A stretch of 43,626 nucleotides of DNA from positions 1-43,626 of the forward strand of contig JAZRZS010000029.1 of NCBI GenBank assembly GCA_045601505.1, written 5' to 3'. Below are positions 1 through 43,626 of this stretch, piece after piece. How positions within the stretch are numbered: position 1 is the first letter of the stretch; each line of letters starts with the position of its first letter. The stretch is from Acutalibacteraceae bacterium. Lineage in GTDB: Bacteria; Bacillota; Clostridia; Oscillospirales; Acutalibacteraceae. The translations under genes and the position numbers were made by a program. Below the pieces are notes generated by a model that was given only the letters and a program-made list of their open reading frames with translations, did not search any database and was not told the DNA's origin.

Positions 1-155
1 TAAAACATTATTTTTAAAATGAAAAAGAAAAATAAAAAAAGACTTGAAAAAAGAAAAAAATGTGGTATAATAATAAGGCACTCGCAAGAGGGCAAGTGGC
101 AAAAGCCACGCGAGGCGACCTCCGCCTTAAAAAACAGAGGACAAAAAACAAATAT

Positions 156-230
<75 letters not shown>

Positions 231-231
<1 letters not shown>

Positions 232-274
232 AAACAGAAAAGCAGATGCGAATGCATCTGCTTTTCTGTTTTGG
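231..274 (+). terminator. Rho-independent terminator after the tRNA
   Basis: 19-bp stem AAAACAGAAAAGCAGATGC / GCATCTGCTTTTCTGTTTT with a GAAT loop, ending in a T-run. Confidence 0.8.
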
Positions 275-480
275 TTGCAATGAAGTCGCCCTTATGAGCT
301 ATGAAGCGTGCCTTCGGCACATTGAGAAAGAAATCGTGCGCTTTGCTTCATACGAGCGAAAGCTCGTGCTTCATATTGGCAAAGCCAATGCTTCATTTTT
401 CATTGAAAATCCTTGAAAATTATGTTATGGTTGAGGTACAATAGGGACAAAATGAAAGCAGGGATTAGTTCCCTGCTTAT

Positions 481-690
481 TTATATATCCTCATCATCTA
501 TATATTGCATGACATCTTCAACATTACATTTTAAAATTTTACAAAACATTTCTATCGTATGTGTGCTTACGCTTTCATTTCTCTTTAATCGTGTGATTTG
601 CGCAGGGCTGACACTGTATTTTTTAATAAGTGTATATTGTGTAACGCCTTTTTCTTTCATGGTTTGCCATAACTTGTTATAGGAAATCAT
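481..690 (-). CDS. XRE-family (Cro/C1-type) helix-turn-helix transcriptional regulator, 69 aa
   Basis: ATG at 690 is preceded by an AGGGAGGA RBS with an 8-nt spacer. The longer ORF start at 714 has no RBS. YNKLWQTMKEKGVTQYTLIKKYSVSPAQITRLKRNESVSTHTIEMFCKILKC is a typical HTH_XRE sequence. Confidence 0.85.
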   Translation of the reverse strand: MISYNKLWQTMKEKGVTQYTLIKKYSVSPAQITRLKRNESVSTHTIEMFCKILKCNVEDVMQYIDDEDI

Positions 691-707
691 AAATTCAATC
701 CTCCCTA

Positions 708-756
708 TTGACATATTAACCGATTATGGTATATAATGATATTAACCATTATCGGT
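708..756 (+). promoter_or_regulatory. Sigma-A-like promoter with a flanking inverted repeat (candidate XRE operator)
   Basis: TTGACA (708-713), 18-nt spacer, TATAAT (732-737). The arms AACCGATTATGGT (718-730) and AACCATTATCGGT (744-756) bracket the -10 box; their 10-nt cores match 9/10 as an inverted repeat. The site lies in the divergent region upstream of the XRE gene. Confidence 0.5.
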
Positions 757-765
757 CAGGGTATA

Positions 766-888
766 GGAGGAAAAAAAAGGAAGAAAATATTGTCATTAGT
801 ATTATCAGTAGCTATGATGCTGTCATTATCCGCTTGTGGCGGCAGTGGCAATAATTTTAACCGATATGATAAACGGCAAACAAAATAA
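766..888 (+). pseudogene. Truncated lipoprotein signal-peptide fragment
   Basis: The frame reads KKRKKILSLVLSVAMMLSLSACGGSGNNFNRYDKRQTK*, with a basic n-region, an h-region and an LSAC lipobox, then a stop about 17 codons later. No usable start codon sits at correct spacing after the AGGAGG at 765-770. An A8 run (771-778) occupies the position where a start would be expected. Confidence 0.35.
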
Positions 889-1123
889 TTATGCCGAGGT
901 TTTTGCGTCGTCAAGAAGTATATTGCATCCGCAGTTTGCAATAAATATCGCTGAAACTGCCGTTAATATGCTTACACCTACAGTGCCGAGATGTCCGCAT
1001 TTAGGGTGTGCGTTTAAATATAATGCTTATGAACATTCGTGGGATCGCCCCTGCCACGGCTCAAGATTCACAGAGGGCAGAAAACTGATAGAAAACCCTG
1101 CTACAGATGATAAAAATATGTAA
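836..1123 (+). pseudogene. C-terminal Rieske [2Fe-2S] domain remnant of an FAD-oxidoreductase/Rieske fusion
   Basis: The ORF ends ...PRCPHLGCAFKYNAYEHSWDRPCHGSRFTEGRKLIENPA. This is the CxH...CxxH Rieske signature, but the first Cys of the CPCH box is Arg (WDRPCHGS). The catalytic N-terminal domain is absent, and the ORF overlaps the lipoprotein fragment in another frame. Confidence 0.55.
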
Positions 1124-1272
1124 ATTAATAGTTTCCGTCTAAGTAATATTTACAATATACCGCTTTATGACCGTGTGGGACACCTATATGTTTATATATG
1201 TGTAAAGCAGTTGCGATTCTTTGATTCTGATAAATATTTTTGCATTAAAAAACAGAAAACTCCAGAAGAAAA

Positions 1273-1316
1273 GGTCCGTTTGCAAAAAAAGTAAACGGAC
1301 CCGTTTTTTATTTTTT
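1273..1316 (+). terminator. Rho-independent terminator
   Basis: Stem GGTCCGTTT / AAACGGACC (1273-1281 and 1293-1301) followed by CGTTTTTTATTTTTT. Confidence 0.6.
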
Positions 1317-1419
1317 GGCAAAATTCATAACAAAATGTGTATTACTAAGAACTTTTTTATACACATATTGCAATAAAAAAAACAATACTGATTTTTTTTG
1401 CCTGAAAAGAGAAAAAACC

Positions 1420-1448
1420 TTGTAAAACATAATGACTTGTGGTAAAAT
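1420..1448 (+). promoter_or_regulatory. Candidate sigma-A promoter for the giant surface-protein gene
   Basis: TTGTAA (1420-1425), 17-nt spacer, TAAAAT (1443-1448), with an extended -10 TGg. It would give a leader of roughly 190 nt before the ATG at 1645. Confidence 0.35.
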
Positions 1449-1644
1449 AAACCATGAATAATACTTACTTTTTGTCGGTAAGTCGATAGAGTTCTTTGTT
1501 TTAGGAGAACAAAGGGCGCTGTTCATTGCGTTTTAAAATTGCGTCTTGTTTGCCCATTTGGGTAGTAAAAATAAGGTGCGGCATATTTAAACGTGTGTGG
1601 ACTATTCGGTAAATTTGTTATAGTAAGAAAGGTTGTTGATAACA

Positions 1645-4600
1645 ATGAGAAGTAGCAAAAAGTCCTTCAAAAGAGTTATGGCGCTATTGTTGTCGGTGTT
1701 AATGGTTTTCGCGAACCTTAATGTGTTTGTTACAGCAGAATCTCATCAGGCAGAATTGTTTGATGTAACAGACGACGGCAAGTGGCGCGGAACTACAGGC
1801 GGTTTGGTAGCTCAGAACTACGAACTGAATGACTATGAAAAGGCGATTTTGTCTTGCTCTGGTCTTGTAGGTTCAACCTACGCTGTAGAAATCCCCACAG
1901 ACTCTACTACAGGTCTTGTATCGGTAGATGCCGATGCAGAAACAGTAACTGCAAACCCTTACGCAGTTGACGGTTTCGTTTGGGTGCCCACCGCGGCGGT
2001 GATTAAATACACCAATACGGACGGTACTGCGGGAACCGACATCAGTGTTACCTTGAAAAAGGTTGGAGAGGCGTATGTAGGTAATTTCAACAAGCCCGCT
2101 AACTCCTATCGGGTTGAGGTTACATATTCGCTTTACATACCCGAAGAGGCTTCCACACAGGAATTATTACTTAACACACCCTACTATCTGGTAGACGGTT
2201 ATATGAAGTTGAATTCCGCAGTTGAAGGTTCTCTTGCAATGGCAGTTTCTGCTATTAATGAGAAAATAGAAGAACTCCGCACCTTATACAATGGAATCAA
2301 ATATGAAGCTGTTGTTGAGGATAAAGTAGTTTACTCTTGTGTTCTTGAATTGGCTGACGGTAAAGCAAAGACCGCTATCGGCAATTTGATTGCTGATTAT
2401 GACAAGGCTGAAAACGGCGGTCGTTTAACACTTGCTAAGAATTTTGCTGATTATACAGCAGCTACAAGCAAGGTTCAGTTTATGCTTGAAAACGGCGGAC
2501 AAATCAAGAGCAACATCAAGTGGTTCTACACCCAGTTGGCTGATATTAATGCAGGCAGTCAGGATTTGTTGGATTTAGCAGACAAGATTGATGCTTTGGC
2601 AACCGGCGAAGGCGAAGGTTCTATTGCTGAAGCCAAGAAAATTATTGCCACAGAAGCCGATACTGCTCTTCAGAACACCATTATCGCTCCTGCTGTTAAT
2701 ATGGCGAAGGACGACTACAACATCGATATAAAGAGTCTAAACTTTAAGACCCGCAAGAATGATGCTATCTACAAAGAAATCGATGCTAAGCGTATTCAGT
2801 TCAATGATGTTGCTGACAAACTTGATTCTACAGCCGAAATGTATGAACTTTTGGGTGAGATCGAAGAAGCACAGAAATTCCGTGCTGATGCTGAAGCAGT
2901 TCGCACTACCGGACTTGGCGCATTAGATAAACTTGAAGCAACTATCAGAGCATTTTATACTGAAGTTGATAACACGATTGCAAAAATGGATGCAATGGCA
3001 GGAACAGCTACCGAAAAGGCTGACGATATCCGCAATATAGTTACCGGTGGAAACGGCGGCATCAGTCTGCGTCAGGTTGTTAACACTGTTCGTGATTACA
3101 ATACTGCTACATGGGCATTCTTGGGCAAAAAGCTTGTTAAGGATGATGTTACCGCTGAAGAATATGCTGAGTTAGACGTGGCTGTTAAGGCTGCTATCGA
3201 TTCTTACGGCGATCCTTTGGTTGAACAGCGTGAAGATTTTGAAATTAAGGCTGAACTTCTTGCTCACGAAACCGTGATTTCTGCAATGGTTGACCAGTTT
3301 GCAGTTCGCGTTGAAGCAAAGGCAAACGTTGTTTCTAAAGGCGCTATCGGTACAACATCATTAGTATCTCTTGATGTTCTTACCGCAGTAATCCCGATGG
3401 ATAAGGGCAGCGATGCTGATAGTATCCTTGCTGCTATCACTGCTTCAAATGTAGAAAGTTCTGCGCTTTCTGCTTGGGATACATACTATAACATTAATAC
3501 CGATAAATATAATCGTACCGTTACTATCACCGATGCTGACGGTAAGATAATTGATGAATTAGGCGAACTTAAGGGTGATATTAATTACACAATTTCTTAT
3601 ACACCCAAGACCTTTAAAATCACCGAAACCTACAAGGCAGACGGTGAAAAGGTGACCGAAGTTCCTTACGGTTACAGCTGGCGCTTGCCGAAACCTGCAG
3701 ATACCACAAAGTCTTATGACTATGAGGTTAACGGCGTTTCATACCGCGAAAACACAGTTATCCGCGTTATTGAGGATGTTGAGGTTAAGCGTTCTGAAGG
3801 TAAGGCAATTGAAGCTAAGAATCTGGCTGAAGTTGTAGCAATCAGTTTTGTTCCCGGTGCAGATCTCAGTGAACAAGAGAGGGCTGTTCTTAAGACAAAT
3901 GCCTTCGTGGTTGATTCAATCTATTTCCGCACCCCTGCAACCGCCGATAAACTTACAGAAGTTAGCGCAACCGAGTCGGGTTACTTGCTTGAAGCATTCC
4001 CGATGAGCGCAGGTTTAACCACAGACAGTGAAGCCGAATGGGTTCCTGTAAGTGCTTACCCTGTAATCCCCGGCAAGAGCGGCACAAGTTTCAATCTTGT
4101 AAAAGATGGCGACAAGTATGTTGGCGAATTTACCTGTGATCAGCTCTTCACAAGCGTTCAGGTAGTTTATGAGTTGAAGATCAGCGTTATAGATGAGGCT
4201 CTCCTCAATGATTTGGCTAACCTTGCTGATGGATTGGTTAAGGATGTTGAGGATCAGGAAAGTACACTTGACGCTCTTTGCACTGAGAATAACTTCTTCA
4301 ACAATCTTGCAAGAGTTGATGCAAAAACTCTTGGTTCGTTAGGTTCGCTTGTTGAATTAACTCCTCCTGCAAAGGCTGCCCTCAAAGCGCTTACAGAAAA
4401 CTGTATGGACTCTGAGACAGGTTTAACCAAACTTTATGAATACTTGAAAAAGTATATGGATAAAGATAACGGCGGAATCGCTTACTACTATAAAGCAGAT
4501 AATGCCGCTAAGATTATCGAGCAGATTGAATTAGTTAACGAATATTTGCCGACAATCTGGAACGATCAGCCCCTCCAGGATTACATCAATGATTATCCTG

Positions 4601-7600
4601 AATATGCAGGCGCTTTAGATAGAGTTGTTTCTGTTATAGATCAGTTAAAGACGGTTGAATTAAAACCTGTTAACAAATATGTTGATACAAACAGTGCTTA
4701 TATTGATAATTTGATTGCAACAGTCAAAGCTGCTAAGGGCAACACCTCTGCACATGATGTTTCAGATGTTGTGACAATGCAGCAGACCGTTTCTGCAGCA
4801 GCACCCGGTTTGTCTTCTTACAGCGTTGAAATTCAGGTTCTCAACAAGAATAACGGTATCGTTGAAACTTACAAGACAGAAGAGTTTGCTGCTCAGGGCA
4901 ACACCATCACTGTTGCTGATTTTGAGGCTATGTTCAACGAATTGTTGCTCAGTATTCCTAACAGCAAATACTATGTTGTAAACAAGGTTTTACCTGAAAA
5001 AGACGAAACATTAGGTAAGAATGGTCTCAATTATATTTCAACACTTACTCCCGTAGCTTATACCGTTAAGATTAACGGTTACGAAGATCAGGTGCTCTAT
5101 GCATTTGATGCTTATACCATAACACTTCCCGGTACAGGCGTTTCGGGTACAAAGTATCAATATTCAATCGGCGGTTCAACCGTTGAGGTATTCACAGGCG
5201 CGCTCGAGAATTTCTCTCTTGCAATAACAGTTGAGCAGATGGATTCACTCTTCGGTGCTGACCGTGAACTCGTTATTACACGCAAGTTGGTTGATGTTAA
5301 CAAGGATAACCTCTTGAGCTTCATCGGCAAACTTAACAATGCTTTTGCAAACTCAGGTTTAACTTTTGATAACAACCTTGCAATCGCTTTCATTCCTGTT
5401 GAAGACGCTGAAGGAAATCTTTCTGTAGTATTGCGTATCAACAGCAATGTTACAGGTTTGTCTCCCGCATCATTAGCAGCTGAAATGATGAGCCTTATCA
5501 CCGACATTTCTTATGTTGGTATCAACGGCAGTCCTTTCTTTGGTCTTAACAGCGAAAACGAACTCAAAATTTACTTGCAGACTGTTATCAATATGCTTGT
5601 AAACAGCGGTATCGGTCTTGATACATTGGTAGAGATCGTTGACGAAAACGGCGATATTAAGGAAATGCAGTTAAATGGTTCTGCCGTTAACTCAAATAAC
5701 AATGTTATCGTATTAGACAACGGCAGTGTAATTAATGCTGTTGATGCATTGGGCGGTAAGTTGATGGAATCAACCTTACAGTTTGGTGTTAACGTAAACA
5801 ATGCAACCAGCGTTCCCTTCTATGTAACATATCAGGATTTTGATACACAGGCAGACGTTCTGAAACTTGCAAGAAAAGGTGCAGCTCAGATTGTTCCTTA
5901 TCTTAATGTAAGCGGAAGAGACGGTGCTTTGAATATCACTTTTAACGCACCGGACAGTGTTTATGCTTACCTCATTTCTGCTATGTTGATTACAGGTCAG
6001 GTTGACATTGATACAATCCAGTCATACGACCTTGCAAAAGTCATAGAGTATCAATTCGATTTAATTGCTCCTATGTTTGAAAATGAGGGCGTTAGTGCAG
6101 ACAGCTTTATCAACACAATTAAGCAGACCGGCTTCTTTGATGCTGTTTCTGAAAGATTTGATATTGAAGCTCACAAGGCACTTATGAACTTCCTTTACAA
6201 CTCTGTAGATCATTTCTATGATTGCACTTCTGCAACAGGTTCTTCCGAAGGTTCATTGTACAAAGGCACTTTGACTTATGATGCATTGGATGTATTGCTT
6301 AACAGCAAGATTTCTTTGGGTGATTATTCTTCAATGATCGCTGAAAAGGATAGCGAGATAGCATTACCTATTACACTCAGACTCAAGAACCGTGAAACAA
6401 ATTATGAGGCTTTGGTGTTGGATATCCGTGCAGACGGAATTACCAACAAATACAGTATGAGTCGCAATGTTGCTGATGCTATCAAGAATGCGAAAGATGA
6501 TGCAATCATTATTATGCTTTCTGATGTTCGCAGAAATATTACAGTTAATAATGATGTCTTTATAAACCTTAACGGTTACACTATCAACGGTAACCTCACC
6601 GCTAAGGGCAGAACAACAATTGTTGACAGCACACTTGCAACCGATAAGTGCGGAAGCATAACCGGCAAGTTAACCGTTGACGGCGGCAGCCTCAAGATTG
6701 GTGGCGGTAAGTTCACTAAGGATGCCGAAGCATATTTAGAGGACGGTTATTACCTTAATAACGGCGTTGTTACCAACGGTTGCTTCAAAATTACAGAGGA
6801 AGGCGAGAACTTAAATATCTATTTAGGTACGGACTATCTCTCACTTGATAAGTCAGCTGCCAAGGTTATGGCAACCGACGTTATATTCAAGTTATTAATG
6901 AACTACTACACCTGTTCTGAACTCGTTGTAGATAATAATGTTCTTTACGCTGTTGATCTTAAGAATATCACAGAATCTCTTAATAACCTTTCTGGTTTAA
7001 TCAACAAAATTGTTGAATGTGTAAACTGCGAAAGCTCCACAAAGTTTGCTACCAAGTTTATGAACGATGTTACAAACTTCGGCGCTTTGGCAAATGCAAT
7101 TGATGACGGTACAGCATTAGTAACCTATGCTGTTCAGCACGCTGCATTTAATCCTTATGTTGATTATGTTGGCGGCGAGGATGATTTCTTCACCTTCAAC
7201 CTTTCTGCTACACAGGAAAAGAAACGTTCTGTGATCAGTGTATTCCTTGCAGATGATGTTCCTGCTCCTCATAGAAACAAGATAAGCAGTATTCTTAAGG
7301 AATTAGATGATGTAACAACCTTCGATGAACTTGAAGTTTCGATTGATGATGTTTCTTACAACTCTGGCTTTAGTTTTGAAGGTTCCGCAAAGGCAGATGT
7401 TACTGTTGATCTTTCAAGAAATATTAACTATCCTGTAATCATTGCGGCAATCCTTGCTGCTGATTCAAAGGGCGCAGAAAAGACTGCATATGTTAACGCT
7501 ATCAAGACTTATCAGACCACCAATTCTGCAACAGAACTTATGAAGGTTATCGAAAAGACACCTGCTTCTAAGTATCTTTCAGCATTGGCAACTACTAAGT

Positions 7601-9558
7601 CTATGTCGTTGGCTAATATCTTGAAGTCACTTAAGATTTCTGCTCCTCAGGCAGTTGAACTTGAATCACTTTACACTATTGCACGTAAAGTTGCAGGTAC
7701 CGTTGTTGATGCTCTTGAAATAGACGGTCCTAATGCTACATTGGCGGGAGCTAAGGTAGCAGGTGAGTATGGTACATATTCATACGAACTCAAGAAGAGC
7801 GCAGATACTTATGCTAAGATGACATTGAAACTTTTCACAAATGAGAAGGCCATCATTGTTAAGGATAAGAACGGTGTAATTTATATTAATACTGATAACC
7901 TTGCAGAAGCGCTCACAAGCGTTACCGCAGATAGCACAGTATATATTAACAATAAGGTAACTTTGGCTGAGGATGTAATTCTTCCCGCCGTTGCTTTCAA
8001 GTTGGTGAATGCAGATAATATCACATTCGGTGTCAACATGCTGTGGTTCAACAATGTTAACACAGTATTAACCGTTGATAAGGATCTTACTGCTAACATT
8101 ATCACAAACGAAGATGAGTTCTGCTCAAAAGTTGAGTATACAAAGTCTGGCGAGTGGTTTGTATTCCGCCTCGTAGGTGAACAGCATAAGTGGGTAGTAA
8201 TCCCCGCTGTTGCGCCCGGTTGCGAAACTGAAGGTTCTACCGAGGGTATCTGGTGTGAATACTGCCATAAGTATCAGGAAGGCAAGGAACCCCAGCCTGT
8301 TGATCCTATCGGACATAACTATCAGGCTGTAGTTACGCCTCCCACCTGTACAGAGCAGGGTTACACAACATACACCTGTTCAAATTGCGGTGATTCTTAC
8401 GTTACCGATTACACTAACCCCACAAATCACGAGGGTACAACCGAAATCATCCCCGGTAAGAAAGCCACCTGTACTGAAGACGGTTTGACCGACGGTTTGA
8501 TTTGTACCGCATGTAATACCGTAATCACAGAGCAGACTGTTATTGATGCTCACCACACACCTGAGGATTACGAAGTTGCTCCCAATTGTACCGAACCCGG
8601 TATCACAGGTGCAACCAAGTGCTCAGTATGTGATGAGATTCTTGAAGCCGGCACTGTTGTATTCCCGACAGGCCACAGCGCAACCATTATTGAAGGCAAA
8701 CCCGCAACCTGTACTGAAGACGGTCTCACCGCAGGTTCTTACTGTCCTGTTGAAGGATGCGGATATGTTCACGTAGCACAGCAGGTTATTCCGGCTCTCG
8801 GTCATGACATTGTTGAAGACGAGGGCAAGGATGCAAGCTGTACAGAACCCGGTCTTACCGCAGGTTCTTACTGTAAGCGTTGCGGTGAAGTATTTGCTAA
8901 GCAGGAATACATCCCCGTTAAAGACCACACAGTTGTTATTGACCCCGCAGTTGAACCCACAACCGATAAGACAGGTCTTACCGAAGGTTCACACTGCGAT
9001 GTCTGCGGTAAGGTATTAGTTGCCCAGACAGAAAGAGCAAAACTTCCCTTTATTCATATTCCTGAGGTTAAGGTTGACGCTGTTGACGGCACAATTCGTG
9101 GCGCAAAGGTAGATGTTGATAACAAAAATATCTTTATCGACGTTAACCCTGATGGTTTTACAGCAAAAGAATTTGTTGATGTAACCTTCAAGACTGAAAA
9201 TGCAACAGTAGTTGAACAAAGCATTACTAATTACAACGGTGCAGTTGTTCGCGGTGATGATGACCGCATCTGCACAGGCGATATTGTAACTTTAGTGGCT
9301 AAGAATGCTGACGGCGTTGAGGTTATGGTTACATACAACATCATCGTTATGGGAGATGCTAACCGTGACGGTAAAATTAATTCACGTGACCTTGTTCTTA
9401 TGAAGTTGGCGTATGTAGGCGATGTTTCTTTGGAAAATACCAGCTTCTTGGCAGGAGATATGAACTTTGATGGCAAAATTAACTCACGTGATACAGTTGC
9501 TTGTGAAATCAAGTATGTTGTTTGGTCTGAGAATGGGTACATCTCTCAGTTGAAATAA
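1645..9558 (+). CDS. Giant secreted surface protein with C-terminal type I dockerin (2637 aa)
   Basis: ATG 1645 lies 12 nt after AAGAAAGG; the track start at 1633 is a TTG. Signal peptide is KKSFKRVMALLLSVLMVFANLNVFVTA/E. A long Ala/Glu/Lys/Asp-rich helical region is followed by a beta-helix-like segment (NGYTINGNLTAKG...GGGKFTKDAEAYLEDGY), seven Cys-rich repeats and a dockerin. Confidence 0.9.
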   Translation: MRSSKKSFKRVMALLLSVLMVFANLNVFVTAESHQAELFDVTDDGKWRGTTGGLVAQNYELNDYEKAILSCSGLVGSTYAVEIPTDSTTGLVSVDADAETVTANPYAVDGFVWVPTAAVIKYTNTDGTAGTDISVTLKKVGEAYVGNFNKPANSYRVEVTYSLYIPEEASTQELLLNTPYYLVDGYMKLNSAVEGSLAMAVSAINEKIEELRTLYNGIKYEAVVEDKVVYSCVLELADGKAKTAIGNLIADYDKAENGGRLTLAKNFADYTAATSKVQFMLENGGQIKSNIKWFYTQLADINAGSQDLLDLADKIDALATGEGEGSIAEAKKIIATEADTALQNTIIAPAVNMAKDDYNIDIKSLNFKTRKNDAIYKEIDAKRIQFNDVADKLDSTAEMYELLGEIEEAQKFRADAEAVRTTGLGALDKLEATIRAFYTEVDNTIAKMDAMAGTATEKADDIRNIVTGGNGGISLRQVVNTVRDYNTATWAFLGKKLVKDDVTAEEYAELDVAVKAAIDSYGDPLVEQREDFEIKAELLAHETVISAMVDQFAVRVEAKANVVSKGAIGTTSLVSLDVLTAVIPMDKGSDADSILAAITASNVESSALSAWDTYYNINTDKYNRTVTITDADGKIIDELGELKGDINYTISYTPKTFKITETYKADGEKVTEVPYGYSWRLPKPADTTKSYDYEVNGVSYRENTVIRVIEDVEVKRSEGKAIEAKNLAEVVAISFVPGADLSEQERAVLKTNAFVVDSIYFRTPATADKLTEVSATESGYLLEAFPMSAGLTTDSEAEWVPVSAYPVIPGKSGTSFNLVKDGDKYVGEFTCDQLFTSVQVVYELKISVIDEALLNDLANLADGLVKDVEDQESTLDALCTENNFFNNLARVDAKTLGSLGSLVELTPPAKAALKALTENCMDSETGLTKLYEYLKKYMDKDNGGIAYYYKADNAAKIIEQIELVNEYLPTIWNDQPLQDYINDYPEYAGALDRVVSVIDQLKTVELKPVNKYVDTNSAYIDNLIATVKAAKGNTSAHDVSDVVTMQQTVSAAAPGLSSYSVEIQVLNKNNGIVETYKTEEFAAQGNTITVADFEAMFNELLLSIPNSKYYVVNKVLPEKDETLGKNGLNYISTLTPVAYTVKINGYEDQVLYAFDAYTITLPGTGVSGTKYQYSIGGSTVEVFTGALENFSLAITVEQMDSLFGADRELVITRKLVDVNKDNLLSFIGKLNNAFANSGLTFDNNLAIAFIPVEDAEGNLSVVLRINSNVTGLSPASLAAEMMSLITDISYVGINGSPFFGLNSENELKIYLQTVINMLVNSGIGLDTLVEIVDENGDIKEMQLNGSAVNSNNNVIVLDNGSVINAVDALGGKLMESTLQFGVNVNNATSVPFYVTYQDFDTQADVLKLARKGAAQIVPYLNVSGRDGALNITFNAPDSVYAYLISAMLITGQVDIDTIQSYDLAKVIEYQFDLIAPMFENEGVSADSFINTIKQTGFFDAVSERFDIEAHKALMNFLYNSVDHFYDCTSATGSSEGSLYKGTLTYDALDVLLNSKISLGDYSSMIAEKDSEIALPITLRLKNRETNYEALVLDIRADGITNKYSMSRNVADAIKNAKDDAIIIMLSDVRRNITVNNDVFINLNGYTINGNLTAKGRTTIVDSTLATDKCGSITGKLTVDGGSLKIGGGKFTKDAEAYLEDGYYLNNGVVTNGCFKITEEGENLNIYLGTDYLSLDKSAAKVMATDVIFKLLMNYYTCSELVVDNNVLYAVDLKNITESLNNLSGLINKIVECVNCESSTKFATKFMNDVTNFGALANAIDDGTALVTYAVQHAAFNPYVDYVGGEDDFFTFNLSATQEKKRSVISVFLADDVPAPHRNKISSILKELDDVTTFDELEVSIDDVSYNSGFSFEGSAKADVTVDLSRNINYPVIIAAILAADSKGAEKTAYVNAIKTYQTTNSATELMKVIEKTPASKYLSALATTKSMSLANILKSLKISAPQAVELESLYTIARKVAGTVVDALEIDGPNATLAGAKVAGEYGTYSYELKKSADTYAKMTLKLFTNEKAIIVKDKNGVIYINTDNLAEALTSVTADSTVYINNKVTLAEDVILPAVAFKLVNADNITFGVNMLWFNNVNTVLTVDKDLTANIITNEDEFCSKVEYTKSGEWFVFRLVGEQHKWVVIPAVAPGCETEGSTEGIWCEYCHKYQEGKEPQPVDPIGHNYQAVVTPPTCTEQGYTTYTCSNCGDSYVTDYTNPTNHEGTTEIIPGKKATCTEDGLTDGLICTACNTVITEQTVIDAHHTPEDYEVAPNCTEPGITGATKCSVCDEILEAGTVVFPTGHSATIIEGKPATCTEDGLTAGSYCPVEGCGYVHVAQQVIPALGHDIVEDEGKDASCTEPGLTAGSYCKRCGEVFAKQEYIPVKDHTVVIDPAVEPTTDKTGLTEGSHCDVCGKVLVAQTERAKLPFIHIPEVKVDAVDGTIRGAKVDVDNKNIFIDVNPDGFTAKEFVDVTFKTENATVVEQSITNYNGAVVRGDDDRICTGDIVTLVAKNADGVEVMVTYNIIVMGDANRDGKINSRDLVLMKLAYVGDVSLENTSFLAGDMNFDGKINSRDTVACEIKYVVWSENGYISQLK
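8221..9030 (+). repeat. Seven tandem Cys-rich repeats (coding) in the giant protein
   Basis: The repeats are CETEGSTEGIWCEYC, CTEQGYTTYTCSNC, CTEDGLTDGLICTAC, CTEPGITGATKCSVC, CTEDGLTAGSYCPVEGC, CTEPGLTAGSYCKRC and TDKTGLTEGSHCDVC. Most are preceded by a conserved His (GHN/NHE/HHT/GHS/GHD/DHT). The pattern suggests small metal- or disulfide-stabilised modules. Confidence 0.8.
9352..9519 (+). other. Type I dockerin module (coding)
   Basis: Duplicated EF-hand-like loops GDANRDGKINSRDLVLMK and GDMNFDGKINSRDTVACE. The DNA also repeats: GGTAAAATTAATTCACGTGA and GGCAAAATTAACTCACGTGA. Confidence 0.85.
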
Positions 9559-9583
9559 TCGTTGAATAATAGGAGAAACAGCA

Positions 9584-10780
9584 ATGAATATTTGTAAGAA
9601 ATTATTTTCCGTAATTCTCATTGCAGTTATGCTTTTATGTTATCTTAATGTGGGCTTGGCGGTTAATGCCGCCTCGCCCGCAAGCCAGACCATAGAGGTA
9701 ACTGCAGGCGAGTCTAAAACAATTAGTATGACTGAGATTTCTTGTTACGGTATTGACGGTGACATTTCATACAGTAACCGTAATCTCTTTGCTTCTGTAA
9801 CCCCCGGTAGTTCTGCATACGGTCAGATAAGAGAGAAAAAGTTCATTCTCAGTTCTGCTGATAAATTCGAACCTACTGTTAGTTTAACGGTAAAGGTAAG
9901 CGATACTGCCACTGTTGGCAGCACCTGCGTTATAACCTTTAATTATATTCGTACAGATACAGTTGAAAACGGTATCCCTGATGGTCCTGATAATCTTTCA
10001 AAGACCATCACAGTTAAGGTAATTGAGAAAAAAGATACCACATCTTCAACCCCTTCGCCTCCCTCTTCTACTCCTTCTACTCCTTCCCCAACACCTTCGA
10101 ATCCTTCTTCAAATCCCGCTACTCCTTCTCCCAACAAACCTACAGGTACAACCCCGAGCAATCTTAACTTAACTGAACTTAACAAGCAGATTGGTATTGC
10201 TCAGGCGTTAAAAAGAAGCGACTATACCGCTGATTCCTGGAATAAGTTGGCTAAGGCTTTGAATGCTGCTATTGCTGCTCGCAATGCAAGTACACAGGCA
10301 GGTGTTGATAAGGCTGCTACTAACCTTAAAAATGCTATTGCAGGCTTGGTTCGCGTTGATACATCTGCATTACAGGAATTGCTCAATAAAATCAAGGAAT
10401 TCCTTGCAAATGAGGATATTGGTGAAGCAAGGGATGCGTTGCTCAATACAATTAATGAAGCAGAAGCGGCTTTGGCGAGTGGAGATCAGGATAGAATCAA
10501 CGCGGCGTACACTGCTCTTCTTGAAGCATTTGATACATATAAGGCTAAACTCGAAGAAATCGCTAAAAACAGTCTCGTTGAGATTGAAAAACCCATTGAG
10601 GTTGACCCCGAAGGTCCTTTATGTAACATCTGGTTACATAAACTTTGGTTGATTTTACTCATTGTTAGCGTTATTATCAATATCGCATTTGGTGTTCTCA
10701 CTGCGCTTTATTTCATCCGTCGCAAGAAGAAGTTCACCGATGATATGCCTTTGGTAGAATACAATATCAATGACGATTAA
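9584..10780 (+). CDS. Membrane-anchored surface protein: signal peptide, beta-sandwich-like domain, Pro/Ser/Thr linker, FIVAR domain, helical region, C-terminal TM anchor
   Basis: RBS is TAGGAGAAA. Signal peptide ends LNVGLAVNA/A. The PT linker is TSSTPSPPSSTPSTPSPTPSNPSSNPATPSPNKP. The FIVAR signature is YTADSWNKLAKALNAAIAARNASTQAGVDKAATNLKNAIAGL. The C-terminal TM is LWLILLIVSVIINIAFGVLTALYFI followed by RRKKK. Confidence 0.85.
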   Translation: MNICKKLFSVILIAVMLLCYLNVGLAVNAASPASQTIEVTAGESKTISMTEISCYGIDGDISYSNRNLFASVTPGSSAYGQIREKKFILSSADKFEPTVSLTVKVSDTATVGSTCVITFNYIRTDTVENGIPDGPDNLSKTITVKVIEKKDTTSSTPSPPSSTPSTPSPTPSNPSSNPATPSPNKPTGTTPSNLNLTELNKQIGIAQALKRSDYTADSWNKLAKALNAAIAARNASTQAGVDKAATNLKNAIAGLVRVDTSALQELLNKIKEFLANEDIGEARDALLNTINEAEAALASGDQDRINAAYTALLEAFDTYKAKLEEIAKNSLVEIEKPIEVDPEGPLCNIWLHKLWLILLIVSVIINIAFGVLTALYFIRRKKKFTDDMPLVEYNINDD

Positions 10781-10801
10781 TGGTTGATTGAGGGATGTTA
10801 A

Positions 10802-12253
10802 GTGAACCAATTAAATGATAAACGCAAAAGTTATGACACATGGGAAGAGGCCTTTAAAGGCCTCGCTCCCGTTGTTCGTCAACAGTCGGTCAGAATAGCG
10901 GCATACACACAGGCACTCTATGTTCAAGCCTGTGAAAGCGGTTTCGGTGCAAAGTTTGCAGGCGGTGCCGAGCGTATGCAGTCTTCTTATGCCAACCTGG
11001 CCTTTAAGTGCGGTATGTATCATCAGTTGGGTAAGGCGCTTGTCCCTCATGAGTATCAAATCCTTGAGGTTGGCTTTTCAGATGAGGAAACAGCCCTTTA
11101 CCGTAAGTATACAACCGAGGGCCGTCGCCTTGTTGCCGAACTTCAGGAAAAGGGTTCGGGCAATAAAAATAAGAATGTTCAGGGCGAACCTTTCACCGAT
11201 AAAATACCATGGCTTATGATTCGTGAGAGTTGTCAGCAGCATATGGAAAGGTATGATGGCACAGGATACCCTGACGGACGTGCAGATAAGGCAATCAGCC
11301 CTATTGCTCAGATAGTGGGCATGGCAAAGATGTTTGATCATCTTTCTGCAGAAATAAAATCGGAAAATCCGTTTTCTGAAGCCTGCGAATCCATACTTGA
11401 TGAGAGCGGAAAGGCTTTTTCGCCTGAACTTTGTGAGGTCTTTAAGACCGCTAAAAGTAAGATACACAATATATATAATAAATATATTCATTACACAATG
11501 AAGTTGCCGCGCACGATTCCTCTTGTTAAAAAAGCAAAGGGAAGACCTATGGGTCTTGCTTACCGCTCTTTGACAGGCGGCGATTTCACCACAGTTGCTT
11601 ACGAGGCTATCCCATGGTTTAAAACCAAGGAAGGAGAGAGGGCAGACATTGCCGAAATAGGACCGCGTCTTGCAAGGACGGGACTTACTGTGGATATGAC
11701 CTTCTATCTTCTTTATGAAGCGGCGGATACACTGCTTCGTATTCAAAACTGTGAACTTGATTTAAAGTATTTGTTAGTAAATATGTTGCCCGAGTTTTAC
11801 AGTAGGCAAAGTTACTTAAAGCGTTTTGAGGAACTGTTCTCAAATCAGCCGGTAGATCGTTCCCGTCTGTTGCTCACAATTCCCGAAAAGTTTGTGCTTG
11901 GCGCAAACAAAGGCGAAACCGAGATAATTTGCCGTTACCTTAAAAACGGAATTGCTTTGGTGCTTGACGATTATCATCCCGAATCCATATCTCCTGCAAA
12001 ACTTAAAGAGTTGGGCTTTTCTCATGTGCGTTTATCACCTGAGACAAGCGCTAAACCGCTGTATGCTTCTGATGTAAGGGCGCTTATGGACCGTAATATC
12101 ACGGTGTTTGCCTCCTGTGCAGAACACCAGCACCTTAAATGGCTTGCCGAAAGCGGCGTTTACGGCGTAAGCAGTCAACTTAACGGAGAAACTGTGGATG
12201 AGGATACCGTTATTCGTGACACCTTGTTGCGAGAGCGAGGCACTACGGTATGA
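10802..12253 (+). CDS. Degenerate HD-GYP domain + degenerate EAL-like domain protein (putative c-di-GMP sensor)
   Basis: GTG start lies 6 nt after GAGGGA. HD-GYP boxes are HQLGK (the HD box has become HQ) and HMERYDGTGYPDG (HHE has become HME). The EAL-like half has AYEAIPW (EAL-R changed to EAI-P), LLLTIPE (in place of EitE), LDDYHPE (in place of DDFGTG) and RLS (in place of KiD). Confidence 0.75.
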   Translation: MNQLNDKRKSYDTWEEAFKGLAPVVRQQSVRIAAYTQALYVQACESGFGAKFAGGAERMQSSYANLAFKCGMYHQLGKALVPHEYQILEVGFSDEETALYRKYTTEGRRLVAELQEKGSGNKNKNVQGEPFTDKIPWLMIRESCQQHMERYDGTGYPDGRADKAISPIAQIVGMAKMFDHLSAEIKSENPFSEACESILDESGKAFSPELCEVFKTAKSKIHNIYNKYIHYTMKLPRTIPLVKKAKGRPMGLAYRSLTGGDFTTVAYEAIPWFKTKEGERADIAEIGPRLARTGLTVDMTFYLLYEAADTLLRIQNCELDLKYLLVNMLPEFYSRQSYLKRFEELFSNQPVDRSRLLLTIPEKFVLGANKGETEIICRYLKNGIALVLDDYHPESISPAKLKELGFSHVRLSPETSAKPLYASDVRALMDRNITVFASCAEHQHLKWLAESGVYGVSSQLNGETVDEDTVIRDTLLRERGTTV

Positions 12254-13248
12254 GTATGGACAACTACCGTGAAAATGATAAACAGCGAAGGCTGATAAAT
12301 AAAAAGCGCGCGGGAATTGTACTTACCGAAACCGAGGTAAAGGAAATTATTGAAGGCCGCAAAAAATTGCGTGCTGATATGAAGGCGCAGGGTGCTTACA
12401 CTAAACGTGAGTTTGAACTTACAGCATCAAGCCTTGGCTTTTATTTCGACAAGGGCCGATTTTTAGGTCTTTGGCTTTGGTTATGGCATAAGGGCGTTAT
12501 TTGGGGCGTTCTCGGTGCGGCGATTGCAACATTGCTTGCGATGTATGGATTTTCCATTGTTACCGAAATGAGAGGACACTTCACAATAAACTTGGCAGAT
12601 GAATTAGTTAACCAAGGTTTTGAACTTAGCAATACTGCGGATTTCGCAAACCCAACTGCCAGAATATACGGCACACCTGTTGAGGATGCTCCGTGTATTT
12701 CAATTGCGGATTTGCCTGATAATCTTGATGCGATTGACGGTTCGCATAACGGACGAAACTATTTCGCGCATACCTTTTATCTTTCAAAACGCGGTGAAGG
12801 CACGGTGGATTACGCTTTCGAATTATCCGTTAATTCTGAAAGTCTTAACGCTTCAGATGCTATTTGGGTTATGCTTTTTGAGGATTCGGTTCCCACAATA
12901 TTTGCTAAAGCAAACAAAGAAACTGGCGAAGCAGAATGTCTTCCTGCAAAGGATAATGACCGTGTAGGTTATGTTAAGATTCCCTTTGCTGAGGACGGGC
13001 TTGGCTCTGAACAGTTTGAGGTTGTCCGTGAAACACCAACCAGAAAATACTTTCGTCTCATACCGAAGAGATTTAAAGACAGTAAAGTTGTGACCGATAG
13101 TATTGTGGCAGATGTTGCACAGGACGAAGTACATAAATATACCGTTGTTATCTGGCTTGAGGGTGATGATCCTGATTGTACAGATGACATTATAGGCGGT
13201 CATATCGGTATGCAGATGGATTTTGAACTTCTGGATATCAGCGAATAA
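12250..13248 (+). CDS. Family member 'D': bitopic membrane protein with a ~75-aa cytoplasmic N-terminus, a TM helix and the extracellular core of the unnamed WLEGxDxDC family
   Basis: Its ATG overlaps the stop of the upstream gene (ATGA at 12250-12253). TM is VIWGVLGAAIATLLAMYGFSIV, followed by TEMRGHFTINL. The C-terminal motif is VVIWLEGDDPDCTDD...GMQMDFEL. Confidence 0.8.
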   Translation: MSMDNYRENDKQRRLINKKRAGIVLTETEVKEIIEGRKKLRADMKAQGAYTKREFELTASSLGFYFDKGRFLGLWLWLWHKGVIWGVLGAAIATLLAMYGFSIVTEMRGHFTINLADELVNQGFELSNTADFANPTARIYGTPVEDAPCISIADLPDNLDAIDGSHNGRNYFAHTFYLSKRGEGTVDYAFELSVNSESLNASDAIWVMLFEDSVPTIFAKANKETGEAECLPAKDNDRVGYVKIPFAEDGLGSEQFEVVRETPTRKYFRLIPKRFKDSKVVTDSIVADVAQDEVHKYTVVIWLEGDDPDCTDDIIGGHIGMQMDFELLDISE

Positions 13249-13265
13249 TTTAAATTCGGTTTTCA

Positions 13266-13298
13266 ATTTGCTTTGTGACTCTAACCCACAAAGCAAAT
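13266..13298 (+). other. Perfect 12-bp stem-loop between genes D and E
   Basis: ATTTGCTTTGTG (13266-13277) pairs with CACAAAGCAAAT (13287-13298) around a 9-nt loop. There is no T-run, so it may be an mRNA processing or stability element rather than a terminator. Confidence 0.45.
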
Positions 13299-13362
13299 CA
13301 GAATATAATTTCTCCGACGGGAGATAAAGACGTAATTTTTTAAAAAAGTGAGGTAAATTGTG

Positions 13363-15402
13363 ATGAACAAACAACAGATGAATGAAATGTCTTCCCTTCG
13401 CAATAAGCTGTTTGCTGCGGTTGCAATGCTTTTAGTGGCTTGTATCATGGCGGTATCGTCCACTTATGCATGGTTCACATTGTCAACAGCTCCCGAAATT
13501 AAGGGAATCACAACCACCGTTGGTGCCAACGGTAACCTTGAAATTGCATTAGGTACTTGGGATACCGTTTACGGTGTTGCAACTCCCGGTTCTGCTGAAG
13601 GCGATTCAATGGATAAGGATGGCCAGTTAGTTACTGCTGCCAATATTACCTGGGGTAACCTTATCGATCTTATGGATGAGTCCTACGGGTTAGGCGCTAT
13701 TAAGCTTTATCCTTCACGCCTTAATGCTACGAAGGCTGACGGCGCTTTGGGTATCTTAACACAGGCATTCTCACCCTTGGCATTCCCAAAATATGGTACA
13801 GACGGTCGTATTACTGAATTGGATAGAAACACTATGATCGGTAAGTACAACCAGACTGCTGGAGGCTTTATGGCTTTGGGTACTCCTAACTATGCAGGTG
13901 TAAATGCTATCGGTTCTGCTTCTTCTATGACAGAGCGTGAATTTGCAGTTCGTAATAACAAGAACGCTATCGAAAGCAACAGAGTTAAGGCTAAGGCTGA
14001 GGCACAGGGCGCAATTAACCTTTACTCAGGTGACCTTGCTGCTATTGCAATCGATAACATGAGCAGTGGTGACGATGCAGTTATTTCTGCTGATGATGTT
14101 GCAGTTCTTAAAAATTTGATTGTTAAGCTTGAAGCTTCTAACGCTGCAATCGGCGATTCTATCAAGTCGGCCATTATGCTTTTCTTAGCAAGCAGCAGCA
14201 GCACTCTTACTGATACTGCTTGGAAAGATGCTGTTTCTGTTCTTTCCAGCAAATCTCTTGAAGAAACTGTAGCCCATTTGCAGTCTCTTACAGGTCTTGC
14301 AACTCTTCCCACCGCTGTAAGTGATCTCGTTGGCAAGTATACTTCAATTAAATCAGATCTTGCTGCTGCAAAGGCTGTATTACCCGAAAGCGGCGATACC
14401 ACTTGGGGCGTAGTTGGCGATGCAGTTGGTACATTGCTTAACGCAAGCGGCATCTTAATCTGCAACGAAACTATTGCTGACATCAAAAATACTAAGGATA
14501 GTCCTGAGGCTGACACTGCATTCAAGAGAGTTACTGCTGCTGTTCTTAGCGGCGGTCTTGAATTCCAGTTCAAGTCTGATAGTGGTATCTTTGCTGATAT
14601 CGCTGAAATGACTGGTGAATACGGTGCTACCATCAACTTCCCTGAAGGTCTTGAAGTTGAAGGAATTCCGCTTGGCGGTCTTAAGAAGCCTGTTACCGTT
14701 GAAAGCGGTAGCCTTAACACCGCAACCGGTGAATTGGGTCTTATGAAGCAGGGTGTTGACGGTTTGGCAGCTCCCGGTGCCGACCCCAATGCTGAAAAGG
14801 CTCTTACCGATACATACGGTTACACAATTGATATGCTCTTCCGTACAAACGCAAGTGATTCATATCTTCAGTTGCAGACTGCTGCAGCAAACCGCATCTA
14901 TGCAGGTAATAACAACGAAGCTATCATGGGCGGCGGCAGCAATATGACCTTTACTATTGAAGGCGAATACACTAAGGCTAAGATCGATGGCATTGCTGCC
15001 GGTATCCGTGTTGTATTCTATGAAACAACCGAGGCAGCAGGCGGCGCAGCAACCATTTTAGGTGTTGCTACATTAGATACCGATAACGGTGTTGTTTCGA
15101 GTAACAACTATATGCTCGACCTTAATCTTATGGATTATTCAATCACCAACGGCATTATGCAAATTGGCGATGTTATGGTTGATGATACAGATACTGTTGC
15201 TAACGAAGCAGTAGCACTCAAGGCTTTGTCTGCTAATACTATAACAAAGGTTACCGCTCTTGTATATCTTGACGGCGATGTTATTGATAACGGTGATATC
15301 GGTGTTGCAGGATTACTTAACGGTAAACTCAATCTCCAGTTCTCTTCAAGCGCTACATTAACTCCTATGAACAATAACAGTTTAATGAACGCTGCCAACT
15401 AA
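13363..15402 (+). CDS. Family member 'E' (679 aa): SipW-type signal peptide protein, long form with a helical insert
   Basis: ATG 13363 lies 8 nt after AGTGAGGT. Signal is LRNKLFAAVAMLLVACIMAVSSTYA/WFTLSTAPEIKGITTTVGANGNLEIALG. Shared motifs are YGTDGRI, GYTIDMLFRTNASDSYLQLQ and ALVYLDGDVIDNGD...GKLNLQFSS. Confidence 0.85.
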   Translation: MNKQQMNEMSSLRNKLFAAVAMLLVACIMAVSSTYAWFTLSTAPEIKGITTTVGANGNLEIALGTWDTVYGVATPGSAEGDSMDKDGQLVTAANITWGNLIDLMDESYGLGAIKLYPSRLNATKADGALGILTQAFSPLAFPKYGTDGRITELDRNTMIGKYNQTAGGFMALGTPNYAGVNAIGSASSMTEREFAVRNNKNAIESNRVKAKAEAQGAINLYSGDLAAIAIDNMSSGDDAVISADDVAVLKNLIVKLEASNAAIGDSIKSAIMLFLASSSSTLTDTAWKDAVSVLSSKSLEETVAHLQSLTGLATLPTAVSDLVGKYTSIKSDLAAAKAVLPESGDTTWGVVGDAVGTLLNASGILICNETIADIKNTKDSPEADTAFKRVTAAVLSGGLEFQFKSDSGIFADIAEMTGEYGATINFPEGLEVEGIPLGGLKKPVTVESGSLNTATGELGLMKQGVDGLAAPGADPNAEKALTDTYGYTIDMLFRTNASDSYLQLQTAAANRIYAGNNNEAIMGGGSNMTFTIEGEYTKAKIDGIAAGIRVVFYETTEAAGGAATILGVATLDTDNGVVSSNNYMLDLNLMDYSITNGIMQIGDVMVDDTDTVANEAVALKALSANTITKVTALVYLDGDVIDNGDIGVAGLLNGKLNLQFSSSATLTPMNNNSLMNAAN

Positions 15403-15430
15403 TTATTATCAGTTTTCAGGTTAATACTGT

Positions 15431-15475
15431 GCGTCTGCCTGCGGTTTCCCGCAGGCAGACGCCAGATGGTGTTTT
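15431..15475 (+). terminator. Strong GC-rich hairpin after gene E (terminator or attenuator)
   Basis: Perfect 14-bp stem GCGTCTGCCTGCGG / CCGCAGGCAGACGC with a TTTC loop, followed by CAGATGGTGTTTTCGG, which is only a weak T-tract. Confidence 0.55.
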
Positions 15476-15621
15476 CGGCAGGATTGTGGTTAGAGTGTAT
15501 ACTGCTGCCATTGGATTCTGATAAGTTATTTGTTTAAAAATTCCATATTTAGTTTGAAAATAAAGCGTTATCCGTTAATTCGGGCATCGCTATATCGTTG
15601 CTTTTAGGGAGGATGATTATT

Positions 15622-16629
15622 TTGCGCCTGTTTTGGCACGAGCAACAAGACCAAAAGAGGAAAAAGAGAACTCTTATTCTGCTTTTGATTGCATTGTTGT
15701 TGATTTTACTTCCGCTATGCACTGTGGCTACTTATACGTGGTTGGGTATCAGCAAAACCCCTAAAGTCAGCGATATGGAGATGACAATTAACTGCGACCC
15801 AGGACTGCAACTTGCCTGGGATATTGAGGCAGAAGATGACGAGTGGAAGCAACAACTCGATTTTACCGATGCAGTAGGTACAGATACGTTGCTCACCCCT
15901 GTTACCTGGTCGGACAAGGAGAAGAGTTTTTACACCGCAAAGTTCGGGGCAGACGGCAGAATAGTGGATATAGGCGTTCGTCTGTCGGACGAAAAAGACT
16001 CTAACGGCAGAGACGGACACTACGTTAAATTCACCTTTTATGGAAGAACCGAACAGGAGGTTGAGGTTTCGCTTTCGCCTGCGGTATCAGCCAGTGATGA
16101 CGGCAGTAAAAGTGCAGGAACCTATCTTTTGGGAACACCCCTATGGCAAGAAAATTCTAAAGCTCATAAAGATGGCGGTCAGGGTGCTCAATTTGCAACC
16201 CGCGTGGGTTTTATTATTTCAAAAATCAATAACGAGGGAGTAGTTACCTCGCAAAAACCGATGCTGATATATGAGCCAAATTGCGACAGGCATATAGACG
16301 GCAGTTCTGGATATGTTGACACTCCGTCTATTGACGGCTTTGAAGATTTAGTCGGTGCGGACAGATTGATAAAGCAAACCACTTCCCACTGGGAAGAGGG
16401 ATATCCTGTTGAGCGGGATGTGATTATAAGAGATTTAGGTGTTTTTGAAGACGATGTTACACTGTTCCAACTTGATAATAATGAAAAGGTGAAGATTGAT
16501 GTTTACGTCTGGCTTGAAGGTATGGATGTTGACTGTGTGAACGTCTTGGGAACAGGAGCGCAATTCTTTGCTAATCTTCAGTTATCTGCTATTCCGGATA
16601 ATCAGTCGGGATTGGTGCCCATTCAGTAA
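15622..16629 (+). CDS. Family member 'F' (~335 aa): SipW-type signal peptide protein, short form
   Basis: TTG 15622 lies 9 nt after AGGGAGG. ATG 15613 abuts the RBS and TTG 15598 is the longest ORF start, so the start is uncertain. Signal is KRKKRTLILLLIALLLILLPLCTVATYTWLGISKTPKVSDMEMTIN. Motifs are FGADGRI, GHYVKFTFYGRTEQEVEVSL and VYVWLEGMDVDCVN...FFANLQLSA. Confidence 0.8.
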   Translation: MRLFWHEQQDQKRKKRTLILLLIALLLILLPLCTVATYTWLGISKTPKVSDMEMTINCDPGLQLAWDIEAEDDEWKQQLDFTDAVGTDTLLTPVTWSDKEKSFYTAKFGADGRIVDIGVRLSDEKDSNGRDGHYVKFTFYGRTEQEVEVSLSPAVSASDDGSKSAGTYLLGTPLWQENSKAHKDGGQGAQFATRVGFIISKINNEGVVTSQKPMLIYEPNCDRHIDGSSGYVDTPSIDGFEDLVGADRLIKQTTSHWEEGYPVERDVIIRDLGVFEDDVTLFQLDNNEKVKIDVYVWLEGMDVDCVNVLGTGAQFFANLQLSAIPDNQSGLVPIQ

Positions 16630-16725
16630 AAAACGCTGTGCGGTTTTTAATATAGTAATTCAATAGTATATTCTTGGGATTTTTAGTCTCAGGAGTTTGT
16701 ATTGGAATATAAAAGGAGAGGTTTT

Positions 16726-17535
16726 ATGAGCCAGAAAGAGAAAAACATCATTGCAACCCCTAAAACTGTACCCCAAACGGACGGTAGCACTGCAGTAGAA
16801 AGCAAGCCTGCCAAGAAAAACAAGGTGTTAAGCAGTATTATCAATGTTGTTTTGGTAATAGCGATTGTTTTGGCAATTATGGCAACCTATGTATCATACG
16901 TTTCTACATCAGGTAGCGGAGTTCCAAGTATTTTGGGTATGAGACTGTTTTCTATACGTACAGACTCAATGTATGATACCCTTATGCCAGGCGATTTAAT
17001 TATTGACACCGCGGTTAAAGACCCCGAGAGTCTCAAAAAGAATGACGTTATTACCTATTGGACCGTTATTGACGGCGAACGAGTTCTCAATACTCACCGT
17101 ATTGTTGAAATTTATGACGGTAACGGCTTCCTCATTTTTGCTACAAAGGGTGATAACAACAGCACAGTCGATACATTGACCGTTCACGAATCGGAAATTG
17201 TTGGTAAGTATTCCTTCAGAATTCCCGGTGTCGGTAAGGCTTTTGATTATTTGCAGACCAGCACAGGTTTCCTTATTGTTGTTGTTATTCCTGTGGTTAT
17301 ATTCCTGATTTATCAGTTGATTCAGTTCTTCCGCGTGCTCTTTGAGTATCAGAATGTTAAGAGCAGAATTCGTTTTGAAATGGAACGCGGACGTACAGAA
17401 GACCTCATTGAAGAGCAGAACCGCCGCGAAGAAGAACTTAAGCAGGCGGAACGTGAAAAAATAGAGGCAGAATTGCGCGAAAAGATTCGTGCTGAACTTA
17501 TGGCTGATTCCGAACAAAAAGAAGATAAAGAATAA
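16726..17535 (+). CDS. sipW: SipW-type (ER/archaeal-type, S26B) signal peptidase I with a C-terminal TM and charged coiled-coil tail
   Basis: ATG lies 4 nt after AAAGGAGAGG. Catalytic boxes are RTDSMYDTLMPGDLII, NTHRIVEI and ATKGDNN. A second TM is GFLIVVVIPVVIFLIYQLIQFF. The tail is EMERGRTEDLIEEQNRREEELKQAEREKIEAELREKIRAEL. Confidence 0.85.
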   Translation: MSQKEKNIIATPKTVPQTDGSTAVESKPAKKNKVLSSIINVVLVIAIVLAIMATYVSYVSTSGSGVPSILGMRLFSIRTDSMYDTLMPGDLIIDTAVKDPESLKKNDVITYWTVIDGERVLNTHRIVEIYDGNGFLIFATKGDNNSTVDTLTVHESEIVGKYSFRIPGVGKAFDYLQTSTGFLIVVVIPVVIFLIYQLIQFFRVLFEYQNVKSRIRFEMERGRTEDLIEEQNRREEELKQAEREKIEAELREKIRAELMADSEQKEDKE

Positions 17536-17543
17536 TTAATTAT

Positions 17544-17578
17544 ATGTCGAACGGCGTGTCTCACTGCCGTTTCGACAT
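17544..17578 (+). other. Stem-loop after sipW-1
   Basis: ATGTCGAACGGC / GCCGTTTCGACAT with one bulged T and a 10-nt loop, and no T-run. It separates the first module from the McrB-like pair. Confidence 0.35.
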
Positions 17579-17662
17579 ACTGCGCTTAAAAGACTATTTT
17601 GCAAATCAATAAGAATGTAAAATCACTTGTTTCAGGCGGATGGATTTTTGGAGGTGAACCTC

Positions 17663-19243
17663 TTGACAGATAATTTTTTCAGATATTTCTATGAGGATAT
17701 AGGACGTGTGTTCGGCGCTTTATGGGAGGTTTTCCTTTCAGTTTTCAACTTTTTTAACTATCTCATTAATTTTCCTATGCGAATGAAGTTAATAAAATCG
17801 CACTCCGCTGATTTTGGAATAGTTGATTGGATTTTGTTACTTGTCGCCCACATTATACTCATTGCTCTGACGGTGGCTTTAATCGTTGTGTTAGTAAAAA
17901 CTTTCCGCCACATTTTCAGATTCAGAGTGCCTGTCAAGAAGTATGATGAGGTGGTTCGTCAGGTTAAGCAACTTCAACGAGACCTGATAAGAGCAAATTA
18001 TGAAAAGGATAAACTTTTATCCCTTAAGGTTGCTGAACTCGGCATTAATCCTGATGAGGTATTGGTTGACTCGCTTTATGAAGAAAAGCAGGCAGAAGAA
18101 ATCGCAGAAGTCAACAGCAAGCGCAACACCAGAACCTCTCCTTGTGTAGATCCTGCTTCAAGCCGTTTTTTCAGACTTACCTCGGTGGATAATTATTATA
18201 AAACAGAATATGTTGTTCCAACCTATAATAATAACATTTCGTTAGAAGAATTTTGTGAACTTTTCAGAAAATTTTCTGCATCAAAACTCGGTCTTTATTA
18301 CGACCTTGACCTTATACGTTATTTTATTGCTTCACTCGGAACCTCAAGAATTGTAATATTGCAGGGTATTTCGGGTACCGGTAAAACCTCACTTGCGTAT
18401 GCTTTCGGTAAGTTTGTTAATAAAGATACCACTGTGGTTCCTGTTCAACCTTCGTGGCGCGAACGTACCGAACTTTACGGTTACTTTAACGAATTTACAA
18501 AAATTTATACCGAGACCGACTTTTTACGTGCGGTATATGAAGCAAACTATTACCGCGACCCGCACATTCTTATCCTTGATGAGATGAACATTGCACGTGT
18601 TGAGTATTACTTTGCGGAAATTTTGTCTATCCTCGAAATGCCGCTTGAGAGCGAGTGGAATATCGATATTGTTACTGCTATGTGGGATAATGACCCGTGT
18701 CTTATCGAAAACGGTAAGCTTGCTATCAGTAATAATATCTGGTTTATCGGTACTATCAACAACGACGACTCGACCTTTGCCGTTGCCGATAAGGTTTATG
18801 ACCGTGCAATTCCTATCGACCTTGACAGCCGCGCAGACAAGTTCGAGTGCGAAGAAACCGACTCGATATTCGTAAGCACCGACCATCTGAACGCTTTATT
18901 TGCCGAAGCAAAAGAAAAATATCCGATTTCACAGGATATACTCGATAAAATTGATGAGGTAAATAATTATCTTATTGCAAATTTCCGTCTGGCATTCGGT
19001 AACCGTATTATGAAGCAACTTTGTGATTTCGTGCCTTGCCTTATCGCTTGTGGCGGAACCGAAATTGAAGCGGTTGACTTTATGATTGCCAAAAAGGTTT
19101 TGCGTAAGTTTGAGTCTCTGAGCCTTGGATTTATGAGGGATGAATTAACGCGATTCAATTCATATCTTGACAAGGTGTTCGGCAAAAACAGTATGAAGAT
19201 TTGTAAAGAATATATTGACAGTTTAAAGAAAAATGCTAACTAA
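17663..19243 (+). CDS. Membrane-anchored McrB-like AAA+ (GTPase-type) NTPase
   Basis: TTG 17663 lies 8 nt after GGAGG; the track start is 17627. The N-terminus has hydrophobic segments (VFGALWEVFLSVFNFFNYLINF and IVDWILLLVAHIILIALTVALIVVLV) and a short coiled coil. The McrB-type core has Walker A GISGTGKTS, then VQPSWRERTELYGYF, Walker B ILILDEMNIARVEYYFAEILSILE, and WFIGTINNDDSTFAVADKVYDRA. Confidence 0.8.
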   Translation: MTDNFFRYFYEDIGRVFGALWEVFLSVFNFFNYLINFPMRMKLIKSHSADFGIVDWILLLVAHIILIALTVALIVVLVKTFRHIFRFRVPVKKYDEVVRQVKQLQRDLIRANYEKDKLLSLKVAELGINPDEVLVDSLYEEKQAEEIAEVNSKRNTRTSPCVDPASSRFFRLTSVDNYYKTEYVVPTYNNNISLEEFCELFRKFSASKLGLYYDLDLIRYFIASLGTSRIVILQGISGTGKTSLAYAFGKFVNKDTTVVPVQPSWRERTELYGYFNEFTKIYTETDFLRAVYEANYYRDPHILILDEMNIARVEYYFAEILSILEMPLESEWNIDIVTAMWDNDPCLIENGKLAISNNIWFIGTINNDDSTFAVADKVYDRAIPIDLDSRADKFECEETDSIFVSTDHLNALFAEAKEKYPISQDILDKIDEVNNYLIANFRLAFGNRIMKQLCDFVPCLIACGGTEIEAVDFMIAKKVLRKFESLSLGFMRDELTRFNSYLDKVFGKNSMKICKEYIDSLKKNAN

Positions 19244-19272
19244 ATAATTATTCTATAGAAAGGGTGGGGGTT

Positions 19273-21057
19273 ATGTCTGAAACGTCTGCTTCTAAAAGCA
19301 AGAATACAAAGGCTAAAAAAACTGCAGTTATTGATGCTGTATATCAGAAATATACCAAGGGCGTTATCCGCACATTAGCCAGCACCGATTTCTATGAATT
19401 TTTTATGGATATGATAGAGAGGGCTGAAAATGAATTTCAGTTCTCAAACCGCAGATGCGAAAAGGTTATAGATCCTAAATGGGTTGACGCGGTGGATAAT
19501 TCGCTTGTGGGATTTCAGAATATTATTTCAAATCCCCGTAACATCATCAAGGAAGAAGAACTGATTGTAAACGTAGCTCACGCCAAAAAGGGCGGTCAGG
19601 ATGTTGTACGTCATCTCGCGCAACATGGAAACTTTGTATCTTCTTTTGATTATGAAACAAGGGAAGTCAAACCTAATAAACTGATGCAGAAACTCAGAGA
19701 GGATTCCAACGAGCTGTACGAAAACCGCTTTGTTTACACGATTTTGGAATCTGCCCATCACTTTGTGAAAATTCGTTATGAAGCACTCTTTAACGCTATG
19801 GGTGATGAGTTTGGTGCAAAACTTAAAATGCAGTCCGACCTTGACTGCGCCAGCGAAACCATTCACTTTGATATGTTTATGCATATCAAGGATAAGCAAA
19901 GTGTTCTTGAGATTGACGAAAAATGCGGCGATATGCTGTCAAGCGTTGCCAGACTTTACCGTGTGCTCACTATGTTTATGGCGTCCCCATTTGCTCAGCA
20001 AATGTCACGTCTGCCGCGTGTTAAGGGTGCAATCACCAAAACAAACGTGCTTAAAAAACACCCTGATTATAAGTTGATTGTGAAACTCTGGGAGTTTCTT
20101 AAGCAGTATGATGCTGTGGGTTACGCCCTTAAAATTACCGAACAAAATCCTCAGATTACCGAAAGTTTTCAAAAGGATTTGTTCCATAATATTATGTATC
20201 AGTACATTGTGCTTAAAGGTTATCTTGAATCCGAACAGGACCGTCAGGTACCTGTGCCTTTAAAGCAGAGAAAGCGTACCTTGAAGCCAAAGTTTATCCG
20301 TGAGATTATCGAAGAACTCACTGAAGACTATGACCTTCCTGATATTGAAGTCAGAAAGGTATTAATAGAGCAGCTTACTAAGGAACAACTTATGCTTGAA
20401 GAGGCAGAGGAACGCCGCCGTTTAGTTGCTGAACAGGAGCGTCAGAGGAAAGAAGAGGAAGAAAGACTCCGCCTTGAAGCAGAAAAAGAAAAGGAACGTC
20501 TGCAAAAGGAAAAAGAGGCCGAACTCGAACGAATCAGACGTGAAAAAGAGGCAGAGGAAGAAAGACTTCGCGTCCAACGTCTTGAACAGGAGAATATTGA
20601 CCGTTACTGTGCTAATGTTTACGGTAAAGAAATTGAAAAACTCTTAAGGTCATTGCCACTTCAACTTGAACTTCGCAAAGAAGCGGAGGAAAAGGAAAAA
20701 ACGGTTACAAAGTCTGATTTTGAAAACGCGGTTGAAGAAATGGATGCCGCCGAAAAGCGCCGACTTTCACGTGCTGAACGTGAGCGCCGCCGTTTACAAG
20801 AAGAACGTGAGCGTCTTGAACTGGCAAGGCAGGAAGAAGAACGTTTGCGCTTGGAAAACGAGGCGCGTTTATTAGAACAACAGAGTATTGAAGATGCTGA
20901 GAACGTTAAGCATTTCCTTGTAATTCTTAGCGCTTTTGAAGACGAACTTGTGGTGCAGAAATATGAACGTCAGGTCTACGTTTCAAGAATCTGCGAAGAA
21001 AAAGAACGATTTGAACGCGAACGAAAAGAATGGCGTGCGCGCAAATCGGTTGGTTAA
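19273..21057 (+). CDS. McrC-N/DUF2357-like protein lacking a nuclease domain, with a ~230-aa Glu/Arg/Lys-rich coiled-coil C-terminus
   Basis: ATG 19273 follows GAAAGGG. The N-terminal ~330 aa carry ENRFVYTILESAHHFV and TNVLKKHPDYKLIVKLWEFLKQY, which resemble the McrC N-domain/DUF2357 signatures ENRf and d.rY...lW. The C-terminus is EERRRLVAEQERQRKEEEERLRLEAEKEKERLQKEKEAELERIRREKEAEEERLRVQRLEQE...RRLQEERERLELARQEEERLRLENE. I saw no PD-(D/E)xK motif. Confidence 0.65.
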   Translation: MSETSASKSKNTKAKKTAVIDAVYQKYTKGVIRTLASTDFYEFFMDMIERAENEFQFSNRRCEKVIDPKWVDAVDNSLVGFQNIISNPRNIIKEEELIVNVAHAKKGGQDVVRHLAQHGNFVSSFDYETREVKPNKLMQKLREDSNELYENRFVYTILESAHHFVKIRYEALFNAMGDEFGAKLKMQSDLDCASETIHFDMFMHIKDKQSVLEIDEKCGDMLSSVARLYRVLTMFMASPFAQQMSRLPRVKGAITKTNVLKKHPDYKLIVKLWEFLKQYDAVGYALKITEQNPQITESFQKDLFHNIMYQYIVLKGYLESEQDRQVPVPLKQRKRTLKPKFIREIIEELTEDYDLPDIEVRKVLIEQLTKEQLMLEEAEERRRLVAEQERQRKEEEERLRLEAEKEKERLQKEKEAELERIRREKEAEEERLRVQRLEQENIDRYCANVYGKEIEKLLRSLPLQLELRKEAEEKEKTVTKSDFENAVEEMDAAEKRRLSRAERERRRLQEERERLELARQEEERLRLENEARLLEQQSIEDAENVKHFLVILSAFEDELVVQKYERQVYVSRICEEKERFERERKEWRARKSVG

Positions 21058-21132
21058 AAGGGCATGTTTTGCGCGGTTTTGAATTTTACTATAAAAAATA
21101 TTACAGTGTGAAAAATCACAATAAATAGGTAT

Positions 21133-22491
21133 ATGAAAAACTTACTTTTAAAGTTAATTACAATTGGAATGTTCATTGTGCTTACATTGGTAATAGTGGT
21201 TGCTTCTTCGTATGCTTGGATGAGTATGTCTACTTCGCCTACAATGTCAGGCTTGCAGATTAAAATCGGCGGAAGCAATACCATTTTGATTGCACCTGAT
21301 ATCACCAAAACGGTGGAAGGGAATATTATTCATTATCCGGGTGAATTTTCCGCTTCAATGAATTTTTCCAAACAAAATAACTATGCTTATCTGCAAAATC
21401 TGGTTGATTTATCGCCCGTTTCCACTGCAGACGGTATAAATTGGTATTTCCCCGCATATTACTCATCTTCCGAAGAAAATTCCGCAAATGACGGAACACT
21501 TCGTGAGATTTCGGACTTTTTGCTGGACGATACAATGTTGTATGCAAATTTAGAAGAACTTCCTGCAGATGATTCGGTTAACGGTTGCTATGCCGCCATA
21601 GATTTTTGGGTGGTTTCGCCTGCAAACTGCAATTTGCGCGTTTCGGTTGGGGACGGTGACGGCGGAAGTTACCTTATTAATCTCCCTCAACCTATAGATG
21701 ACGAAAACGGTAGTTATAAACTGGATATGAGCAATAAACTGTTGGCTTCCTGTGCGCGTGTAGGCTTTCTTGCAAATACCCACACGGTTAAGGATTTGTC
21801 TATAAATAATTACATTAACAGTCCGAAATATAACACTCATTACCGTTCCTTGAGGGGTATTTATCAGGAAAAGGGCGGGGAGAAAAATTATCATCCCGCT
21901 GAATTCACAATATATGAGCCTAATGCCAATTATCATCATGAGGATGGGGCGTATACTTTATCGAGAGACGGCAAGAATTACCGCCTTTGCGAAAACGGCA
22001 GTTATGTTGTGACAAAATCTATTGGAAATGTTGACGGTGTAGCACAACTTGTGGATGTGTCAGGCCGTACTACAGTTCAGACATCGTCTGACTGGAGTTT
22101 GATTAATGAAAACGATTATCACATTGAGCAGATTTTTCAGGCATATTTAGCAGGTGTTCAGTCTCCTGAGCTTGATATATTGGCTGACGGGTTCTATAGA
22201 CGTTATTTAGGCTATCAGTGCAATACATATCTGAATAAGGGCTCATTTATTAAAAATACTGAAAATTTAATCCGTGCCGCTGATGGTGACGGTGTGGTGG
22301 AACCCGATATATTTAATGCGCTTAATACCCACGGCGCAACCGATGACATTGTTATCGTGGGTCTTGAAAAGAATATTCCTCAGCGTATCAGGATGTTTGT
22401 CTGGATAGAGGGACAGGACATTGATTGTGCAAAGGTCGGCAGCACAGGCGGACTTATGCTTAATCTTGAATTGGCGGGTAGCGCAGAATAA
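21133..22491 (+). CDS. Family member 'I' (452 aa): SipW-type signal peptide protein, short form
   Basis: Signal is KLITIGMFIVLTLVIVVASSYAWMSMSTSPTMSGLQIKIGGSN. Motifs are PVSTADGINWYFP, CYAAIDFWVVSPANCNLRVSV and MFVWIEGQDIDCAKVGSTGGLMLNLELAG. Confidence 0.8.
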   Translation: MKNLLLKLITIGMFIVLTLVIVVASSYAWMSMSTSPTMSGLQIKIGGSNTILIAPDITKTVEGNIIHYPGEFSASMNFSKQNNYAYLQNLVDLSPVSTADGINWYFPAYYSSSEENSANDGTLREISDFLLDDTMLYANLEELPADDSVNGCYAAIDFWVVSPANCNLRVSVGDGDGGSYLINLPQPIDDENGSYKLDMSNKLLASCARVGFLANTHTVKDLSINNYINSPKYNTHYRSLRGIYQEKGGEKNYHPAEFTIYEPNANYHHEDGAYTLSRDGKNYRLCENGSYVVTKSIGNVDGVAQLVDVSGRTTVQTSSDWSLINENDYHIEQIFQAYLAGVQSPELDILADGFYRRYLGYQCNTYLNKGSFIKNTENLIRAADGDGVVEPDIFNALNTHGATDDIVIVGLEKNIPQRIRMFVWIEGQDIDCAKVGSTGGLMLNLELAGSAE

Positions 22492-22523
22492 GTTTAGTTC
22501 AGACTTTTGAAAGAAGGTGTGGC

Positions 22524-23318
22524 GTGAAAACGGAAGATGGAAATAAAACCGAATTCAAACTACGGTTGGCTTCTGGATTTACGACGCTGTTATTAATTGT
22601 GGCTATTGTATGTTGTCTTTTTTTTACACTGCAAAGCCTTTCTAAAGGGTATGTTTCCTTTGGCGGCACAAGTATTTTCCGTGTTGTGACGGGAAGTATG
22701 GAACCGCAAATTCCTGTTGGTGCACTGTTAGTATCCCAAAAAGAAGATATAGAAAAAATTTCGGTTGATGATATAGTTTGCTTCCGCTCCAAAGAAGCGG
22801 GGACGCGAAGCATTATTATAACCCATCGCGTTGTCGGTATTTTTACCGCCCCCAATGGCAAACCTTTATTGCAGACAAAGGGGGATGCAAATCTCAGCGT
22901 GGATGCGGAATATGTTTCCGAAAAAAATTTGATAGGCCGTGTAACATGGCATTCGGGGGTTGGAAGTAAAGTGGCGACAATTATTAGTTTTTTAACCAGC
23001 GATTTCGGATTTTTAGCATGTATTATTCTGCCTGTAATCCTTATTGCAATTATCGTATTCCGCAATGCTATCAAGAGTGTGAAAAATGCGATTATTGTTG
23101 CTCAAAAACAGTTGGAAGAACAGAATTCGCAAAGCAAAATCAAGGCAGAAATTTCTAAAGAAGAATACGAGGAAATGTACTTAAGAATTGCCAAAGAAGT
23201 GAGAGAGGAGTTGGAGCAGGATGCTGAAAAATCAGTGGAACAAGATGAAAAAAATGCTTTTGAATCGTGTGACACAGTTGAAGCAAATGCAACTGCTTCA
23301 ACAGATGAAGAAACTTAA
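22524..23318 (+). CDS. sipW: SipW-type signal peptidase I, second copy, with a C-terminal TM and charged tail
   Basis: GTG start follows GAAGGTG. Boxes are VTGSMEPQIPVGALLV, ITHRVVGI and QTKGDAN. The second TM is FGFLACIILPVILIAIIVF. The tail is AQKQLEEQNSQSKIKAEISKEEYEEMYLRIAKEVREELEQDAEKS. Confidence 0.85.
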   Translation: MKTEDGNKTEFKLRLASGFTTLLLIVAIVCCLFFTLQSLSKGYVSFGGTSIFRVVTGSMEPQIPVGALLVSQKEDIEKISVDDIVCFRSKEAGTRSIIITHRVVGIFTAPNGKPLLQTKGDANLSVDAEYVSEKNLIGRVTWHSGVGSKVATIISFLTSDFGFLACIILPVILIAIIVFRNAIKSVKNAIIVAQKQLEEQNSQSKIKAEISKEEYEEMYLRIAKEVREELEQDAEKSVEQDEKNAFESCDTVEANATASTDEET

Positions 23319-23394
23319 AAATCTTATTTTAAACGGTACAACCGAAGAAATAAACAAGGAAAATGAAACAATAGAACAGCACCTGAGGCGAGGT

Positions 23395-25260
23395 ATGATT
23401 CAAAAGGGCGGTCTGGCGGCGGTGGCTGTAGTTTTGGCAGTTGCAATGGTGTTTGCTATGACTGCCGCGTGGTATAGCAACGTTATTCAGACCACAGGTC
23501 TTATCTTCAATGTTTCCGAATGGGGACTTGAATCGGGTGTGAATATTGAAAACGAACTGAAAAACGCCGCACCCGGTGAGAGCGGTAAGATTGCACTTGA
23601 AGTGCACAATTCGAGTGACGGTATAATTGATGTTAACCTTAATATTGATAAGGTTGGATTATATAATGATATCGGCGATATGCGTAAGCGTTTGTACTTT
23701 TATATTGATGATACTGCTCAGCGAAACGATGAAACTGTAAACCGCGTGTATCTTAACAGCGAGGAAGAATATTCATATACAGTTCTGGCAAAACAAAAAC
23801 TCATTTTAGGCGAACAGGGTAATAATTTTCCGCTTATGTGGGAATGGGTTTATGATGTTTTGGGGTACTATTTTTATGGCACTGTAACCACCTCTTCTAC
23901 AGCAGAAATTGAAGAATATCTGCGCCCTGTTATATATGATTACGATGCTGCAACATTTTCGAACGGTCAACTTGCAACGGTTGACGGAAGCACAACAGCA
24001 ACAAACTTTATAGCTGAGATTACCGCGAATGACGGGTATGCAGGCACAACTTCAAGAACAGTAAAGAGTTCTGACGGCAAAATTTATTATCCTGTTGAGA
24101 TTGACGAAAACGGCAACGGCGTGTGGATTTATTGCTGCACACTTGGCGAAATCCAGTATGAAAACGTTGTGGATACAAATCTCGGTAATGCTGAGCAGGA
24201 TTTGCGCCGCTTCAGAACTAATCTTAATGTTCTGGCACAGCAGAAGAAACTGACTGTGGCAACGGTTAATTCTGTTGATGAGTTTAAAACCGCATTAGCA
24301 GACGATACACACAATATGGTTGTTTTATCAAATGATATTGTTTTGTCTGAAAAGTTAACAATGGCGCCAGGCAACGAAAAAATTGTAGACCTTGCAACAC
24401 ATACCATTTCAACCGATTTAACAGGGACCCTTGTTGATGCCAAAGAAGGTGCTTCGTTTACACTTATGAACGGTGCAATAAAGGGTAATGATTCTCATTC
24501 CGGAACACTCTTTTCTATTGTGGGTAGCGATGTGGCATTAAGCGGTATGACTATTACCGATGTTGCGGAGGTTGCCAGAATTGCTGATAACGAATCTTCA
24601 AATAATGACACAAAAATGAACATAGTTGATTGCACCATTAATTGTTCGACTTTTGGTATATCTATAAAAGGTAACGGTCCTATAAGTCAGGGTGCAACGT
24701 ATCTTAACATAGAAAACAGCGAGATTATAAGCACCGGCTCATTTGCGCTTGTTGGTAACGGAAGCGTGCTTAAAAACGGTAACTGGGGAACTAATATCTG
24801 TGTTAGCGGAAGTACTCTTAAGGCTAAACACAGTGGTATATATCATCCCCAGCCGGATAGTGTTCTTTTAGTTAAGGATAGCATTATCGAAGGAATGACA
24901 CCGTTTGTTGTAAAGGGTGGCACAGTAACTATTGAAGATACCGAAATCAAAGCAACAAATGATGAAGGAACACAGGAAGAAATACAAGAGCCTTCACTTG
25001 GTGTTAGCGGATATGCAGACACCGGTGCTGCACTTTATGTTGAAACAGGCTATAATTACCTTTGCGATGTTACTTTAATCGGTACGAATAAGTTGACCAG
25101 TTATTACAGTGAAGCAATTTTGCTTTATATGAAGGATAACGAAAATTATAGTATTAAAGTTTCGGGCGGCGATTACAGCCACGATGTTTCTGAATTCCTG
25201 GCAGACGGTTATGTTTGCAAAAAGAATAATGAAAACCGATATGAGGTAACCGCGAAGTGA
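23395..25260 (+). CDS. TasA/camelysin-like N-terminal domain fused to a beta-helix domain (~621 aa)
   Basis: ATG 23395 lies 6 nt after GAGG. ATG 23305, overlapping the sipW-2 stop, is an alternative. Signal is GGLAAVAVVLAVAMVFAMTAAWYSNVIQTTGLIFNVSEW. NAAPGESGKIALEVHNSSDGIIDVNLNI parallels NLKPGD...FENNGSLAI in TasA. The C-terminal half has repetitive beta-helix-like turns and ends GGDYSHDVSEFLADGY. Confidence 0.75.
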   Translation: MIQKGGLAAVAVVLAVAMVFAMTAAWYSNVIQTTGLIFNVSEWGLESGVNIENELKNAAPGESGKIALEVHNSSDGIIDVNLNIDKVGLYNDIGDMRKRLYFYIDDTAQRNDETVNRVYLNSEEEYSYTVLAKQKLILGEQGNNFPLMWEWVYDVLGYYFYGTVTTSSTAEIEEYLRPVIYDYDAATFSNGQLATVDGSTTATNFIAEITANDGYAGTTSRTVKSSDGKIYYPVEIDENGNGVWIYCCTLGEIQYENVVDTNLGNAEQDLRRFRTNLNVLAQQKKLTVATVNSVDEFKTALADDTHNMVVLSNDIVLSEKLTMAPGNEKIVDLATHTISTDLTGTLVDAKEGASFTLMNGAIKGNDSHSGTLFSIVGSDVALSGMTITDVAEVARIADNESSNNDTKMNIVDCTINCSTFGISIKGNGPISQGATYLNIENSEIISTGSFALVGNGSVLKNGNWGTNICVSGSTLKAKHSGIYHPQPDSVLLVKDSIIEGMTPFVVKGGTVTIEDTEIKATNDEGTQEEIQEPSLGVSGYADTGAALYVETGYNYLCDVTLIGTNKLTSYYSEAILLYMKDNENYSIKVSGGDYSHDVSEFLADGYVCKKNNENRYEVTAK

Positions 25261-25276
25261 TTTAAGGAGGCAGGCT

Positions 25277-25792
25277 ATGCAGTTTAAGTGCAAAAAAATA
25301 AGTTTGATATGCCTGCTTGCACTGTTGGTTGTGGTTATTTTTAGTGTGGGCACCGCTTATGCGAGATACAAAACTTCAATTAACCAGACTATAATTTTTG
25401 AGACAAAACTAATAGATGATTCGGGCAAAATTGTTATCAGCTCGGCAGATGGTTGGGTTGAAGGAAATAACAATCTTACCCTTGATTTCGATCTTTCGGG
25501 CGGCGATGCAAAGTCGGGCAGAAAGGCATATCTCCGCCTTACTGCAACCGAAAATTTGGATACATCAGCAACGGTGACCCTGAAGGTTGACGGGGTTGAG
25601 TATCAAGGTGTGCCTTATAGTGTTGAAAACGGCGAACTGCTGCATTTTCAGATGGGTAACGGCACAGAATACCGCTTTATGAGCGAAAATGATGAAATTT
25701 ATTGGAAGCTTTCCGATAAAAAGAGTATGAAACTTACAGTTAGCGGTAAGGGCAATAAATCCCTTTTGCGTTTGGTGGCAAAGGAAAAATAA
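25277..25792 (+). CDS. Small SipW-type signal peptide protein (171 aa), candidate fibre subunit
   Basis: RBS is TAAGGAGG. Signal is KKISLICLLALLVVVIFSVGTAYARYKTSINQTIIFE, which compares with GGT[WYF]A.F.D in TasA/CalY. The mature part is about 140 aa and beta-rich. Confidence 0.7.
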   Translation: MQFKCKKISLICLLALLVVVIFSVGTAYARYKTSINQTIIFETKLIDDSGKIVISSADGWVEGNNNLTLDFDLSGGDAKSGRKAYLRLTATENLDTSATVTLKVDGVEYQGVPYSVENGELLHFQMGNGTEYRFMSENDEIYWKLSDKKSMKLTVSGKGNKSLLRLVAKEK

Positions 25793-25804
25793 GGAGGAAA
25801 CGCA

Positions 25805-27034
25805 GTGACTGCTTTGGGCAAAATTAATCGTATAATGCTGTATGTGGCTGTTGATGTACTTATCTTAGCGGTTATTGCCTTCAGTTGCTTAGGGTTCGCT
25901 CAGGCACGATATAACAACGGCGACATTTCTTCCTATGTGTACGGCACAGAGAAGGTTGATGTCTGCACAATGAGTGAAGAAGGCAAAGTATTTGACTTTG
26001 GTATATGGCAGTTAGGTCAGGGTGACAGTTTTTCTTCCACCGTGATTATTGAAAGTCGGGATGCTTTGAGAGGAACACTCAGGTTTTCACTTGATGAGGA
26101 TACGGCAGATGTTAACGATATTGCAATTCAGATAGACGGTGTCTTTTCATCAAGCCACGGGGAGTACACAGTTAACGAAGAAGACGGTCGTTTAGAATTG
26201 CCGTTCAGCGTTTTCATTTCTCCGACAAACCGAGTGGCTACCGCCTATCTTGATGTTGAGTGGATTGAAAACGGCAGTTCAGAAGTGGCCATGTCCTCAA
26301 GGTATCTTATGGCACTGAATGCCTTTTCAATTGAAGACAAAAACGCGGTTACAGTTGACCAGAACAATACAAAGTTTTTAACCAATGATTTATTGAACGT
26401 GGCAGTTGAAGTTACCGACACGGCAGAGGGTGTCATATTGGCGCCAGGTTCAATAATAACAAATAAATTTTCGGCGGGTATGAAATATTATACCGACCAA
26501 TATCCGCAGGGTGTTATCCTGTTAAAAAGCAGTGCATTGTATTTTTCAGACCTGCAAAACGGAAAACTTAACACGGTTTTAGACCTTGGCGATTATACGG
26601 CTGAGAGCCCCATTAGTTTAACTGCAGGGTTTTCTGAATCAAAATATGTTGTGACCTCGCAAACACCGCTTTCGGTTACAAAAACTTTAACGGTATCAGT
26701 CGAGAAAAAAACCGTTTTATCCCACACAAAGCCGCTTACTGTAACCTTGGAAGAAGCGGCAGCCCTGAGCGACAATGAATGGAATGTGGACGGTTCTGAA
26801 AAATCGGAACTTGAATGGCAGATTGAAAGACTTGTGAACGGTAAATATGTTGCGGTGGAAACAAGTAAAAATCTTACAGTATTGAAAAAACAAACCAATA
26901 ACACGGGCGAGTTGGTTTTATCTACCCCCACGGGCGACCAACCAGCAGGTACGTATCGTATTAAGTTTACACAAAAGTATAACGGATACACAGTAGGCAC
27001 AGAATTTTCGTGGTTCTTTATAGATTATCGTTGA
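25805..27034 (+). CDS. SipW-type signal peptide protein (409 aa)
   Basis: GTG start follows AAGGAGGA. Signal is IMLYVAVDVLILAVIAFSCLGFAQARYNNGDISSYVYG. The body is beta-rich and ends GTYRIKFTQKYNGYTVGTEFSWFFIDYR. Confidence 0.7.
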   Translation: MTALGKINRIMLYVAVDVLILAVIAFSCLGFAQARYNNGDISSYVYGTEKVDVCTMSEEGKVFDFGIWQLGQGDSFSSTVIIESRDALRGTLRFSLDEDTADVNDIAIQIDGVFSSSHGEYTVNEEDGRLELPFSVFISPTNRVATAYLDVEWIENGSSEVAMSSRYLMALNAFSIEDKNAVTVDQNNTKFLTNDLLNVAVEVTDTAEGVILAPGSIITNKFSAGMKYYTDQYPQGVILLKSSALYFSDLQNGKLNTVLDLGDYTAESPISLTAGFSESKYVVTSQTPLSVTKTLTVSVEKKTVLSHTKPLTVTLEEAAALSDNEWNVDGSEKSELEWQIERLVNGKYVAVETSKNLTVLKKQTNNTGELVLSTPTGDQPAGTYRIKFTQKYNGYTVGTEFSWFFIDYR

Positions 27035-27052
27035 TTTTATTAGGAGAAAAAA

Positions 27053-30000
27053 ATGAGAGAATCTGAAAGACAAATTAATATTTACAAGGCGATGTTGCCA
27101 CGGGTGCGAGAGCGGTTAATGGCGGCGTTGGCGTTATTTATTATTGCTATAATAATGACGGTTTTATCATCGTTTGCATGGATTGTTTTATCGGTAAGCC
27201 CCGAAATCAAAGGCATGAACACCATTATAACTGCTAACGGCAACCTTGAAATAGCATTGGCGACAGGTAACACCATTATAGAACCTGCCGATGTGGCGGT
27301 TGGTGACAGCGGTAAGAATTTGTTTGATAAGAACATTACATGGGGTAACCTTATAAATTTGGGAGACCCTGTTTACGGCCTTGAAAACATCGTGCTTCGC
27401 CCTGCAACACTTAACCTGAACTATCTCAGGGATAAGCCTTTGTATGCGGCGGGTTACGGTGCGGACGGTCGTGTTGATATGCTTGAAAACGAGTTTTCCT
27501 ATGCATATTGGAATCAAGACCAGTTCAGTGCGGACGAAAACAGATACGGTGTTCGTGCTGTGGCATCGGTTACATACGGTGAAGTCGGCGGTAACTTGGC
27601 GCTTGCCGAAGCAGTTCGTTTGGCGGAAACAGCCAACAATACCGCGGCATCAAATTTAAGAACATTAACAAAGAACCCCGCTATGCAGGAATTGGTTGGC
27701 TTGATGGCGGCGTATGTTAACGCTCAGATTGAAGAAAAACTGAGTTCAAATAAAGAAGAGCCTATCATTAATGTAACAGTTAGTCAGATTGATGCTATAT
27801 ACTATCTGATGAACGAACTTAAAGCAAATATGGAGTTATCTGCTGACGCATTGGCACAGTCTTTTAATGTTTCTATGTTAAGACGTGCAGGTCGGGAGTA
27901 TACAGTAAGTAATGCATTCACGGGAGAATATCTTCTTAACACTTCTAAGGCTAATATCCAAACCAAATTAGCCCAGAAAAATGCAAGCAAAGAGACTATC
28001 GTTTCTCCTGCTATGTTGAGCAATCTCTGGCAACTTAAAACTGATTATGATTTGGTTAAGTCTGACCTTGCGGTTATCGAGACCTATATCGGCAGAACTG
28101 ACGTTGTATACCGTAATTTACGCGGAAGCGAATACCCCACAATAGAAACCTTCGTTAACCATGTTGCAGAGGTTTCCAGTGTTACGGTTAACGGTGTTGC
28201 TATCGGTTCACTATCTATGTCGAACATTTTTAGTCTTACAGGCGGCGGAACAAAGCCGATAGTTATTAATAAAGGTATTATTCAGCGAATGGATAAGTTC
28301 ACAGGCGCAAAGATTGAATCTGAGCAACTTTCTATGACGGTAATGGGTAGTACCGCAAAAGGCAAGGCGACCACAAGCGCTGCAACACCCTTTGTTTTGC
28401 CGACAGAATATGATAATTCAATAGCCGGTGATACAAGTTATAAGGGTACTGACCCGATTGCAGGCGATACCTTTGGTATGGCTCTTGACTTCTTTGTTCG
28501 TACAAATGCGCCGAATTCTCATTTGATTTTACAGGGTAGTCCTGTATACGGCGAGCGTGACGAGACCGTTACTGTAAAAGTGGAAAACAAAACCGTTAAC
28601 CTTTATACAGTTAAGGTTAACGGCGAAGATGTGATTGCTTATCTTGATACAGATGAAAATGCTTATTATGAGTATGACCGCGAATCAGAGACTGCGGGTG
28701 AAAAACTCGGAACAACCACCGAGTTGACGGAGGCTACCTTACTTACAGAGAAGGTCAGGTATGTTATCGGATATGAGGGTGTGAATCGTGTCTGGGACGA
28801 GGGAGACGGAGTTGAACTCGGCGCTGACAGTACAACACAGGGTGCGGGCAGTTGCTATGTTTTCTATGCAAATTCGCCCGAAGACCAAACAAAATCACTT
28901 CAGTTGTTGCAGTATTTTAAGATTGCCTTTATTGATGAGGACGGCACCTTGCTTGGCACTGCTAATCTGGATACCGAAAATAAGATAGAACAAACAGGTA
29001 AGACAATCGTGCCGCTTGTGGCATCGGTTACCAATGATTACATAACAGGTCAGGACGGTAACCCACTGTACACCATCACAAAACTCACCGAGAACGAGGC
29101 AAAATTCATTACCGCTCTTGTATATCTCGAAGGTGAGGGACTTACAAACGATAAGGTTTTGGCAGCGGGTGAAATCCAAGGTGAACTTAATATTCAGTTT
29201 GGCACCACCGCTGACCTCGATGCTATGGACGATCCTGTCCTTATAGAATCAACATGCCATGTAACTGCTACAATGGAGGGAGACACCTCTGTTAGCATCG
29301 ATAATGCTACAGAAGCAGACCTTACAAAGACTGTTACGGTTAAGGTTGACGGTTATGAGCCGAACAAGGTGGAGGCTTACTTCCTGCGTGAGATTAACAG
29401 TACACAGGGTATCCGTCAAGGAAAGATTACCTTTGAGCAAAATGCGAACGGGGACTGGGTCGGCAGTTATAAATTTACAACATCGGGTAAATATGTTCTG
29501 CGCGAAGTTATGCTTGACGGTATAACCTACGAACTGAACAGCAGCCCGATAGTGTTCACAGTGGAAGGTTTCACTATTTCGAGCGTTTACTGCGAACACA
29601 ACAATAAAACGTATATGACAACCAACAGAAAGTTTGATACATCGGTTAGCATTAATTTTGCTTCCAGTGATCCTTCAAAAATGCCTGCCTCTGTAAAGGG
29701 CGCTTTCATTCACGAAGAAACAGGTAACAGAACAACAGTATACTTTAAACGTACGGTTGGCAGCACTTGGGAAGGCAGCGCTTCCTTTACTACAACAGGT
29801 AAATATAAACTTGAATATCTTGAGTTGGATGACCAGTATGTTGGTTTGTCTGAGGATAAACACGTTACAATTGACCTCTACTTAGGTCTTTCTGCAAGTA
29901 TTTACACAGGCGAAAACAACTTTGCGATTGAAAACGGGCAGGCAAGAGACGTGCCTATGTCCCTGATGATTAAGACCGATACCGGAGAGTCAATCGGTGA

Positions 30001-31681
30001 TCTTACAGGCGTATGGTTACAATATTCCAACAACGGTTCAGGCATTCAGGAAAACGGTATAGGTGCAAGTATGGTATGGAATTCAACCCGTGGAATGTAT
30101 GAAGGTACTTTCCGTCTTGAGAATCCGGGTATTTATAAATACCATTATGTGTCTATTGATTTACAGGGCGAATTAAATTATCTGTATATTGCTGCTGAAT
30201 CGCCGACAATTACCGCTATTTCTTCTACAATACCTGAATATGTAAGCAAATCAGACTTTGGCGAGACATTTGCGCTCAATAACGATGCAACCTTTAAGAT
30301 TCGTATGAGAAATGCTGACTCTGCAACGATTGACGCTGTTCTCAAGAAGCAAACACTGGCAAGAAGCGGCGAAGAAGAAATTTACTATGTTCGCGGCGTT
30401 ATGTCCGACTATGGCGATGAACAGGAATTCACATTTATGGTACCTGTTATTGACGGTGTTCAGAGCGGAACATGGACTCTTGACGGGATTTATATGACCA
30501 ATGTATACGGCGGTAAAAACAACACCTTGTTTGACGGTTCAACCGAAAACGGTCCTGATGTTGATACCCCCGAAAAACCGATGTATACTGTTGCAGATAA
30601 TTACTACTTCAGATGGTGGAAATGGGATATTGAAGATCTCACCAATGAAGGTGAAAGTACCGATGTATCGATAACAGTTATAAGTAATATTGATGTTTCC
30701 CTCTCAGATTCTACCCTCAATGCCAATAGAGATTTTGGTAGGGAAAACAATATAGTTACCGCAACGTTTGGTACGGTGCATAAGTTGGGAGCATTGGAAC
30801 TTAATATCACCGCAGGAAGCGGCAGACCAATCAGTGATTTCGGTTTGAGTGTAACAGGCGTTGAACTGAAGTATAACTACGATCAGACAGGAGTTTCAAA
30901 TTCGGGTGGTACGATTACCAACCCGTTCGGTAGTTATAAGATGACAACAGGTTGGACTGAACTTACCTCGGTTGCTAACACAGAATATATTTATAACAAT
31001 ATCGCTGTGAGTGATAGTGACAACACTAAATATACTATTACCGCTAACAGAACCGATATTTCTATAGCAGGTCGCTATAAGGCGGTAGGCCAGTTAGCAC
31101 TGACAGTTGAGGATTCAAACGGTAAATTGACCGTAATCAATGTTCCTGTTACCGATTTAAGAGCACCGACATTCTATGTCTGGTCAAAGGCTATGAATGT
31201 TTCGGTTAAGTCAATTGCTCCTAATAAGGCTAATCATAAGTCGGTTAACAAGACTGCCGAATCAGAAGTTACCCGTACTTCGTCTTTCAGCGGTAATAAT
31301 GTTAAGATTTACTGTGAAGCACATAAGAGTGGCCAGAATATCGCGTTTGATACCTATCCTCGTGTTGAGTTAACCCTTAGCGATATGGGCGATAAGGCAG
31401 ATAGTATTGAAATGCCGTTTACCAGAACCGGTGGCGGTGAAGTATACCTCTATACAGGTGAAAAAATGAGCGGTAAGGTTACTGGTTACGAGTGGACCAC
31501 TTCTGCTGATTGCACAAGATATGTCGGTCAGTATAAGTCGGCAAGCACCTGTTCAAGCACATCGTTTATAGGTGCCGGAATATTAACAGGTTCTAATATC
31601 AATATAACAATGGGAAATTACACTTATATTATGACGGTTGATACTGTTACTATTAACAACCCGCACATTGAAGACGAATAA
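27053..31681 (+). CDS. Family member 'N' (1542 aa): long-form family core plus a large Ig-like repeat extension (candidate tip or adhesin subunit)
   Basis: RBS is TAGGAGAAAA. Signal is RVRERLMAALALFIIAIIMTVLSSFAWIVLSVSPEIKGMNTIITANGNLEIALA. Motifs shared with E are NITWGNLINL, YGADGRV, GMALDFFVRTNAPNSHLILQ and ALVYLEGEGLTNDK...GELNIQFGT. About 800 additional C-terminal residues follow. Confidence 0.85.
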   Translation: MRESERQINIYKAMLPRVRERLMAALALFIIAIIMTVLSSFAWIVLSVSPEIKGMNTIITANGNLEIALATGNTIIEPADVAVGDSGKNLFDKNITWGNLINLGDPVYGLENIVLRPATLNLNYLRDKPLYAAGYGADGRVDMLENEFSYAYWNQDQFSADENRYGVRAVASVTYGEVGGNLALAEAVRLAETANNTAASNLRTLTKNPAMQELVGLMAAYVNAQIEEKLSSNKEEPIINVTVSQIDAIYYLMNELKANMELSADALAQSFNVSMLRRAGREYTVSNAFTGEYLLNTSKANIQTKLAQKNASKETIVSPAMLSNLWQLKTDYDLVKSDLAVIETYIGRTDVVYRNLRGSEYPTIETFVNHVAEVSSVTVNGVAIGSLSMSNIFSLTGGGTKPIVINKGIIQRMDKFTGAKIESEQLSMTVMGSTAKGKATTSAATPFVLPTEYDNSIAGDTSYKGTDPIAGDTFGMALDFFVRTNAPNSHLILQGSPVYGERDETVTVKVENKTVNLYTVKVNGEDVIAYLDTDENAYYEYDRESETAGEKLGTTTELTEATLLTEKVRYVIGYEGVNRVWDEGDGVELGADSTTQGAGSCYVFYANSPEDQTKSLQLLQYFKIAFIDEDGTLLGTANLDTENKIEQTGKTIVPLVASVTNDYITGQDGNPLYTITKLTENEAKFITALVYLEGEGLTNDKVLAAGEIQGELNIQFGTTADLDAMDDPVLIESTCHVTATMEGDTSVSIDNATEADLTKTVTVKVDGYEPNKVEAYFLREINSTQGIRQGKITFEQNANGDWVGSYKFTTSGKYVLREVMLDGITYELNSSPIVFTVEGFTISSVYCEHNNKTYMTTNRKFDTSVSINFASSDPSKMPASVKGAFIHEETGNRTTVYFKRTVGSTWEGSASFTTTGKYKLEYLELDDQYVGLSEDKHVTIDLYLGLSASIYTGENNFAIENGQARDVPMSLMIKTDTGESIGDLTGVWLQYSNNGSGIQENGIGASMVWNSTRGMYEGTFRLENPGIYKYHYVSIDLQGELNYLYIAAESPTITAISSTIPEYVSKSDFGETFALNNDATFKIRMRNADSATIDAVLKKQTLARSGEEEIYYVRGVMSDYGDEQEFTFMVPVIDGVQSGTWTLDGIYMTNVYGGKNNTLFDGSTENGPDVDTPEKPMYTVADNYYFRWWKWDIEDLTNEGESTDVSITVISNIDVSLSDSTLNANRDFGRENNIVTATFGTVHKLGALELNITAGSGRPISDFGLSVTGVELKYNYDQTGVSNSGGTITNPFGSYKMTTGWTELTSVANTEYIYNNIAVSDSDNTKYTITANRTDISIAGRYKAVGQLALTVEDSNGKLTVINVPVTDLRAPTFYVWSKAMNVSVKSIAPNKANHKSVNKTAESEVTRTSSFSGNNVKIYCEAHKSGQNIAFDTYPRVELTLSDMGDKADSIEMPFTRTGGGEVYLYTGEKMSGKVTGYEWTTSADCTRYVGQYKSASTCSSTSFIGAGILTGSNINITMGNYTYIMTVDTVTINNPHIEDE
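29335..30515 (+). repeat. Four tandem ~100-aa beta-sandwich-like repeats (coding) in protein N
   Basis: The recurring motif is W/Y-x-G-S/T-x-x-F/L-x3-G-x-Y-x-L/Y-x2-h. The copies are DWVGSYKFTTSGKYVLREVML, TWEGSASFTTTGKYKLEYLEL, MYEGTFRLENPGIYKYHYVSI and VQSGTWTLDGIYMTNV. Confidence 0.6.
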
Positions 31682-31704
31682 ATTTTAATAAAAGGGGGAT
31701 ATAA

Positions 31705-32379
31705 ATGGAATTTATTATGATTCTATCCGCTATAGCAATGTTTTTGCTTATGCTTTTAAGACGCGGAAGATACAATATCTCCCTTTTAAAAACCGTTCTC
31801 ATAGTTTTTTTGGTGGCGGTTTTAGGGGTTCTTTCAACCTGTTTGCTTTACTTTATTGAAAATGGCGAATGGGGCGGGAAATCGTTTTTTGGGGCGGTTT
31901 TGTTTCTGCCTGTAATATTCTCCGCCCTATCAAGAGTATTTAAGGTTGAAGTTTCTGTTATGATGGATTTCATAGCACCGCCGGGGCTTCTTATGTTTGC
32001 TGTTATGAAGGCAAACTGTACTGTTTCGGGTTGTTGTTCAGGTAGACTTTTAGGCTACACTGCTGGTAGGGCAATTTATTTTCCAAGCCCGACAGTAGAG
32101 GCGTTAACAACACTTTTGCTCGTTGGAATTTTGCTTTTCTTTGAGTATAGGGGAAAAACTGAAAATCTCTTATATCCGATTAGTTTAGTATCTTATGGGA
32201 TTTTGAGGTTTGTTCTGAACTTTTTTCGCTTGCCAGAGGAACCGTTTTTATTAGGATTGCAAAAGGGCAGTGTCTGGTCATTGATTGCCGTTATCGGAGG
32301 GCTTACCTGGATTCTGATTTCAAAGTATATTGAAATTGACAAAAAATATAAAGAATTTAAAAATAGCGATTGTGTTTGA
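31705..32379 (+). CDS. Lgt-family (prolipoprotein diacylglyceryl transferase-like) polytopic membrane protein, divergent
   Basis: RBS is AAGGGGGA. The protein has about 6-7 TM helices. KANCTVSGCCSG compares with R-I-G-C-F-L-x-G-C-C-Y-G of Firmicute Lgt. FPSPTVEAL compares with hPTQLYE. YGILRFVLNFFR compares with Y-x3-RF-x2-EF-x-R. Confidence 0.55.
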   Translation: MEFIMILSAIAMFLLMLLRRGRYNISLLKTVLIVFLVAVLGVLSTCLLYFIENGEWGGKSFFGAVLFLPVIFSALSRVFKVEVSVMMDFIAPPGLLMFAVMKANCTVSGCCSGRLLGYTAGRAIYFPSPTVEALTTLLLVGILLFFEYRGKTENLLYPISLVSYGILRFVLNFFRLPEEPFLLGLQKGSVWSLIAVIGGLTWILISKYIEIDKKYKEFKNSDCV

Positions 32380-32395
32380 AACTAAGGAGAGGCTT

Positions 32396-34213
32396 ATGAG
32401 CGAGAGGGCTTATAAATTGAATATTTTGTGCAGAATTGCTGTTTTTGCTGTGATGGTGTTGCTTATTATTACGAGTATCGCGCCTGCGGTTTATGCCGCG
32501 CCTCAATATTCGGGTAAATTCGGTAAGATGAAGTGGTCGCTTGAAGGCGGTGTACTTACGGTTGAGGGTAGCAAAGCAATGCCCGATTTTTCTGAGCAGG
32601 AGCCTGCGCCGTGGTATGAGCACCGCGAGGAAATTCGCCACATCAATATTGACGACAGGATTACTTCCATTGGCGCACTCAGTTTTTATGATTGCAGCGC
32701 TGTTACTGCAGTTGAACTTTCAAAAAATGTTAAAAAAATAGGTGAAATGGCATTTGCAGGATGTACTTCTTTGACTACAATTACGCTTTTAGCGGTTGAG
32801 CAAATCGGCGATTATGCTTTTTCACGTTGTTTTAGTCTTGCTAACGTAGTGTTGCCCGCAACCGTTAAAACTTTGGGCAAGGCAGCTTTTTACAGGTGCG
32901 AATCTCTTAAATATATGAGAATTCCTACATCTGTTTCAAATATGGGCGCTTCGGTGTTTGCATATTGCAGGTCTTTGATTTCTGTGGAAATTGATGCACC
33001 GTTTGAAATTTTGCCTGAATGGACATTCTACGGTTGCGAAAGTCTTAATGTGGTTTGGTTGCCTGAAACAATGAATTCCGCAGGGGAGAATGCATTCGGC
33101 CGTTGCGATGTCTTGGTTTCGGTATATTATAACGGCACCGAAGAGGACGAGGAAACTTTAATAGGGGATATTGTTACAGGTTCGCCTGATGTTGAAATCA
33201 GGGACCTTACAAGTGATAATGAGGTTGAAACGGTACCGCCTGCTACCAAAAAGGAATTTGAGCAAAACGGTGATAAGGTTACCGAAACCACAACCGAAAT
33301 CACAGGGGATAAGGATTTTGTGATAGAAACAAAGGTAGAAGTTACATATCCTTTGGATACACAAAATCAAACAGATAATGAAAAAGAGTCCGCTAAAATC
33401 GAAATAAATGCGACTGTAAATGCAGACGATGGGTGGAACGCCCTTATATCCGAAATAGAAAAGCAAACCACTAAACAGGGTGTTTTTAAAATTGAAACAG
33501 ATAATAAGGTGCCGCTTGAGGTTAACGCTACCTTATTGCACGGCTCAGTGATTTTAGGAAAAACACTTGAATCGTTTGCAGGTAAGGACATTGTACTTAA
33601 ACTTTGCACACCAAACGGAAGCCGATGGAGTATTGACTGTCTGAGGCTGAAAGGTTATAAATTCAAGAAAAGTTACGATTTGGAATATAAACTAACACTT
33701 TATAAAAAGGTTTCCCAAAAGCACGCTGAAGTTTTAGGAACAGCGGTAAGTTATTGGCTTAAATTTGCCGATAAGATTAATTTTCCTGTAACTGTTGAGT
33801 TGTATATAGATTCTACTGCTTCGCGTCAGACCGCTACTATTTTTGAAAACGTATTTAGTGACGGGCTTCAAAAATTGCAGAGCGTTATGGTAGATGCAGA
33901 TGGTACGGCATGCTTTAAGATGGGAAACATTAACAAGGGTAAGCGGTATGTTACCGCTCTTAATGTGAGCGGCGTTACAGCAGATGAGGTTATTTTGCCT
34001 CAAACACAGTTCGGCGGGGAAGACTGGTTGGACGACTATGTTCCCGTCACCGAGCAATATACTATAACCGAGGTCCGCGGTTTCATGGGAATGACTATGA
34101 AACAGTTTACAACCGTTTTATTGTGCAGTTTGGTTGGATTGGCGTTTGTAGTGTTTGTGGTGATTTTAATTATTAATTTGCTTGGAAAGAAACGAATCAC
34201 CCCTCAAAATTGA
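32396..34213 (+). CDS. BspA-type leucine-rich-repeat surface protein with a C-terminal TM anchor (~605 aa)
   Basis: ATG 32396 follows TAAGGAGAGG; the track start 32330 overlaps the previous gene. Signal is ILCRIAVFAVMVLLIITSIAPAVYA/A. The LRR units are ITSIGALSFYDCSAVTAVEL, VKKIGEMAFAGCTSLTTITL, VEQIGDYAFSRCFSLANVVL, VKTLGKAAFYRCESLKYMRI and VSNMGASVFAYCRSLISVEI. The C-terminal TM is VLLCSLVGLAFVVFVVILIINLL followed by GKKR. Confidence 0.85.
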   Translation: MSERAYKLNILCRIAVFAVMVLLIITSIAPAVYAAPQYSGKFGKMKWSLEGGVLTVEGSKAMPDFSEQEPAPWYEHREEIRHINIDDRITSIGALSFYDCSAVTAVELSKNVKKIGEMAFAGCTSLTTITLLAVEQIGDYAFSRCFSLANVVLPATVKTLGKAAFYRCESLKYMRIPTSVSNMGASVFAYCRSLISVEIDAPFEILPEWTFYGCESLNVVWLPETMNSAGENAFGRCDVLVSVYYNGTEEDEETLIGDIVTGSPDVEIRDLTSDNEVETVPPATKKEFEQNGDKVTETTTEITGDKDFVIETKVEVTYPLDTQNQTDNEKESAKIEINATVNADDGWNALISEIEKQTTKQGVFKIETDNKVPLEVNATLLHGSVILGKTLESFAGKDIVLKLCTPNGSRWSIDCLRLKGYKFKKSYDLEYKLTLYKKVSQKHAEVLGTAVSYWLKFADKINFPVTVELYIDSTASRQTATIFENVFSDGLQKLQSVMVDADGTACFKMGNINKGKRYVTALNVSGVTADEVILPQTQFGGEDWLDDYVPVTEQYTITEVRGFMGMTMKQFTTVLLCSLVGLAFVVFVVILIINLLGKKRITPQN

Positions 34214-34240
34214 ACCATAAGCATTCGATTGAAAGGTGAT

Positions 34241-34483
34241 TTATTTTTTAATTATACCACAGGCGATTTTTTGTCCTGAATTTCCAGATGGTTGAGACGT
34301 AAAATCATCCGGCATATTCTGAATAATAACTGTGCGGTCAATAATGTCCGCAACTTTAAATCGGTCGGTTATAAATGACAAATGTGCCATATTGCTGCAA
34401 AGTATTAACGGTGGCAGGTCGCCTGTGTGCTTGGGGTGGCGAGTGCCGTATTTCCGCCCTTTATTAAATCCGACGCTTGAGGT
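34241..34483 (-). pseudogene. Cu/Zn superoxide dismutase (SodC) C-terminal remnant
   Basis: The open frame has no start codon and reads TSSVGFNKGRKYGTRHPKHTGDLPPLILCSNMAHLSFITDRFKVADIIDRTVIIQNMPDDFTSQPSGNSGQKIACGIIKK*. It matches the SodC motifs H-x-GDLP and vviH...DD...QP.GN.G.riaCG.I. The N-terminal half of the enzyme is missing, and the metal-ligand His in vviH is Gln. Confidence 0.55.
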
Positions 34484-34597
34484 TTATTAAAATCACTTTG
34501 CATAATTAGTTTGTCGAATATCGGGGGTTTGCGTTTTTTGTGTGGATACTTCGGTAGCCGCACTTTTTTAATTTATATAAGGATGGAGGTGAAGTTG

Positions 34598-34936
34598 ATG
34601 AAAAAACTCTTTGGTTCTGGTTGGATGCGTTTTATTCTGGTCCTTGTAGTATATGTCTGCTATTTTTTCCTTGTACTACCCTACATAACGAATAATATCA
34701 GTATTATGTCAAGCAATCCTGTTTTTGGTGTAAGTGAATTTATTGTATTGGTACTTTGCGTAATAGGATTTATTTGCGGATGGAAATTTGTCCGTAACAT
34801 TAGCACTTCGGCGGGTGCATTTATGGTAGTGATAAAAGTGCTTTTAGCGGCATGGCTCGGTTTGTTTGTGTTGCCCTTTGTAATAGCAAGCATTCCTTAT
34901 AAAATATGCCATCGAAATGACATTGCGGAAGAATGA
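34598..34936 (+). CDS. Small hypothetical membrane protein (112 aa, ~3 TM helices)
   Basis: ATG 34598 follows GGATGGAGG. The sequence MKKLFGSGWMRFILVLVVYVCYFFLVL... is hydrophobic throughout, with no recognisable motif. Confidence 0.55.
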   Translation: MKKLFGSGWMRFILVLVVYVCYFFLVLPYITNNISIMSSNPVFGVSEFIVLVLCVIGFICGWKFVRNISTSAGAFMVVIKVLLAAWLGLFVLPFVIASIPYKICHRNDIAEE

Positions 34937-34949
34937 TTTTATCTCTCAA

Positions 34950-34995
34950 AAAATTGGAGATTCACTCAAAAGCAGGTGAGTCTCCAATTTTATAT
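34950..34995. terminator. Rho-independent terminator (symmetrical A/T flanks)
   Basis: Stem AAAATTGGAGATTCAC / GTGAGTCTCCAATTTT with one mismatch and a 10-nt loop, followed by a T-run. Confidence 0.7.
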
Positions 34996-35319
34996 TGTTA
35001 TTGTTAATTCTTACGATAATCTTGATTAAAAATGTTATATTAAATATAAGAAAAAGCTTGTGGAATATTGTCCTGATATCAAGTAATTTTGAACGATGAT
35101 AATAATCAAATGATAAAAGTAGATATAAAGGATTTAATTCCGTTTGCTTGGAAACCAATAATTGCATGATAATTCTATTCGTATCTAAACTGTTTGCGTT
35201 CAATCCGAAGGCTTTGTATGCGGCCCACATAAGCGAACAAGGTGAGCGGTTTATGCTGTTGGCGGAGACGGCTATAACGCACACGAAAATTTTTCGAAAA
35301 TTGGGAGAAGGACTTTTTT

Positions 35320-35895
35320 ATGGGATTTATGTTCTTTTTTAACAGTATATTATTAGGCATTGGACTTGCAATGGATGCATTTTCGGTGTCCCTTGCAAAC
35401 GGTCTGCACGAGCCGTTTATGAAAAAACGCAAAATGACGCTTGTGGCGGCAGTCTTTGCGCTTTTTCAGTTTATAATGCCGCTTTTGGGCTATTTTTGCG
35501 TTTGTTCTATTGCGGGTATTTTTACGGCTTTTCAAAAATTTATACCCTACATAGCCCTTGTACTGCTACTGTATATTGGCGGAAAAATGCTGTATGACGG
35601 CATAAAAAACAAAGACGAAACGGATGAAACGAAGGTCGGTATAATAGCGCTAATTGTGCAGGGCGTTGCCACCTCGATAGATGCGCTGTCGGTTGGGTTT
35701 ACAATAGCGGAATATACGATAGTAGAGGCTATAATTTCTTGTTTGCTCATCGGCGCTGTAACCTTTTTAATCTGCTTTGCAGGTATTGCAATAGGCAAAC
35801 GCGCGGGTAATGCTCTTGCGGGAAAAGCAGGTATTTTTGGCGGAATAATCCTGATATTTATCGGTTTTGAAATCTTTATAACAGGAATATTTTAA
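35320..35895 (+). CDS. mntP: Manganese efflux pump MntP (DUF204 family)
   Basis: RBS GGGAGAAGG with an 8-nt spacer. The sequence reads LLGIGLAMDAFSVSLANGL...LVQGVATSIDALSVGFTIA. The duplicated MDAF/IDAL half-domains and six TM helices are typical of MntP. Confidence 0.85.
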   Translation: MGFMFFFNSILLGIGLAMDAFSVSLANGLHEPFMKKRKMTLVAAVFALFQFIMPLLGYFCVCSIAGIFTAFQKFIPYIALVLLLYIGGKMLYDGIKNKDETDETKVGIIALIVQGVATSIDALSVGFTIAEYTIVEAIISCLLIGAVTFLICFAGIAIGKRAGNALAGKAGIFGGIILIFIGFEIFITGIF

Positions 35896-35963
35896 TTAAA
35901 TTTTATATTACAAAGCGGAACAATTAAAAATCTTTACAAATATTTTCACAAGGCATCCATTCT

Positions 35964-35994
35964 GTAATAAAAATCACTCAACTTTCATACAAAT
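35964..35994 (+). promoter_or_regulatory. Candidate sigma-E-type sporulation promoter upstream of spoIIID
   Basis: CATACAAAT (35986-35994) fits the sigma-E -10 consensus CATACA-T. An ATA-containing -35 (GTAATA, 35964-35969) lies 16 nt upstream. spoIIID is sigma-E dependent in B. subtilis. Confidence 0.4.
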
Positions 35995-36021
35995 TAGAAA
36001 GGACAGAGGAGTTGAGTGAGT

Positions 36022-36267
36022 ATGAATACAGAAGCGAGCGGTCGCGCTACAATGCTTGGCGAATATATATTAAGTACGGGCGCAACAGTACGCGCGGCGG
36101 CAAAGGTTTTCAAAATAAGCAAAAGCACAGTACATAAAGATGTAACAACAAGACTTATGGTGGAAAAACCTGCTCTTTACAAAGAGGTAAAAAAGGTTCT
36201 TGAACACAACAAAAGCGAACGCCACATTCGCGGCGGAATGGCAACCAGAAAAAAATATAAAGGTTAA
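36022..36267 (+). CDS. spoIIID: Stage III sporulation protein D (mother-cell transcription factor)
   Basis: GEYILSTGATVRAAAKVFKISKSTVHKDVTTRL...LEHNKSERHIRGGMATRKKYK aligns with B. subtilis SpoIIID (GKYIVETKKTVRVIAKEFGVSKSTVHKDLTERL...HKSIRHLRGGEATKLKYK). ATG 36022 lies 10 nt after AGAGGAG. Confidence 0.93.
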   Translation: MNTEASGRATMLGEYILSTGATVRAAAKVFKISKSTVHKDVTTRLMVEKPALYKEVKKVLEHNKSERHIRGGMATRKKYKG

Positions 36268-36295
36268 AACCGAGGGTGTTCAACCCTCGGTTTTA
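36266..36295. terminator. Bidirectional terminator between spoIIID and the convergent GNAT gene
   Basis: AAAACCGAGGGT GTTCA ACCCTCGGTTTT, with A-run and T-run flanks. Confidence 0.8.
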
Positions 36296-37087
36296 ATCTA
36301 ATAGTAAGTTCATATAAATGTTTTTTGGGGCATTAAAGCCATAGCCGCAAATAACCTTTTCGCCGTCACCGCCGGGCAATAGAATACGCACATCATCGCT
36401 GTCAAACTTCTCAGCAACAGCCGAAACAATAGCGGGTAATGCGTCCCCGTTTGCTGTGGTTTCCTTAATGAACACGCCGTCAGAATCTTTGCCGCAAAGC
36501 ACGATGTCAGTACGGTTTTCGGTTGTCACCTTGTAATGTGAAAGTCCAAAAAAAGTTTCTTGGGACAGCGCATATTCGACCGAATTATCATCCCAAATGA
36601 GAGCATTTTCAAAATGTTGGTTGCGAATAGCGTTGTATTCAGCCGCAGTAACGGGGGAAAGTATGCAGTCGGTTGCGGAAGGTTGTTTTGTTACAAAACA
36701 CCACTCAGCGCAGGGATAAAATCCCGCATTTTCATAAAAGGAAAAAAGGTCGGAGTTTTCGGGGTGCAACACGATAGCGGCGTTTTCTTTTTTTGCAAAG
36801 TCTTTAATTGCCTCCATCAGTCGTTTACCAATGCCGTTACCGCGCAGTGCTGCATCAACACAAATGCCGTAGGCGTAAAAACAGGGTAAGGAGCCAATTT
36901 TACAGGGTAAAAGATGCGCCTCTGCTACAATGCAGTCGTTTTGCAGTGCGCAAAGGGTGTAATCGGGGTTAAAATGGTGTGCAAAAAACATATTAACAAA
37001 TCCCAGTGTATCGTCAAACGAATTAAGAAAAAGGCGTTTGAGCGCCGTTTCATCACTTTTTTTCGCGGTTTTAATTAAAAGGTTCAT
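36293..37087 (-). CDS. GNAT-family N-acetyltransferase
   Basis: The acetyl-CoA binding motif is ICVDAALRGNGIGKRLMEAIKDFAKKENAAIVLHPENSDLFSFYENAGF. ATG 37087 follows GGAGGA with a short spacer. The TTG at 37123 has no RBS. Confidence 0.8.
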   Translation of the reverse strand: MNLLIKTAKKSDETALKRLFLNSFDDTLGFVNMFFAHHFNPDYTLCALQNDCIVAEAHLLPCKIGSLPCFYAYGICVDAALRGNGIGKRLMEAIKDFAKKENAAIVLHPENSDLFSFYENAGFYPCAEWCFVTKQPSATDCILSPVTAAEYNAIRNQHFENALIWDDNSVEYALSQETFFGLSHYKVTTENRTDIVLCGKDSDGVFIKETTANGDALPAIVSAVAEKFDSDDVRILLPGGDGEKVICGYGFNAPKNIYMNLLLD

Positions 37088-37145
37088 AATTCCTCCATAG
37101 GCAGTTTTTAATATTATATCCAAAATTCACCAATATTTCAAGAAC

Positions 37146-37173
37146 AAACCCGTCCGCTTGTACGGACGGGTTT
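37146..37173 (-). terminator. Terminator after metA
   Basis: Stem AAACCCGTCCG / CGGACGGGTTT with a 6-nt loop, immediately after the metA stop. Confidence 0.7.
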
Positions 37174-37175
37174 AT

Positions 37176-38096
37176 TCATTGTTCAATCGCATCTATATCA
37201 TACGGTGTTGTCTGGTAAACATAATAGTTAAGCCAGTTAGAGAAAAGCAAATTCGCCGAAGAGCGCCAGGAGACAACAGGCGGATTGTCGGGGTTGCCGT
37301 CACGGTAATAATTTTCGGGAGGTTCGGGGTTGATTCCCGCAGCAATATCGCGTCTGTATTCGCGGTCGAGCGTATAGGGGTCATATTCCGAATGTCCCGT
37401 TATGAAAACTTGACTGCCGCTTTTATTTTGGGCGGCGTAAACACCTGCTTTATCGCTTATTGCAAGAAGTATAAGTTCGGGGTTGCTTTCAATATCCTCG
37501 CGCAAAATGGTGGTGTTGCGTGAGTGCGGAATCATAAACACATCGTCAAATCCGCGGAAAAGTTGAATTTTGTCTTGGCAGACCTGATGCTCATAAACGC
37601 CCGATAGTTTTTTGGGCAAAAGGTGTTTGTTGATACCGAAATGATAGAAAAGCCCCGCCTGTGCGCCCCAACAGATGTGCAGAGTGCTGTGCGCGTGGGT
37701 TTTACTCCATTCCATTATTTCTTTAAGTTCATCCCAATAATCAACCTCTGAAAAGTCAAGTTGTTCAACGGGAGCGCCTGTGATAATAAACCCGTCAAAA
37801 TGCTTATGCTTTATGTCCTCAAAATTCACATAAAATGTCTCAAGATGCTGTTGTGCTATGTTTTTGGAACGGTATGAACTTGTGTTCATAAGCGTCAAAT
37901 CAACCTGAAGCGGCGTATTGCCGAGCAGACGGCAAAGTTGCGTTTCGGTATCAATTTTTGTGGGCATCAAGTTAAGAACGAGAATTTTGAGCGGACGAAT
38001 ATCCTGCGAAAGCGCACGGGTTTCGGTCATTACAAAAATGTTTTCTTCCGTGAGAGTTTTTGTTGCGGGAAGTTCGTTTGGAATTTTAATAGGCAT
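37176..38096 (-). CDS. metA: Homoserine O-acyltransferase (MetA family)
   Basis: MPIKIPNELPATKTLTEENIFVMTETRALSQDIRPLKILVLNLMPTKIDTETQ...HSTLHICWGAQAG is the conserved MetA N-terminus, with the active-site Cys region. Confidence 0.92.
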   Translation of the reverse strand: MPIKIPNELPATKTLTEENIFVMTETRALSQDIRPLKILVLNLMPTKIDTETQLCRLLGNTPLQVDLTLMNTSSYRSKNIAQQHLETFYVNFEDIKHKHFDGFIITGAPVEQLDFSEVDYWDELKEIMEWSKTHAHSTLHICWGAQAGLFYHFGINKHLLPKKLSGVYEHQVCQDKIQLFRGFDDVFMIPHSRNTTILREDIESNPELILLAISDKAGVYAAQNKSGSQVFITGHSEYDPYTLDREYRRDIAAGINPEPPENYYRDGNPDNPPVVSWRSSANLLFSNWLNYYVYQTTPYDIDAIEQ

Positions 38097-38118
38097 AATT
38101 TTACTTCCTATCAGATTA

Positions 38119-39399
38119 TTAGAGTTTGCTTAAGGCATTTTCTATATCGGCAATAAGGTCTTCGGCGCCCTCAATTCCGCAGGAAAGACGGATAAGGTCG
38201 GGAGAAACACCTGCCGCCGCTAATTCTTCATCGGTCATCTGGCGGTGGGTTGCACTTGCAGGATGTAAACAGCACGAACGTGCATCTGCAACGTGTGTTT
38301 CAATGGCGATTATTTTAAGTTCGCTCATAAACTTTTCGGCAGCAGCGCGACCGCCCTTAACGCCAAAACTTACAACGCCGCAACTTCCGTTTGGCAGATA
38401 TTTTTGTGCAACATCGTAATATTTGTTGCCGACAAGGTCGGGATAGTTAACCCAAGCAATTTTATCGTTTGCCTGTAACCATTTTGCAACAGCCATACCA
38501 TTTTCGCAGTGTTTTTTCATACGCAGATGCAGACTTTCAAGACCAAGGTTTAAAAGATATGCGCTCTGCGGTGACTGAGTTGAACCGAGGTCACGCATAA
38601 GTTGTGCGGTGGCCTTGGTGATAAAAGCGCCCTCAAGTCCGAAACGCTCTGTATATACAATTCCATGATAACTGTCATCAGGTGTGCAAAGACCTGGATA
38701 TTTGTCGGCGTGTGCTGTCCAGTCAAATTTGCCCGAATCAACGATGCAACCGCCCACAGCAGAGCCGTGACCGTCCATATATTTTGTGGTGGAGTGGGTT
38801 ACAATGTCTGCTCCCCATTCAATCGGACGGCAACCAACGGGTGTTGCAAAGGTGTTGTCGATAATCAGCGGAACACCGTTTTTGTGTGCAACCTTTGCAA
38901 AAAGTTCAATATCAAGCACCGAAAGAGACGGGTTAGAAATCGTCTCGCCAAATACAGCTTTGGTGTTATCGCGGAAAGCCGCTTGTAGTTCTTCTTCGGT
39001 GGCATCAGGAGATACAAAAGTAAAATCAATGCCCATCTTTTTCATTGTAACATTGAAAAGGTTAAAGGTGCCGCCGTAAATTTCAGAACTTGAAATTACG
39101 TGGTCTCCGCAGTGAGCAATATTAAAAATGGCAAAGAGGTTAGCCGCCTGACCGGATGATGTAAGCATTGCGGCAGTACCGCCCTCAAGCTCACAAATCT
39201 TGGCTGCAACGGTGTCGCAGGTGGGATTTTGCAGACGGGAATAGAAGTAGCCGGAAGCCTCTAAATCAAAAAGTTTAGCCATAGCTTCACTTGTGGCATA
39301 TTTAAAAGTGGTACTTTGAATAATCGGCACCTGACGCGGACCGCCGTTTTCTGCGGTGTAACCGCCTTGCACACAGGTGGTATCAATGTTTTTATACAT
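38119..39399 (-). CDS. metY: O-acetylhomoserine/O-acetylserine sulfhydrylase (PLP-dependent, Cys/Met metabolism family)
   Basis: YSRLQNPTCDTVAAKICELEGG and the PLP-lysine motif HSTTKYMDGHG are present. A GGAGG RBS precedes the start. It forms an operon with metA (22-nt gap). Confidence 0.9.
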   Translation of the reverse strand: MYKNIDTTCVQGGYTAENGGPRQVPIIQSTTFKYATSEAMAKLFDLEASGYFYSRLQNPTCDTVAAKICELEGGTAAMLTSSGQAANLFAIFNIAHCGDHVISSSEIYGGTFNLFNVTMKKMGIDFTFVSPDATEEELQAAFRDNTKAVFGETISNPSLSVLDIELFAKVAHKNGVPLIIDNTFATPVGCRPIEWGADIVTHSTTKYMDGHGSAVGGCIVDSGKFDWTAHADKYPGLCTPDDSYHGIVYTERFGLEGAFITKATAQLMRDLGSTQSPQSAYLLNLGLESLHLRMKKHCENGMAVAKWLQANDKIAWVNYPDLVGNKYYDVAQKYLPNGSCGVVSFGVKGGRAAAEKFMSELKIIAIETHVADARSCCLHPASATHRQMTDEELAAAGVSPDLIRLSCGIEGAEDLIADIENALSKL

Positions 39400-39435
39400 A
39401 ATCAGTCCTCCAAACTGTAGTTAACATTACATTTT

Positions 39436-39464
39436 ATTGTATAACTTATATATCATAAAGTCAA
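39436..39464 (-). promoter_or_regulatory. Sigma-A promoter of metY-metA
   Basis: On the minus strand: TTGACT, 17 nt, TACAAT. It lies about 36 nt upstream of the metY ATG. Confidence 0.55.
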
Positions 39465-39475
39465 TATTTTTTCAA

Positions 39476-39507
39476 TATAAAACCCCTGATACTCACAGTA
39501 TCAGGGG
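39476..39507 (-). terminator. Terminator after rubrerythrin
   Basis: On the minus strand: CCCCTGATACT GTG AGTATCAGGGG followed by TTTTAT. Confidence 0.8.
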
Positions 39508-39512
39508 ACAAC

Positions 39513-40112
39513 TTAACGACTTGTATAAGGAGCGAATGAAAGGCGGATAAAGAATCCGCGTTCGTGCGAACATACGGGACATACAGGCGGTGCTTTTTCT
39601 GCGTTTATAATGTTACCGCAGTTAAGGCACATCCACTCTACCTTGGCATCTGCCATAAAAAGCTTGTCTTCGCGCAATAGTTTGGCGAGAGAGCCAAAGC
39701 GTTCTGCATGTGTTTTTTCAATTTCTCCAATTTGTCTGAAAAGATTTGAAATTGGCAAAAAACCCTCTTCTTCTGCCGTATCGGCGAAGTTTTTATAAGC
39801 ATCCTCATATTCTTCAAGCTCGTTGTGTTCGGCTTTCTCAAGCAATTCTACAACAGAATTTGTAATATCAACGGGATAACAGCCGTCAACACAGATGTTT
39901 TCTCCTGTAAGTTCGTGCAGTCTATCGTAAAACACCTTGGCGTGTGCCAGTTCCTGTTCTGCGGTGAACTTAAAAACCGCTTCTACCACATAAAGTTTTT
40001 GCGCTGCCGCTTCTTCTGCGGCAAAGGTGTAGCGGTTTCTAGCCTGACTTTCACCCGCAAAAGCGCGCATTAAATTTTCCTTTGTTTTGCTGTCTTTAAA
40101 ATTTATTGGCAT
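39513..40112 (-). CDS. rbr: Rubrerythrin
   Basis: The N-terminal diiron four-helix region is ENLMRAFAGESQARNRYTFAA...EQELAHAKVF...EHNELEEY. The C-terminal rubredoxin-like region is CLNCGN...CPVCSH. Confidence 0.92.
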   Translation of the reverse strand: MPINFKDSKTKENLMRAFAGESQARNRYTFAAEEAAAQKLYVVEAVFKFTAEQELAHAKVFYDRLHELTGENICVDGCYPVDITNSVVELLEKAEHNELEEYEDAYKNFADTAEEEGFLPISNLFRQIGEIEKTHAERFGSLAKLLREDKLFMADAKVEWMCLNCGNIINAEKAPPVCPVCSHERGFFIRLSFAPYTSR

Positions 40113-40162
40113 AATAAAAAACTCCTTCCATGATAAGTTTTTCCATAAAAGGAGTTTTTATA

Positions 40163-40882
40163 CTATTTTATTTCTAGCCTTGCCGAAAACATAACATTTC
40201 CGTCTTTATCTTCTCCGCGGGAATAAAGGAAAGGGTTTTCGCTTAACGAAAATAGCGTAAGGGCAGTATCTGCCAAAACCTCTTTACGATAGTCAATTTG
40301 CAGTGCGCAAATCTTTTCATTTGTTTTAAGCGGCGCTGCATCAAGCACAAAATTCAAATATTTTGTATTGTTGACATGTCCGTTCATATCAATATCCGTA
40401 AATCGCGGATAAATTGTTATGGGCGCACTGTCCGCCTCAAAAGTTTTAAGTTTAGTCGCGCGGTCACAGAAGTTGCGGTCTTCACAAAATTCTGTAAGGT
40501 TATAAATGTTTTGTGCTGTTGCAAGTCGGCGGTCAACTATATTCATAAGCACCCATTCAGAAGAACCCTTAAAAAGCGTGGTGCCGTCCTCAGCTAAAAT
40601 TTTATATTCGCGCGTGTAGCCGAAACGCGTTGGCGGCAACGGCCAGGTTCGAACCTTAACGCGTGAAAACATTGGCACATCGGAAACACAGACATAACGC
40701 ACCCGCGTCAGCACCCAAACAAGCGACTGTTTTATAAGATTGTCGTATCCGCAACCAAGCACCTTTGCGTGTGCCCCTGCGGCGTCTTGAAACAAATCAA
40801 GTACCGAAGAGGGTAAAATTCGTCTTTCACAGTCAAAATCCGATGTCCTTAGATAATATTCGCGCTCAAAAAATTTTATCAT
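40163..40882 (-). CDS. Acyl-ACP thioesterase
   Basis: ATG 40882 follows AAGGAG with a 7-nt spacer. The double hot-dog signature is LRTSDFDCERRILPSSVLDLFQDAAGAHA...WVLTRVRY...FTDIDMNGHVNNTKYLNFVLD. Confidence 0.85.
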   Translation of the reverse strand: MIKFFEREYYLRTSDFDCERRILPSSVLDLFQDAAGAHAKVLGCGYDNLIKQSLVWVLTRVRYVCVSDVPMFSRVKVRTWPLPPTRFGYTREYKILAEDGTTLFKGSSEWVLMNIVDRRLATAQNIYNLTEFCEDRNFCDRATKLKTFEADSAPITIYPRFTDIDMNGHVNNTKYLNFVLDAAPLKTNEKICALQIDYRKEVLADTALTLFSLSENPFLYSRGEDKDGNVMFSARLEIK

Positions 40883-41062
40883 AAAAAATCTCCTTGACAA
40901 ACCAAAAAACTGTTTTTATGGTTAAAAAATGCAGTTGAAAGATGAAAATATTATAACAAAAAACGCTTCTTTTTTCAAGCCTCTTAGAATCGTGGAAAGG
41001 ATGTTATGGAAATAAATATGAATTTCAAAAACAACATTTGCAAAGGACAGGAGGTGTAACAT

Positions 41063-41791
41063 ATGTCAATAAGAACATATAAAAAAGGCAGCAAAACAAG
41101 GGTTTCAAGCAACTTTTTAGCGTCAGAATTTTGTTGCAAGGGCAATGGTTGTTGTGTTTGTGCTAAAATAGATACTTCCCTTGTGGAATGTTTACAGAAA
41201 ATCCGCAACCATTTCGGCGCACCCACTACAATCAACAGCGGTTACCGATGTGAAAAACACAATAAGGCAGTAGGCGGGGCTTCATCCTCATATCATATAA
41301 AAGGAATGGCGGCGGATATAGTCGTGTCAGGTGTAAAACCATTAGAGGTAGCAAAATACGCTGAAAGCATAGGCATTTTAGGCATAGGTCTATATGATGA
41401 TTTTGTGCATATAGATACGCGCAAACAAAAGGCTTTTTGGTATTCGCACAAAGAGGAGAAAAGAAACAGTTTTCTAGAGGAAAATGCTATAAAGAAATGG
41501 CAACAGGCGGCGATTTTGGACGGTTTTGTGCTAAAATACGGTGCAGACGGAATATGGGGCGCTGAGTGTGAAGCGTTGGCTAAAAAAGCGGTTTGCCAGA
41601 AACAGATATTGGGTTATAGCAAACACAACCTTGTAAAAATAATTCAAAAAGCGGTTGGAGTAACGCAAGACGGCAAGTTTGGAAAGGATACGAAAAATGC
41701 GGTTGTTGCATACCAAAAAAATAACGGACTTAAGGCAGACGGTGTTGTTGGCTATAACACTTGGAAAAAGATTTTAGGGGTGGCAAAATGA
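41063..41791 (+). CDS. Phage-type endolysin: Peptidase_M15 (zinc D-Ala-D-Ala carboxypeptidase-like) domain plus a PG_binding_1 domain
   Basis: RBS is AGGAGG. M15 motifs are INSGYRCEKHNKAVGGASSSYHIKGMAADI and DFVHIDTR. The C-terminal peptidoglycan-binding repeat is IQKAVGVTQDGKFGKDTKNAVVAYQKNNGLKADGVVGYNTWKKIL. Confidence 0.85.
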   Translation: MSIRTYKKGSKTRVSSNFLASEFCCKGNGCCVCAKIDTSLVECLQKIRNHFGAPTTINSGYRCEKHNKAVGGASSSYHIKGMAADIVVSGVKPLEVAKYAESIGILGIGLYDDFVHIDTRKQKAFWYSHKEEKRNSFLEENAIKKWQQAAILDGFVLKYGADGIWGAECEALAKKAVCQKQILGYSKHNLVKIIQKAVGVTQDGKFGKDTKNAVVAYQKNNGLKADGVVGYNTWKKILGVAK

Positions 41792-42081
41792 CAACAGACG
41801 AGAGAATTGCCGTGTTGGAAGCCAACGACCGAAACATTTTTCATCAACTTGACGAAATGAAAGAAGAAATCAAGGTTATGCGCGAACTCATAGCGGCGGT
41901 ACAGCATTTAGCCGATAAAACCGAAAACAATACCGAGCTTTTGCAAAAGGTGGATAAGCGGTTAGAGAACATCGAAAGCGCACCGCTTGACGACCTTAAA
42001 CACTATAAACGAGTGGCAGTTGCCGCAATCATAACCGGTATTGTGTCGGCGGTGTTGGGTGCTGTATTGGCTTTAATATAA
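41788..42081 (+). CDS. XhlA-like lysis accessory protein (N-terminal coiled coil, C-terminal TM)
   Basis: Its ATG overlaps the endolysin stop (ATGA). The sequence reads ERIAVLEANDRNIFHQLDEMKEEIKVMRE... and the TM is VAVAAIITGIVSAVLGAVLALI. Confidence 0.5.
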   Translation: MTTDERIAVLEANDRNIFHQLDEMKEEIKVMRELIAAVQHLADKTENNTELLQKVDKRLENIESAPLDDLKHYKRVAVAAIITGIVSAVLGAVLALI

Positions 42082-42094
42082 GGAGGTGATACGC

Positions 42095-42349
42095 GTGGAT
42101 TTTTTGCAAGACTATGTTGTTTTGATAGTGCTGGGAATTTGTGTTTGTGTTGGCTACATAATTAAAAATCTTGTGCCGACCGATAAAATAAACCGTTTCA
42201 TTCCGCTTATAATGGGGGTTTTGGGCATAGCGCTCAATGTTTGGCTTGAACGCGCATTAACCCCAAAAACCGTTCTGGGTGGACTTGTATCGGGACTTGC
42301 GTCAACAGGGCTTTATGAAATGTTTAAGACATTTATAACTAAAAAATAG
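42095..42349 (+). CDS. Phage holin-family small membrane protein
   Basis: GTG 42095 lies 8 nt after AGGAGG. The protein is 84 aa with 2-3 TM helices (DYVVLIVLGICVCVGYIIKNL, IPLIMGVLGIALNVWL, VLGGLVSGLASTGLYEMF) and a basic C-terminus. It sits next to the endolysin. Confidence 0.6.
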   Translation: MDFLQDYVVLIVLGICVCVGYIIKNLVPTDKINRFIPLIMGVLGIALNVWLERALTPKTVLGGLVSGLASTGLYEMFKTFITKK

Positions 42350-42360
42350 AATAAAACAAG

Positions 42361-42404
42361 ACACACCGAATGTTAATAAAAAATTAACTTTCGGTGTGTT
42401 TTTA
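42361..42404 (+). terminator. Terminator after the lysis cassette
   Basis: Stem ACACACCGAA / TTCGGTGTGT followed by TTTT. Confidence 0.7.
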
Positions 42405-42483
42405 GTTAAAATGAAAGCGTTTTGTTGTAAAGCAGAAATATTTGTGGTAAAATAACGGTGTACTTTAAATTAGGGGTGATAGA

Positions 42484-43626
42484 ATGAAAAAGCAAAAAGC
42501 GAACAGGTCTATAATGGGGATAGCGCTGTGTATTTGCTGCCTGTTTATAGGATTTGCAGCTTTTTTTGCGGCTATTTGGTATATTCGTACTTATGGCAAT
42601 GTCGGCTTTGATTCTATCCTTTATACCTTTTTTTCACAGGTTTCGGGCGTTCAAAGCACACTCGTTTACGAATATCTTTTGTGGGGATTGGCGCCCAGTG
42701 TCATAGCCACCGCCGCAATTTCTTTTTTACTTTTTCACACACCAAAAAAAGAAAGATATATCAAACTCAAAAGCGGAAAAGAAATAGTGGTTTATCCCTT
42801 TTCGCGCAAGGTATCAAAAATAATAGCGCTTTGTCTTGCGGTAACACTTGCCCTTGTGGCAACCTTTACATCTCGTCTTAGCCGTTTTCTTTATTTCTGT
42901 GTTCAGAATACGGGCATTTTTGTGACCGACTATGTTTCACCCGATGATGTTAAAATCAAATTCCCAGAGGAGAAACGCAACCTCATATATATATACCTTG
43001 AATCTATGGAAACCACTTATATGGCTAGTGAGCATGGCGGTGCACGTGAAGACGAGATAGTACCGGAACTTTATTCCCTTGCAAACGATAACATAAACTT
43101 TTCGCATACCGATAAGGTGGGAGGTTTTTATGCAGTTTCGGGCGCAAATTGGACAGCTGCTTCAATGGTTGCGCAAACATCGGGAATTCCGCTTAAACCA
43201 CCCGCAATTTTGGCAAAAGACCAGTTTGGTAAAGATTTGTTTTTGCCCGGTGTTACTACAATAACCGATATTTTAAAAGAAGAGGGATATTACCAAGCCC
43301 TTATGGTCGGTTCAGATGCGGCGTTCGCCAACCGGGACCGCTATTATAAACAGCACGGCATTGACAAAATTTATGATGTTTATACCGCAAAACAGGACGG
43401 TATTATAGGAAAAGATTATTGGGCTTGGTGGGGAATGGAAGATAACCGCCTTTACGATTATGCAAAACTAGAACTGCCCAAAATCGCAAACAAAGGAGAA
43501 CCGTTTGTCTTTAATCTGCTTACGGTTGATACCCATCATATAGACGGCTATCTCTGTTCGGAGTGCGGCCGCGCAAGAGAGGAACAGTATGACAATGTAC
43601 TTGCCTGTGCAAGTCGACAACTATAT
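42484..43626 (+). CDS. LTA synthase (LtaS)/sulfatase-family membrane protein, 3' end truncated by the window edge
   Basis: The frame is open from ATG 42484 (RBS AGGGGTGA) to the window end, which is why it is not in the ORF track. N-terminal TM helices are followed by an extracellular domain carrying NLIYIYLESMETTY, GANWTAASMVAQTSGIP and LTVDTHH, typical of LtaS-type phosphoglycerol transferases. Confidence 0.8.
   Translation, partial: MKKQKANRSIMGIALCICCLFIGFAAFFAAIWYIRTYGNVGFDSILYTFFSQVSGVQSTLVYEYLLWGLAPSVIATAAISFLLFHTPKKERYIKLKSGKEIVVYPFSRKVSKIIALCLAVTLALVATFTSRLSRFLYFCVQNTGIFVTDYVSPDDVKIKFPEEKRNLIYIYLESMETTYMASEHGGAREDEIVPELYSLANDNINFSHTDKVGGFYAVSGANWTAASMVAQTSGIPLKPPAILAKDQFGKDLFLPGVTTITDILKEEGYYQALMVGSDAAFANRDRYYKQHGIDKIYDVYTAKQDGIIGKDYWAWWGMEDNRLYDYAKLELPKIANKGEPFVFNLLTVDTHHIDGYLCSECGRAREEQYDNVLACASRQLY

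Follow-up and report, generated by a model that had tools for sequence, protein, structure and literature searches.

The window analysed here, a 43,626 nt stretch of DNA, contains a block of 17 co-directional genes, A to P, on the + strand (1633-34213; first start 1633 or 1645). These genes and the features that border them are:

156-231, tRNA-Met, upstream of the hairpin at 1273..1301
1273..1301, + strand, terminator-like hairpin of strong intrinsic type (11-bp stem, 6 GC pairs, T run)
1633..9558, + strand, A, 2641-aa secreted giant protein (Dockerin_1, E=3.5e-8)
9584..10780, + strand, B, surface protein with a Sec signal, a helical FIVAR-like region and a membrane anchor at the C-terminus (transmembrane 354-372)
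10802..12253, + strand, C, cytoplasmic degenerate HD-GYP and partial EAL protein (HD_5, E=4e-13; EAL, E=3e-11)
12250..13248, + strand, D, bitopic membrane protein with a conserved cytoplasmic N-domain of ~70 aa, one transmembrane segment and an extracellular body
13360..15402, + strand, E, class-1 exported protein, 680 aa (module HMM, E=5e-28)
15598..16629, + strand, F, the shortest of the class-1 exported proteins, with about 338 aa when started at 15613 (hhalign)
16702..17535, + strand, G, archaeal/ER-type (SipW-like) signal peptidase I (TIGR02228, 84.3 bits)
17627..19243, + strand, H1, membrane-anchored McrB-clade AAA+ NTPase (Pfam AAA_5)
19264..21057, + strand, H2, protein with an McrC-like N-domain (DUF2357) and, after it, a long coiled coil rich in E, R and K
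21133..22491, + strand, I, class-1 exported protein, 452 aa (AF2 model, pLDDT 88.3, pTM 0.86)
22524..23318, + strand, J, second archaeal/ER-type signal peptidase I (TIGR02228, 76.8 bits)
23221..25260, + strand, K, class-2 exported protein with a beta-sandwich N-domain and a C-terminal right-handed beta-helix adhesin-like domain
25277..25792, + strand, L, small class-2 exported protein, 171 aa (alignment of 21 orthologues)
25805..27034, + strand, M, class-2 exported protein of 409 aa that evolves fast (signal end GxAxARY)
27053..31681, + strand, N, giant class-1 exported protein, 1542 aa (module HMM, 1e-23)
31705..32379, + strand, O, divergent polytopic Lgt paralogue, 224 aa (Pfam LGT, 48.8 bits)
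32330..34213, + strand, P, surface LRR protein of BspA type, with a Sec signal (LRR_5, E=1e-39)
34511-34936, small membrane ORF (ORF translation), before the terminator at 34950..34991
34950..34991, + strand, first strong + strand terminator 3′ of the locus (17-bp stem)

As an earlier note on this DNA had stated, every one of the 17 ORFs (1633/1645 to 34213) lies on the + strand, and the single ATGA overlap that it reported is present, C and D sharing 4 nt (12250-12253). It described the gaps as mostly 30 nt or less; nine of the 16 junctions are ≤32 nt or overlap. The true start of K is probably inside 23221-23300, overlapping J, and that of P is probably at 32396. The hairpin at 1273..1301, which closes the upstream tRNA region, sets the unit's 5′ limit. 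A search of the locus for cell-wall anchors or sortase signals found none. The gene spoIIID lies 1.8 kb downstream, beyond a strong terminator and unrelated genes.

The gene order B-C-D-E-F-SipW-McrB-like-McrC-like-I-SipW-K-(L-M)-N-Lgt-like-LRR is shared by more than 50 species-level Oscillospirales MAGs. It was seen in 51 genome-scan loci and three metagenome loci. The carriers are Clostridia from gut and rumen, all of them uncultured MAGs. G, H1, H2 and J are present in 30 out of 30 genome-scan loci with full 10-kb flanks, where C (29 loci), D, E, F, I and K are nearly always found in the same order and B is present in 27. Gene content and order match in loci L001, L003 and L055, L017 keeps the gene set despite a rearranged order, and L054, from a distant high-GC genome, has a minimal SipW-H1-H2-SipW core adjoining a GGDEF-EAL gene. 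Synteny persists where the exported proteins fall to 25-40 % identity. The passenger parts with adhesin-type domains (beta-helix, LRR, dockerin giant) evolve fast; the cytoplasmic and membrane parts H1, G, H2 and C evolve slowly. Co-occurrence of sipW, the family members and the McrB-like pair, which the earlier note had proposed as a check, is far above chance and syntenic across these Clostridia, and about 15 genes (a block of 15-17) are inherited as one unit. The start of the locus had been placed at 10802; the conserved unit begins further upstream, at B (9584), the first consistently conserved gene.

The B profile matches the helical region of 7jrm (E=7e-9) and gives no cohesin match. Its neighbour A contains repeats of the Cys-rich type CTE(D/P)G and ends in a type I dockerin. 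A dockerin-ending giant ORF immediately precedes B in 10 of 26 loci and is downstream of the LGT gene instead in L055; A is lineage-variable cargo. At the other end of the block, the matches to Pfam LGT and LRR_5 agree with the Lgt-like enzyme and LRR protein described previously. Against NCBIfam lgt, O scores 25.5 bits, below the cut-off of 118.9, and P has a C-terminal membrane anchor (transmembrane segment 597-615). An LGT gene follows N in L001, L003, L017, L039 and L055, and in L001 an LRR_5 gene follows it.

Both G and J score above the TIGR02228 (archaeal-type SPase I) cut-off of 51.85 bits and are related to each other (blastp, 2e-18). Conservation of the motifs around Ser (DSM/GSM), His (THR), and Asp (KGD) is at least 90 % in 47-49 orthologues, and by these motifs both peptidases are catalytically intact, as had been proposed. 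In the orthologue alignment the cytoplasmic C-terminal tail of G, FFRVLFEYQNVKNRI..ERGRTEDLI, is highly conserved.

Between the two peptidases is the pair previously described as a membrane-anchored McrB-like protein and a nuclease-less McrC-like partner, which the AAA_5, McrB, and DUF2357 matches uphold. Of all the locus proteins H1 is the best conserved (62-82 % identity across species), with invariant Walker A (GISGTGKT) and Walker B (ILDEMN) motifs and a strong transmembrane segment at 72-90. Its only PDB relative by profile is McrB of E. coli (E=2e-4), and its closest profile is the PADLOC model PDC-M26A, a phage-defence candidate (E=4.8e-41). DUF2357 is matched by 10 of 30 H2 orthologues (best E=5.5e-8) and not by the copy in the window; searches of H2 found no nuclease domain, with the coiled coil in its place, no transmembrane segment, and only coiled-coil noise among PDB profiles. 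The two may be read as a membrane-bound McrBC-like GTPase pair. The literature search found no paper linking DUF2357 or McrB-like proteins with SipW or TasA. The degenerate HD-GYP/EAL protein of the earlier note is likewise supported: C has HD_5 and EAL matches, and HQ in place of HD together with HMERWDGSGYP is conserved in 35 orthologues. No transmembrane segment was found in C, which is a candidate c-di-GMP receptor, and by this domain content the locus may have a c-di-GMP input.

Eight proteins (D, E, F, I, N, K, L, and M) have an N-terminal basic stretch and one hydrophobic helix ending at a junction of small and aromatic residues, [ST]-Y-A|W-F in class 1 and A-x-A|[WR]-Y in class 2. The eight motifs were present as reported (E SSTYAWFTLS, F VATYTWLGIS, I ASSYAWMSMS, N LSSFAWIVLS, D LAMYGFSIVT, K MTAAWYSNV, L VGTAYARYKT, and M GFAQARYNNG), each after a single hydrophobic segment. 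That these are the only N-terminal feature is inaccurate for D, with a cytoplasmic domain of ~70 aa before the helix, and for K, with a leader of ~40 aa in orthologues. K, L, and M have SPase-I-like n-h-c signals with aromatic P1′/P2′ residues, and F or Y is at P2′ in E, K, L, and M. A precedent for this junction is TasA, which has SipW as its dedicated peptidase and an aromatic P2′ residue that LepB tolerates poorly (PMC10269814). The SipW-cognate signal model TIGR04088, suggested as a check, matches none of the N-termini.

By alignment, D, E, F, I, and N form a single family of paralogues, with hhalign probabilities of 98 % for I and E, 99.9 % for F and I over the full length (E=3e-32), 97.7 % for F and E (N-terminal 107 columns), and 92.8 % for D and F (C-terminal 90 columns, E=4e-7). 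An N-terminal module is common to E, F, I, and N, four paralogues per locus, and is better conserved than any other part of the protein (0.75-0.91, with 0.40-0.54 in the body). It is found in 2,938 cluster representatives, always N-terminal, and belongs to no family of Pfam or NCBIfam. In E, which has a helical, Ala-rich insert at its centre, the helix and the following 29 residues are best conserved (column identity 0.91 over these 29 aa). N consists of E-like N- and C-terminal cores (blastp against E, 9e-27 and 1e-8, respectively) and an extension of ~800 aa. D does not match the module HMM; its C-terminus has the class-1 motif WLEGDDPDC, and it is a candidate uncleaved anchor or base. At least 1394 homologues of I were found, none of those listed having a Pfam domain or name.

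In class 2, Pectate_lyase_5 is matched by 18, Beta_helix by nine, and Peptidase_M73 by two of 35 K orthologues, and the K profile matches 5nxk SRRP; in L055, K has no beta-helix. The signal end VGxxYARY is conserved in 21 L orthologues. L aligns with the K N-terminus at 57 % (hhalign) and no PDB relative of it was found. M is recognisable by blastp in only eight of the 30 full loci and shows no relation to K by hhalign.

The earlier note interpreted the locus as a donor-strand-type fibre. Of this reading, the dedicated, strongly syntenic locus, the two peptidases, and the exported paralogue family of five members are supported; the TasA-like, donor-strand part was not confirmed. The confident model of I has no PDB or BFVD fold match at E≤1e-3, no E or I orthologue matches Peptidase_M73, and TIGR04088 is silent; homology of the class-1 fold to TasA or known pilins is thus not established. 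K gives weak hints of camelysin and AbpA, consisting of the two Peptidase_M73 matches and of AbpA (7ueg, E=0.018), which ranks second for the K N-domain (AF2 model, pLDDT 84), where generic beta-sandwiches match about as well.

There is an even chance that the locus is devoted to exporting and assembling an adhesive surface structure of several proteins in monoderm gut Oscillospirales, most probably a fibre or appendage that is a heteropolymer. Precursors would be inserted by Sec as N-in anchored proteins and cut by G and J at the helix-end junction, exposing the conserved alternating-hydrophobic N-terminal strand (WFTLSTAPEV...). This strand is disordered in the monomer models of I and the K N-domain, where pLDDT falls below 50 over precisely the stretch behind the helix. 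It could dock on a neighbouring subunit or the machinery, similar to donor-strand complementation of TasA-superfamily fibres. D may stay in the membrane as the base, as the cleavage module is absent and its cytoplasmic domain conserved; K (beta-helix) and N (giant) would be distal adhesive subunits. On the cytoplasmic face, H1 as a hexameric NTPase and H2 as its McrC-like activator could contact the conserved tails of G and D and, with C, gate or power processing and assembly in response to c-di-GMP. The known donor-strand fibres (TasA, AbpA, chaperone-usher pili) do, to our knowledge, without a cytoplasmic NTPase, and the role given to H1 and H2 is therefore speculative.

Regulated display and shedding of separate adhesins, with no polymer, is a less likely explanation that still deserves weight. 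The two SipW-type peptidases would release individual, N-terminally membrane-anchored adhesins on command, being turned on or off through inside-out signalling by C with the H1/H2 GTPase; LapD-LapG-LapA in Pseudomonas follows a similar logic. The probably non-catalytic C, conserved in 29 of 30 loci, would suit such a switch, as would the conserved cytoplasmic tail of G and domain of D, the highly variable adhesin-like passengers, and the finding of no fold link to known fibre subunits. However, a core shared by four or five paralogues and a post-cleavage segment conserved at 0.91 fit subunit-subunit or subunit-machine contacts better, the fixed stoichiometric set of paralogues per locus resembles major and minor subunit sets, and shedding explains the NTPase no better.

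Adhesin domains such as dockerin, LRR, and beta-helix fit adhesion at the surface of vegetative cells better than deposition on the spore or forespore surface, as appendages or a coat-like layer, which is improbable here. TasA and SipW were first described in B. subtilis spores, and SipW-type peptidases and TasA are spore-linked in Bacillus; the absence of cell-wall anchoring motifs and the presence of spoIIID in this organism, 1.8 kb from the locus, would also fit. Yet a strong terminator and unrelated genes separate spoIIID from the locus, in which no sporulation promoter or regulator was identified. It is very improbable that H1 and H2 are a McrBC-like anti-phage module merely sitting in an unrelated surface-protein operon. 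Although H1 matches PDC-M26A, its sole PDB relative is McrB, and DUF2357 is the McrC N-domain, H2 is without a nuclease domain, and the transmembrane anchor of H1 replaces the DNA-binding domain. The two peptidases always flank the pair, even in the distant L054, and conservation within the locus is highest for H1, whereas defence genes turn over fast. PADLOC matches no other locus protein, and PDC-M26 is itself only a candidate, with no mention found in the literature search.

As regards novelty of the proposed assembly system, the statement that SipW systems are small operons with one or two subunits is outdated. Clusters of the TasA superfamily (AbpX) that combine SPase I with an accessory protein, tip and minor subunits, anchors, and c-di-GMP enzymes have been described in a preprint of 2026 (bioRxiv 10.64898/2026.01.04.697558), and there is precedent for a SipW-operon protein requiring an NTPase-driven apparatus for secretion (PMC11580942). 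The earlier note did not recognise a described system. Larger loci of SPase I with the TasA superfamily have been described, and the present locus is a real and conserved SipW-type variant that has not been described before, with an inferred function. What is new in it is the GTPase pair and the subunit family.

The locus is real, was found undescribed in the literature searched, and belongs with the surface-filament and matrix loci associated with signal peptidase I (SPase I). An earlier note had proposed a SipW-dependent, multi-subunit, donor-strand fibre locus at 10802-34213 and did not recognize a described system; its observations are confirmed and its interpretation is supported in part only, TasA homology being unproven. 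No combination of DUF2357 or 'McrB-like' with SipW or TasA was found in the literature searched. Relative to known loci of this kind, what appears new is a putative subunit superfamily (confident predicted fold, no solved relative), duplicated peptidases, an Lgt paralogue and, above all, an integral McrBC-type predicted GTPase pair.

The genes concerned, A to P, form a single co-directional run, which together with its surroundings is laid out as follows.

156-231, + strand, tRNA-Met (CAT), identified by both ARAGORN and Rfam
1273-1301, strong terminator-like hairpin after the tRNA-Met
1633/1645-34213, + strand, 17 co-directional ORFs, from A (1633-9558) to P (32330-34213)
34950-34991, + strand, next strong terminator downstream of the block
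35320-35895, MntP-like gene
36016-36267, + strand, spoIIID homologue (SpoIIID Pfam, E=1e-32)

An ATGA overlap joins C and D at 12250-12253 and the majority of the remaining junctions are short or overlapping. With a hairpin at 1273-1301 and the next + strand terminator only at 34950-34991, the block appears to be transcribed as a single long unit or as a few units. No c-di-GMP or other riboswitch was found in the 5′ leader. Because they overlap or flank the tRNA-Met, the small ORFs at 60-416 and 413-682 are probably spurious. Between P and the first strong terminator there is a small hydrophobic ORF (34511-34936, + strand; ~117-141 aa) with several predicted membrane helices and no family match, which from its position may be the final gene transcribed with the block. 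The genes 3′ of the block are unrelated: the MntP-like pump, spoIIID, and methionine and rubrerythrin genes on the opposite strand. The spoIIID homologue, set apart from the locus by the terminator and the MntP-like gene, makes it likely that the host is a spore former.

Homologues of the exported protein I with 41-42% identity are found in loci of the same order, from HD_5/EAL through LGT and LRR_5. When H1, the McrB-like AAA+ protein, was searched for in one genome per GTDB species, 51 loci were obtained, all from MAGs (labelled Clostridia, Eubacteriales, Oscillospiraceae, Acutalibacteraceae, Faecousia, Ruminococcaceae or CAG:413) and originating from human, goat, sheep, buffalo and deer guts. 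When the window proteins were mapped onto these loci, the order B-C-D-E-F-G-H1-H2-I-J-K-(L)-(M)-N was seen almost everywhere. The synteny that the earlier note had put forward as a check is therefore present, and gene order shows the predicted locus to be co-inherited as a unit. The + strand block within 10802-34213 is real; the conserved locus begins at B, outside that extent.

Amino acid identity of locus proteins across species
H1 (McrB-like AAA+ protein): 62-82%
G (SipW-like signal peptidase): 57-81%
H2 (McrC-like partner): 48-77%
C (HD-GYP/EAL protein): 43-73%
E, K, L, M and N (exported proteins): 25-65%

Variants of the locus were also observed. A dockerin giant lies upstream of B in 10 out of 26 loci, and one locus (L017) has the same gene set in an altered order. 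In a metagenome variant (L055, 10001-21056), K is without its beta-helix and N is shortened to 746 aa; the LGT gene is followed not by the leucine-rich repeat (LRR) protein but by a dockerin protein of 1932 aa. The adhesive passenger domains are modular and exchanged between lineages. In a distant, high-GC Clostridiales MAG (UBA1770; L054, 7922-18323), there is a minimal SipW-H1-H2-SipW core, with H1 split by an assembly gap, adjoining a GGDEF-EAL membrane protein; the 18 kb available contain no gene of the main exported family (class 1). This points to a peptidase/GTPase core that predates other substrates or can serve them. Since the locus variants, this one included, keep the two peptidases and the McrBC-like pair, these constitute the conserved core.

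Both peptidases, G and J, pass the cut-off of 51.85 bits for the archaeal/ER-type signal peptidase I model TIGR02228 (84.3 and 76.8 bits) and both fall below the 190-bit cut-off of NF046067, the equivalog model for B. subtilis SipW (104.1 and 74.9 bits). Based on these scores, G and J are SipW-like rather than SipW orthologues. The Ser (DSM/GSM), His (THR) and Asp (KGD(N/A)N) boxes are at least 90% conserved in 47 orthologues of G and 49 of J, and the predicted catalytic sites are thus intact, as the earlier note had read them. The cytoplasmic tail of G is strikingly conserved among orthologues.

Eight N-terminal motifs had been quoted for the exported proteins D, E, F, I, K, L, M and N; all are present, each preceded by a single hydrophobic segment. 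None of the eight window copies has a family match in Pfam or NCBIfam. Inspection and conservation show an n-h-c layout like that of TasA: positions -1/-3 hold small residues, and an aromatic one comes just after the site. The junctions are SSTYA↓WF, SASFA↓WL, ATYT↓WF, SSYA↓W, MTAA↓WY, YA↓RY and AxA↓RY, and these signals are predicted to have the architecture of SPase I substrates, with an aromatic P1′/P2′. Five of the proteins, D, E, F, I and N, are, judging from alignments, one paralogous family (class 1).

Alignments within the class-1 exported family
F and I: full length, hhalign 99.9%, E=3e-32
F and E: first ~107 columns, hhalign 97.7%, E=2.3e-12
I and E: N-terminal 57 residues, hhalign 98%, E=2.3e-13
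D and F: C-terminal ~90 residues, WLEG(D/Q)DxDC motif, hhalign 92.8%, E=3.9e-7
E and N: blastp, N-terminus 9e-27, C-terminal core 1e-8

Common to E, F, I and N is an N-terminal module consisting of a basic stretch, a hydrophobic helix, the sequence [ST]-Y-[AT]-W-[FLM]-x-[LMI]-S-x-x-P-x-V-x-G and two beta-strands. In the window, a local HMM built on the module picks out these four proteins and no others; in six well-covered related loci it picks out three or four each. In E, mean column identity is 0.75 in the helix, 0.91 in the next 29 residues and 0.40-0.54 in the remainder, which is the opposite of the conservation profile of ordinary signal peptides. A four-sequence profile of the module gave, out of 1.84 billion, 2,938 representatives at E<=1e-3 and 1,055 at E<=1e-10; the 150 matches listed all have the module at the N-terminus. 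D does not have the module and instead has a conserved cytoplasmic domain of ~70 residues ahead of its transmembrane helix. Near the C-terminus, the motif W-[LI]-E-G-x-D-x-D-C is seen in D (13203-13230), F (16510-16540) and I (22402-22431), where its Cys never varies in F and I and reaches at least 90% conservation in D; the counterpart region of E and N reads Y-L-[DE]-G-[DE]... with Asn. Possible roles of this motif are as a Ca2+-binding loop, as a point of covalent linkage or, there being an Lgt paralogue in the locus, as a lipidation site.

The resemblance to TasA was assessed in several ways. At E<=10, neither TIGR04088, the SipW-cognate signal peptide model suggested as a check by the earlier note, nor any other NCBIfam model gave a relevant match to the eight N-termini; for TIGR04088 this is a weak negative, as HMMER filters may drop very short weak matches. 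Peptidase_M73, a second suggested check, matches none of the window proteins, no E orthologue (0/33) and no I orthologue (0/63). Profile searches against the PDB with E, F, K, the K N-domain and L returned no TasA, AbpA or CanA; these searches and that with H2 were uninformative, except that K matches an SRRP beta-helix. The AF2 model of I, from a 63-sequence alignment (pLDDT 88.3, pTM 0.86), has a beta-rich body behind the N-terminal helix, residues 24-39 directly after the helix being the sole low-confidence part; Foldseek found nothing for it at E<=1e-3 in the PDB or BFVD. The K N-domain model (pLDDT 84.1) gives weak beta-sandwich matches to the PDB, among which the Pyrobaculum bundling pilin AbpA (7ueg) is second (E=0.018, prob 0.28), surrounded by arrestin, macroglobulin, PapD-like and FimG domains. 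In both monomer models, the conserved segment that would follow cleavage has low pLDDT, which is the sole, indirect sign of possible polymerization by donor-strand complementation. By eye, T-W-A-A-F ... G-T-L-D-L in TasA is resembled by T-Y-A-W-F followed ~18 residues later by G-N-L-E-I-A, which is a lead only. Because of the fold, profile, Peptidase_M73 and TIGR04088 results, TasA homology is unproven for class 1, and for K there is no more than a weak hint of it.

The exported proteins K, L and M make up a looser second class, their junctions being TAA↓WY, YA↓RY and AxA↓RY, respectively. With hhalign, M shows no relation to K, and E aligns with K in the signal region alone. In Pfam, 18 of 35 K orthologues match the 'pectate-lyase-like adhesive' beta-helix and nine match Beta_helix; 2/35 match Peptidase_M73/camelysin weakly (E=4e-4). 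Passengers of the locus carry predicted adhesin-type domains.

TasA is reported to require Phe at P2′, and its small -1/-3 and aromatic P1′/P2′ residues make it dependent on SipW rather than on a LepB-type enzyme (PMC10269814). The premise of the earlier note, that SipW systems are small with one or two subunits, is outdated: a preprint of January 2026 on AbpX describes TasA-superfamily clusters in archaea and Bacillota. Beside a TIGR02228 SPase I, these encode an accessory protein of the DUF5305 type, subunits for minor and tip positions, anchors to the membrane or wall, and also diguanylate cyclases or HD-GYP proteins; no ATPase is named (10.64898/2026.01.04.697558). In C. perfringens, the sipW-bsaA operon encodes BsaC, which needs the type IV pilin PilA3 to be secreted; for BsaA oligomers to be secreted efficiently, some type IV pilus-associated genes are required (PMC11580942). 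There is therefore a precedent for a SipW system coupled to an NTPase-driven apparatus.

The core of H1 is Pfam AAA_5 (25.8 bits, cut-off 22). Against all PDB sequences, a profile of 31 H1 orthologues matches E. coli McrB chains only (E=2e-4), through Walker A, Walker B and the MNxxDxS-like McrB signature region; GISGTGKT (Walker A) and LDEMN are invariant in the orthologues. Residues 72-90 form a strong transmembrane segment preceded by a conserved hydrophobic stretch, so that region 1-92 is conserved as hydrophobic/transmembrane. Window H2 itself has no family match, one homologue matches DUF2357 (the McrC N-domain) weakly, and 10 of 30 H2 orthologues match it (best E=5.5e-8). None of the 30 matches any nuclease family, PD-(D/E)xK included, and the C-terminal half of H2 is a long E/R/K-rich coiled coil. 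These matches identify H1 as a predicted membrane-anchored McrB-clade NTPase and H2 as its putative nuclease-less McrC-like partner, both as the earlier note had described them. As in McrBC, the AAA+ core is of the McrB clade and the genes are adjacent in B-then-C order; the N-terminal DUF2357 of McrC is matched by a part of the H2 orthologues. In contrast to McrBC, H1 has a conserved membrane segment and no N-terminal DNA-binding domain (no DNA-binding family match in Pfam or NCBIfam), H2 has a long coiled coil where McrC has its nuclease, and the pair sits inside a locus for secretion and surface proteins.

In PADLOC v2, H1 matches the candidate model PDC-M26A (E=4.8e-41) far better than it matches McrB. 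This match (about 5e-41) is the sole support for H1/H2 being an embedded defence module, which is very improbable: H2 is without a nuclease, H1 is the slowest-evolving gene of the locus, and the other 15 proteins scanned (B to P without H1; A was left out) gave nothing meaningful. With H1 alone matching one candidate, a defence system was rejected as the main explanation. No mention of PDC-M26 was found in the literature searched. This candidate 'defence' family may include, or derive from, membrane-associated systems like the present locus.

The accessory proteins C, O and P had been read as degenerate HD-GYP/EAL, Lgt-like and LRR proteins, and their matches agree. C matches HD_5 (E=4.3e-13; 49.8 bits, cut-off 27.2) and, partially, EAL; the HD dyad position reads CGMYHQLGK, with HQ conserved in ~90% of 35 orthologues and GYP kept, identifying C as a degenerate c-di-GMP-domain protein predicted to have no catalytic HD dyad. 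O scores 48.8 bits with Pfam LGT and only 25.5 with TIGR00544 (cut-off 118.9), and is a divergent Lgt paralogue below equivalog level. No conserved lipobox Cys was found in orthologue alignments of the exported proteins; a Cys in the F helix and another in the M signal were rejected as O substrates, neither being conserved. P is an LRR protein of the BspA type, anchored at its C-terminus. The giant protein A ends in a type I dockerin, for which no cohesin partner was found in the locus; in B, a candidate partner with a C-terminal anchor, there is a FIVAR-like helical region instead. The C-terminal part of A (8050-9250) has about six tandem Cys-rich repeats of ~40 aa (CTE[DP]G...C..C), with no Pfam match, followed by a variable domain and the dockerin. 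Sortase-assembled pili or anchoring were rejected, as there is no LPXTG at the C-termini of D to P and no sortase family match in the window.

The locus resembles the TasA-superfamily biomatrix/filament loci (tapA-sipW-tasA of B. subtilis, sipW-bsaABC of C. perfringens and the archaeal AbpA/AbpX/Tafi clusters) in having TIGR02228-type peptidases beside exported proteins, signals ending in a small-residue/aromatic junction, several paralogous, sortase-independent subunits, an adhesin-like 'tip' candidate, a membrane-anchor candidate and, as in AbpX clusters, a c-di-GMP-domain gene. However, Pfam, PDB profiles and Foldseek detect no TasA/camelysin relationship for D, E, F, I and N, there are two peptidases rather than one, no TapA or DUF5305 accessory protein was detected in the locus, and the membrane-anchored McrB-like NTPase, its McrC-like partner and the Lgt paralogue are additions. 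With type IV filaments (T4P/T2SS pseudopili) there is likeness in logic, by analogy only: paralogous subunits with a conserved N-terminal hydrophobic module alone in common, a dedicated membrane peptidase, a cytoplasmic hexameric NTPase and c-di-GMP control. Unlike those systems, the locus has no class III prepilin signal, PilD-type aspartic peptidase, PilB/PilT-family ATPase or PilC platform, and because its peptidases act at the external side of the membrane, the helix would be removed and not kept.

The most likely mechanism, given about an even chance of being right, is a SPase I-processed heteropolymer gated or energized by H1, H2 and C. Precursors would be inserted by Sec and cut by G and J at A↓W and A↓[WR]; the freed conserved strand would engage a neighbouring subunit, building a heteropolymer with the uncleaved paralogue D as its base and K and N as adhesive ends. 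P, B and A would be co-displayed surface proteins, and H1, H2 and C may act on the cytoplasmic tails of G and D, placing the process under c-di-GMP control. The main rival, individually anchored adhesins released in a regulated manner, is possible but unlikely and is modelled on the LapD-LapG-LapA system of Pseudomonas. The two are alike in a receptor with a degenerate c-di-GMP domain, a protease outside the cytoplasm, and giant adhesins that have an N-terminal element for retention; however, LapD is a membrane protein, LapG is a periplasmic Cys protease, the adhesin is T1SS-secreted in a diderm, and there is no sequence relation to the present locus. A role at the spore surface, in a host that is likely to form spores, is improbable.

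Beyond the heteropolymer mechanism, it is tentatively proposed, with considerable doubt, that the locus represents an unrecognized class of NTP-driven extracellular filament or secretion machine of monoderm bacteria. Such a machine would combine a SPase I pair, a membrane-anchored McrBC-type GTPase motor, in which H2 would serve as the shaft or an adaptor, and a subunit superfamily that is itself new, carries an assembly module of its own at the N-terminus and has a fold for which no relative has been solved; it would be type IV filament-like in function, unrelated in evolution, and widespread in abundant uncultured gut and rumen Oscillospirales. 

The carriers are abundant but uncultured Oscillospirales of gut and rumen (Acutalibacteraceae, Oscillospiraceae, Faecousia and CAG:413). 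The H1 search gave at least 8,000 protein clusters and the module is in ~2,900 cluster representatives at 50% identity; neither the H1 clusters nor the module proteins have a family name or annotation. If the locus encodes a surface appendage, it would give these bacteria a major unstudied means of attaching to fibre, mucus or each other. A McrBC-type GTPase in membrane secretion or assembly would be a new use of that motor and, if so, would call into question the idea that fibres of the SipW/TasA type need no energy input to assemble. The searchable N-terminal module and the conserved SipW-H1-H2-SipW core can serve as handles in annotating genomes and mining metagenomes.

Two overlaps are present among the mechanically called ORFs, of K with the 3′ end of J by 98 nt (23221-23318) and of P with O by 50 nt (32330-32379). 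As K orthologues have a leader of ~40 aa, part of the J/K overlap may be real, allowing translational coupling; P probably starts at ATG 32396.

Follow-up and report, generated by a model that had tools for sequence, protein, structure and literature searches.

Four described systems come closest to the locus reported here. The TasA/camelysin-SipW fibres are represented by tapA-sipW-tasA of B. subtilis, sipW-tasA-calY of B. cereus and sipW-bsaA of C. perfringens. The archaeal TasA-superfamily donor-strand filaments comprise the thread (Saci_0406), ABP (AbpA), the cannulae (CanA/CanX) and AbpX, with Ca2+-dependent assembly in the cannulae and AbpX; Ca-dependent donor-strand filaments of this superfamily are found beside signal peptidase genes (10.1101/2024.12.30.630787). 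Type V pili of Bacteroidia (FimA-E, Mfa1-5) are made of five diverged paralogous subunits with divided labour (stalk, anchor and tip); once a protease has removed an N-terminal segment, the subunits join by strand exchange. Finally, Bell et al. 2024 named CoCoPALM loci, which branch among CoCoNuT-like systems, predicted that they serve pilus assembly and deferred their description (PMC11090510).

We analysed a stretch of 43,626 nucleotides from an Acutalibacteraceae bacterium (contig JAZRZS010000029.1; hereafter the window), in which a first-pass annotation had singled out five proteins (D, E, F, I and N) as a paralogous family that it could not name. The genes considered are as follows.

C, 10802..12253, + strand: HD-GYP-type HD_5 domain and EAL-like domain (Pfam HD_5 4e-13, EAL 3e-11)
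D, 12250..13248, + strand: partial family member, candidate membrane anchor or base
E, 13360..15402, + strand: long form
F, 15598..16629, + strand: short-form core member
G, 16702..17535, + strand: SipW/ER-type signal peptidase I (TIGR02228 8e-24, NF046067 SipW 6.7e-30)
H1, 17627..19243, + strand: membrane-anchored McrB-like AAA+ NTPase (Pfam AAA_5; McrB 6hz4; PADLOC PDC-M26A)
H2, 19264..21057, + strand: McrC-N (DUF2357)-like partner (orthologues with PF09823, which the H2 profile matches at ~1e-85)
I, 21133..22491, + strand: short form, F paralogue with extra loops
J, 22524..23318, + strand: second SipW/ER-type signal peptidase I (TIGR02228 1.6e-21; G-J BLASTP 2e-18)
K, 23221..25260, + strand: secreted, probable beta-helix domain (weak Pectate_lyase_5 and Beta_helix matches in orthologues)
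L and M, 25277..27034, + strand: separate second paralogue pair of small secreted proteins (hhalign L-M 94%, E 1.4e-7)
N, 27053..31681, + strand: long form
O, 31705..32379, + strand: Lgt-like membrane protein, end of the conserved block (Pfam LGT 7.5e-13)

A conserved locus of probable CoCoPALM type

The arrangement C-D-E-F-SipW-H1-H2-I-SipW-K-L-M-N-O is conserved across ~20-30 species, with C-D-E-F-G-H1-H2-I-J synteny in 20 loci; O follows N in several loci, and D, E, F, I and N are all retained together in 13 species. More distant relatives (21-29% identity) occupy compact loci of HD_5, D-like, F-like, H1, DUF2357 and SipW genes, with the HD_5 gene before the D-like gene and the latter before the F-like genes. 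In the window the 3' end of C overlaps the start of D, and C is likely a c-di-GMP-linked regulator of the operon.

The first-pass annotation overlooked the McrB/McrC-like pair that lies inside this operon. H1, the best conserved gene of the locus (66-82% identity), has a transmembrane segment at about 60-97, a coiled-coil-like segment, the Walker A sequence GISGTGKT and the motif INNDDS, and aligns with E. coli McrB (6hz4) at E 3e-4. H2 ends in a long E/R/K-rich coiled coil and has no detected transmembrane segment. The locus matches the CoCoPALM systems, with which it has in common a McrB-like NTPase bearing an N-terminal transmembrane and coiled-coil segment, an adjoining DUF2357 (McrC-N) protein with a coiled coil, associated signal-peptidase-family genes and occurrence in Bacillota. 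It differs in that the published account holds no secreted paralogue family, D-like anchor, HD-GYP gene or giant surface proteins (PMC11090510), and the NxD signature is ambiguous in H1, where the motif reads INNDDS.

An unnamed family of secreted paralogues

The five proteins had been grouped by four collinear motifs, and all of the quoted strings were found, in identical order, in each of the five open reading frames. Their positions in amino acids, followed by that of the last strand, are:

D: 107-117, 161-169, 174-188, 301-310; 321-327
E: 46-64, 145-151, 490-506, 635-644; 657-663
F: 57-67, 116-122, 143-157, 304-313; 325-331
I: 38-48, 97-103, 156-170, 423-432; 443-449
N: 51-69, 135-141, 478-494, 690-699; 712-718

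Profiles of ortholog groups, built from 15-31 syntenic loci and compared with hhalign, join E to N (100%, E 8e-76, 603 columns) and F to I over their full length (99.9%, E 1.6e-33). The insert reported for the long forms, putatively helical, is real and measures ~335 residues, motifs 2 and 3 being 338 residues apart in E and 336 in N, against 20 in F, 52 in I and 4 in D. Once it is removed, the cores of the long forms align with those of the short forms at 97-98% (E down to 9e-15) through all four motifs: E-F 98.3% (E 2.5e-14, 287 columns spanning motifs 1-4 and the terminal strand), E-I 98.4%, N-F 98.1% and N-I 97.4%. E thus reads as a short form with an insert, running from a signal segment ending STYAWF through a conserved first strand, YGTDGR, the ~338-residue insert and a C-terminal core to VYLDGDVIDN and NLQF. 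Residues 12-734 of N correspond to all of E and are followed by a beta-rich C-terminal extension of ~800 residues, which makes N a candidate distal or adhesive subunit. F is the archetype of the wider family, with 181 orthologues and 2958 clusters at 50% identity reached by its profile; translation of F probably begins a few codons later than listed.

For D, the proposed membership holds only in part. A C-terminal stretch of ~88 columns, in which motif 4 and the last strand lie, matches F (94.8%, E 5e-8; 92-94% in other comparisons) and I (84-88%). Only the C-terminal third is shared. Profile comparison gave its motifs 1-3 no support, and hhalign returned no significant match of D to E or N. 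The protein has a conserved cytoplasmic N-terminal region (1-78), a transmembrane segment (82-105) and a beta ectodomain carrying motif 4 as WLEGDDPDC, and its 1276 homologues are all unnamed. D has the look of a bitopic membrane protein left uncleaved, with its conserved head in the cytoplasm, and is a candidate membrane anchor or base subunit. Its family membership rests on 88 columns.

That the motifs are a chance resemblance between unrelated secreted proteins would fit the noise-level comparison of D with E and N and the loose definition of motif 3. Against this stand the hhalign values of 97-100% among E, F, I and N and of about 95% for D-F, and motifs invariant over 38-60 homologues. 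These profiles refute chance similarity for E, F, I and N; for the set as a whole we consider it extremely improbable. As first described, D, F and I retain the cysteine of motif 4, whereas E and N have lost it; in distant relatives it is at least 90% conserved. The DNA string that E and N had been said to have in common at motif 4 is the 14-mer GCTCTTGTATATCT, whose only two occurrences are at 15256 and 29114. Searches of Pfam, NCBIfam and PDB sequences gave no match for D, E, F, I or N, and relatives in public sources are labelled only 'hypothetical protein', bearing out the earlier failure to name the family. That the family is genuinely paralogous is supported. As part of the fibre explanation set out below, and with the same middling confidence, we take the five to have diverged from one another within a single unannotated family of extracellular beta-sandwich proteins.

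Processing and fold

The N-terminal helix of the original motif 1 is better described as a hydrophobic signal or anchor segment ending in [ST]-[YF]-A-W-[FYM], which resembles SipW/TasA-type cleavage sites. E, F, I and N each have a single such segment with a basic n-region, and the family proteins showed neither an LPxTG nor a lipobox nor a type IV pilin motif. In F, Thr rather than Ala occupies the presumed -1 position. Both peptidases carry the catalytic Ser, His and Asp (DSMYDTL, THRIV and GDNN in G), and G is 60-81% identical among loci. The same N-terminal ending, [ST]-x-A-W-[FY], is seen again in K and in another three small proteins encoded by compact loci. K, whose N-terminus (MTAAWYS) is of the same type as in family members, was rejected as a member, its match to I being confined to the signal region (hhalign, 75%); the N-termini of L and M end in GTAYARY and FAQARY. 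Within ortholog groups, column identity reaches 0.60-0.86 at the cleavage motif and first strand and 0.67-0.81 at motif 4 and the terminal strand, against 0.48-0.64 overall.

Both AF2 models are confident: that of F (pLDDT 88.9, pTM 0.82) consists of a helix (2-51) and an all-beta domain, and that of D (pLDDT 85.4) likewise has an N-terminal helix before an all-beta domain. Foldseek found no neighbour of either below E 1e-3, and TM-scores did not exceed 0.39. The best match of F, the donor-strand-complemented thread pilin of S. acidocaldarius (7pnb; prob 0.93, E 8e-3, TM 0.39 relative to target), is weak, and the weak matches of D include the ABP pilin 7ueg. The suggested TasA-like jelly-roll is therefore not demonstrated.

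Relation to known fibres and alternative readings

Like TasA/camelysin loci, this one places dedicated SipW-type peptidases beside secreted beta-rich proteins, whose signal segments end in a [GST]-[TS]-x-A-[WYF]-[FY]-like sequence before a conserved strand, and includes several paralogous subunits, with D in a possible TapA-like role. It differs in the size of the subunits (300-1500 residues against about 200-260), in the hallmarks W-x-E-G-x-D-x-D-C-x-N and YEPN, which TasA lacks, and in the H1/H2 NTPase pair, which is absent from TasA systems. The family, N-terminal fragments included, matches neither PF12389 nor TIGR04088, TasA is not among its Foldseek matches, and neither sequence nor fold comparison linked it significantly to TasA, camelysin, threads or any pilin. 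The archaeal filaments are comparable in their Sec/SPase I signals, a donor strand at the N-terminus, a body of beta-sandwich or jelly-roll type and paralogous cap or minor subunits within the locus, and the thread pilin is the best PDB neighbour of F; the proteins of the window, however, are bacterial, much larger and accompanied by an NTPase. Five paralogues and the proposed removal of an N-terminal segment recall type V pili, but the type V subunits are lipoproteins, made by diderm bacteria and matured by proteases specific for Arg/Lys, and no sequence or fold match to them was found.

The five proteins could instead be independent secreted or surface binding modules (adhesins, carbohydrate or matrix binders) that are processed by SipW, form no polymer and differ in their ligands. 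Most Foldseek neighbours are lectin-, CBM- or PA14-like beta-sandwiches (concanavalin-type lectins, CBM32, CBM61, GH31/GH3 accessory domains), the operon also codes for a dockerin giant protein, a BspA-type LRR protein and a beta-helix protein, and one distant family member is fused to LRR/DUF285. We nevertheless think this unlikely: all such fold matches are non-significant, conservation peaks at the N-terminal strand and the C-terminal strand-loop-strand rather than at a surface pocket, and D-like and F-like genes occur strictly together with H1, H2 and SipW, a pattern that suggests assembly, not free binders. A conflict or defence system of McrBC/CoCoNuT lineage, in which the secreted family serves in the envelope as a sensor or effector and is coupled to the GTPase, would suit the McrB-like H1 (hit by PADLOC's defence-candidate model PDC-M26A at 4.8e-41), the DUF2357-like H2 and the placement of the CoCoPALM clade among CoCoNuT-like systems (PMC11090510). 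This appears very unlikely, given that the searches turned up no effector domain, nuclease or otherwise, that PADLOC matches none of D, F, G and H2, that the 30-kb locus consists mostly of secreted, structural-looking proteins with c-di-GMP-type regulation, and that its order is kept across species in a chromosomal housekeeping context and is not island-like. Equally doubtful is a pilin-like assembly in which subunits keep the N-terminal helix, H1 extracts and packs them helix to helix as in type IV pili, and SipW serves other targets. The long helix of the models and the membrane-bound NTPase as best conserved gene speak for it, but no class III signal motif (G|F...E), prepilin peptidase or PilB/PilC-type gene was found, and a poorly conserved h-region (0.36-0.60) with a nearly invariant motif at its C-terminal end fits a cleavage site, not a packed core helix.

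A surface-fibre model

The explanation we favour, to which we give an even chance, is that a CoCoPALM-type locus carries the family as its cargo: SipW-processed subunits that form a surface fibre. E, F, I and N enter the membrane through their single N-terminal hydrophobic segment. G or J would then cut them within the conserved motif, [ST]-[YF]-A|W-[FYM], as the likeness of this site to TasA/camelysin sites and the presence of two peptidases suggest. Cleavage would free the highly conserved N-terminal strand, and subunits may then polymerise into a fibre or appendage through this strand and the motif-4 strand-loop-terminal strand, the two best conserved elements. They would probably exchange donor strands, as TasA, threads and cannulae do, and the acidic loop E-G-x-D-x-D(-C) may be a Ca2+ or inter-subunit site. 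TasA-type fibres form without an NTPase, and thus the role of H1/H2 is unaccounted for in the fibre reading, against which it also counts that McrBC relatives are otherwise defence systems.

The earlier suggestion of structural subunits with distinct roles fits the two SipW-type peptidases, the kept synteny and the five paralogues in 13 species. F-type proteins would be the ancestral core subunit, I a second short subunit, and E and N long subunits with the ~335-residue insert, N adding its distal extension; D, contributing the C-terminal module, may stay in the membrane as anchor or base. From the cytoplasmic side H1/H2 could control or energise assembly, and C may couple expression or assembly to c-di-GMP. 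In the uncultured gut Clostridia that host these loci, the family always lies beside a membrane-bound McrBC-like GTPase and a pair of signal peptidases of SipW type, and its members are therefore probably building blocks of a surface fibre.

A membrane-inserted or secreted family linked to SipW-type peptidases and a McrBC-like pair

We have identified a membrane-inserted or secreted beta-domain family that is strictly linked to SipW-type peptidases and a McrBC-like NTPase pair. Its five members in the window (D, E, F, I and N) lie in one long plus-strand gene block (1633-34213; about 41% GC, a Clostridia-like background), in the following order:

10802-12253, plus strand: C, protein with HD-GYP-type HD_5 and EAL-like domains
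12250-13248, plus strand: D, paralogue
13360-15402, plus strand: E, paralogue
15598-16629, plus strand: F, paralogue
16702-17535, plus strand: G, SipW/ER-type signal peptidase
17627-19243, plus strand: H1, McrB-like protein
19264-21057, plus strand: H2, DUF2357/McrC-like protein
21133-22491, plus strand: I, paralogue
22524-23318, plus strand: J, SipW/ER-type signal peptidase
23221-25260, plus strand: K, protein with a family-type N terminus
25277-25792, plus strand: L, small secreted protein
25805-27034, plus strand: M, small secreted protein
27053-31681, plus strand: N, paralogue
31705-32379, plus strand: O, Lgt-like membrane protein

Human, goat, sheep and buffalo gut have yielded species-level MAGs that share this order, with labels that include Acutalibacteraceae, Oscillospiraceae and Lachnospiraceae. 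D through J are kept in 20 loci, and all five paralogues in 13. Conservation is highest for G, H1 and H2 (60-82% identity, versus 30-60% for the paralogues), and both peptidases (TIGR02228, 8e-24 for G and 1.6e-21 for J; catalytic Ser, His and Asp visible) are retained in all loci with enough sequence. Distant members occupy a compact locus comprising HD_5, D-like, F-like, H1, DUF2357 and SipW genes, three small secreted proteins and a protein of 3300-3500 aa. Individual syntenic loci vary: L025 (41-4695) carries two tandem E-type genes, L029 is rearranged with N-O-P ahead of I-J-K and E behind, and L033, a more distant version, runs D-E-F-I-SipW-H1, its E-type gene being short at ~300 aa.

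Gene A (1633-9558), preceded by a strong terminator-like hairpin (1273-1301), opens the operon and encodes a 2641-aa secreted protein with a C-terminal type I dockerin and Cys-rich repeats (C-T-E-x-G...C); no cohesin was identified within the window. Its length had raised the suspicion of a phage origin, which was rejected in view of the dockerin surface protein, the housekeeping flanks and the chromosomal synteny. The flanks hold housekeeping genes and a phage lysis remnant, the latter being a cassette (41063-42349) at the window edge in which DUF2951 and a Hol44-type holin accompany a Peptidase_M15 protein that bears a PG-binding domain; it is unrelated to the paralogue family. The only Rfam match in the window is a tRNA (156-228, 64.6 bits); a c-di-GMP riboswitch upstream was therefore rejected, and the mechanical ORF enclosing the tRNA (60-416) is spurious. 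Two gene starts are likely miscalled. Orthologues of F, including a 99%-identical 335-aa protein, begin about 8 codons after 15598, and K, whose ORF as called (from 23221) shares 98 nt with the end of J, probably starts further downstream, near MIQKGG.

Homology among the five proteins

The first-pass annotation proposed a five-member paralogous family defined by four motifs: an N-terminal helix end with a strand (motif 1), G-x-DGR (motif 2), an aromatic strand (motif 3) and an acidic [WY]-[LI]-[ED]-G-x-[DG] motif followed by a terminal strand (motif 4). All five ORFs exist as described, and every motif string quoted was found in collinear order in all five. The 14-mer GCTCTTGTATATCT is common to E (15256) and N (29114) and occurs nowhere else. 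BLASTP of all proteins against all within the window linked E with N (8.5e-27 and 1.2e-8) and, at about 1e-6, E with I, F with I and F with N; the D-I match was marginal (0.011).

For profile comparison by hhalign, we called ORFs in 33 syntenic loci taken from publicly available genomes and metagenomes and built ortholog-group alignments of 15-31 sequences each. E and N matched at 100% (E 8e-76, 603 columns; residues 7-679 of E with 12-734 of N), and F and I over their whole length at 99.9% (E 1.6e-33). Uncut E/N profiles matched F/I at 97-98% over the N-terminal 54-110 columns, and the C-termini alone placed motif 4 in register, yet weakly (44-60%). When the stretch between motifs 2 and 3 was removed from E and N, the remaining cores aligned with F/I from one end to the other (97.4-98.4% over 287-358 columns, E 1.4e-11 to 9e-15), taking in motif 1, YG.DGR, the strand of motif 3, motif 4 and an N-[LI]-Q-F terminal strand. 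Thus, E and N are proteins of the F type that carry about 336-338 additional residues as an insert, the proposed helical nature of which Chou-Fasman scoring did not confirm; N also has a C-terminal extension of about 800 aa. Unrelated control proteins (B, G, H2 and P) gave noise-level scores, and chance similarity among E, F, I and N is excluded.

The position of D is different in kind. Its match to F is confined to the last ~88 columns (94.8%, E 5e-8, from alignments of 37 and 38 sequences), the match to I is likewise C-terminal (84-88%), and profile comparison found nothing between D and E or N. D-like proteins from four distant loci match this same region of the F model (about 1e-6), which shows that the partial homology is real. 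The proposed family therefore stands for E, F, I and N, with D a partial member through its C-terminal part alone.

Pfam and NCBIfam scans of the five proteins, their N-terminal fragments and 60 distant relatives returned no family, in agreement with the earlier failure to name one; the sole Pfam domain among those relatives was one LRR/DUF285 fusion. PDB sequence searches with single proteins and profiles gave no match for any of the five. Homologues of F (181) and D (1276) are all labelled 'hypothetical protein' and come from Clostridia MAGs, and looking for named relatives with a profile of distant members gave the same label only. An exhaustive profile search recovered 2958 clusters at 50% identity, 742 of them at E<=1e-10. 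Members at 21-29% identity retain A47-W48, P101, E226-P227 (Y-E-P-N) and W305-x-E-G-x-D-x-D-C-x-N. The second last of these belongs to a fifth motif, [IF]-Y-E-P-N-x-[DN]-x-H (residues 225-232 of F, 261-268 of I), which the original list lacked; it is invariant in F and I orthologues and absent from E, N and D, and its E226 and P227 belong to the small set of residues that persist at that distance.

Protein architecture and predicted fold

Each protein has one hydrophobic segment, which lies at the N-terminus of E, F, I and N and at residues 82-105 of D. In the former four it ends in [ST]-[YF]-[AT]-W-[FILM], followed by a conserved Ser/Thr-x-x-Pro and a beta-strand, an ending which by eye we take to resemble the SipW-type cleavage region of TasA/camelysin. 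K and three further small proteins of compact loci carry the same ending, and L and M a related form. D, which has conserved cytoplasmic helices at residues 27-80 and no Y-A-W motif, is probably bitopic and uncleaved. In every ortholog group, conservation is highest in the cleavage motif with the first strand and in motif 4 with the last strand.

AlphaFold2 models of F (pLDDT 88.9, pTM 0.82) and D (pLDDT 85.4) show a helix and then an all-beta domain, with a common order of motif-1 strand, motif-3 hairpin, motif-4 strand and terminal strand. Foldseek searches (F against PDB and BFVD, D against PDB) returned no significant PDB or viral neighbour, with nothing in PDB at E<1e-3. The best match of F was the donor-strand-complemented S. 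acidocaldarius thread pilin 7pnb_A (E 8e-3, probability 0.93, TM 0.39 on target); D matched generic sandwiches only, with the ABP pilin 7ueg at rank 31 (E 3e-2). TasA itself was not in the top 50 matches. Thus, a TasA-like fold cannot be claimed for F or D.

The family resembles TasA/camelysin in its genetic linkage to a SipW-type peptidase but differs in having no match to PF12389 or TIGR04088, at E<=1 for full proteins, at E<=10 for N-terminal fragments, or in the 60 distant members. Sortase-assembled Gram-positive pilins differ in having LPxTG and a sortase; here no C-terminal LPxTG was found in D, E, F, I or N, and no sortase domain in the scanned ORFs. No lipobox was found in the five proteins, nor a conserved one in any secreted protein of the locus. 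O, of the prolipoprotein diacylglyceryl transferase family, closes the conserved block in several species; that it acts on the lone conserved motif-4 Cys is pure speculation.

The McrBC-like pair

H1 is a transmembrane-anchored McrB-like AAA+ protein in mid-operon (Pfam AAA_5, 1.2e-5; E. coli McrB 6hz4, E 3e-4 over residues 232-395) with 66-82% identity across species. A hydrophobic segment (60-97) precedes a heptad-like charged stretch; Pfam FtsB/DivIC gave no match at E<=0.01. Where McrB reads G-L-M-N-T-A-D-R-S, H1 reads G-T-I-N-N-D-D-S: N-N-D then D fits 'NxD followed by D/E', and the ungapped alignment reads equally as NxxD. Syntenic orthologues of H2 (50-77% identity) carry PF09823 (DUF2357, McrC N-terminal) and match the H2 profile at about 1e-85. 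The C-terminal 250 aa of H2 are E/R/K-rich and form a long coiled coil, with weak PDB matches to coiled-coil proteins only.

Bell et al. (eLife 2024, PMC11090510) devote one paragraph to a large clade of McrB-like GTPases, named CoCoPALM for McrBC-linked pilus-assembly loci and deferred to a later paper, that are fused to an FtsB-like transmembrane and coiled-coil domain and paired with coiled-coil McrC homologues. Our literature search found no such follow-up, nor any detail on CoCoPALM in the CoCoNuT paper's supplements. Present here are a McrB-like AAA+ GTPase gene (H1), an adjacent coiled-coil DUF2357 McrC homologue (H2) and signal-peptidase-family genes (G, J). The locus carries the testable CoCoPALM features, bar the ambiguous NxD (INNDDS) and formal FtsB homology. 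The CoCoPALM paper (PMC11090510) makes no mention of a secreted family like D/E/F/I/N. The family is new to databases, and its system is already named yet undescribed.

Discussion

We propose that SipW-type cleavage at Y-A/W may expose the conserved N-terminal strand, and that a surface fibre could then assemble via this strand together with the terminal strand and that of motif 4, as in the analogous cases of TasA (PMC9674648), threads (PMC9715654) and Ca-dependent cannulae (10.1101/2024.12.30.630787). The acidic motif 4 is a possible Ca2+ site. D would be the membrane anchor, N the long form with a distal or adhesive role, H1/H2 a regulator or motor on the cytoplasmic side, and C a putative c-di-GMP link. 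Taken as a whole, this analogy-based mechanism has in our estimation an even chance of being right, and the idea of structural subunits in the first-pass annotation is plausible but unproven. The stop of C overlaps the start of D, and a shorter HD_5-only gene precedes the D-like gene in compact loci; an HD_5/EAL-like protein ahead of D suggests c-di-GMP control.

Among other readings, it is unlikely, though the least so of these, that the beta-domains are non-polymerising binding modules. A defence system with an envelope arm, which the match of H1 to the PADLOC candidate model PDC-M26A (4.8e-41) brings to mind, seems to us highly improbable; H1/H2 as an inserted defence island was rejected, these being the best conserved genes and always inside the operon. 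We give similarly little credence to pilin-like subunits that keep their helix and are extracted by the NTPase. Type IV pilins have a class III signal and prepilin peptidase, PilB and PilC; here no class III signal (G/A, F/M-x-x-x-E) was found at the hydrophobic N-terminal segment of D, E, F, I or N, and none of those Pfam families in any ORF of the locus. The only regex match, GIVLTE at residue 22 of D, lies in its cytoplasmic region, about 60 residues before the transmembrane segment, and is thus not counted as a type IV pilin motif.

L and M form a second, separate paralogue pair of small secreted proteins (hhalign 94%, E 1.4e-7), with N-termini ending in GTAYA/RY and FAQA/RY. L, at 171 aa, matches TasA or thread-like major subunits in size and may itself be the true fibre subunit.

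We see the family as a variation on the theme of SipW-dependent fibres, and there is a real chance that it represents a new assembly pathway. A bolder version is possible but somewhat doubtful: the family would comprise subunits of an undescribed Gram-positive appendage class, in which SipW-type cleavage and strand-exchange polymerisation are coupled to a McrBC-derived membrane-anchored motor or switch. Pili would then be assembled by a new, NTP-dependent pathway found widely among Clostridia of gut and rumen, and D would be the dedicated transmembrane anchor that links fibre and motor.

The family would supply the missing cargo of CoCoPALM loci, hitherto named only. Pfam, NCBIfam and PDB are blind to its ~3000 clusters at 50% identity, which are so far confined to uncultured gut and rumen Clostridia, and the invariant W-x-E-G-x-D-x-D-C-x-N and Y-E-P-N motifs and the Y-A-W cleavage-type motif are direct starting points for mutagenesis and for building a new family model. 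If these proteins form fibres, they would represent a new route to Gram-positive surface appendages, in which a restriction-type GTPase has been recruited to envelope assembly, and new determinants of adhesion or biofilm formation among abundant commensals (Acutalibacteraceae, Oscillospiraceae and Lachnospiraceae MAGs).

Follow-up and report, generated by a model that had tools for sequence, protein, structure and literature searches.

In this work we asked why two genes related to the McrBC restriction system lie in the middle of an operon for surface proteins. The window, a stretch of 43,626 nucleotides from an Acutalibacteraceae bacterium, had been given a preliminary description which offered two readings: the pair is a McrBC-derived motor co-opted for assembly or secretion of the surrounding fibre system, or it is an independent, nuclease-free defence module that came to lie by insertion between two duplicated fibre modules. 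Our results lead us to think that the pair is probably a McrBC derivative of the CoCoPALM type and an integral part, on the cytoplasmic face, of a SipW-dependent operon for the assembly of pilus-like surface fibres, and not a restriction or defence system. The hosts of this operon are uncultured gut and rumen Clostridia.

The NTPase and its partner

All features described here lie on the forward strand. The open frame of the AAA gene spans 17627-19243, and its start was placed at the TTG at 17663 on the basis of the homologue alignment and a GGAGG sequence 7 nt upstream, which gives a protein of 526 amino acids (17663-19243). It carries GISGTGKTS, ILILDEMNIARVEYYFAEILSILE and WFIGTINNDDSTFAVADKVYDRA, and the McrB-type core that had been claimed from such motifs was borne out: Pfam AAA_5 matched with an E-value of 1.2e-5, exceeding the family cut-off, E. 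coli McrB was the sole significant match among solved structures (E 3e-4), and hhalign of a family profile against E. coli McrB gave a probability of 96% (E 3e-9). Among the PADLOC models, the core matched the candidate PDC-M26A (E 4.8e-41). Walker A (GISGTGKTS, 18365-18391) is invariant in our alignments A2 and A3, Walker B with its McrB-type extension (LDEMNIARVEYY, 18575-18610) aligns to IDEINRANLS of McrB, and the N-x-D-(D/E) signature, here NNDD (18758-18769), aligns to NTAD and represents the NxD form of McrB's NxxD motif; relatives have NKDD, NRDE, NHDE or NKDE at the same site. These three motifs and the arginine of DRA remain invariant in relatives that share 29-39% identity with the sequence used as alignment reference. 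The sequence marks the protein as an NTPase of the McrB family and, within it, of the NxD clade defined by Bell, Makarova, Wolf and Koonin (eLife 2024, PMC11090510), and every catalytic motif is intact.

As had been proposed, the N-terminus is not DNA-binding; a membrane anchor and a short coiled coil stand where McrB has its DNA-reading domain. Of the "one or two" hydrophobic helices suggested earlier, the hydropathy scan upheld one strong transmembrane helix (aa 54-80, 17822-17902), which is kept in family alignment A2, while the segment N-terminal to it is aromatic and amphipathic. After the helix come a run of basic residues (KTFRHIFRFRVPVKK) and a conserved segment (LQRDLIRANYEKDKLL), and these basic residues place the remainder of the protein in the cytoplasm. 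A short conserved juxtamembrane segment resembling a coiled coil (…VRQVKQLQRDLIRANYEKDKLLSLKVAELG, 17936-18046), whose RANYEKD block is invariant in 22 homologues, matches what Bell et al. describe as an "FtsB-like TM + coiled coil". The FtsB homology which they report was not reproduced here with Pfam, as none of the nine AAA N-termini searched gave a DivIC/FtsB signal.

The partner gene (19273-21057) begins with an ATG exactly 29 nt past the AAA stop, as first described, and its 594-aa product contains ENRFVYTIL and HPDYKLIVKLWEFL. The N-terminal domain (aa 1-345, 19273-20307), in which residues Y149, E150, N151, F153 and T257 are invariant, includes a part resembling DUF2357, or McrC-N, at aa ~32-170, to which the invariant YENRF belongs. 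The window partner itself has no Pfam DUF2357 match at E<=1; among its close homologues 10 of 24 match the family, as do 33 of 44 distant ones (lowest E 1.4e-12), several of the matches exceeding the gathering score, and the earlier assignment is upheld through these. The claim that a Glu/Arg/Lys coil of about 230 aa replaces the nuclease was also borne out. The C-terminal region (aa 358-593, 20344-21051), ~235 aa rich in these residues, was modelled by AF2 as two long helices (H358-479 and H486-593, pLDDT 70-90) with zero strands, and none of the 44 partner homologues matched a nuclease family of Pfam. The model suggests a coiled coil or a single-alpha-helix spacer without a nuclease fold, which varies in length among homologues and is missing from forms of ~370 aa. 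Other checks on the partner were negative: hhalign gave no match between its profile and the E. coli McrC sequence taken singly, PADLOC gave no match, and Foldseek with the AF2 models of both proteins (both mediocre, pLDDT 66-67) found neither McrC nor any other match. The partner appears to have kept the McrC N-domain (DUF2357), lost the nuclease, and it carries a long ER/K helical arm. In McrBC, the McrC N-domain sits as a plug in the hexamer of McrB and boosts the hydrolysis of GTP.

The SipW operon

Directly upstream of the AAA gene lies the first of two genes for SipW-type signal peptidases (16702-17535; TIGR02228 of NCBIfam, 84 bits with a cut-off of 51.85; SipW model, E 6.7e-30), whose product ends in a TM segment and a charged cytoplasmic tail of ~70 aa. 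The second copy (22524-23318; TIGR02228, 76.8 bits) also has a charged C-terminal tail. Two predicted SipW substrates of 680 and 343 aa (13360-16629), encoded by fast-evolving genes, have an N-terminal anchor and then (S/T)xYAW(F/L)-type motifs, which recur in genes flanking divergent loci; translation, synteny and this recurrence point to another predicted substrate of 452 aa (SSYAWMSMSTSP, 21133-22491), which is separated from the partner by a gap of 75 nt. Further predicted secreted or fibre proteins follow at 23221-31681, the first ORF there having an uncertain start, and include a protein of 1542 aa with SSFAWIVLSVSPEIKG. No cargo protein matched TasA/camelysin or SipW-signal models, so that the label "fibre" is itself something that we infer. 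On the other side, a protein with HD_5 and EAL domains (10802-12253, Pfam matches) has counterparts in the corresponding place of divergent loci, with EAL domain E-values of 1e-26 to 1e-36, and the co-conservation of this c-di-GMP-related component suggests control by c-di-GMP. Next comes a conserved member of the cargo superfamily with a signal anchor (12250-13248), which lacks the YAWF cleavage-type motif and, on its sequence, is a candidate for a membrane anchor or base; its homologues occur in 46 of 80 divergent loci, upstream every time.

The preliminary description had called for a survey of whether such pairs accompany SipW genes, and they do. In the 80 GTDB species representatives of the close set, cargo, SipW, AAA and partner genes are contiguous in an unvarying order, with SipW copy 1 adjoining the AAA gene in each of them. 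The divergent set comprised 80 metagenome loci whose AAA proteins are 33-48% identical to one relative, itself 33% identical to the window protein. Here the partner is directly 3' of the AAA gene in 72 loci and SipW is found in the flank in 74, the typical order being SipW-AAA-partner-SipW with a conserved SipW 3' of the partner in most, and jackhmmer revealed a core of EAL protein, anchor-like protein, cargo, SipW, AAA, partner and SipW. A few relatives (L162, L163) have no SipW and lie beside PBP/MraY/FtsW-like genes, identified by sequence features and not by profile search. The AAA gene is the most conserved of the operon, with a median identity of 68.5%, followed by SipW1 (63%), the partner (57%) and the cargo (30-45%), and such a combination of conserved AAA and fast cargo is what one sees in a machine whose exposed subunits evolve fast.

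Are the pair and the peptidases in contact? On three independent contigs of divergent metagenome loci, DUF2357, the ER/K coil, a TM segment and Peptidase_S26 form one ORF. Moreover, every coil-bearing partner is paired with a SipW tail of at least 36 aa, and six of seven coil-less partners with tails of 9-15 aa; coil and tail lengths correlate with a Spearman coefficient of 0.60 (n=52), a value that ignores kinship and may represent perhaps three independent clades. The fusions and this co-variation lend indirect support to the cytoplasmic coupling proposed earlier from the likeness of the ER/K coils to the SipW tails, but the likeness itself is compositional and is no sign of homology.

Known relatives and precedents

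Either role for the pair had been considered unusual, a claim which needs tempering, since exactly this architecture has been named CoCoPALM in a single paragraph by Bell et al. (PMC11090510). The window pair agrees with all four published descriptors, and it shares with CoCoPALM an NxD-clade McrB GTPase fused to a TM and coiled-coil N-terminus, a McrC homologue with a coiled coil, and genomic association with signal-peptidase-family proteins. That paragraph offers no mechanism and defers the analysis to a "forthcoming publication"; our literature search found neither this publication nor any other follow-up or experimental study of CoCoPALM. The main text of PMC11090510 is silent on the McrC-SipW fusions, the wider conserved core (EAL protein, anchor-like protein and cargo with "YAWF" signals), the co-variation of partner coil and SipW tail, and the SipW-less variants beside cell-division genes, each of which may be a new feature.

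E. coli McrBC (PDB 6HZ4, 6UT6, 7VSR) shares with the window pair the AAA+ core with Walker A, a DExNxA-type Walker B and the asparagine/aspartate signature, as well as a co-directional neighbouring partner gene of the McrC N-domain family. Unlike McrBC, the window AAA protein has a TM anchor, no N-terminal DNA-binding domain and NxD instead of NxxD, its partner has no PD-(D/E)xK nuclease, and the pair is chromosomal, vertically inherited and embedded in an operon, not beside type I R-M genes. The CoCoNuTs (CnuB/CnuC, PMC11090510) and PADLOC PDC-M26 have the same NxD McrB clade and coiled coils, and the McrC homologue of CoCoNuTs frequently has no active nuclease. However, the N-termini of CoCoNuTs as described there are long coiled coils in the cytoplasm, and these systems always come with another nuclease (HEPN and others), whereas the window cassette has a TM anchor, zero nucleases, and SipW and cargo as neighbours. 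PcdA of Staphylococcus aureus (PMC10602043) is an earlier case of McrB co-option outside defence: a McrB-family NTPase that once served restriction now has a role in cell biology, at the membrane or division site. PcdA differs in having N-terminal EVE domains, in binding FtsZ and DivIVA and in its lack of a link to a signal peptidase, and the abstract and section headings of that paper mention no McrC-like partner.

SipW-TasA-TapA of B. subtilis and sipW-bsaABC of C. perfringens likewise encode a dedicated archaeal/ER-type signal peptidase together with secreted, polymerising substrates, which carry an aromatic A-x-F-like motif at the end of their N-terminal signals. Those operons have no NTPase, whereas the window has one, along with two SipW copies with long charged tails, giant proteins, and cargo without detectable TasA/camelysin homology. 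Type IV pili and type II secretion are alike by analogy only, in that subunits with signal anchors are encoded alongside a peptidase dedicated to them and a hexameric NTPase of the cytoplasm, and a conserved machine serves fast-evolving subunits; their protein families (PilB-type ATPase, PilD) are unrelated to those of the window, in which no PilC-like platform protein was identified.

Possible roles of the pair

A co-opted role in the SipW/fibre system is favoured by the synteny in 80 species, the divergent SipW-AAA-partner-SipW cassettes and the three fusions, so the first of the two earlier readings has strong contextual support. The role of motor or gate would follow purely from context: a membrane-tethered hexameric GTPase ring would be switched on by the McrC-like plug, and the helical arm and the charged SipW tails would link it physically to the peptidase. 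By hydrolysing GTP, the ring would drive or gate the steps in which signal-anchored fibre subunits are processed, extracted from the membrane and polymerised, much as a PilB-type ATPase cooperates with prepilin peptidase in type IV pili. Is mechanical work needed at all? BsaA, a SipW substrate, polymerises spontaneously when expressed without its signal sequence (PMC11580942), so an assembly motor may be dispensable, and it is possible, if rather unlikely, that the pair is a regulatory switch, in which a membrane GTPase and its McrC-like activator form a checkpoint or timer that licenses or blocks SipW cleavage or positions the peptidases. Such a switch could sense c-di-GMP via the co-conserved EAL protein, or cargo load, and perform no mechanical work on substrates; the McrC N-domain is a known GTPase activator (PMC11090510), and fusion to SipW would suit tethering or regulation equally with force transmission. 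However, no sensor domain was detected on the AAA protein or its partner, McrB-type AAA+ hexamers are translocases or remodellers, and the ATPase core is extremely conserved throughout, pore-side motifs included, which suggests mechanical work. That the pair is instead a PcdA-like positioning factor, which would contact division or cell-wall machinery by way of an FtsB-like N-terminus and set the site of fibre assembly at septa or poles, seems improbable to us. It would accord with the FtsB homology reported for the N-terminus, with PcdA itself and with the neighbours of L162 and L163, but the Pfam search of N-termini speaks against it, and in the window clade and 74 of 80 divergent loci the pair is associated with SipW and cargo rather than dcw genes.

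We give very little credence to the view that the pair is a nuclease-free, membrane-acting module for defence or abortive infection which entered between two duplicated fibre modules. McrBC ancestry and the upstream hairpin and downstream gap in the window speak for it, and the close relatives of the AAA core, the PADLOC candidate and the CoCoNuTs, which are predicted defence systems (PMC11090510), are defence-associated, which counts against the reading that we favour, a part of the SipW-dependent fibre operon, as do the few relatives without SipW. Against insertion stand the invariant position in 80 species, the association with SipW in divergent loci and the covalent fusion of the partner to SipW, and PADLOC, as noted, did not match the partner. 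Defence genes are typically patchy and fast-evolving, whereas the AAA gene is the most conserved of its operon. In the close clade the pair was never seen outside the operon, and we found no full-length relatives on phages or plasmids. The stem-loop and the 75-nt gap had been taken as the bounds of a module; the hairpin between sipW1 and the AAA gene (17543-17579) is real, with a fold z-score of -2.7, but these boundaries are not conserved. The hairpin has no T-run, was not reported by the terminator scan and is not a canonical terminator, and in a 79%-identical relative (L001) it is missing and the sipW1-AAA gap is 11 nt. The GC content of the pair equals that of the neighbouring genes.

The McrB-type NTPase and its nuclease-less partner

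In this work we have followed up a gene pair which the preliminary description took for a McrB-type AAA+ NTPase with a membrane-associated, not DNA-binding, N-terminus and, after a gap of 29 nt, a McrC-N/DUF2357-like protein with about 230 aa of Glu/Arg/Lys coiled coil in place of a nuclease, and on all these points our results agree with it. The AAA ORF, listed at 17627-19243 on the forward strand, was reset to begin at the TTG at 17663, giving a protein of 526 aa; in the alignment of homologues more than 100 of them begin at the equivalent position, and GGAGG precedes the TTG. The protein matches Pfam AAA_5 over the cut-off (E 1.2e-5), its only significant relatives among the solved structures of the PDB are the E. 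coli McrB chains (E 3e-4), and E. coli McrB aligns with the profile of the family in hhalign with a probability of 96% (E 3e-9). The Walker A motif GISGTGKTS, the McrB-style Walker B motif LDEMNIARVEYY, the NNDD signature past sensor 1 and the arginine of DRA are invariant across relatives which share 29-39% identity with the alignment's reference sequence. INNDDS aligns with MNTADRS of McrB, and the signature of the wider family, N-x-D-(D/E)-S-T (with the variants NKDD, NRDE and NHDE), is the 'NxD' form of the McrB NxxD. The N-terminal part begins with an aromatic amphipathic segment, followed by a single strong TM helix (aa 54-80), a basic stretch which places the downstream part in the cytoplasm, a short, conserved coiled-coil-like block LQRDLIRANYEKDKLL and a variable acidic linker. 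This layout of a TM helix and then a short coiled coil is conserved among the homologues, and no DNA-binding family of Pfam was matched in the N-terminal 200 aa. The gene encodes a membrane-anchored NTPase of the McrB type whose catalytic residues are intact; it is the conservation of these residues which suggests that the protein would bind GTP and hydrolyze it under stimulation by McrC. Some relatives of the AAA core have other membrane N-termini (P0246, P0249, P0253; P0284, P0313, P0325, P0351), in some cases a signal peptide, a large Pro/Thr-rich extracellular domain and a TM helix, in others a multi-pass membrane domain, so NxD-clade McrB GTPases seem to be tethered to the membrane in several forms.

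The partner gene begins with the ATG at 19273, 29 nt past the AAA stop on the same strand, and encodes 594 aa (19273-21057). The partner of the window does not itself reach Pfam DUF2357 at E<=1, but it is 75-77% identical to homologues which do. The domain was matched by 10 of 24 close homologues and by 33 of 44 distant ones (best E 1.4e-12); several of these matches exceed the gathering score, and they cover partner residues ~32-170 and reach as far as the invariant YENRF helix. Read at the level of the family, the partner would thus be a DUF2357 protein. Residues 358-593 (~235 aa) are predicted by AF2 to form two long Glu/Arg/Lys-rich helices, and this arm differs in length among homologues and is absent from forms of ~370 aa, which stop after the N-domain. 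No nuclease family of Pfam was matched in the partner or in the 44 distant homologues, and the pair's second member is a nuclease-less protein of the McrC-N type. The AF2 models of the full-length protein (24 sequences) and of the N-domain (30 more diverse sequences) were of low confidence (pLDDT 66-67, pTM 0.43-0.48), and a Foldseek search of the PDB with them, which gave no match at E<0.5, is uninformative and does not count against homology with McrC. The partner profile found no match in hhalign to the single sequence of E. coli McrC, a weak one-sequence template from another Pfam family (McrBC, not DUF2357), and when used in hmmsearch against PDB sequences it returned only coiled-coil noise. 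The N-domain and the variable coil are joined by an almost invariant segment, LKPKFIREIIEELTEDYDLPDVEIRKVLIEELTKEQLM-EEA-ERRRLV (20280-20420, partner aa ~337-385), which in the clade of the window is far better conserved than the remaining arm and is likely an interaction site.

Coupling of the pair to SipW

Is the pair an independent, nuclease-free defence module which inserted into a surface-protein operon, or is it an integral part of the SipW machinery? Both readings had been put forward in the preliminary description. The window comes from the chromosome of a dockerin-encoding Clostridia genome and is uniform in composition, and the pair is flanked by two signal peptidases of the archaeal/ER type, SipW1 (16702-17535) and SipW2 (22524-23318), which score 84.3 and 76.8 bits against TIGR02228 (cut-off 51.85). 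When one genome for each GTDB species was scanned, relatives were confirmed at 214 places, and the best 80 of these 214, all gut or rumen Clostridia MAGs with 65-82% identity, were analysed. The order cargo-SipW-AAA-partner, in which the cargo are the predicted SipW substrates, is retained in 80/80 close loci wherever the contig allows, and it survives in a few close genomes in which the remaining operon is rearranged. With a median identity of 68.5% among the best 80 of the 214 species, the AAA gene is better conserved than any other gene of the operon; SipW1 (63%), the partner (57%), an EAL protein (50%) and the cargo (30-45%) follow. A second scan, with a profile of distant relatives, gave 80 divergent metagenome loci with 33-48% identity to a relative whose own identity to the window protein is 33%. 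According to our own ORF calls, which were used for all fetched loci, a DUF2357 partner lies immediately downstream of the AAA gene in 72 of these 80 loci, and SipW is found in the flank of 74, typically in the arrangement SipW-AAA-partner-SipW. Iterative searches of the divergent loci revealed a deeper core made up of the EAL protein, an anchor-like protein, cargo paralogues, SipW, AAA, partner and SipW. Besides the 214 species representatives, thousands of metagenome proteins are relatives; no full-length relative of the pair was found in phages and plasmids.

The association can also be a physical one. Three independent contigs (L141:11610-14576, L156:11594-14545 and L151:1948-5118) carry a single ORF of ~985-1057 aa which encodes, in order, DUF2357, a helical ER/K region of ~350 aa, a TM helix and a SipW-type signal-peptidase domain, and in which partner and downstream peptidase are naturally fused. 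In the L141 fusion, the one scanned against Pfam, both DUF2357 and Peptidase_S26 were over threshold. The coupling of the pair to SipW is genomically obligatory and on occasion covalent. The similarity between the ER/K-rich coils of the partner and the SipW tails, noticed earlier, was rejected as a sign of homology, since it is compositional only, and fusions and co-variation were used as tests instead. Six of seven armless partners occur with SipW tails of 9-15 aa, and partners with an arm occur in every case with a tail of at least 36 aa. Arm and tail lengths correlate (Spearman 0.60, n=52, without phylogenetic correction), and this co-variation probably rests on few independent events.

The idea of an inserted defence module had drawn on a hairpin and a downstream gap as the boundaries of the module. 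The hairpin (17543-17579) is real, but it has no T-run and is missing in relatives, and in one close relative which lacks it the gap between sipW1 and the AAA gene is just 11 nt. Invariant gene order, the fusions and the conservation rank of the AAA gene likewise contradict an insertion. Because of the synteny, the fusions, the conserved core, the lack of full-length relatives in phages and plasmids and the non-conserved hairpin, the evidence supports an integral role of the pair in the SipW system.

Two variations on the usual arrangement were seen. In one clade (L109:5095-6987, L144:8051-9994, L154:2951-4966, L160:7955-9985) the upstream SipW carries a cytoplasmic C-terminal extension of ~400-470 aa, and a second, short SipW sits just ahead of it. 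In the two proteins scanned, from L109 and L160, Pfam matched the peptidase domain only, and an EAL-like identity considered for the extension in these four loci was dropped for want of Pfam support. At two other loci (L162:6398-8997 and L163:10001-12601) the AAA gene and a partner of ~365 aa occur without SipW or cargo nearby; judged by eye from the sequence, the neighbours in L162 are PBP-, MraY- and FtsW-like downstream and RseP- and CdsA-like upstream.

Relation to known systems and possible function

The architecture would be no surprise to a specialist familiar with the 2024 survey of Bell, Makarova, Wolf and Koonin (eLife, PMC11090510), who named it CoCoPALM and deferred its analysis to a future paper. 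They describe a GTPase fused to an FtsB-homologous domain with transmembrane and coiled-coil helices, usually with coiled coils on the McrB and McrC homologues alike. The window pair shares the NxD-clade GTPase, the association with signal-peptidase genes and coiled coils on both proteins, a short juxtamembrane segment in the AAA protein and the ~235-aa helical region in the partner. FtsB homology is the one descriptor for which Pfam gave no match here (FtsB/DivIC, 9 AAA-family N-termini), although the AAA protein does have a TM helix with a short coiled coil after it. Our literature search found no later paper using the name, and the kind, though already named, has never been analysed in print or studied experimentally. 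The main text of PMC11090510 does not contain the McrC-SipW fusions, the core of EAL protein, anchor-like protein and YAWF-type cargo, the conservation ranking, the arm/tail co-variation or the SipW-less relatives beside putative cell-wall genes (L162, L163). The pair differs from the canonical McrBC restriction enzyme in having neither a DNA reader nor a PD-(D/E)xK nuclease; as in the McrC/DUF2357 family, the partner lies directly downstream of the McrB homologue and is co-directional with it. Among PADLOC models the AAA core alone matches PDC-M26A, a candidate for which no literature was found, over a best stretch of 118 aa of the 724-position profile; the partner has no PADLOC match at E<=1, which rules out a complete PDC-M26 system. 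The only experimentally studied precedent we found for co-option of a McrB relative is PcdA of S. aureus, which serves an envelope function (PMC10602043). The tasA and bsa SipW operons, unlike that of the window, encode no NTPase (PMC11580942).

How might such a pair work? It is established for McrBC (summarised in PMC11090510) that GTP hydrolysis by the McrB hexamer is stimulated when the DUF2357 domain binds to it. In the model we favour, a membrane-tethered AAA hexamer would be activated by the partner, whose helical arm would connect the ring to SipW, perhaps through binding of the charged cytoplasmic SipW tails to the arm. The GTPase cycle could have a mechanical output, with signal-anchored subunits extracted or fed in a manner analogous to that of the type IV pilus ATPases, or a regulatory one, with cleavage being gated, possibly by c-di-GMP through the EAL protein. 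That the pair forms an integrated assembly or gating module of this kind seems to us reasonably probable, and within this reading a motor is somewhat more likely than a pure switch. We more tentatively propose, as a possibility we would rather doubt than assert, that the SipW-McrB-McrC cassette powers a Gram-positive machine for surface-fibre assembly, of a class not recognised before, in which a McrC-activated, membrane-tethered GTPase ring, strapped by the ER/K arm to the signal peptidase, uses hydrolysis to extract signal-anchored subunits into the growing fibre and is tuned by c-di-GMP via the EAL protein. If this were so, a machine made of restriction-enzyme parts would here be the functional counterpart of the type IV pilus motor. 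McrBC is a textbook GTP-driven restriction motor, and in a member of its lineage which lacks the DNA reader and the nuclease, has gained a membrane anchor and is the best conserved component of a surface-fibre operon, we would clearly see a defence machine converted into part of the cell envelope. The assembly of SipW/TasA-type fibres is thought to need no energy source, and an NTPase wired to the peptidase would alter this picture. The system is widespread in abundant, uncultured Clostridia of the gut and rumen, and the fusions and the conserved core offer concrete handles for experiments.

The other products of the operon

An EAL-domain protein (HD_5 + EAL, 10802-12253) is encoded upstream of the SipW-AAA-partner cassette, and EAL proteins have the same position in divergent loci (L111:7776-8519, L139:2457-3287, L130:5292-6077), where the domains were confirmed with E 1e-26 to 1e-36. 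The retention of an EAL protein at this place in loci which have diverged very far hints at c-di-GMP control. The region of the catalytic 'EAL' glutamate appears altered in several of the divergent proteins (e.g. FLQSQTRL). The anchor-like protein at 12250-13248, with homologues in 46/80 divergent loci, belongs to the cargo superfamily and, like the cargo at 13360-15402, 15598-16629 and 21133-22491, has the motif W-(L/I)-EG-x-D-x-DC at its C-terminus. The N-terminal anchors of the cargo end in a recurrent motif of the (S/T)xYAW(F/L) type, spotted by eye. The anchor-like protein is signal-anchored without a YAWF-type cleavage motif, and could serve, uncleaved, as a membrane anchor or as the base of a fibre. 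SipW is present as in TasA-type fibre systems, but in four cargo proteins scanned there was no Pfam or NCBIfam match, including the TasA/camelysin and SipW-cognate signal models. The products of the operon presumably form fibres, from cargo which falls into no recognised family.

Further proteins of the operon are a 2641-aa protein with a dockerin at its end (1633-9558), a 1542-aa protein (27053-31681) with an N-terminal part that is a paralogue of the 680-aa cargo (SSFAWIVLSVSPEIKG…NGNLEIAL), a membrane protein resembling Lgt (31705-32379) and a BspA-type leucine-rich-repeat protein (32330-34213). Together they suggest an adhesive surface structure, and the giant proteins bearing dockerin and LRR domains suggest a role in adhering to a substrate or host. 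Lastly, the listed ORF of a 679-aa protein (23221-25260) overlaps the end of sipW2 by ~100 nt; its real start probably lies further downstream, because its hydrophobic anchor begins only at about residue 60.
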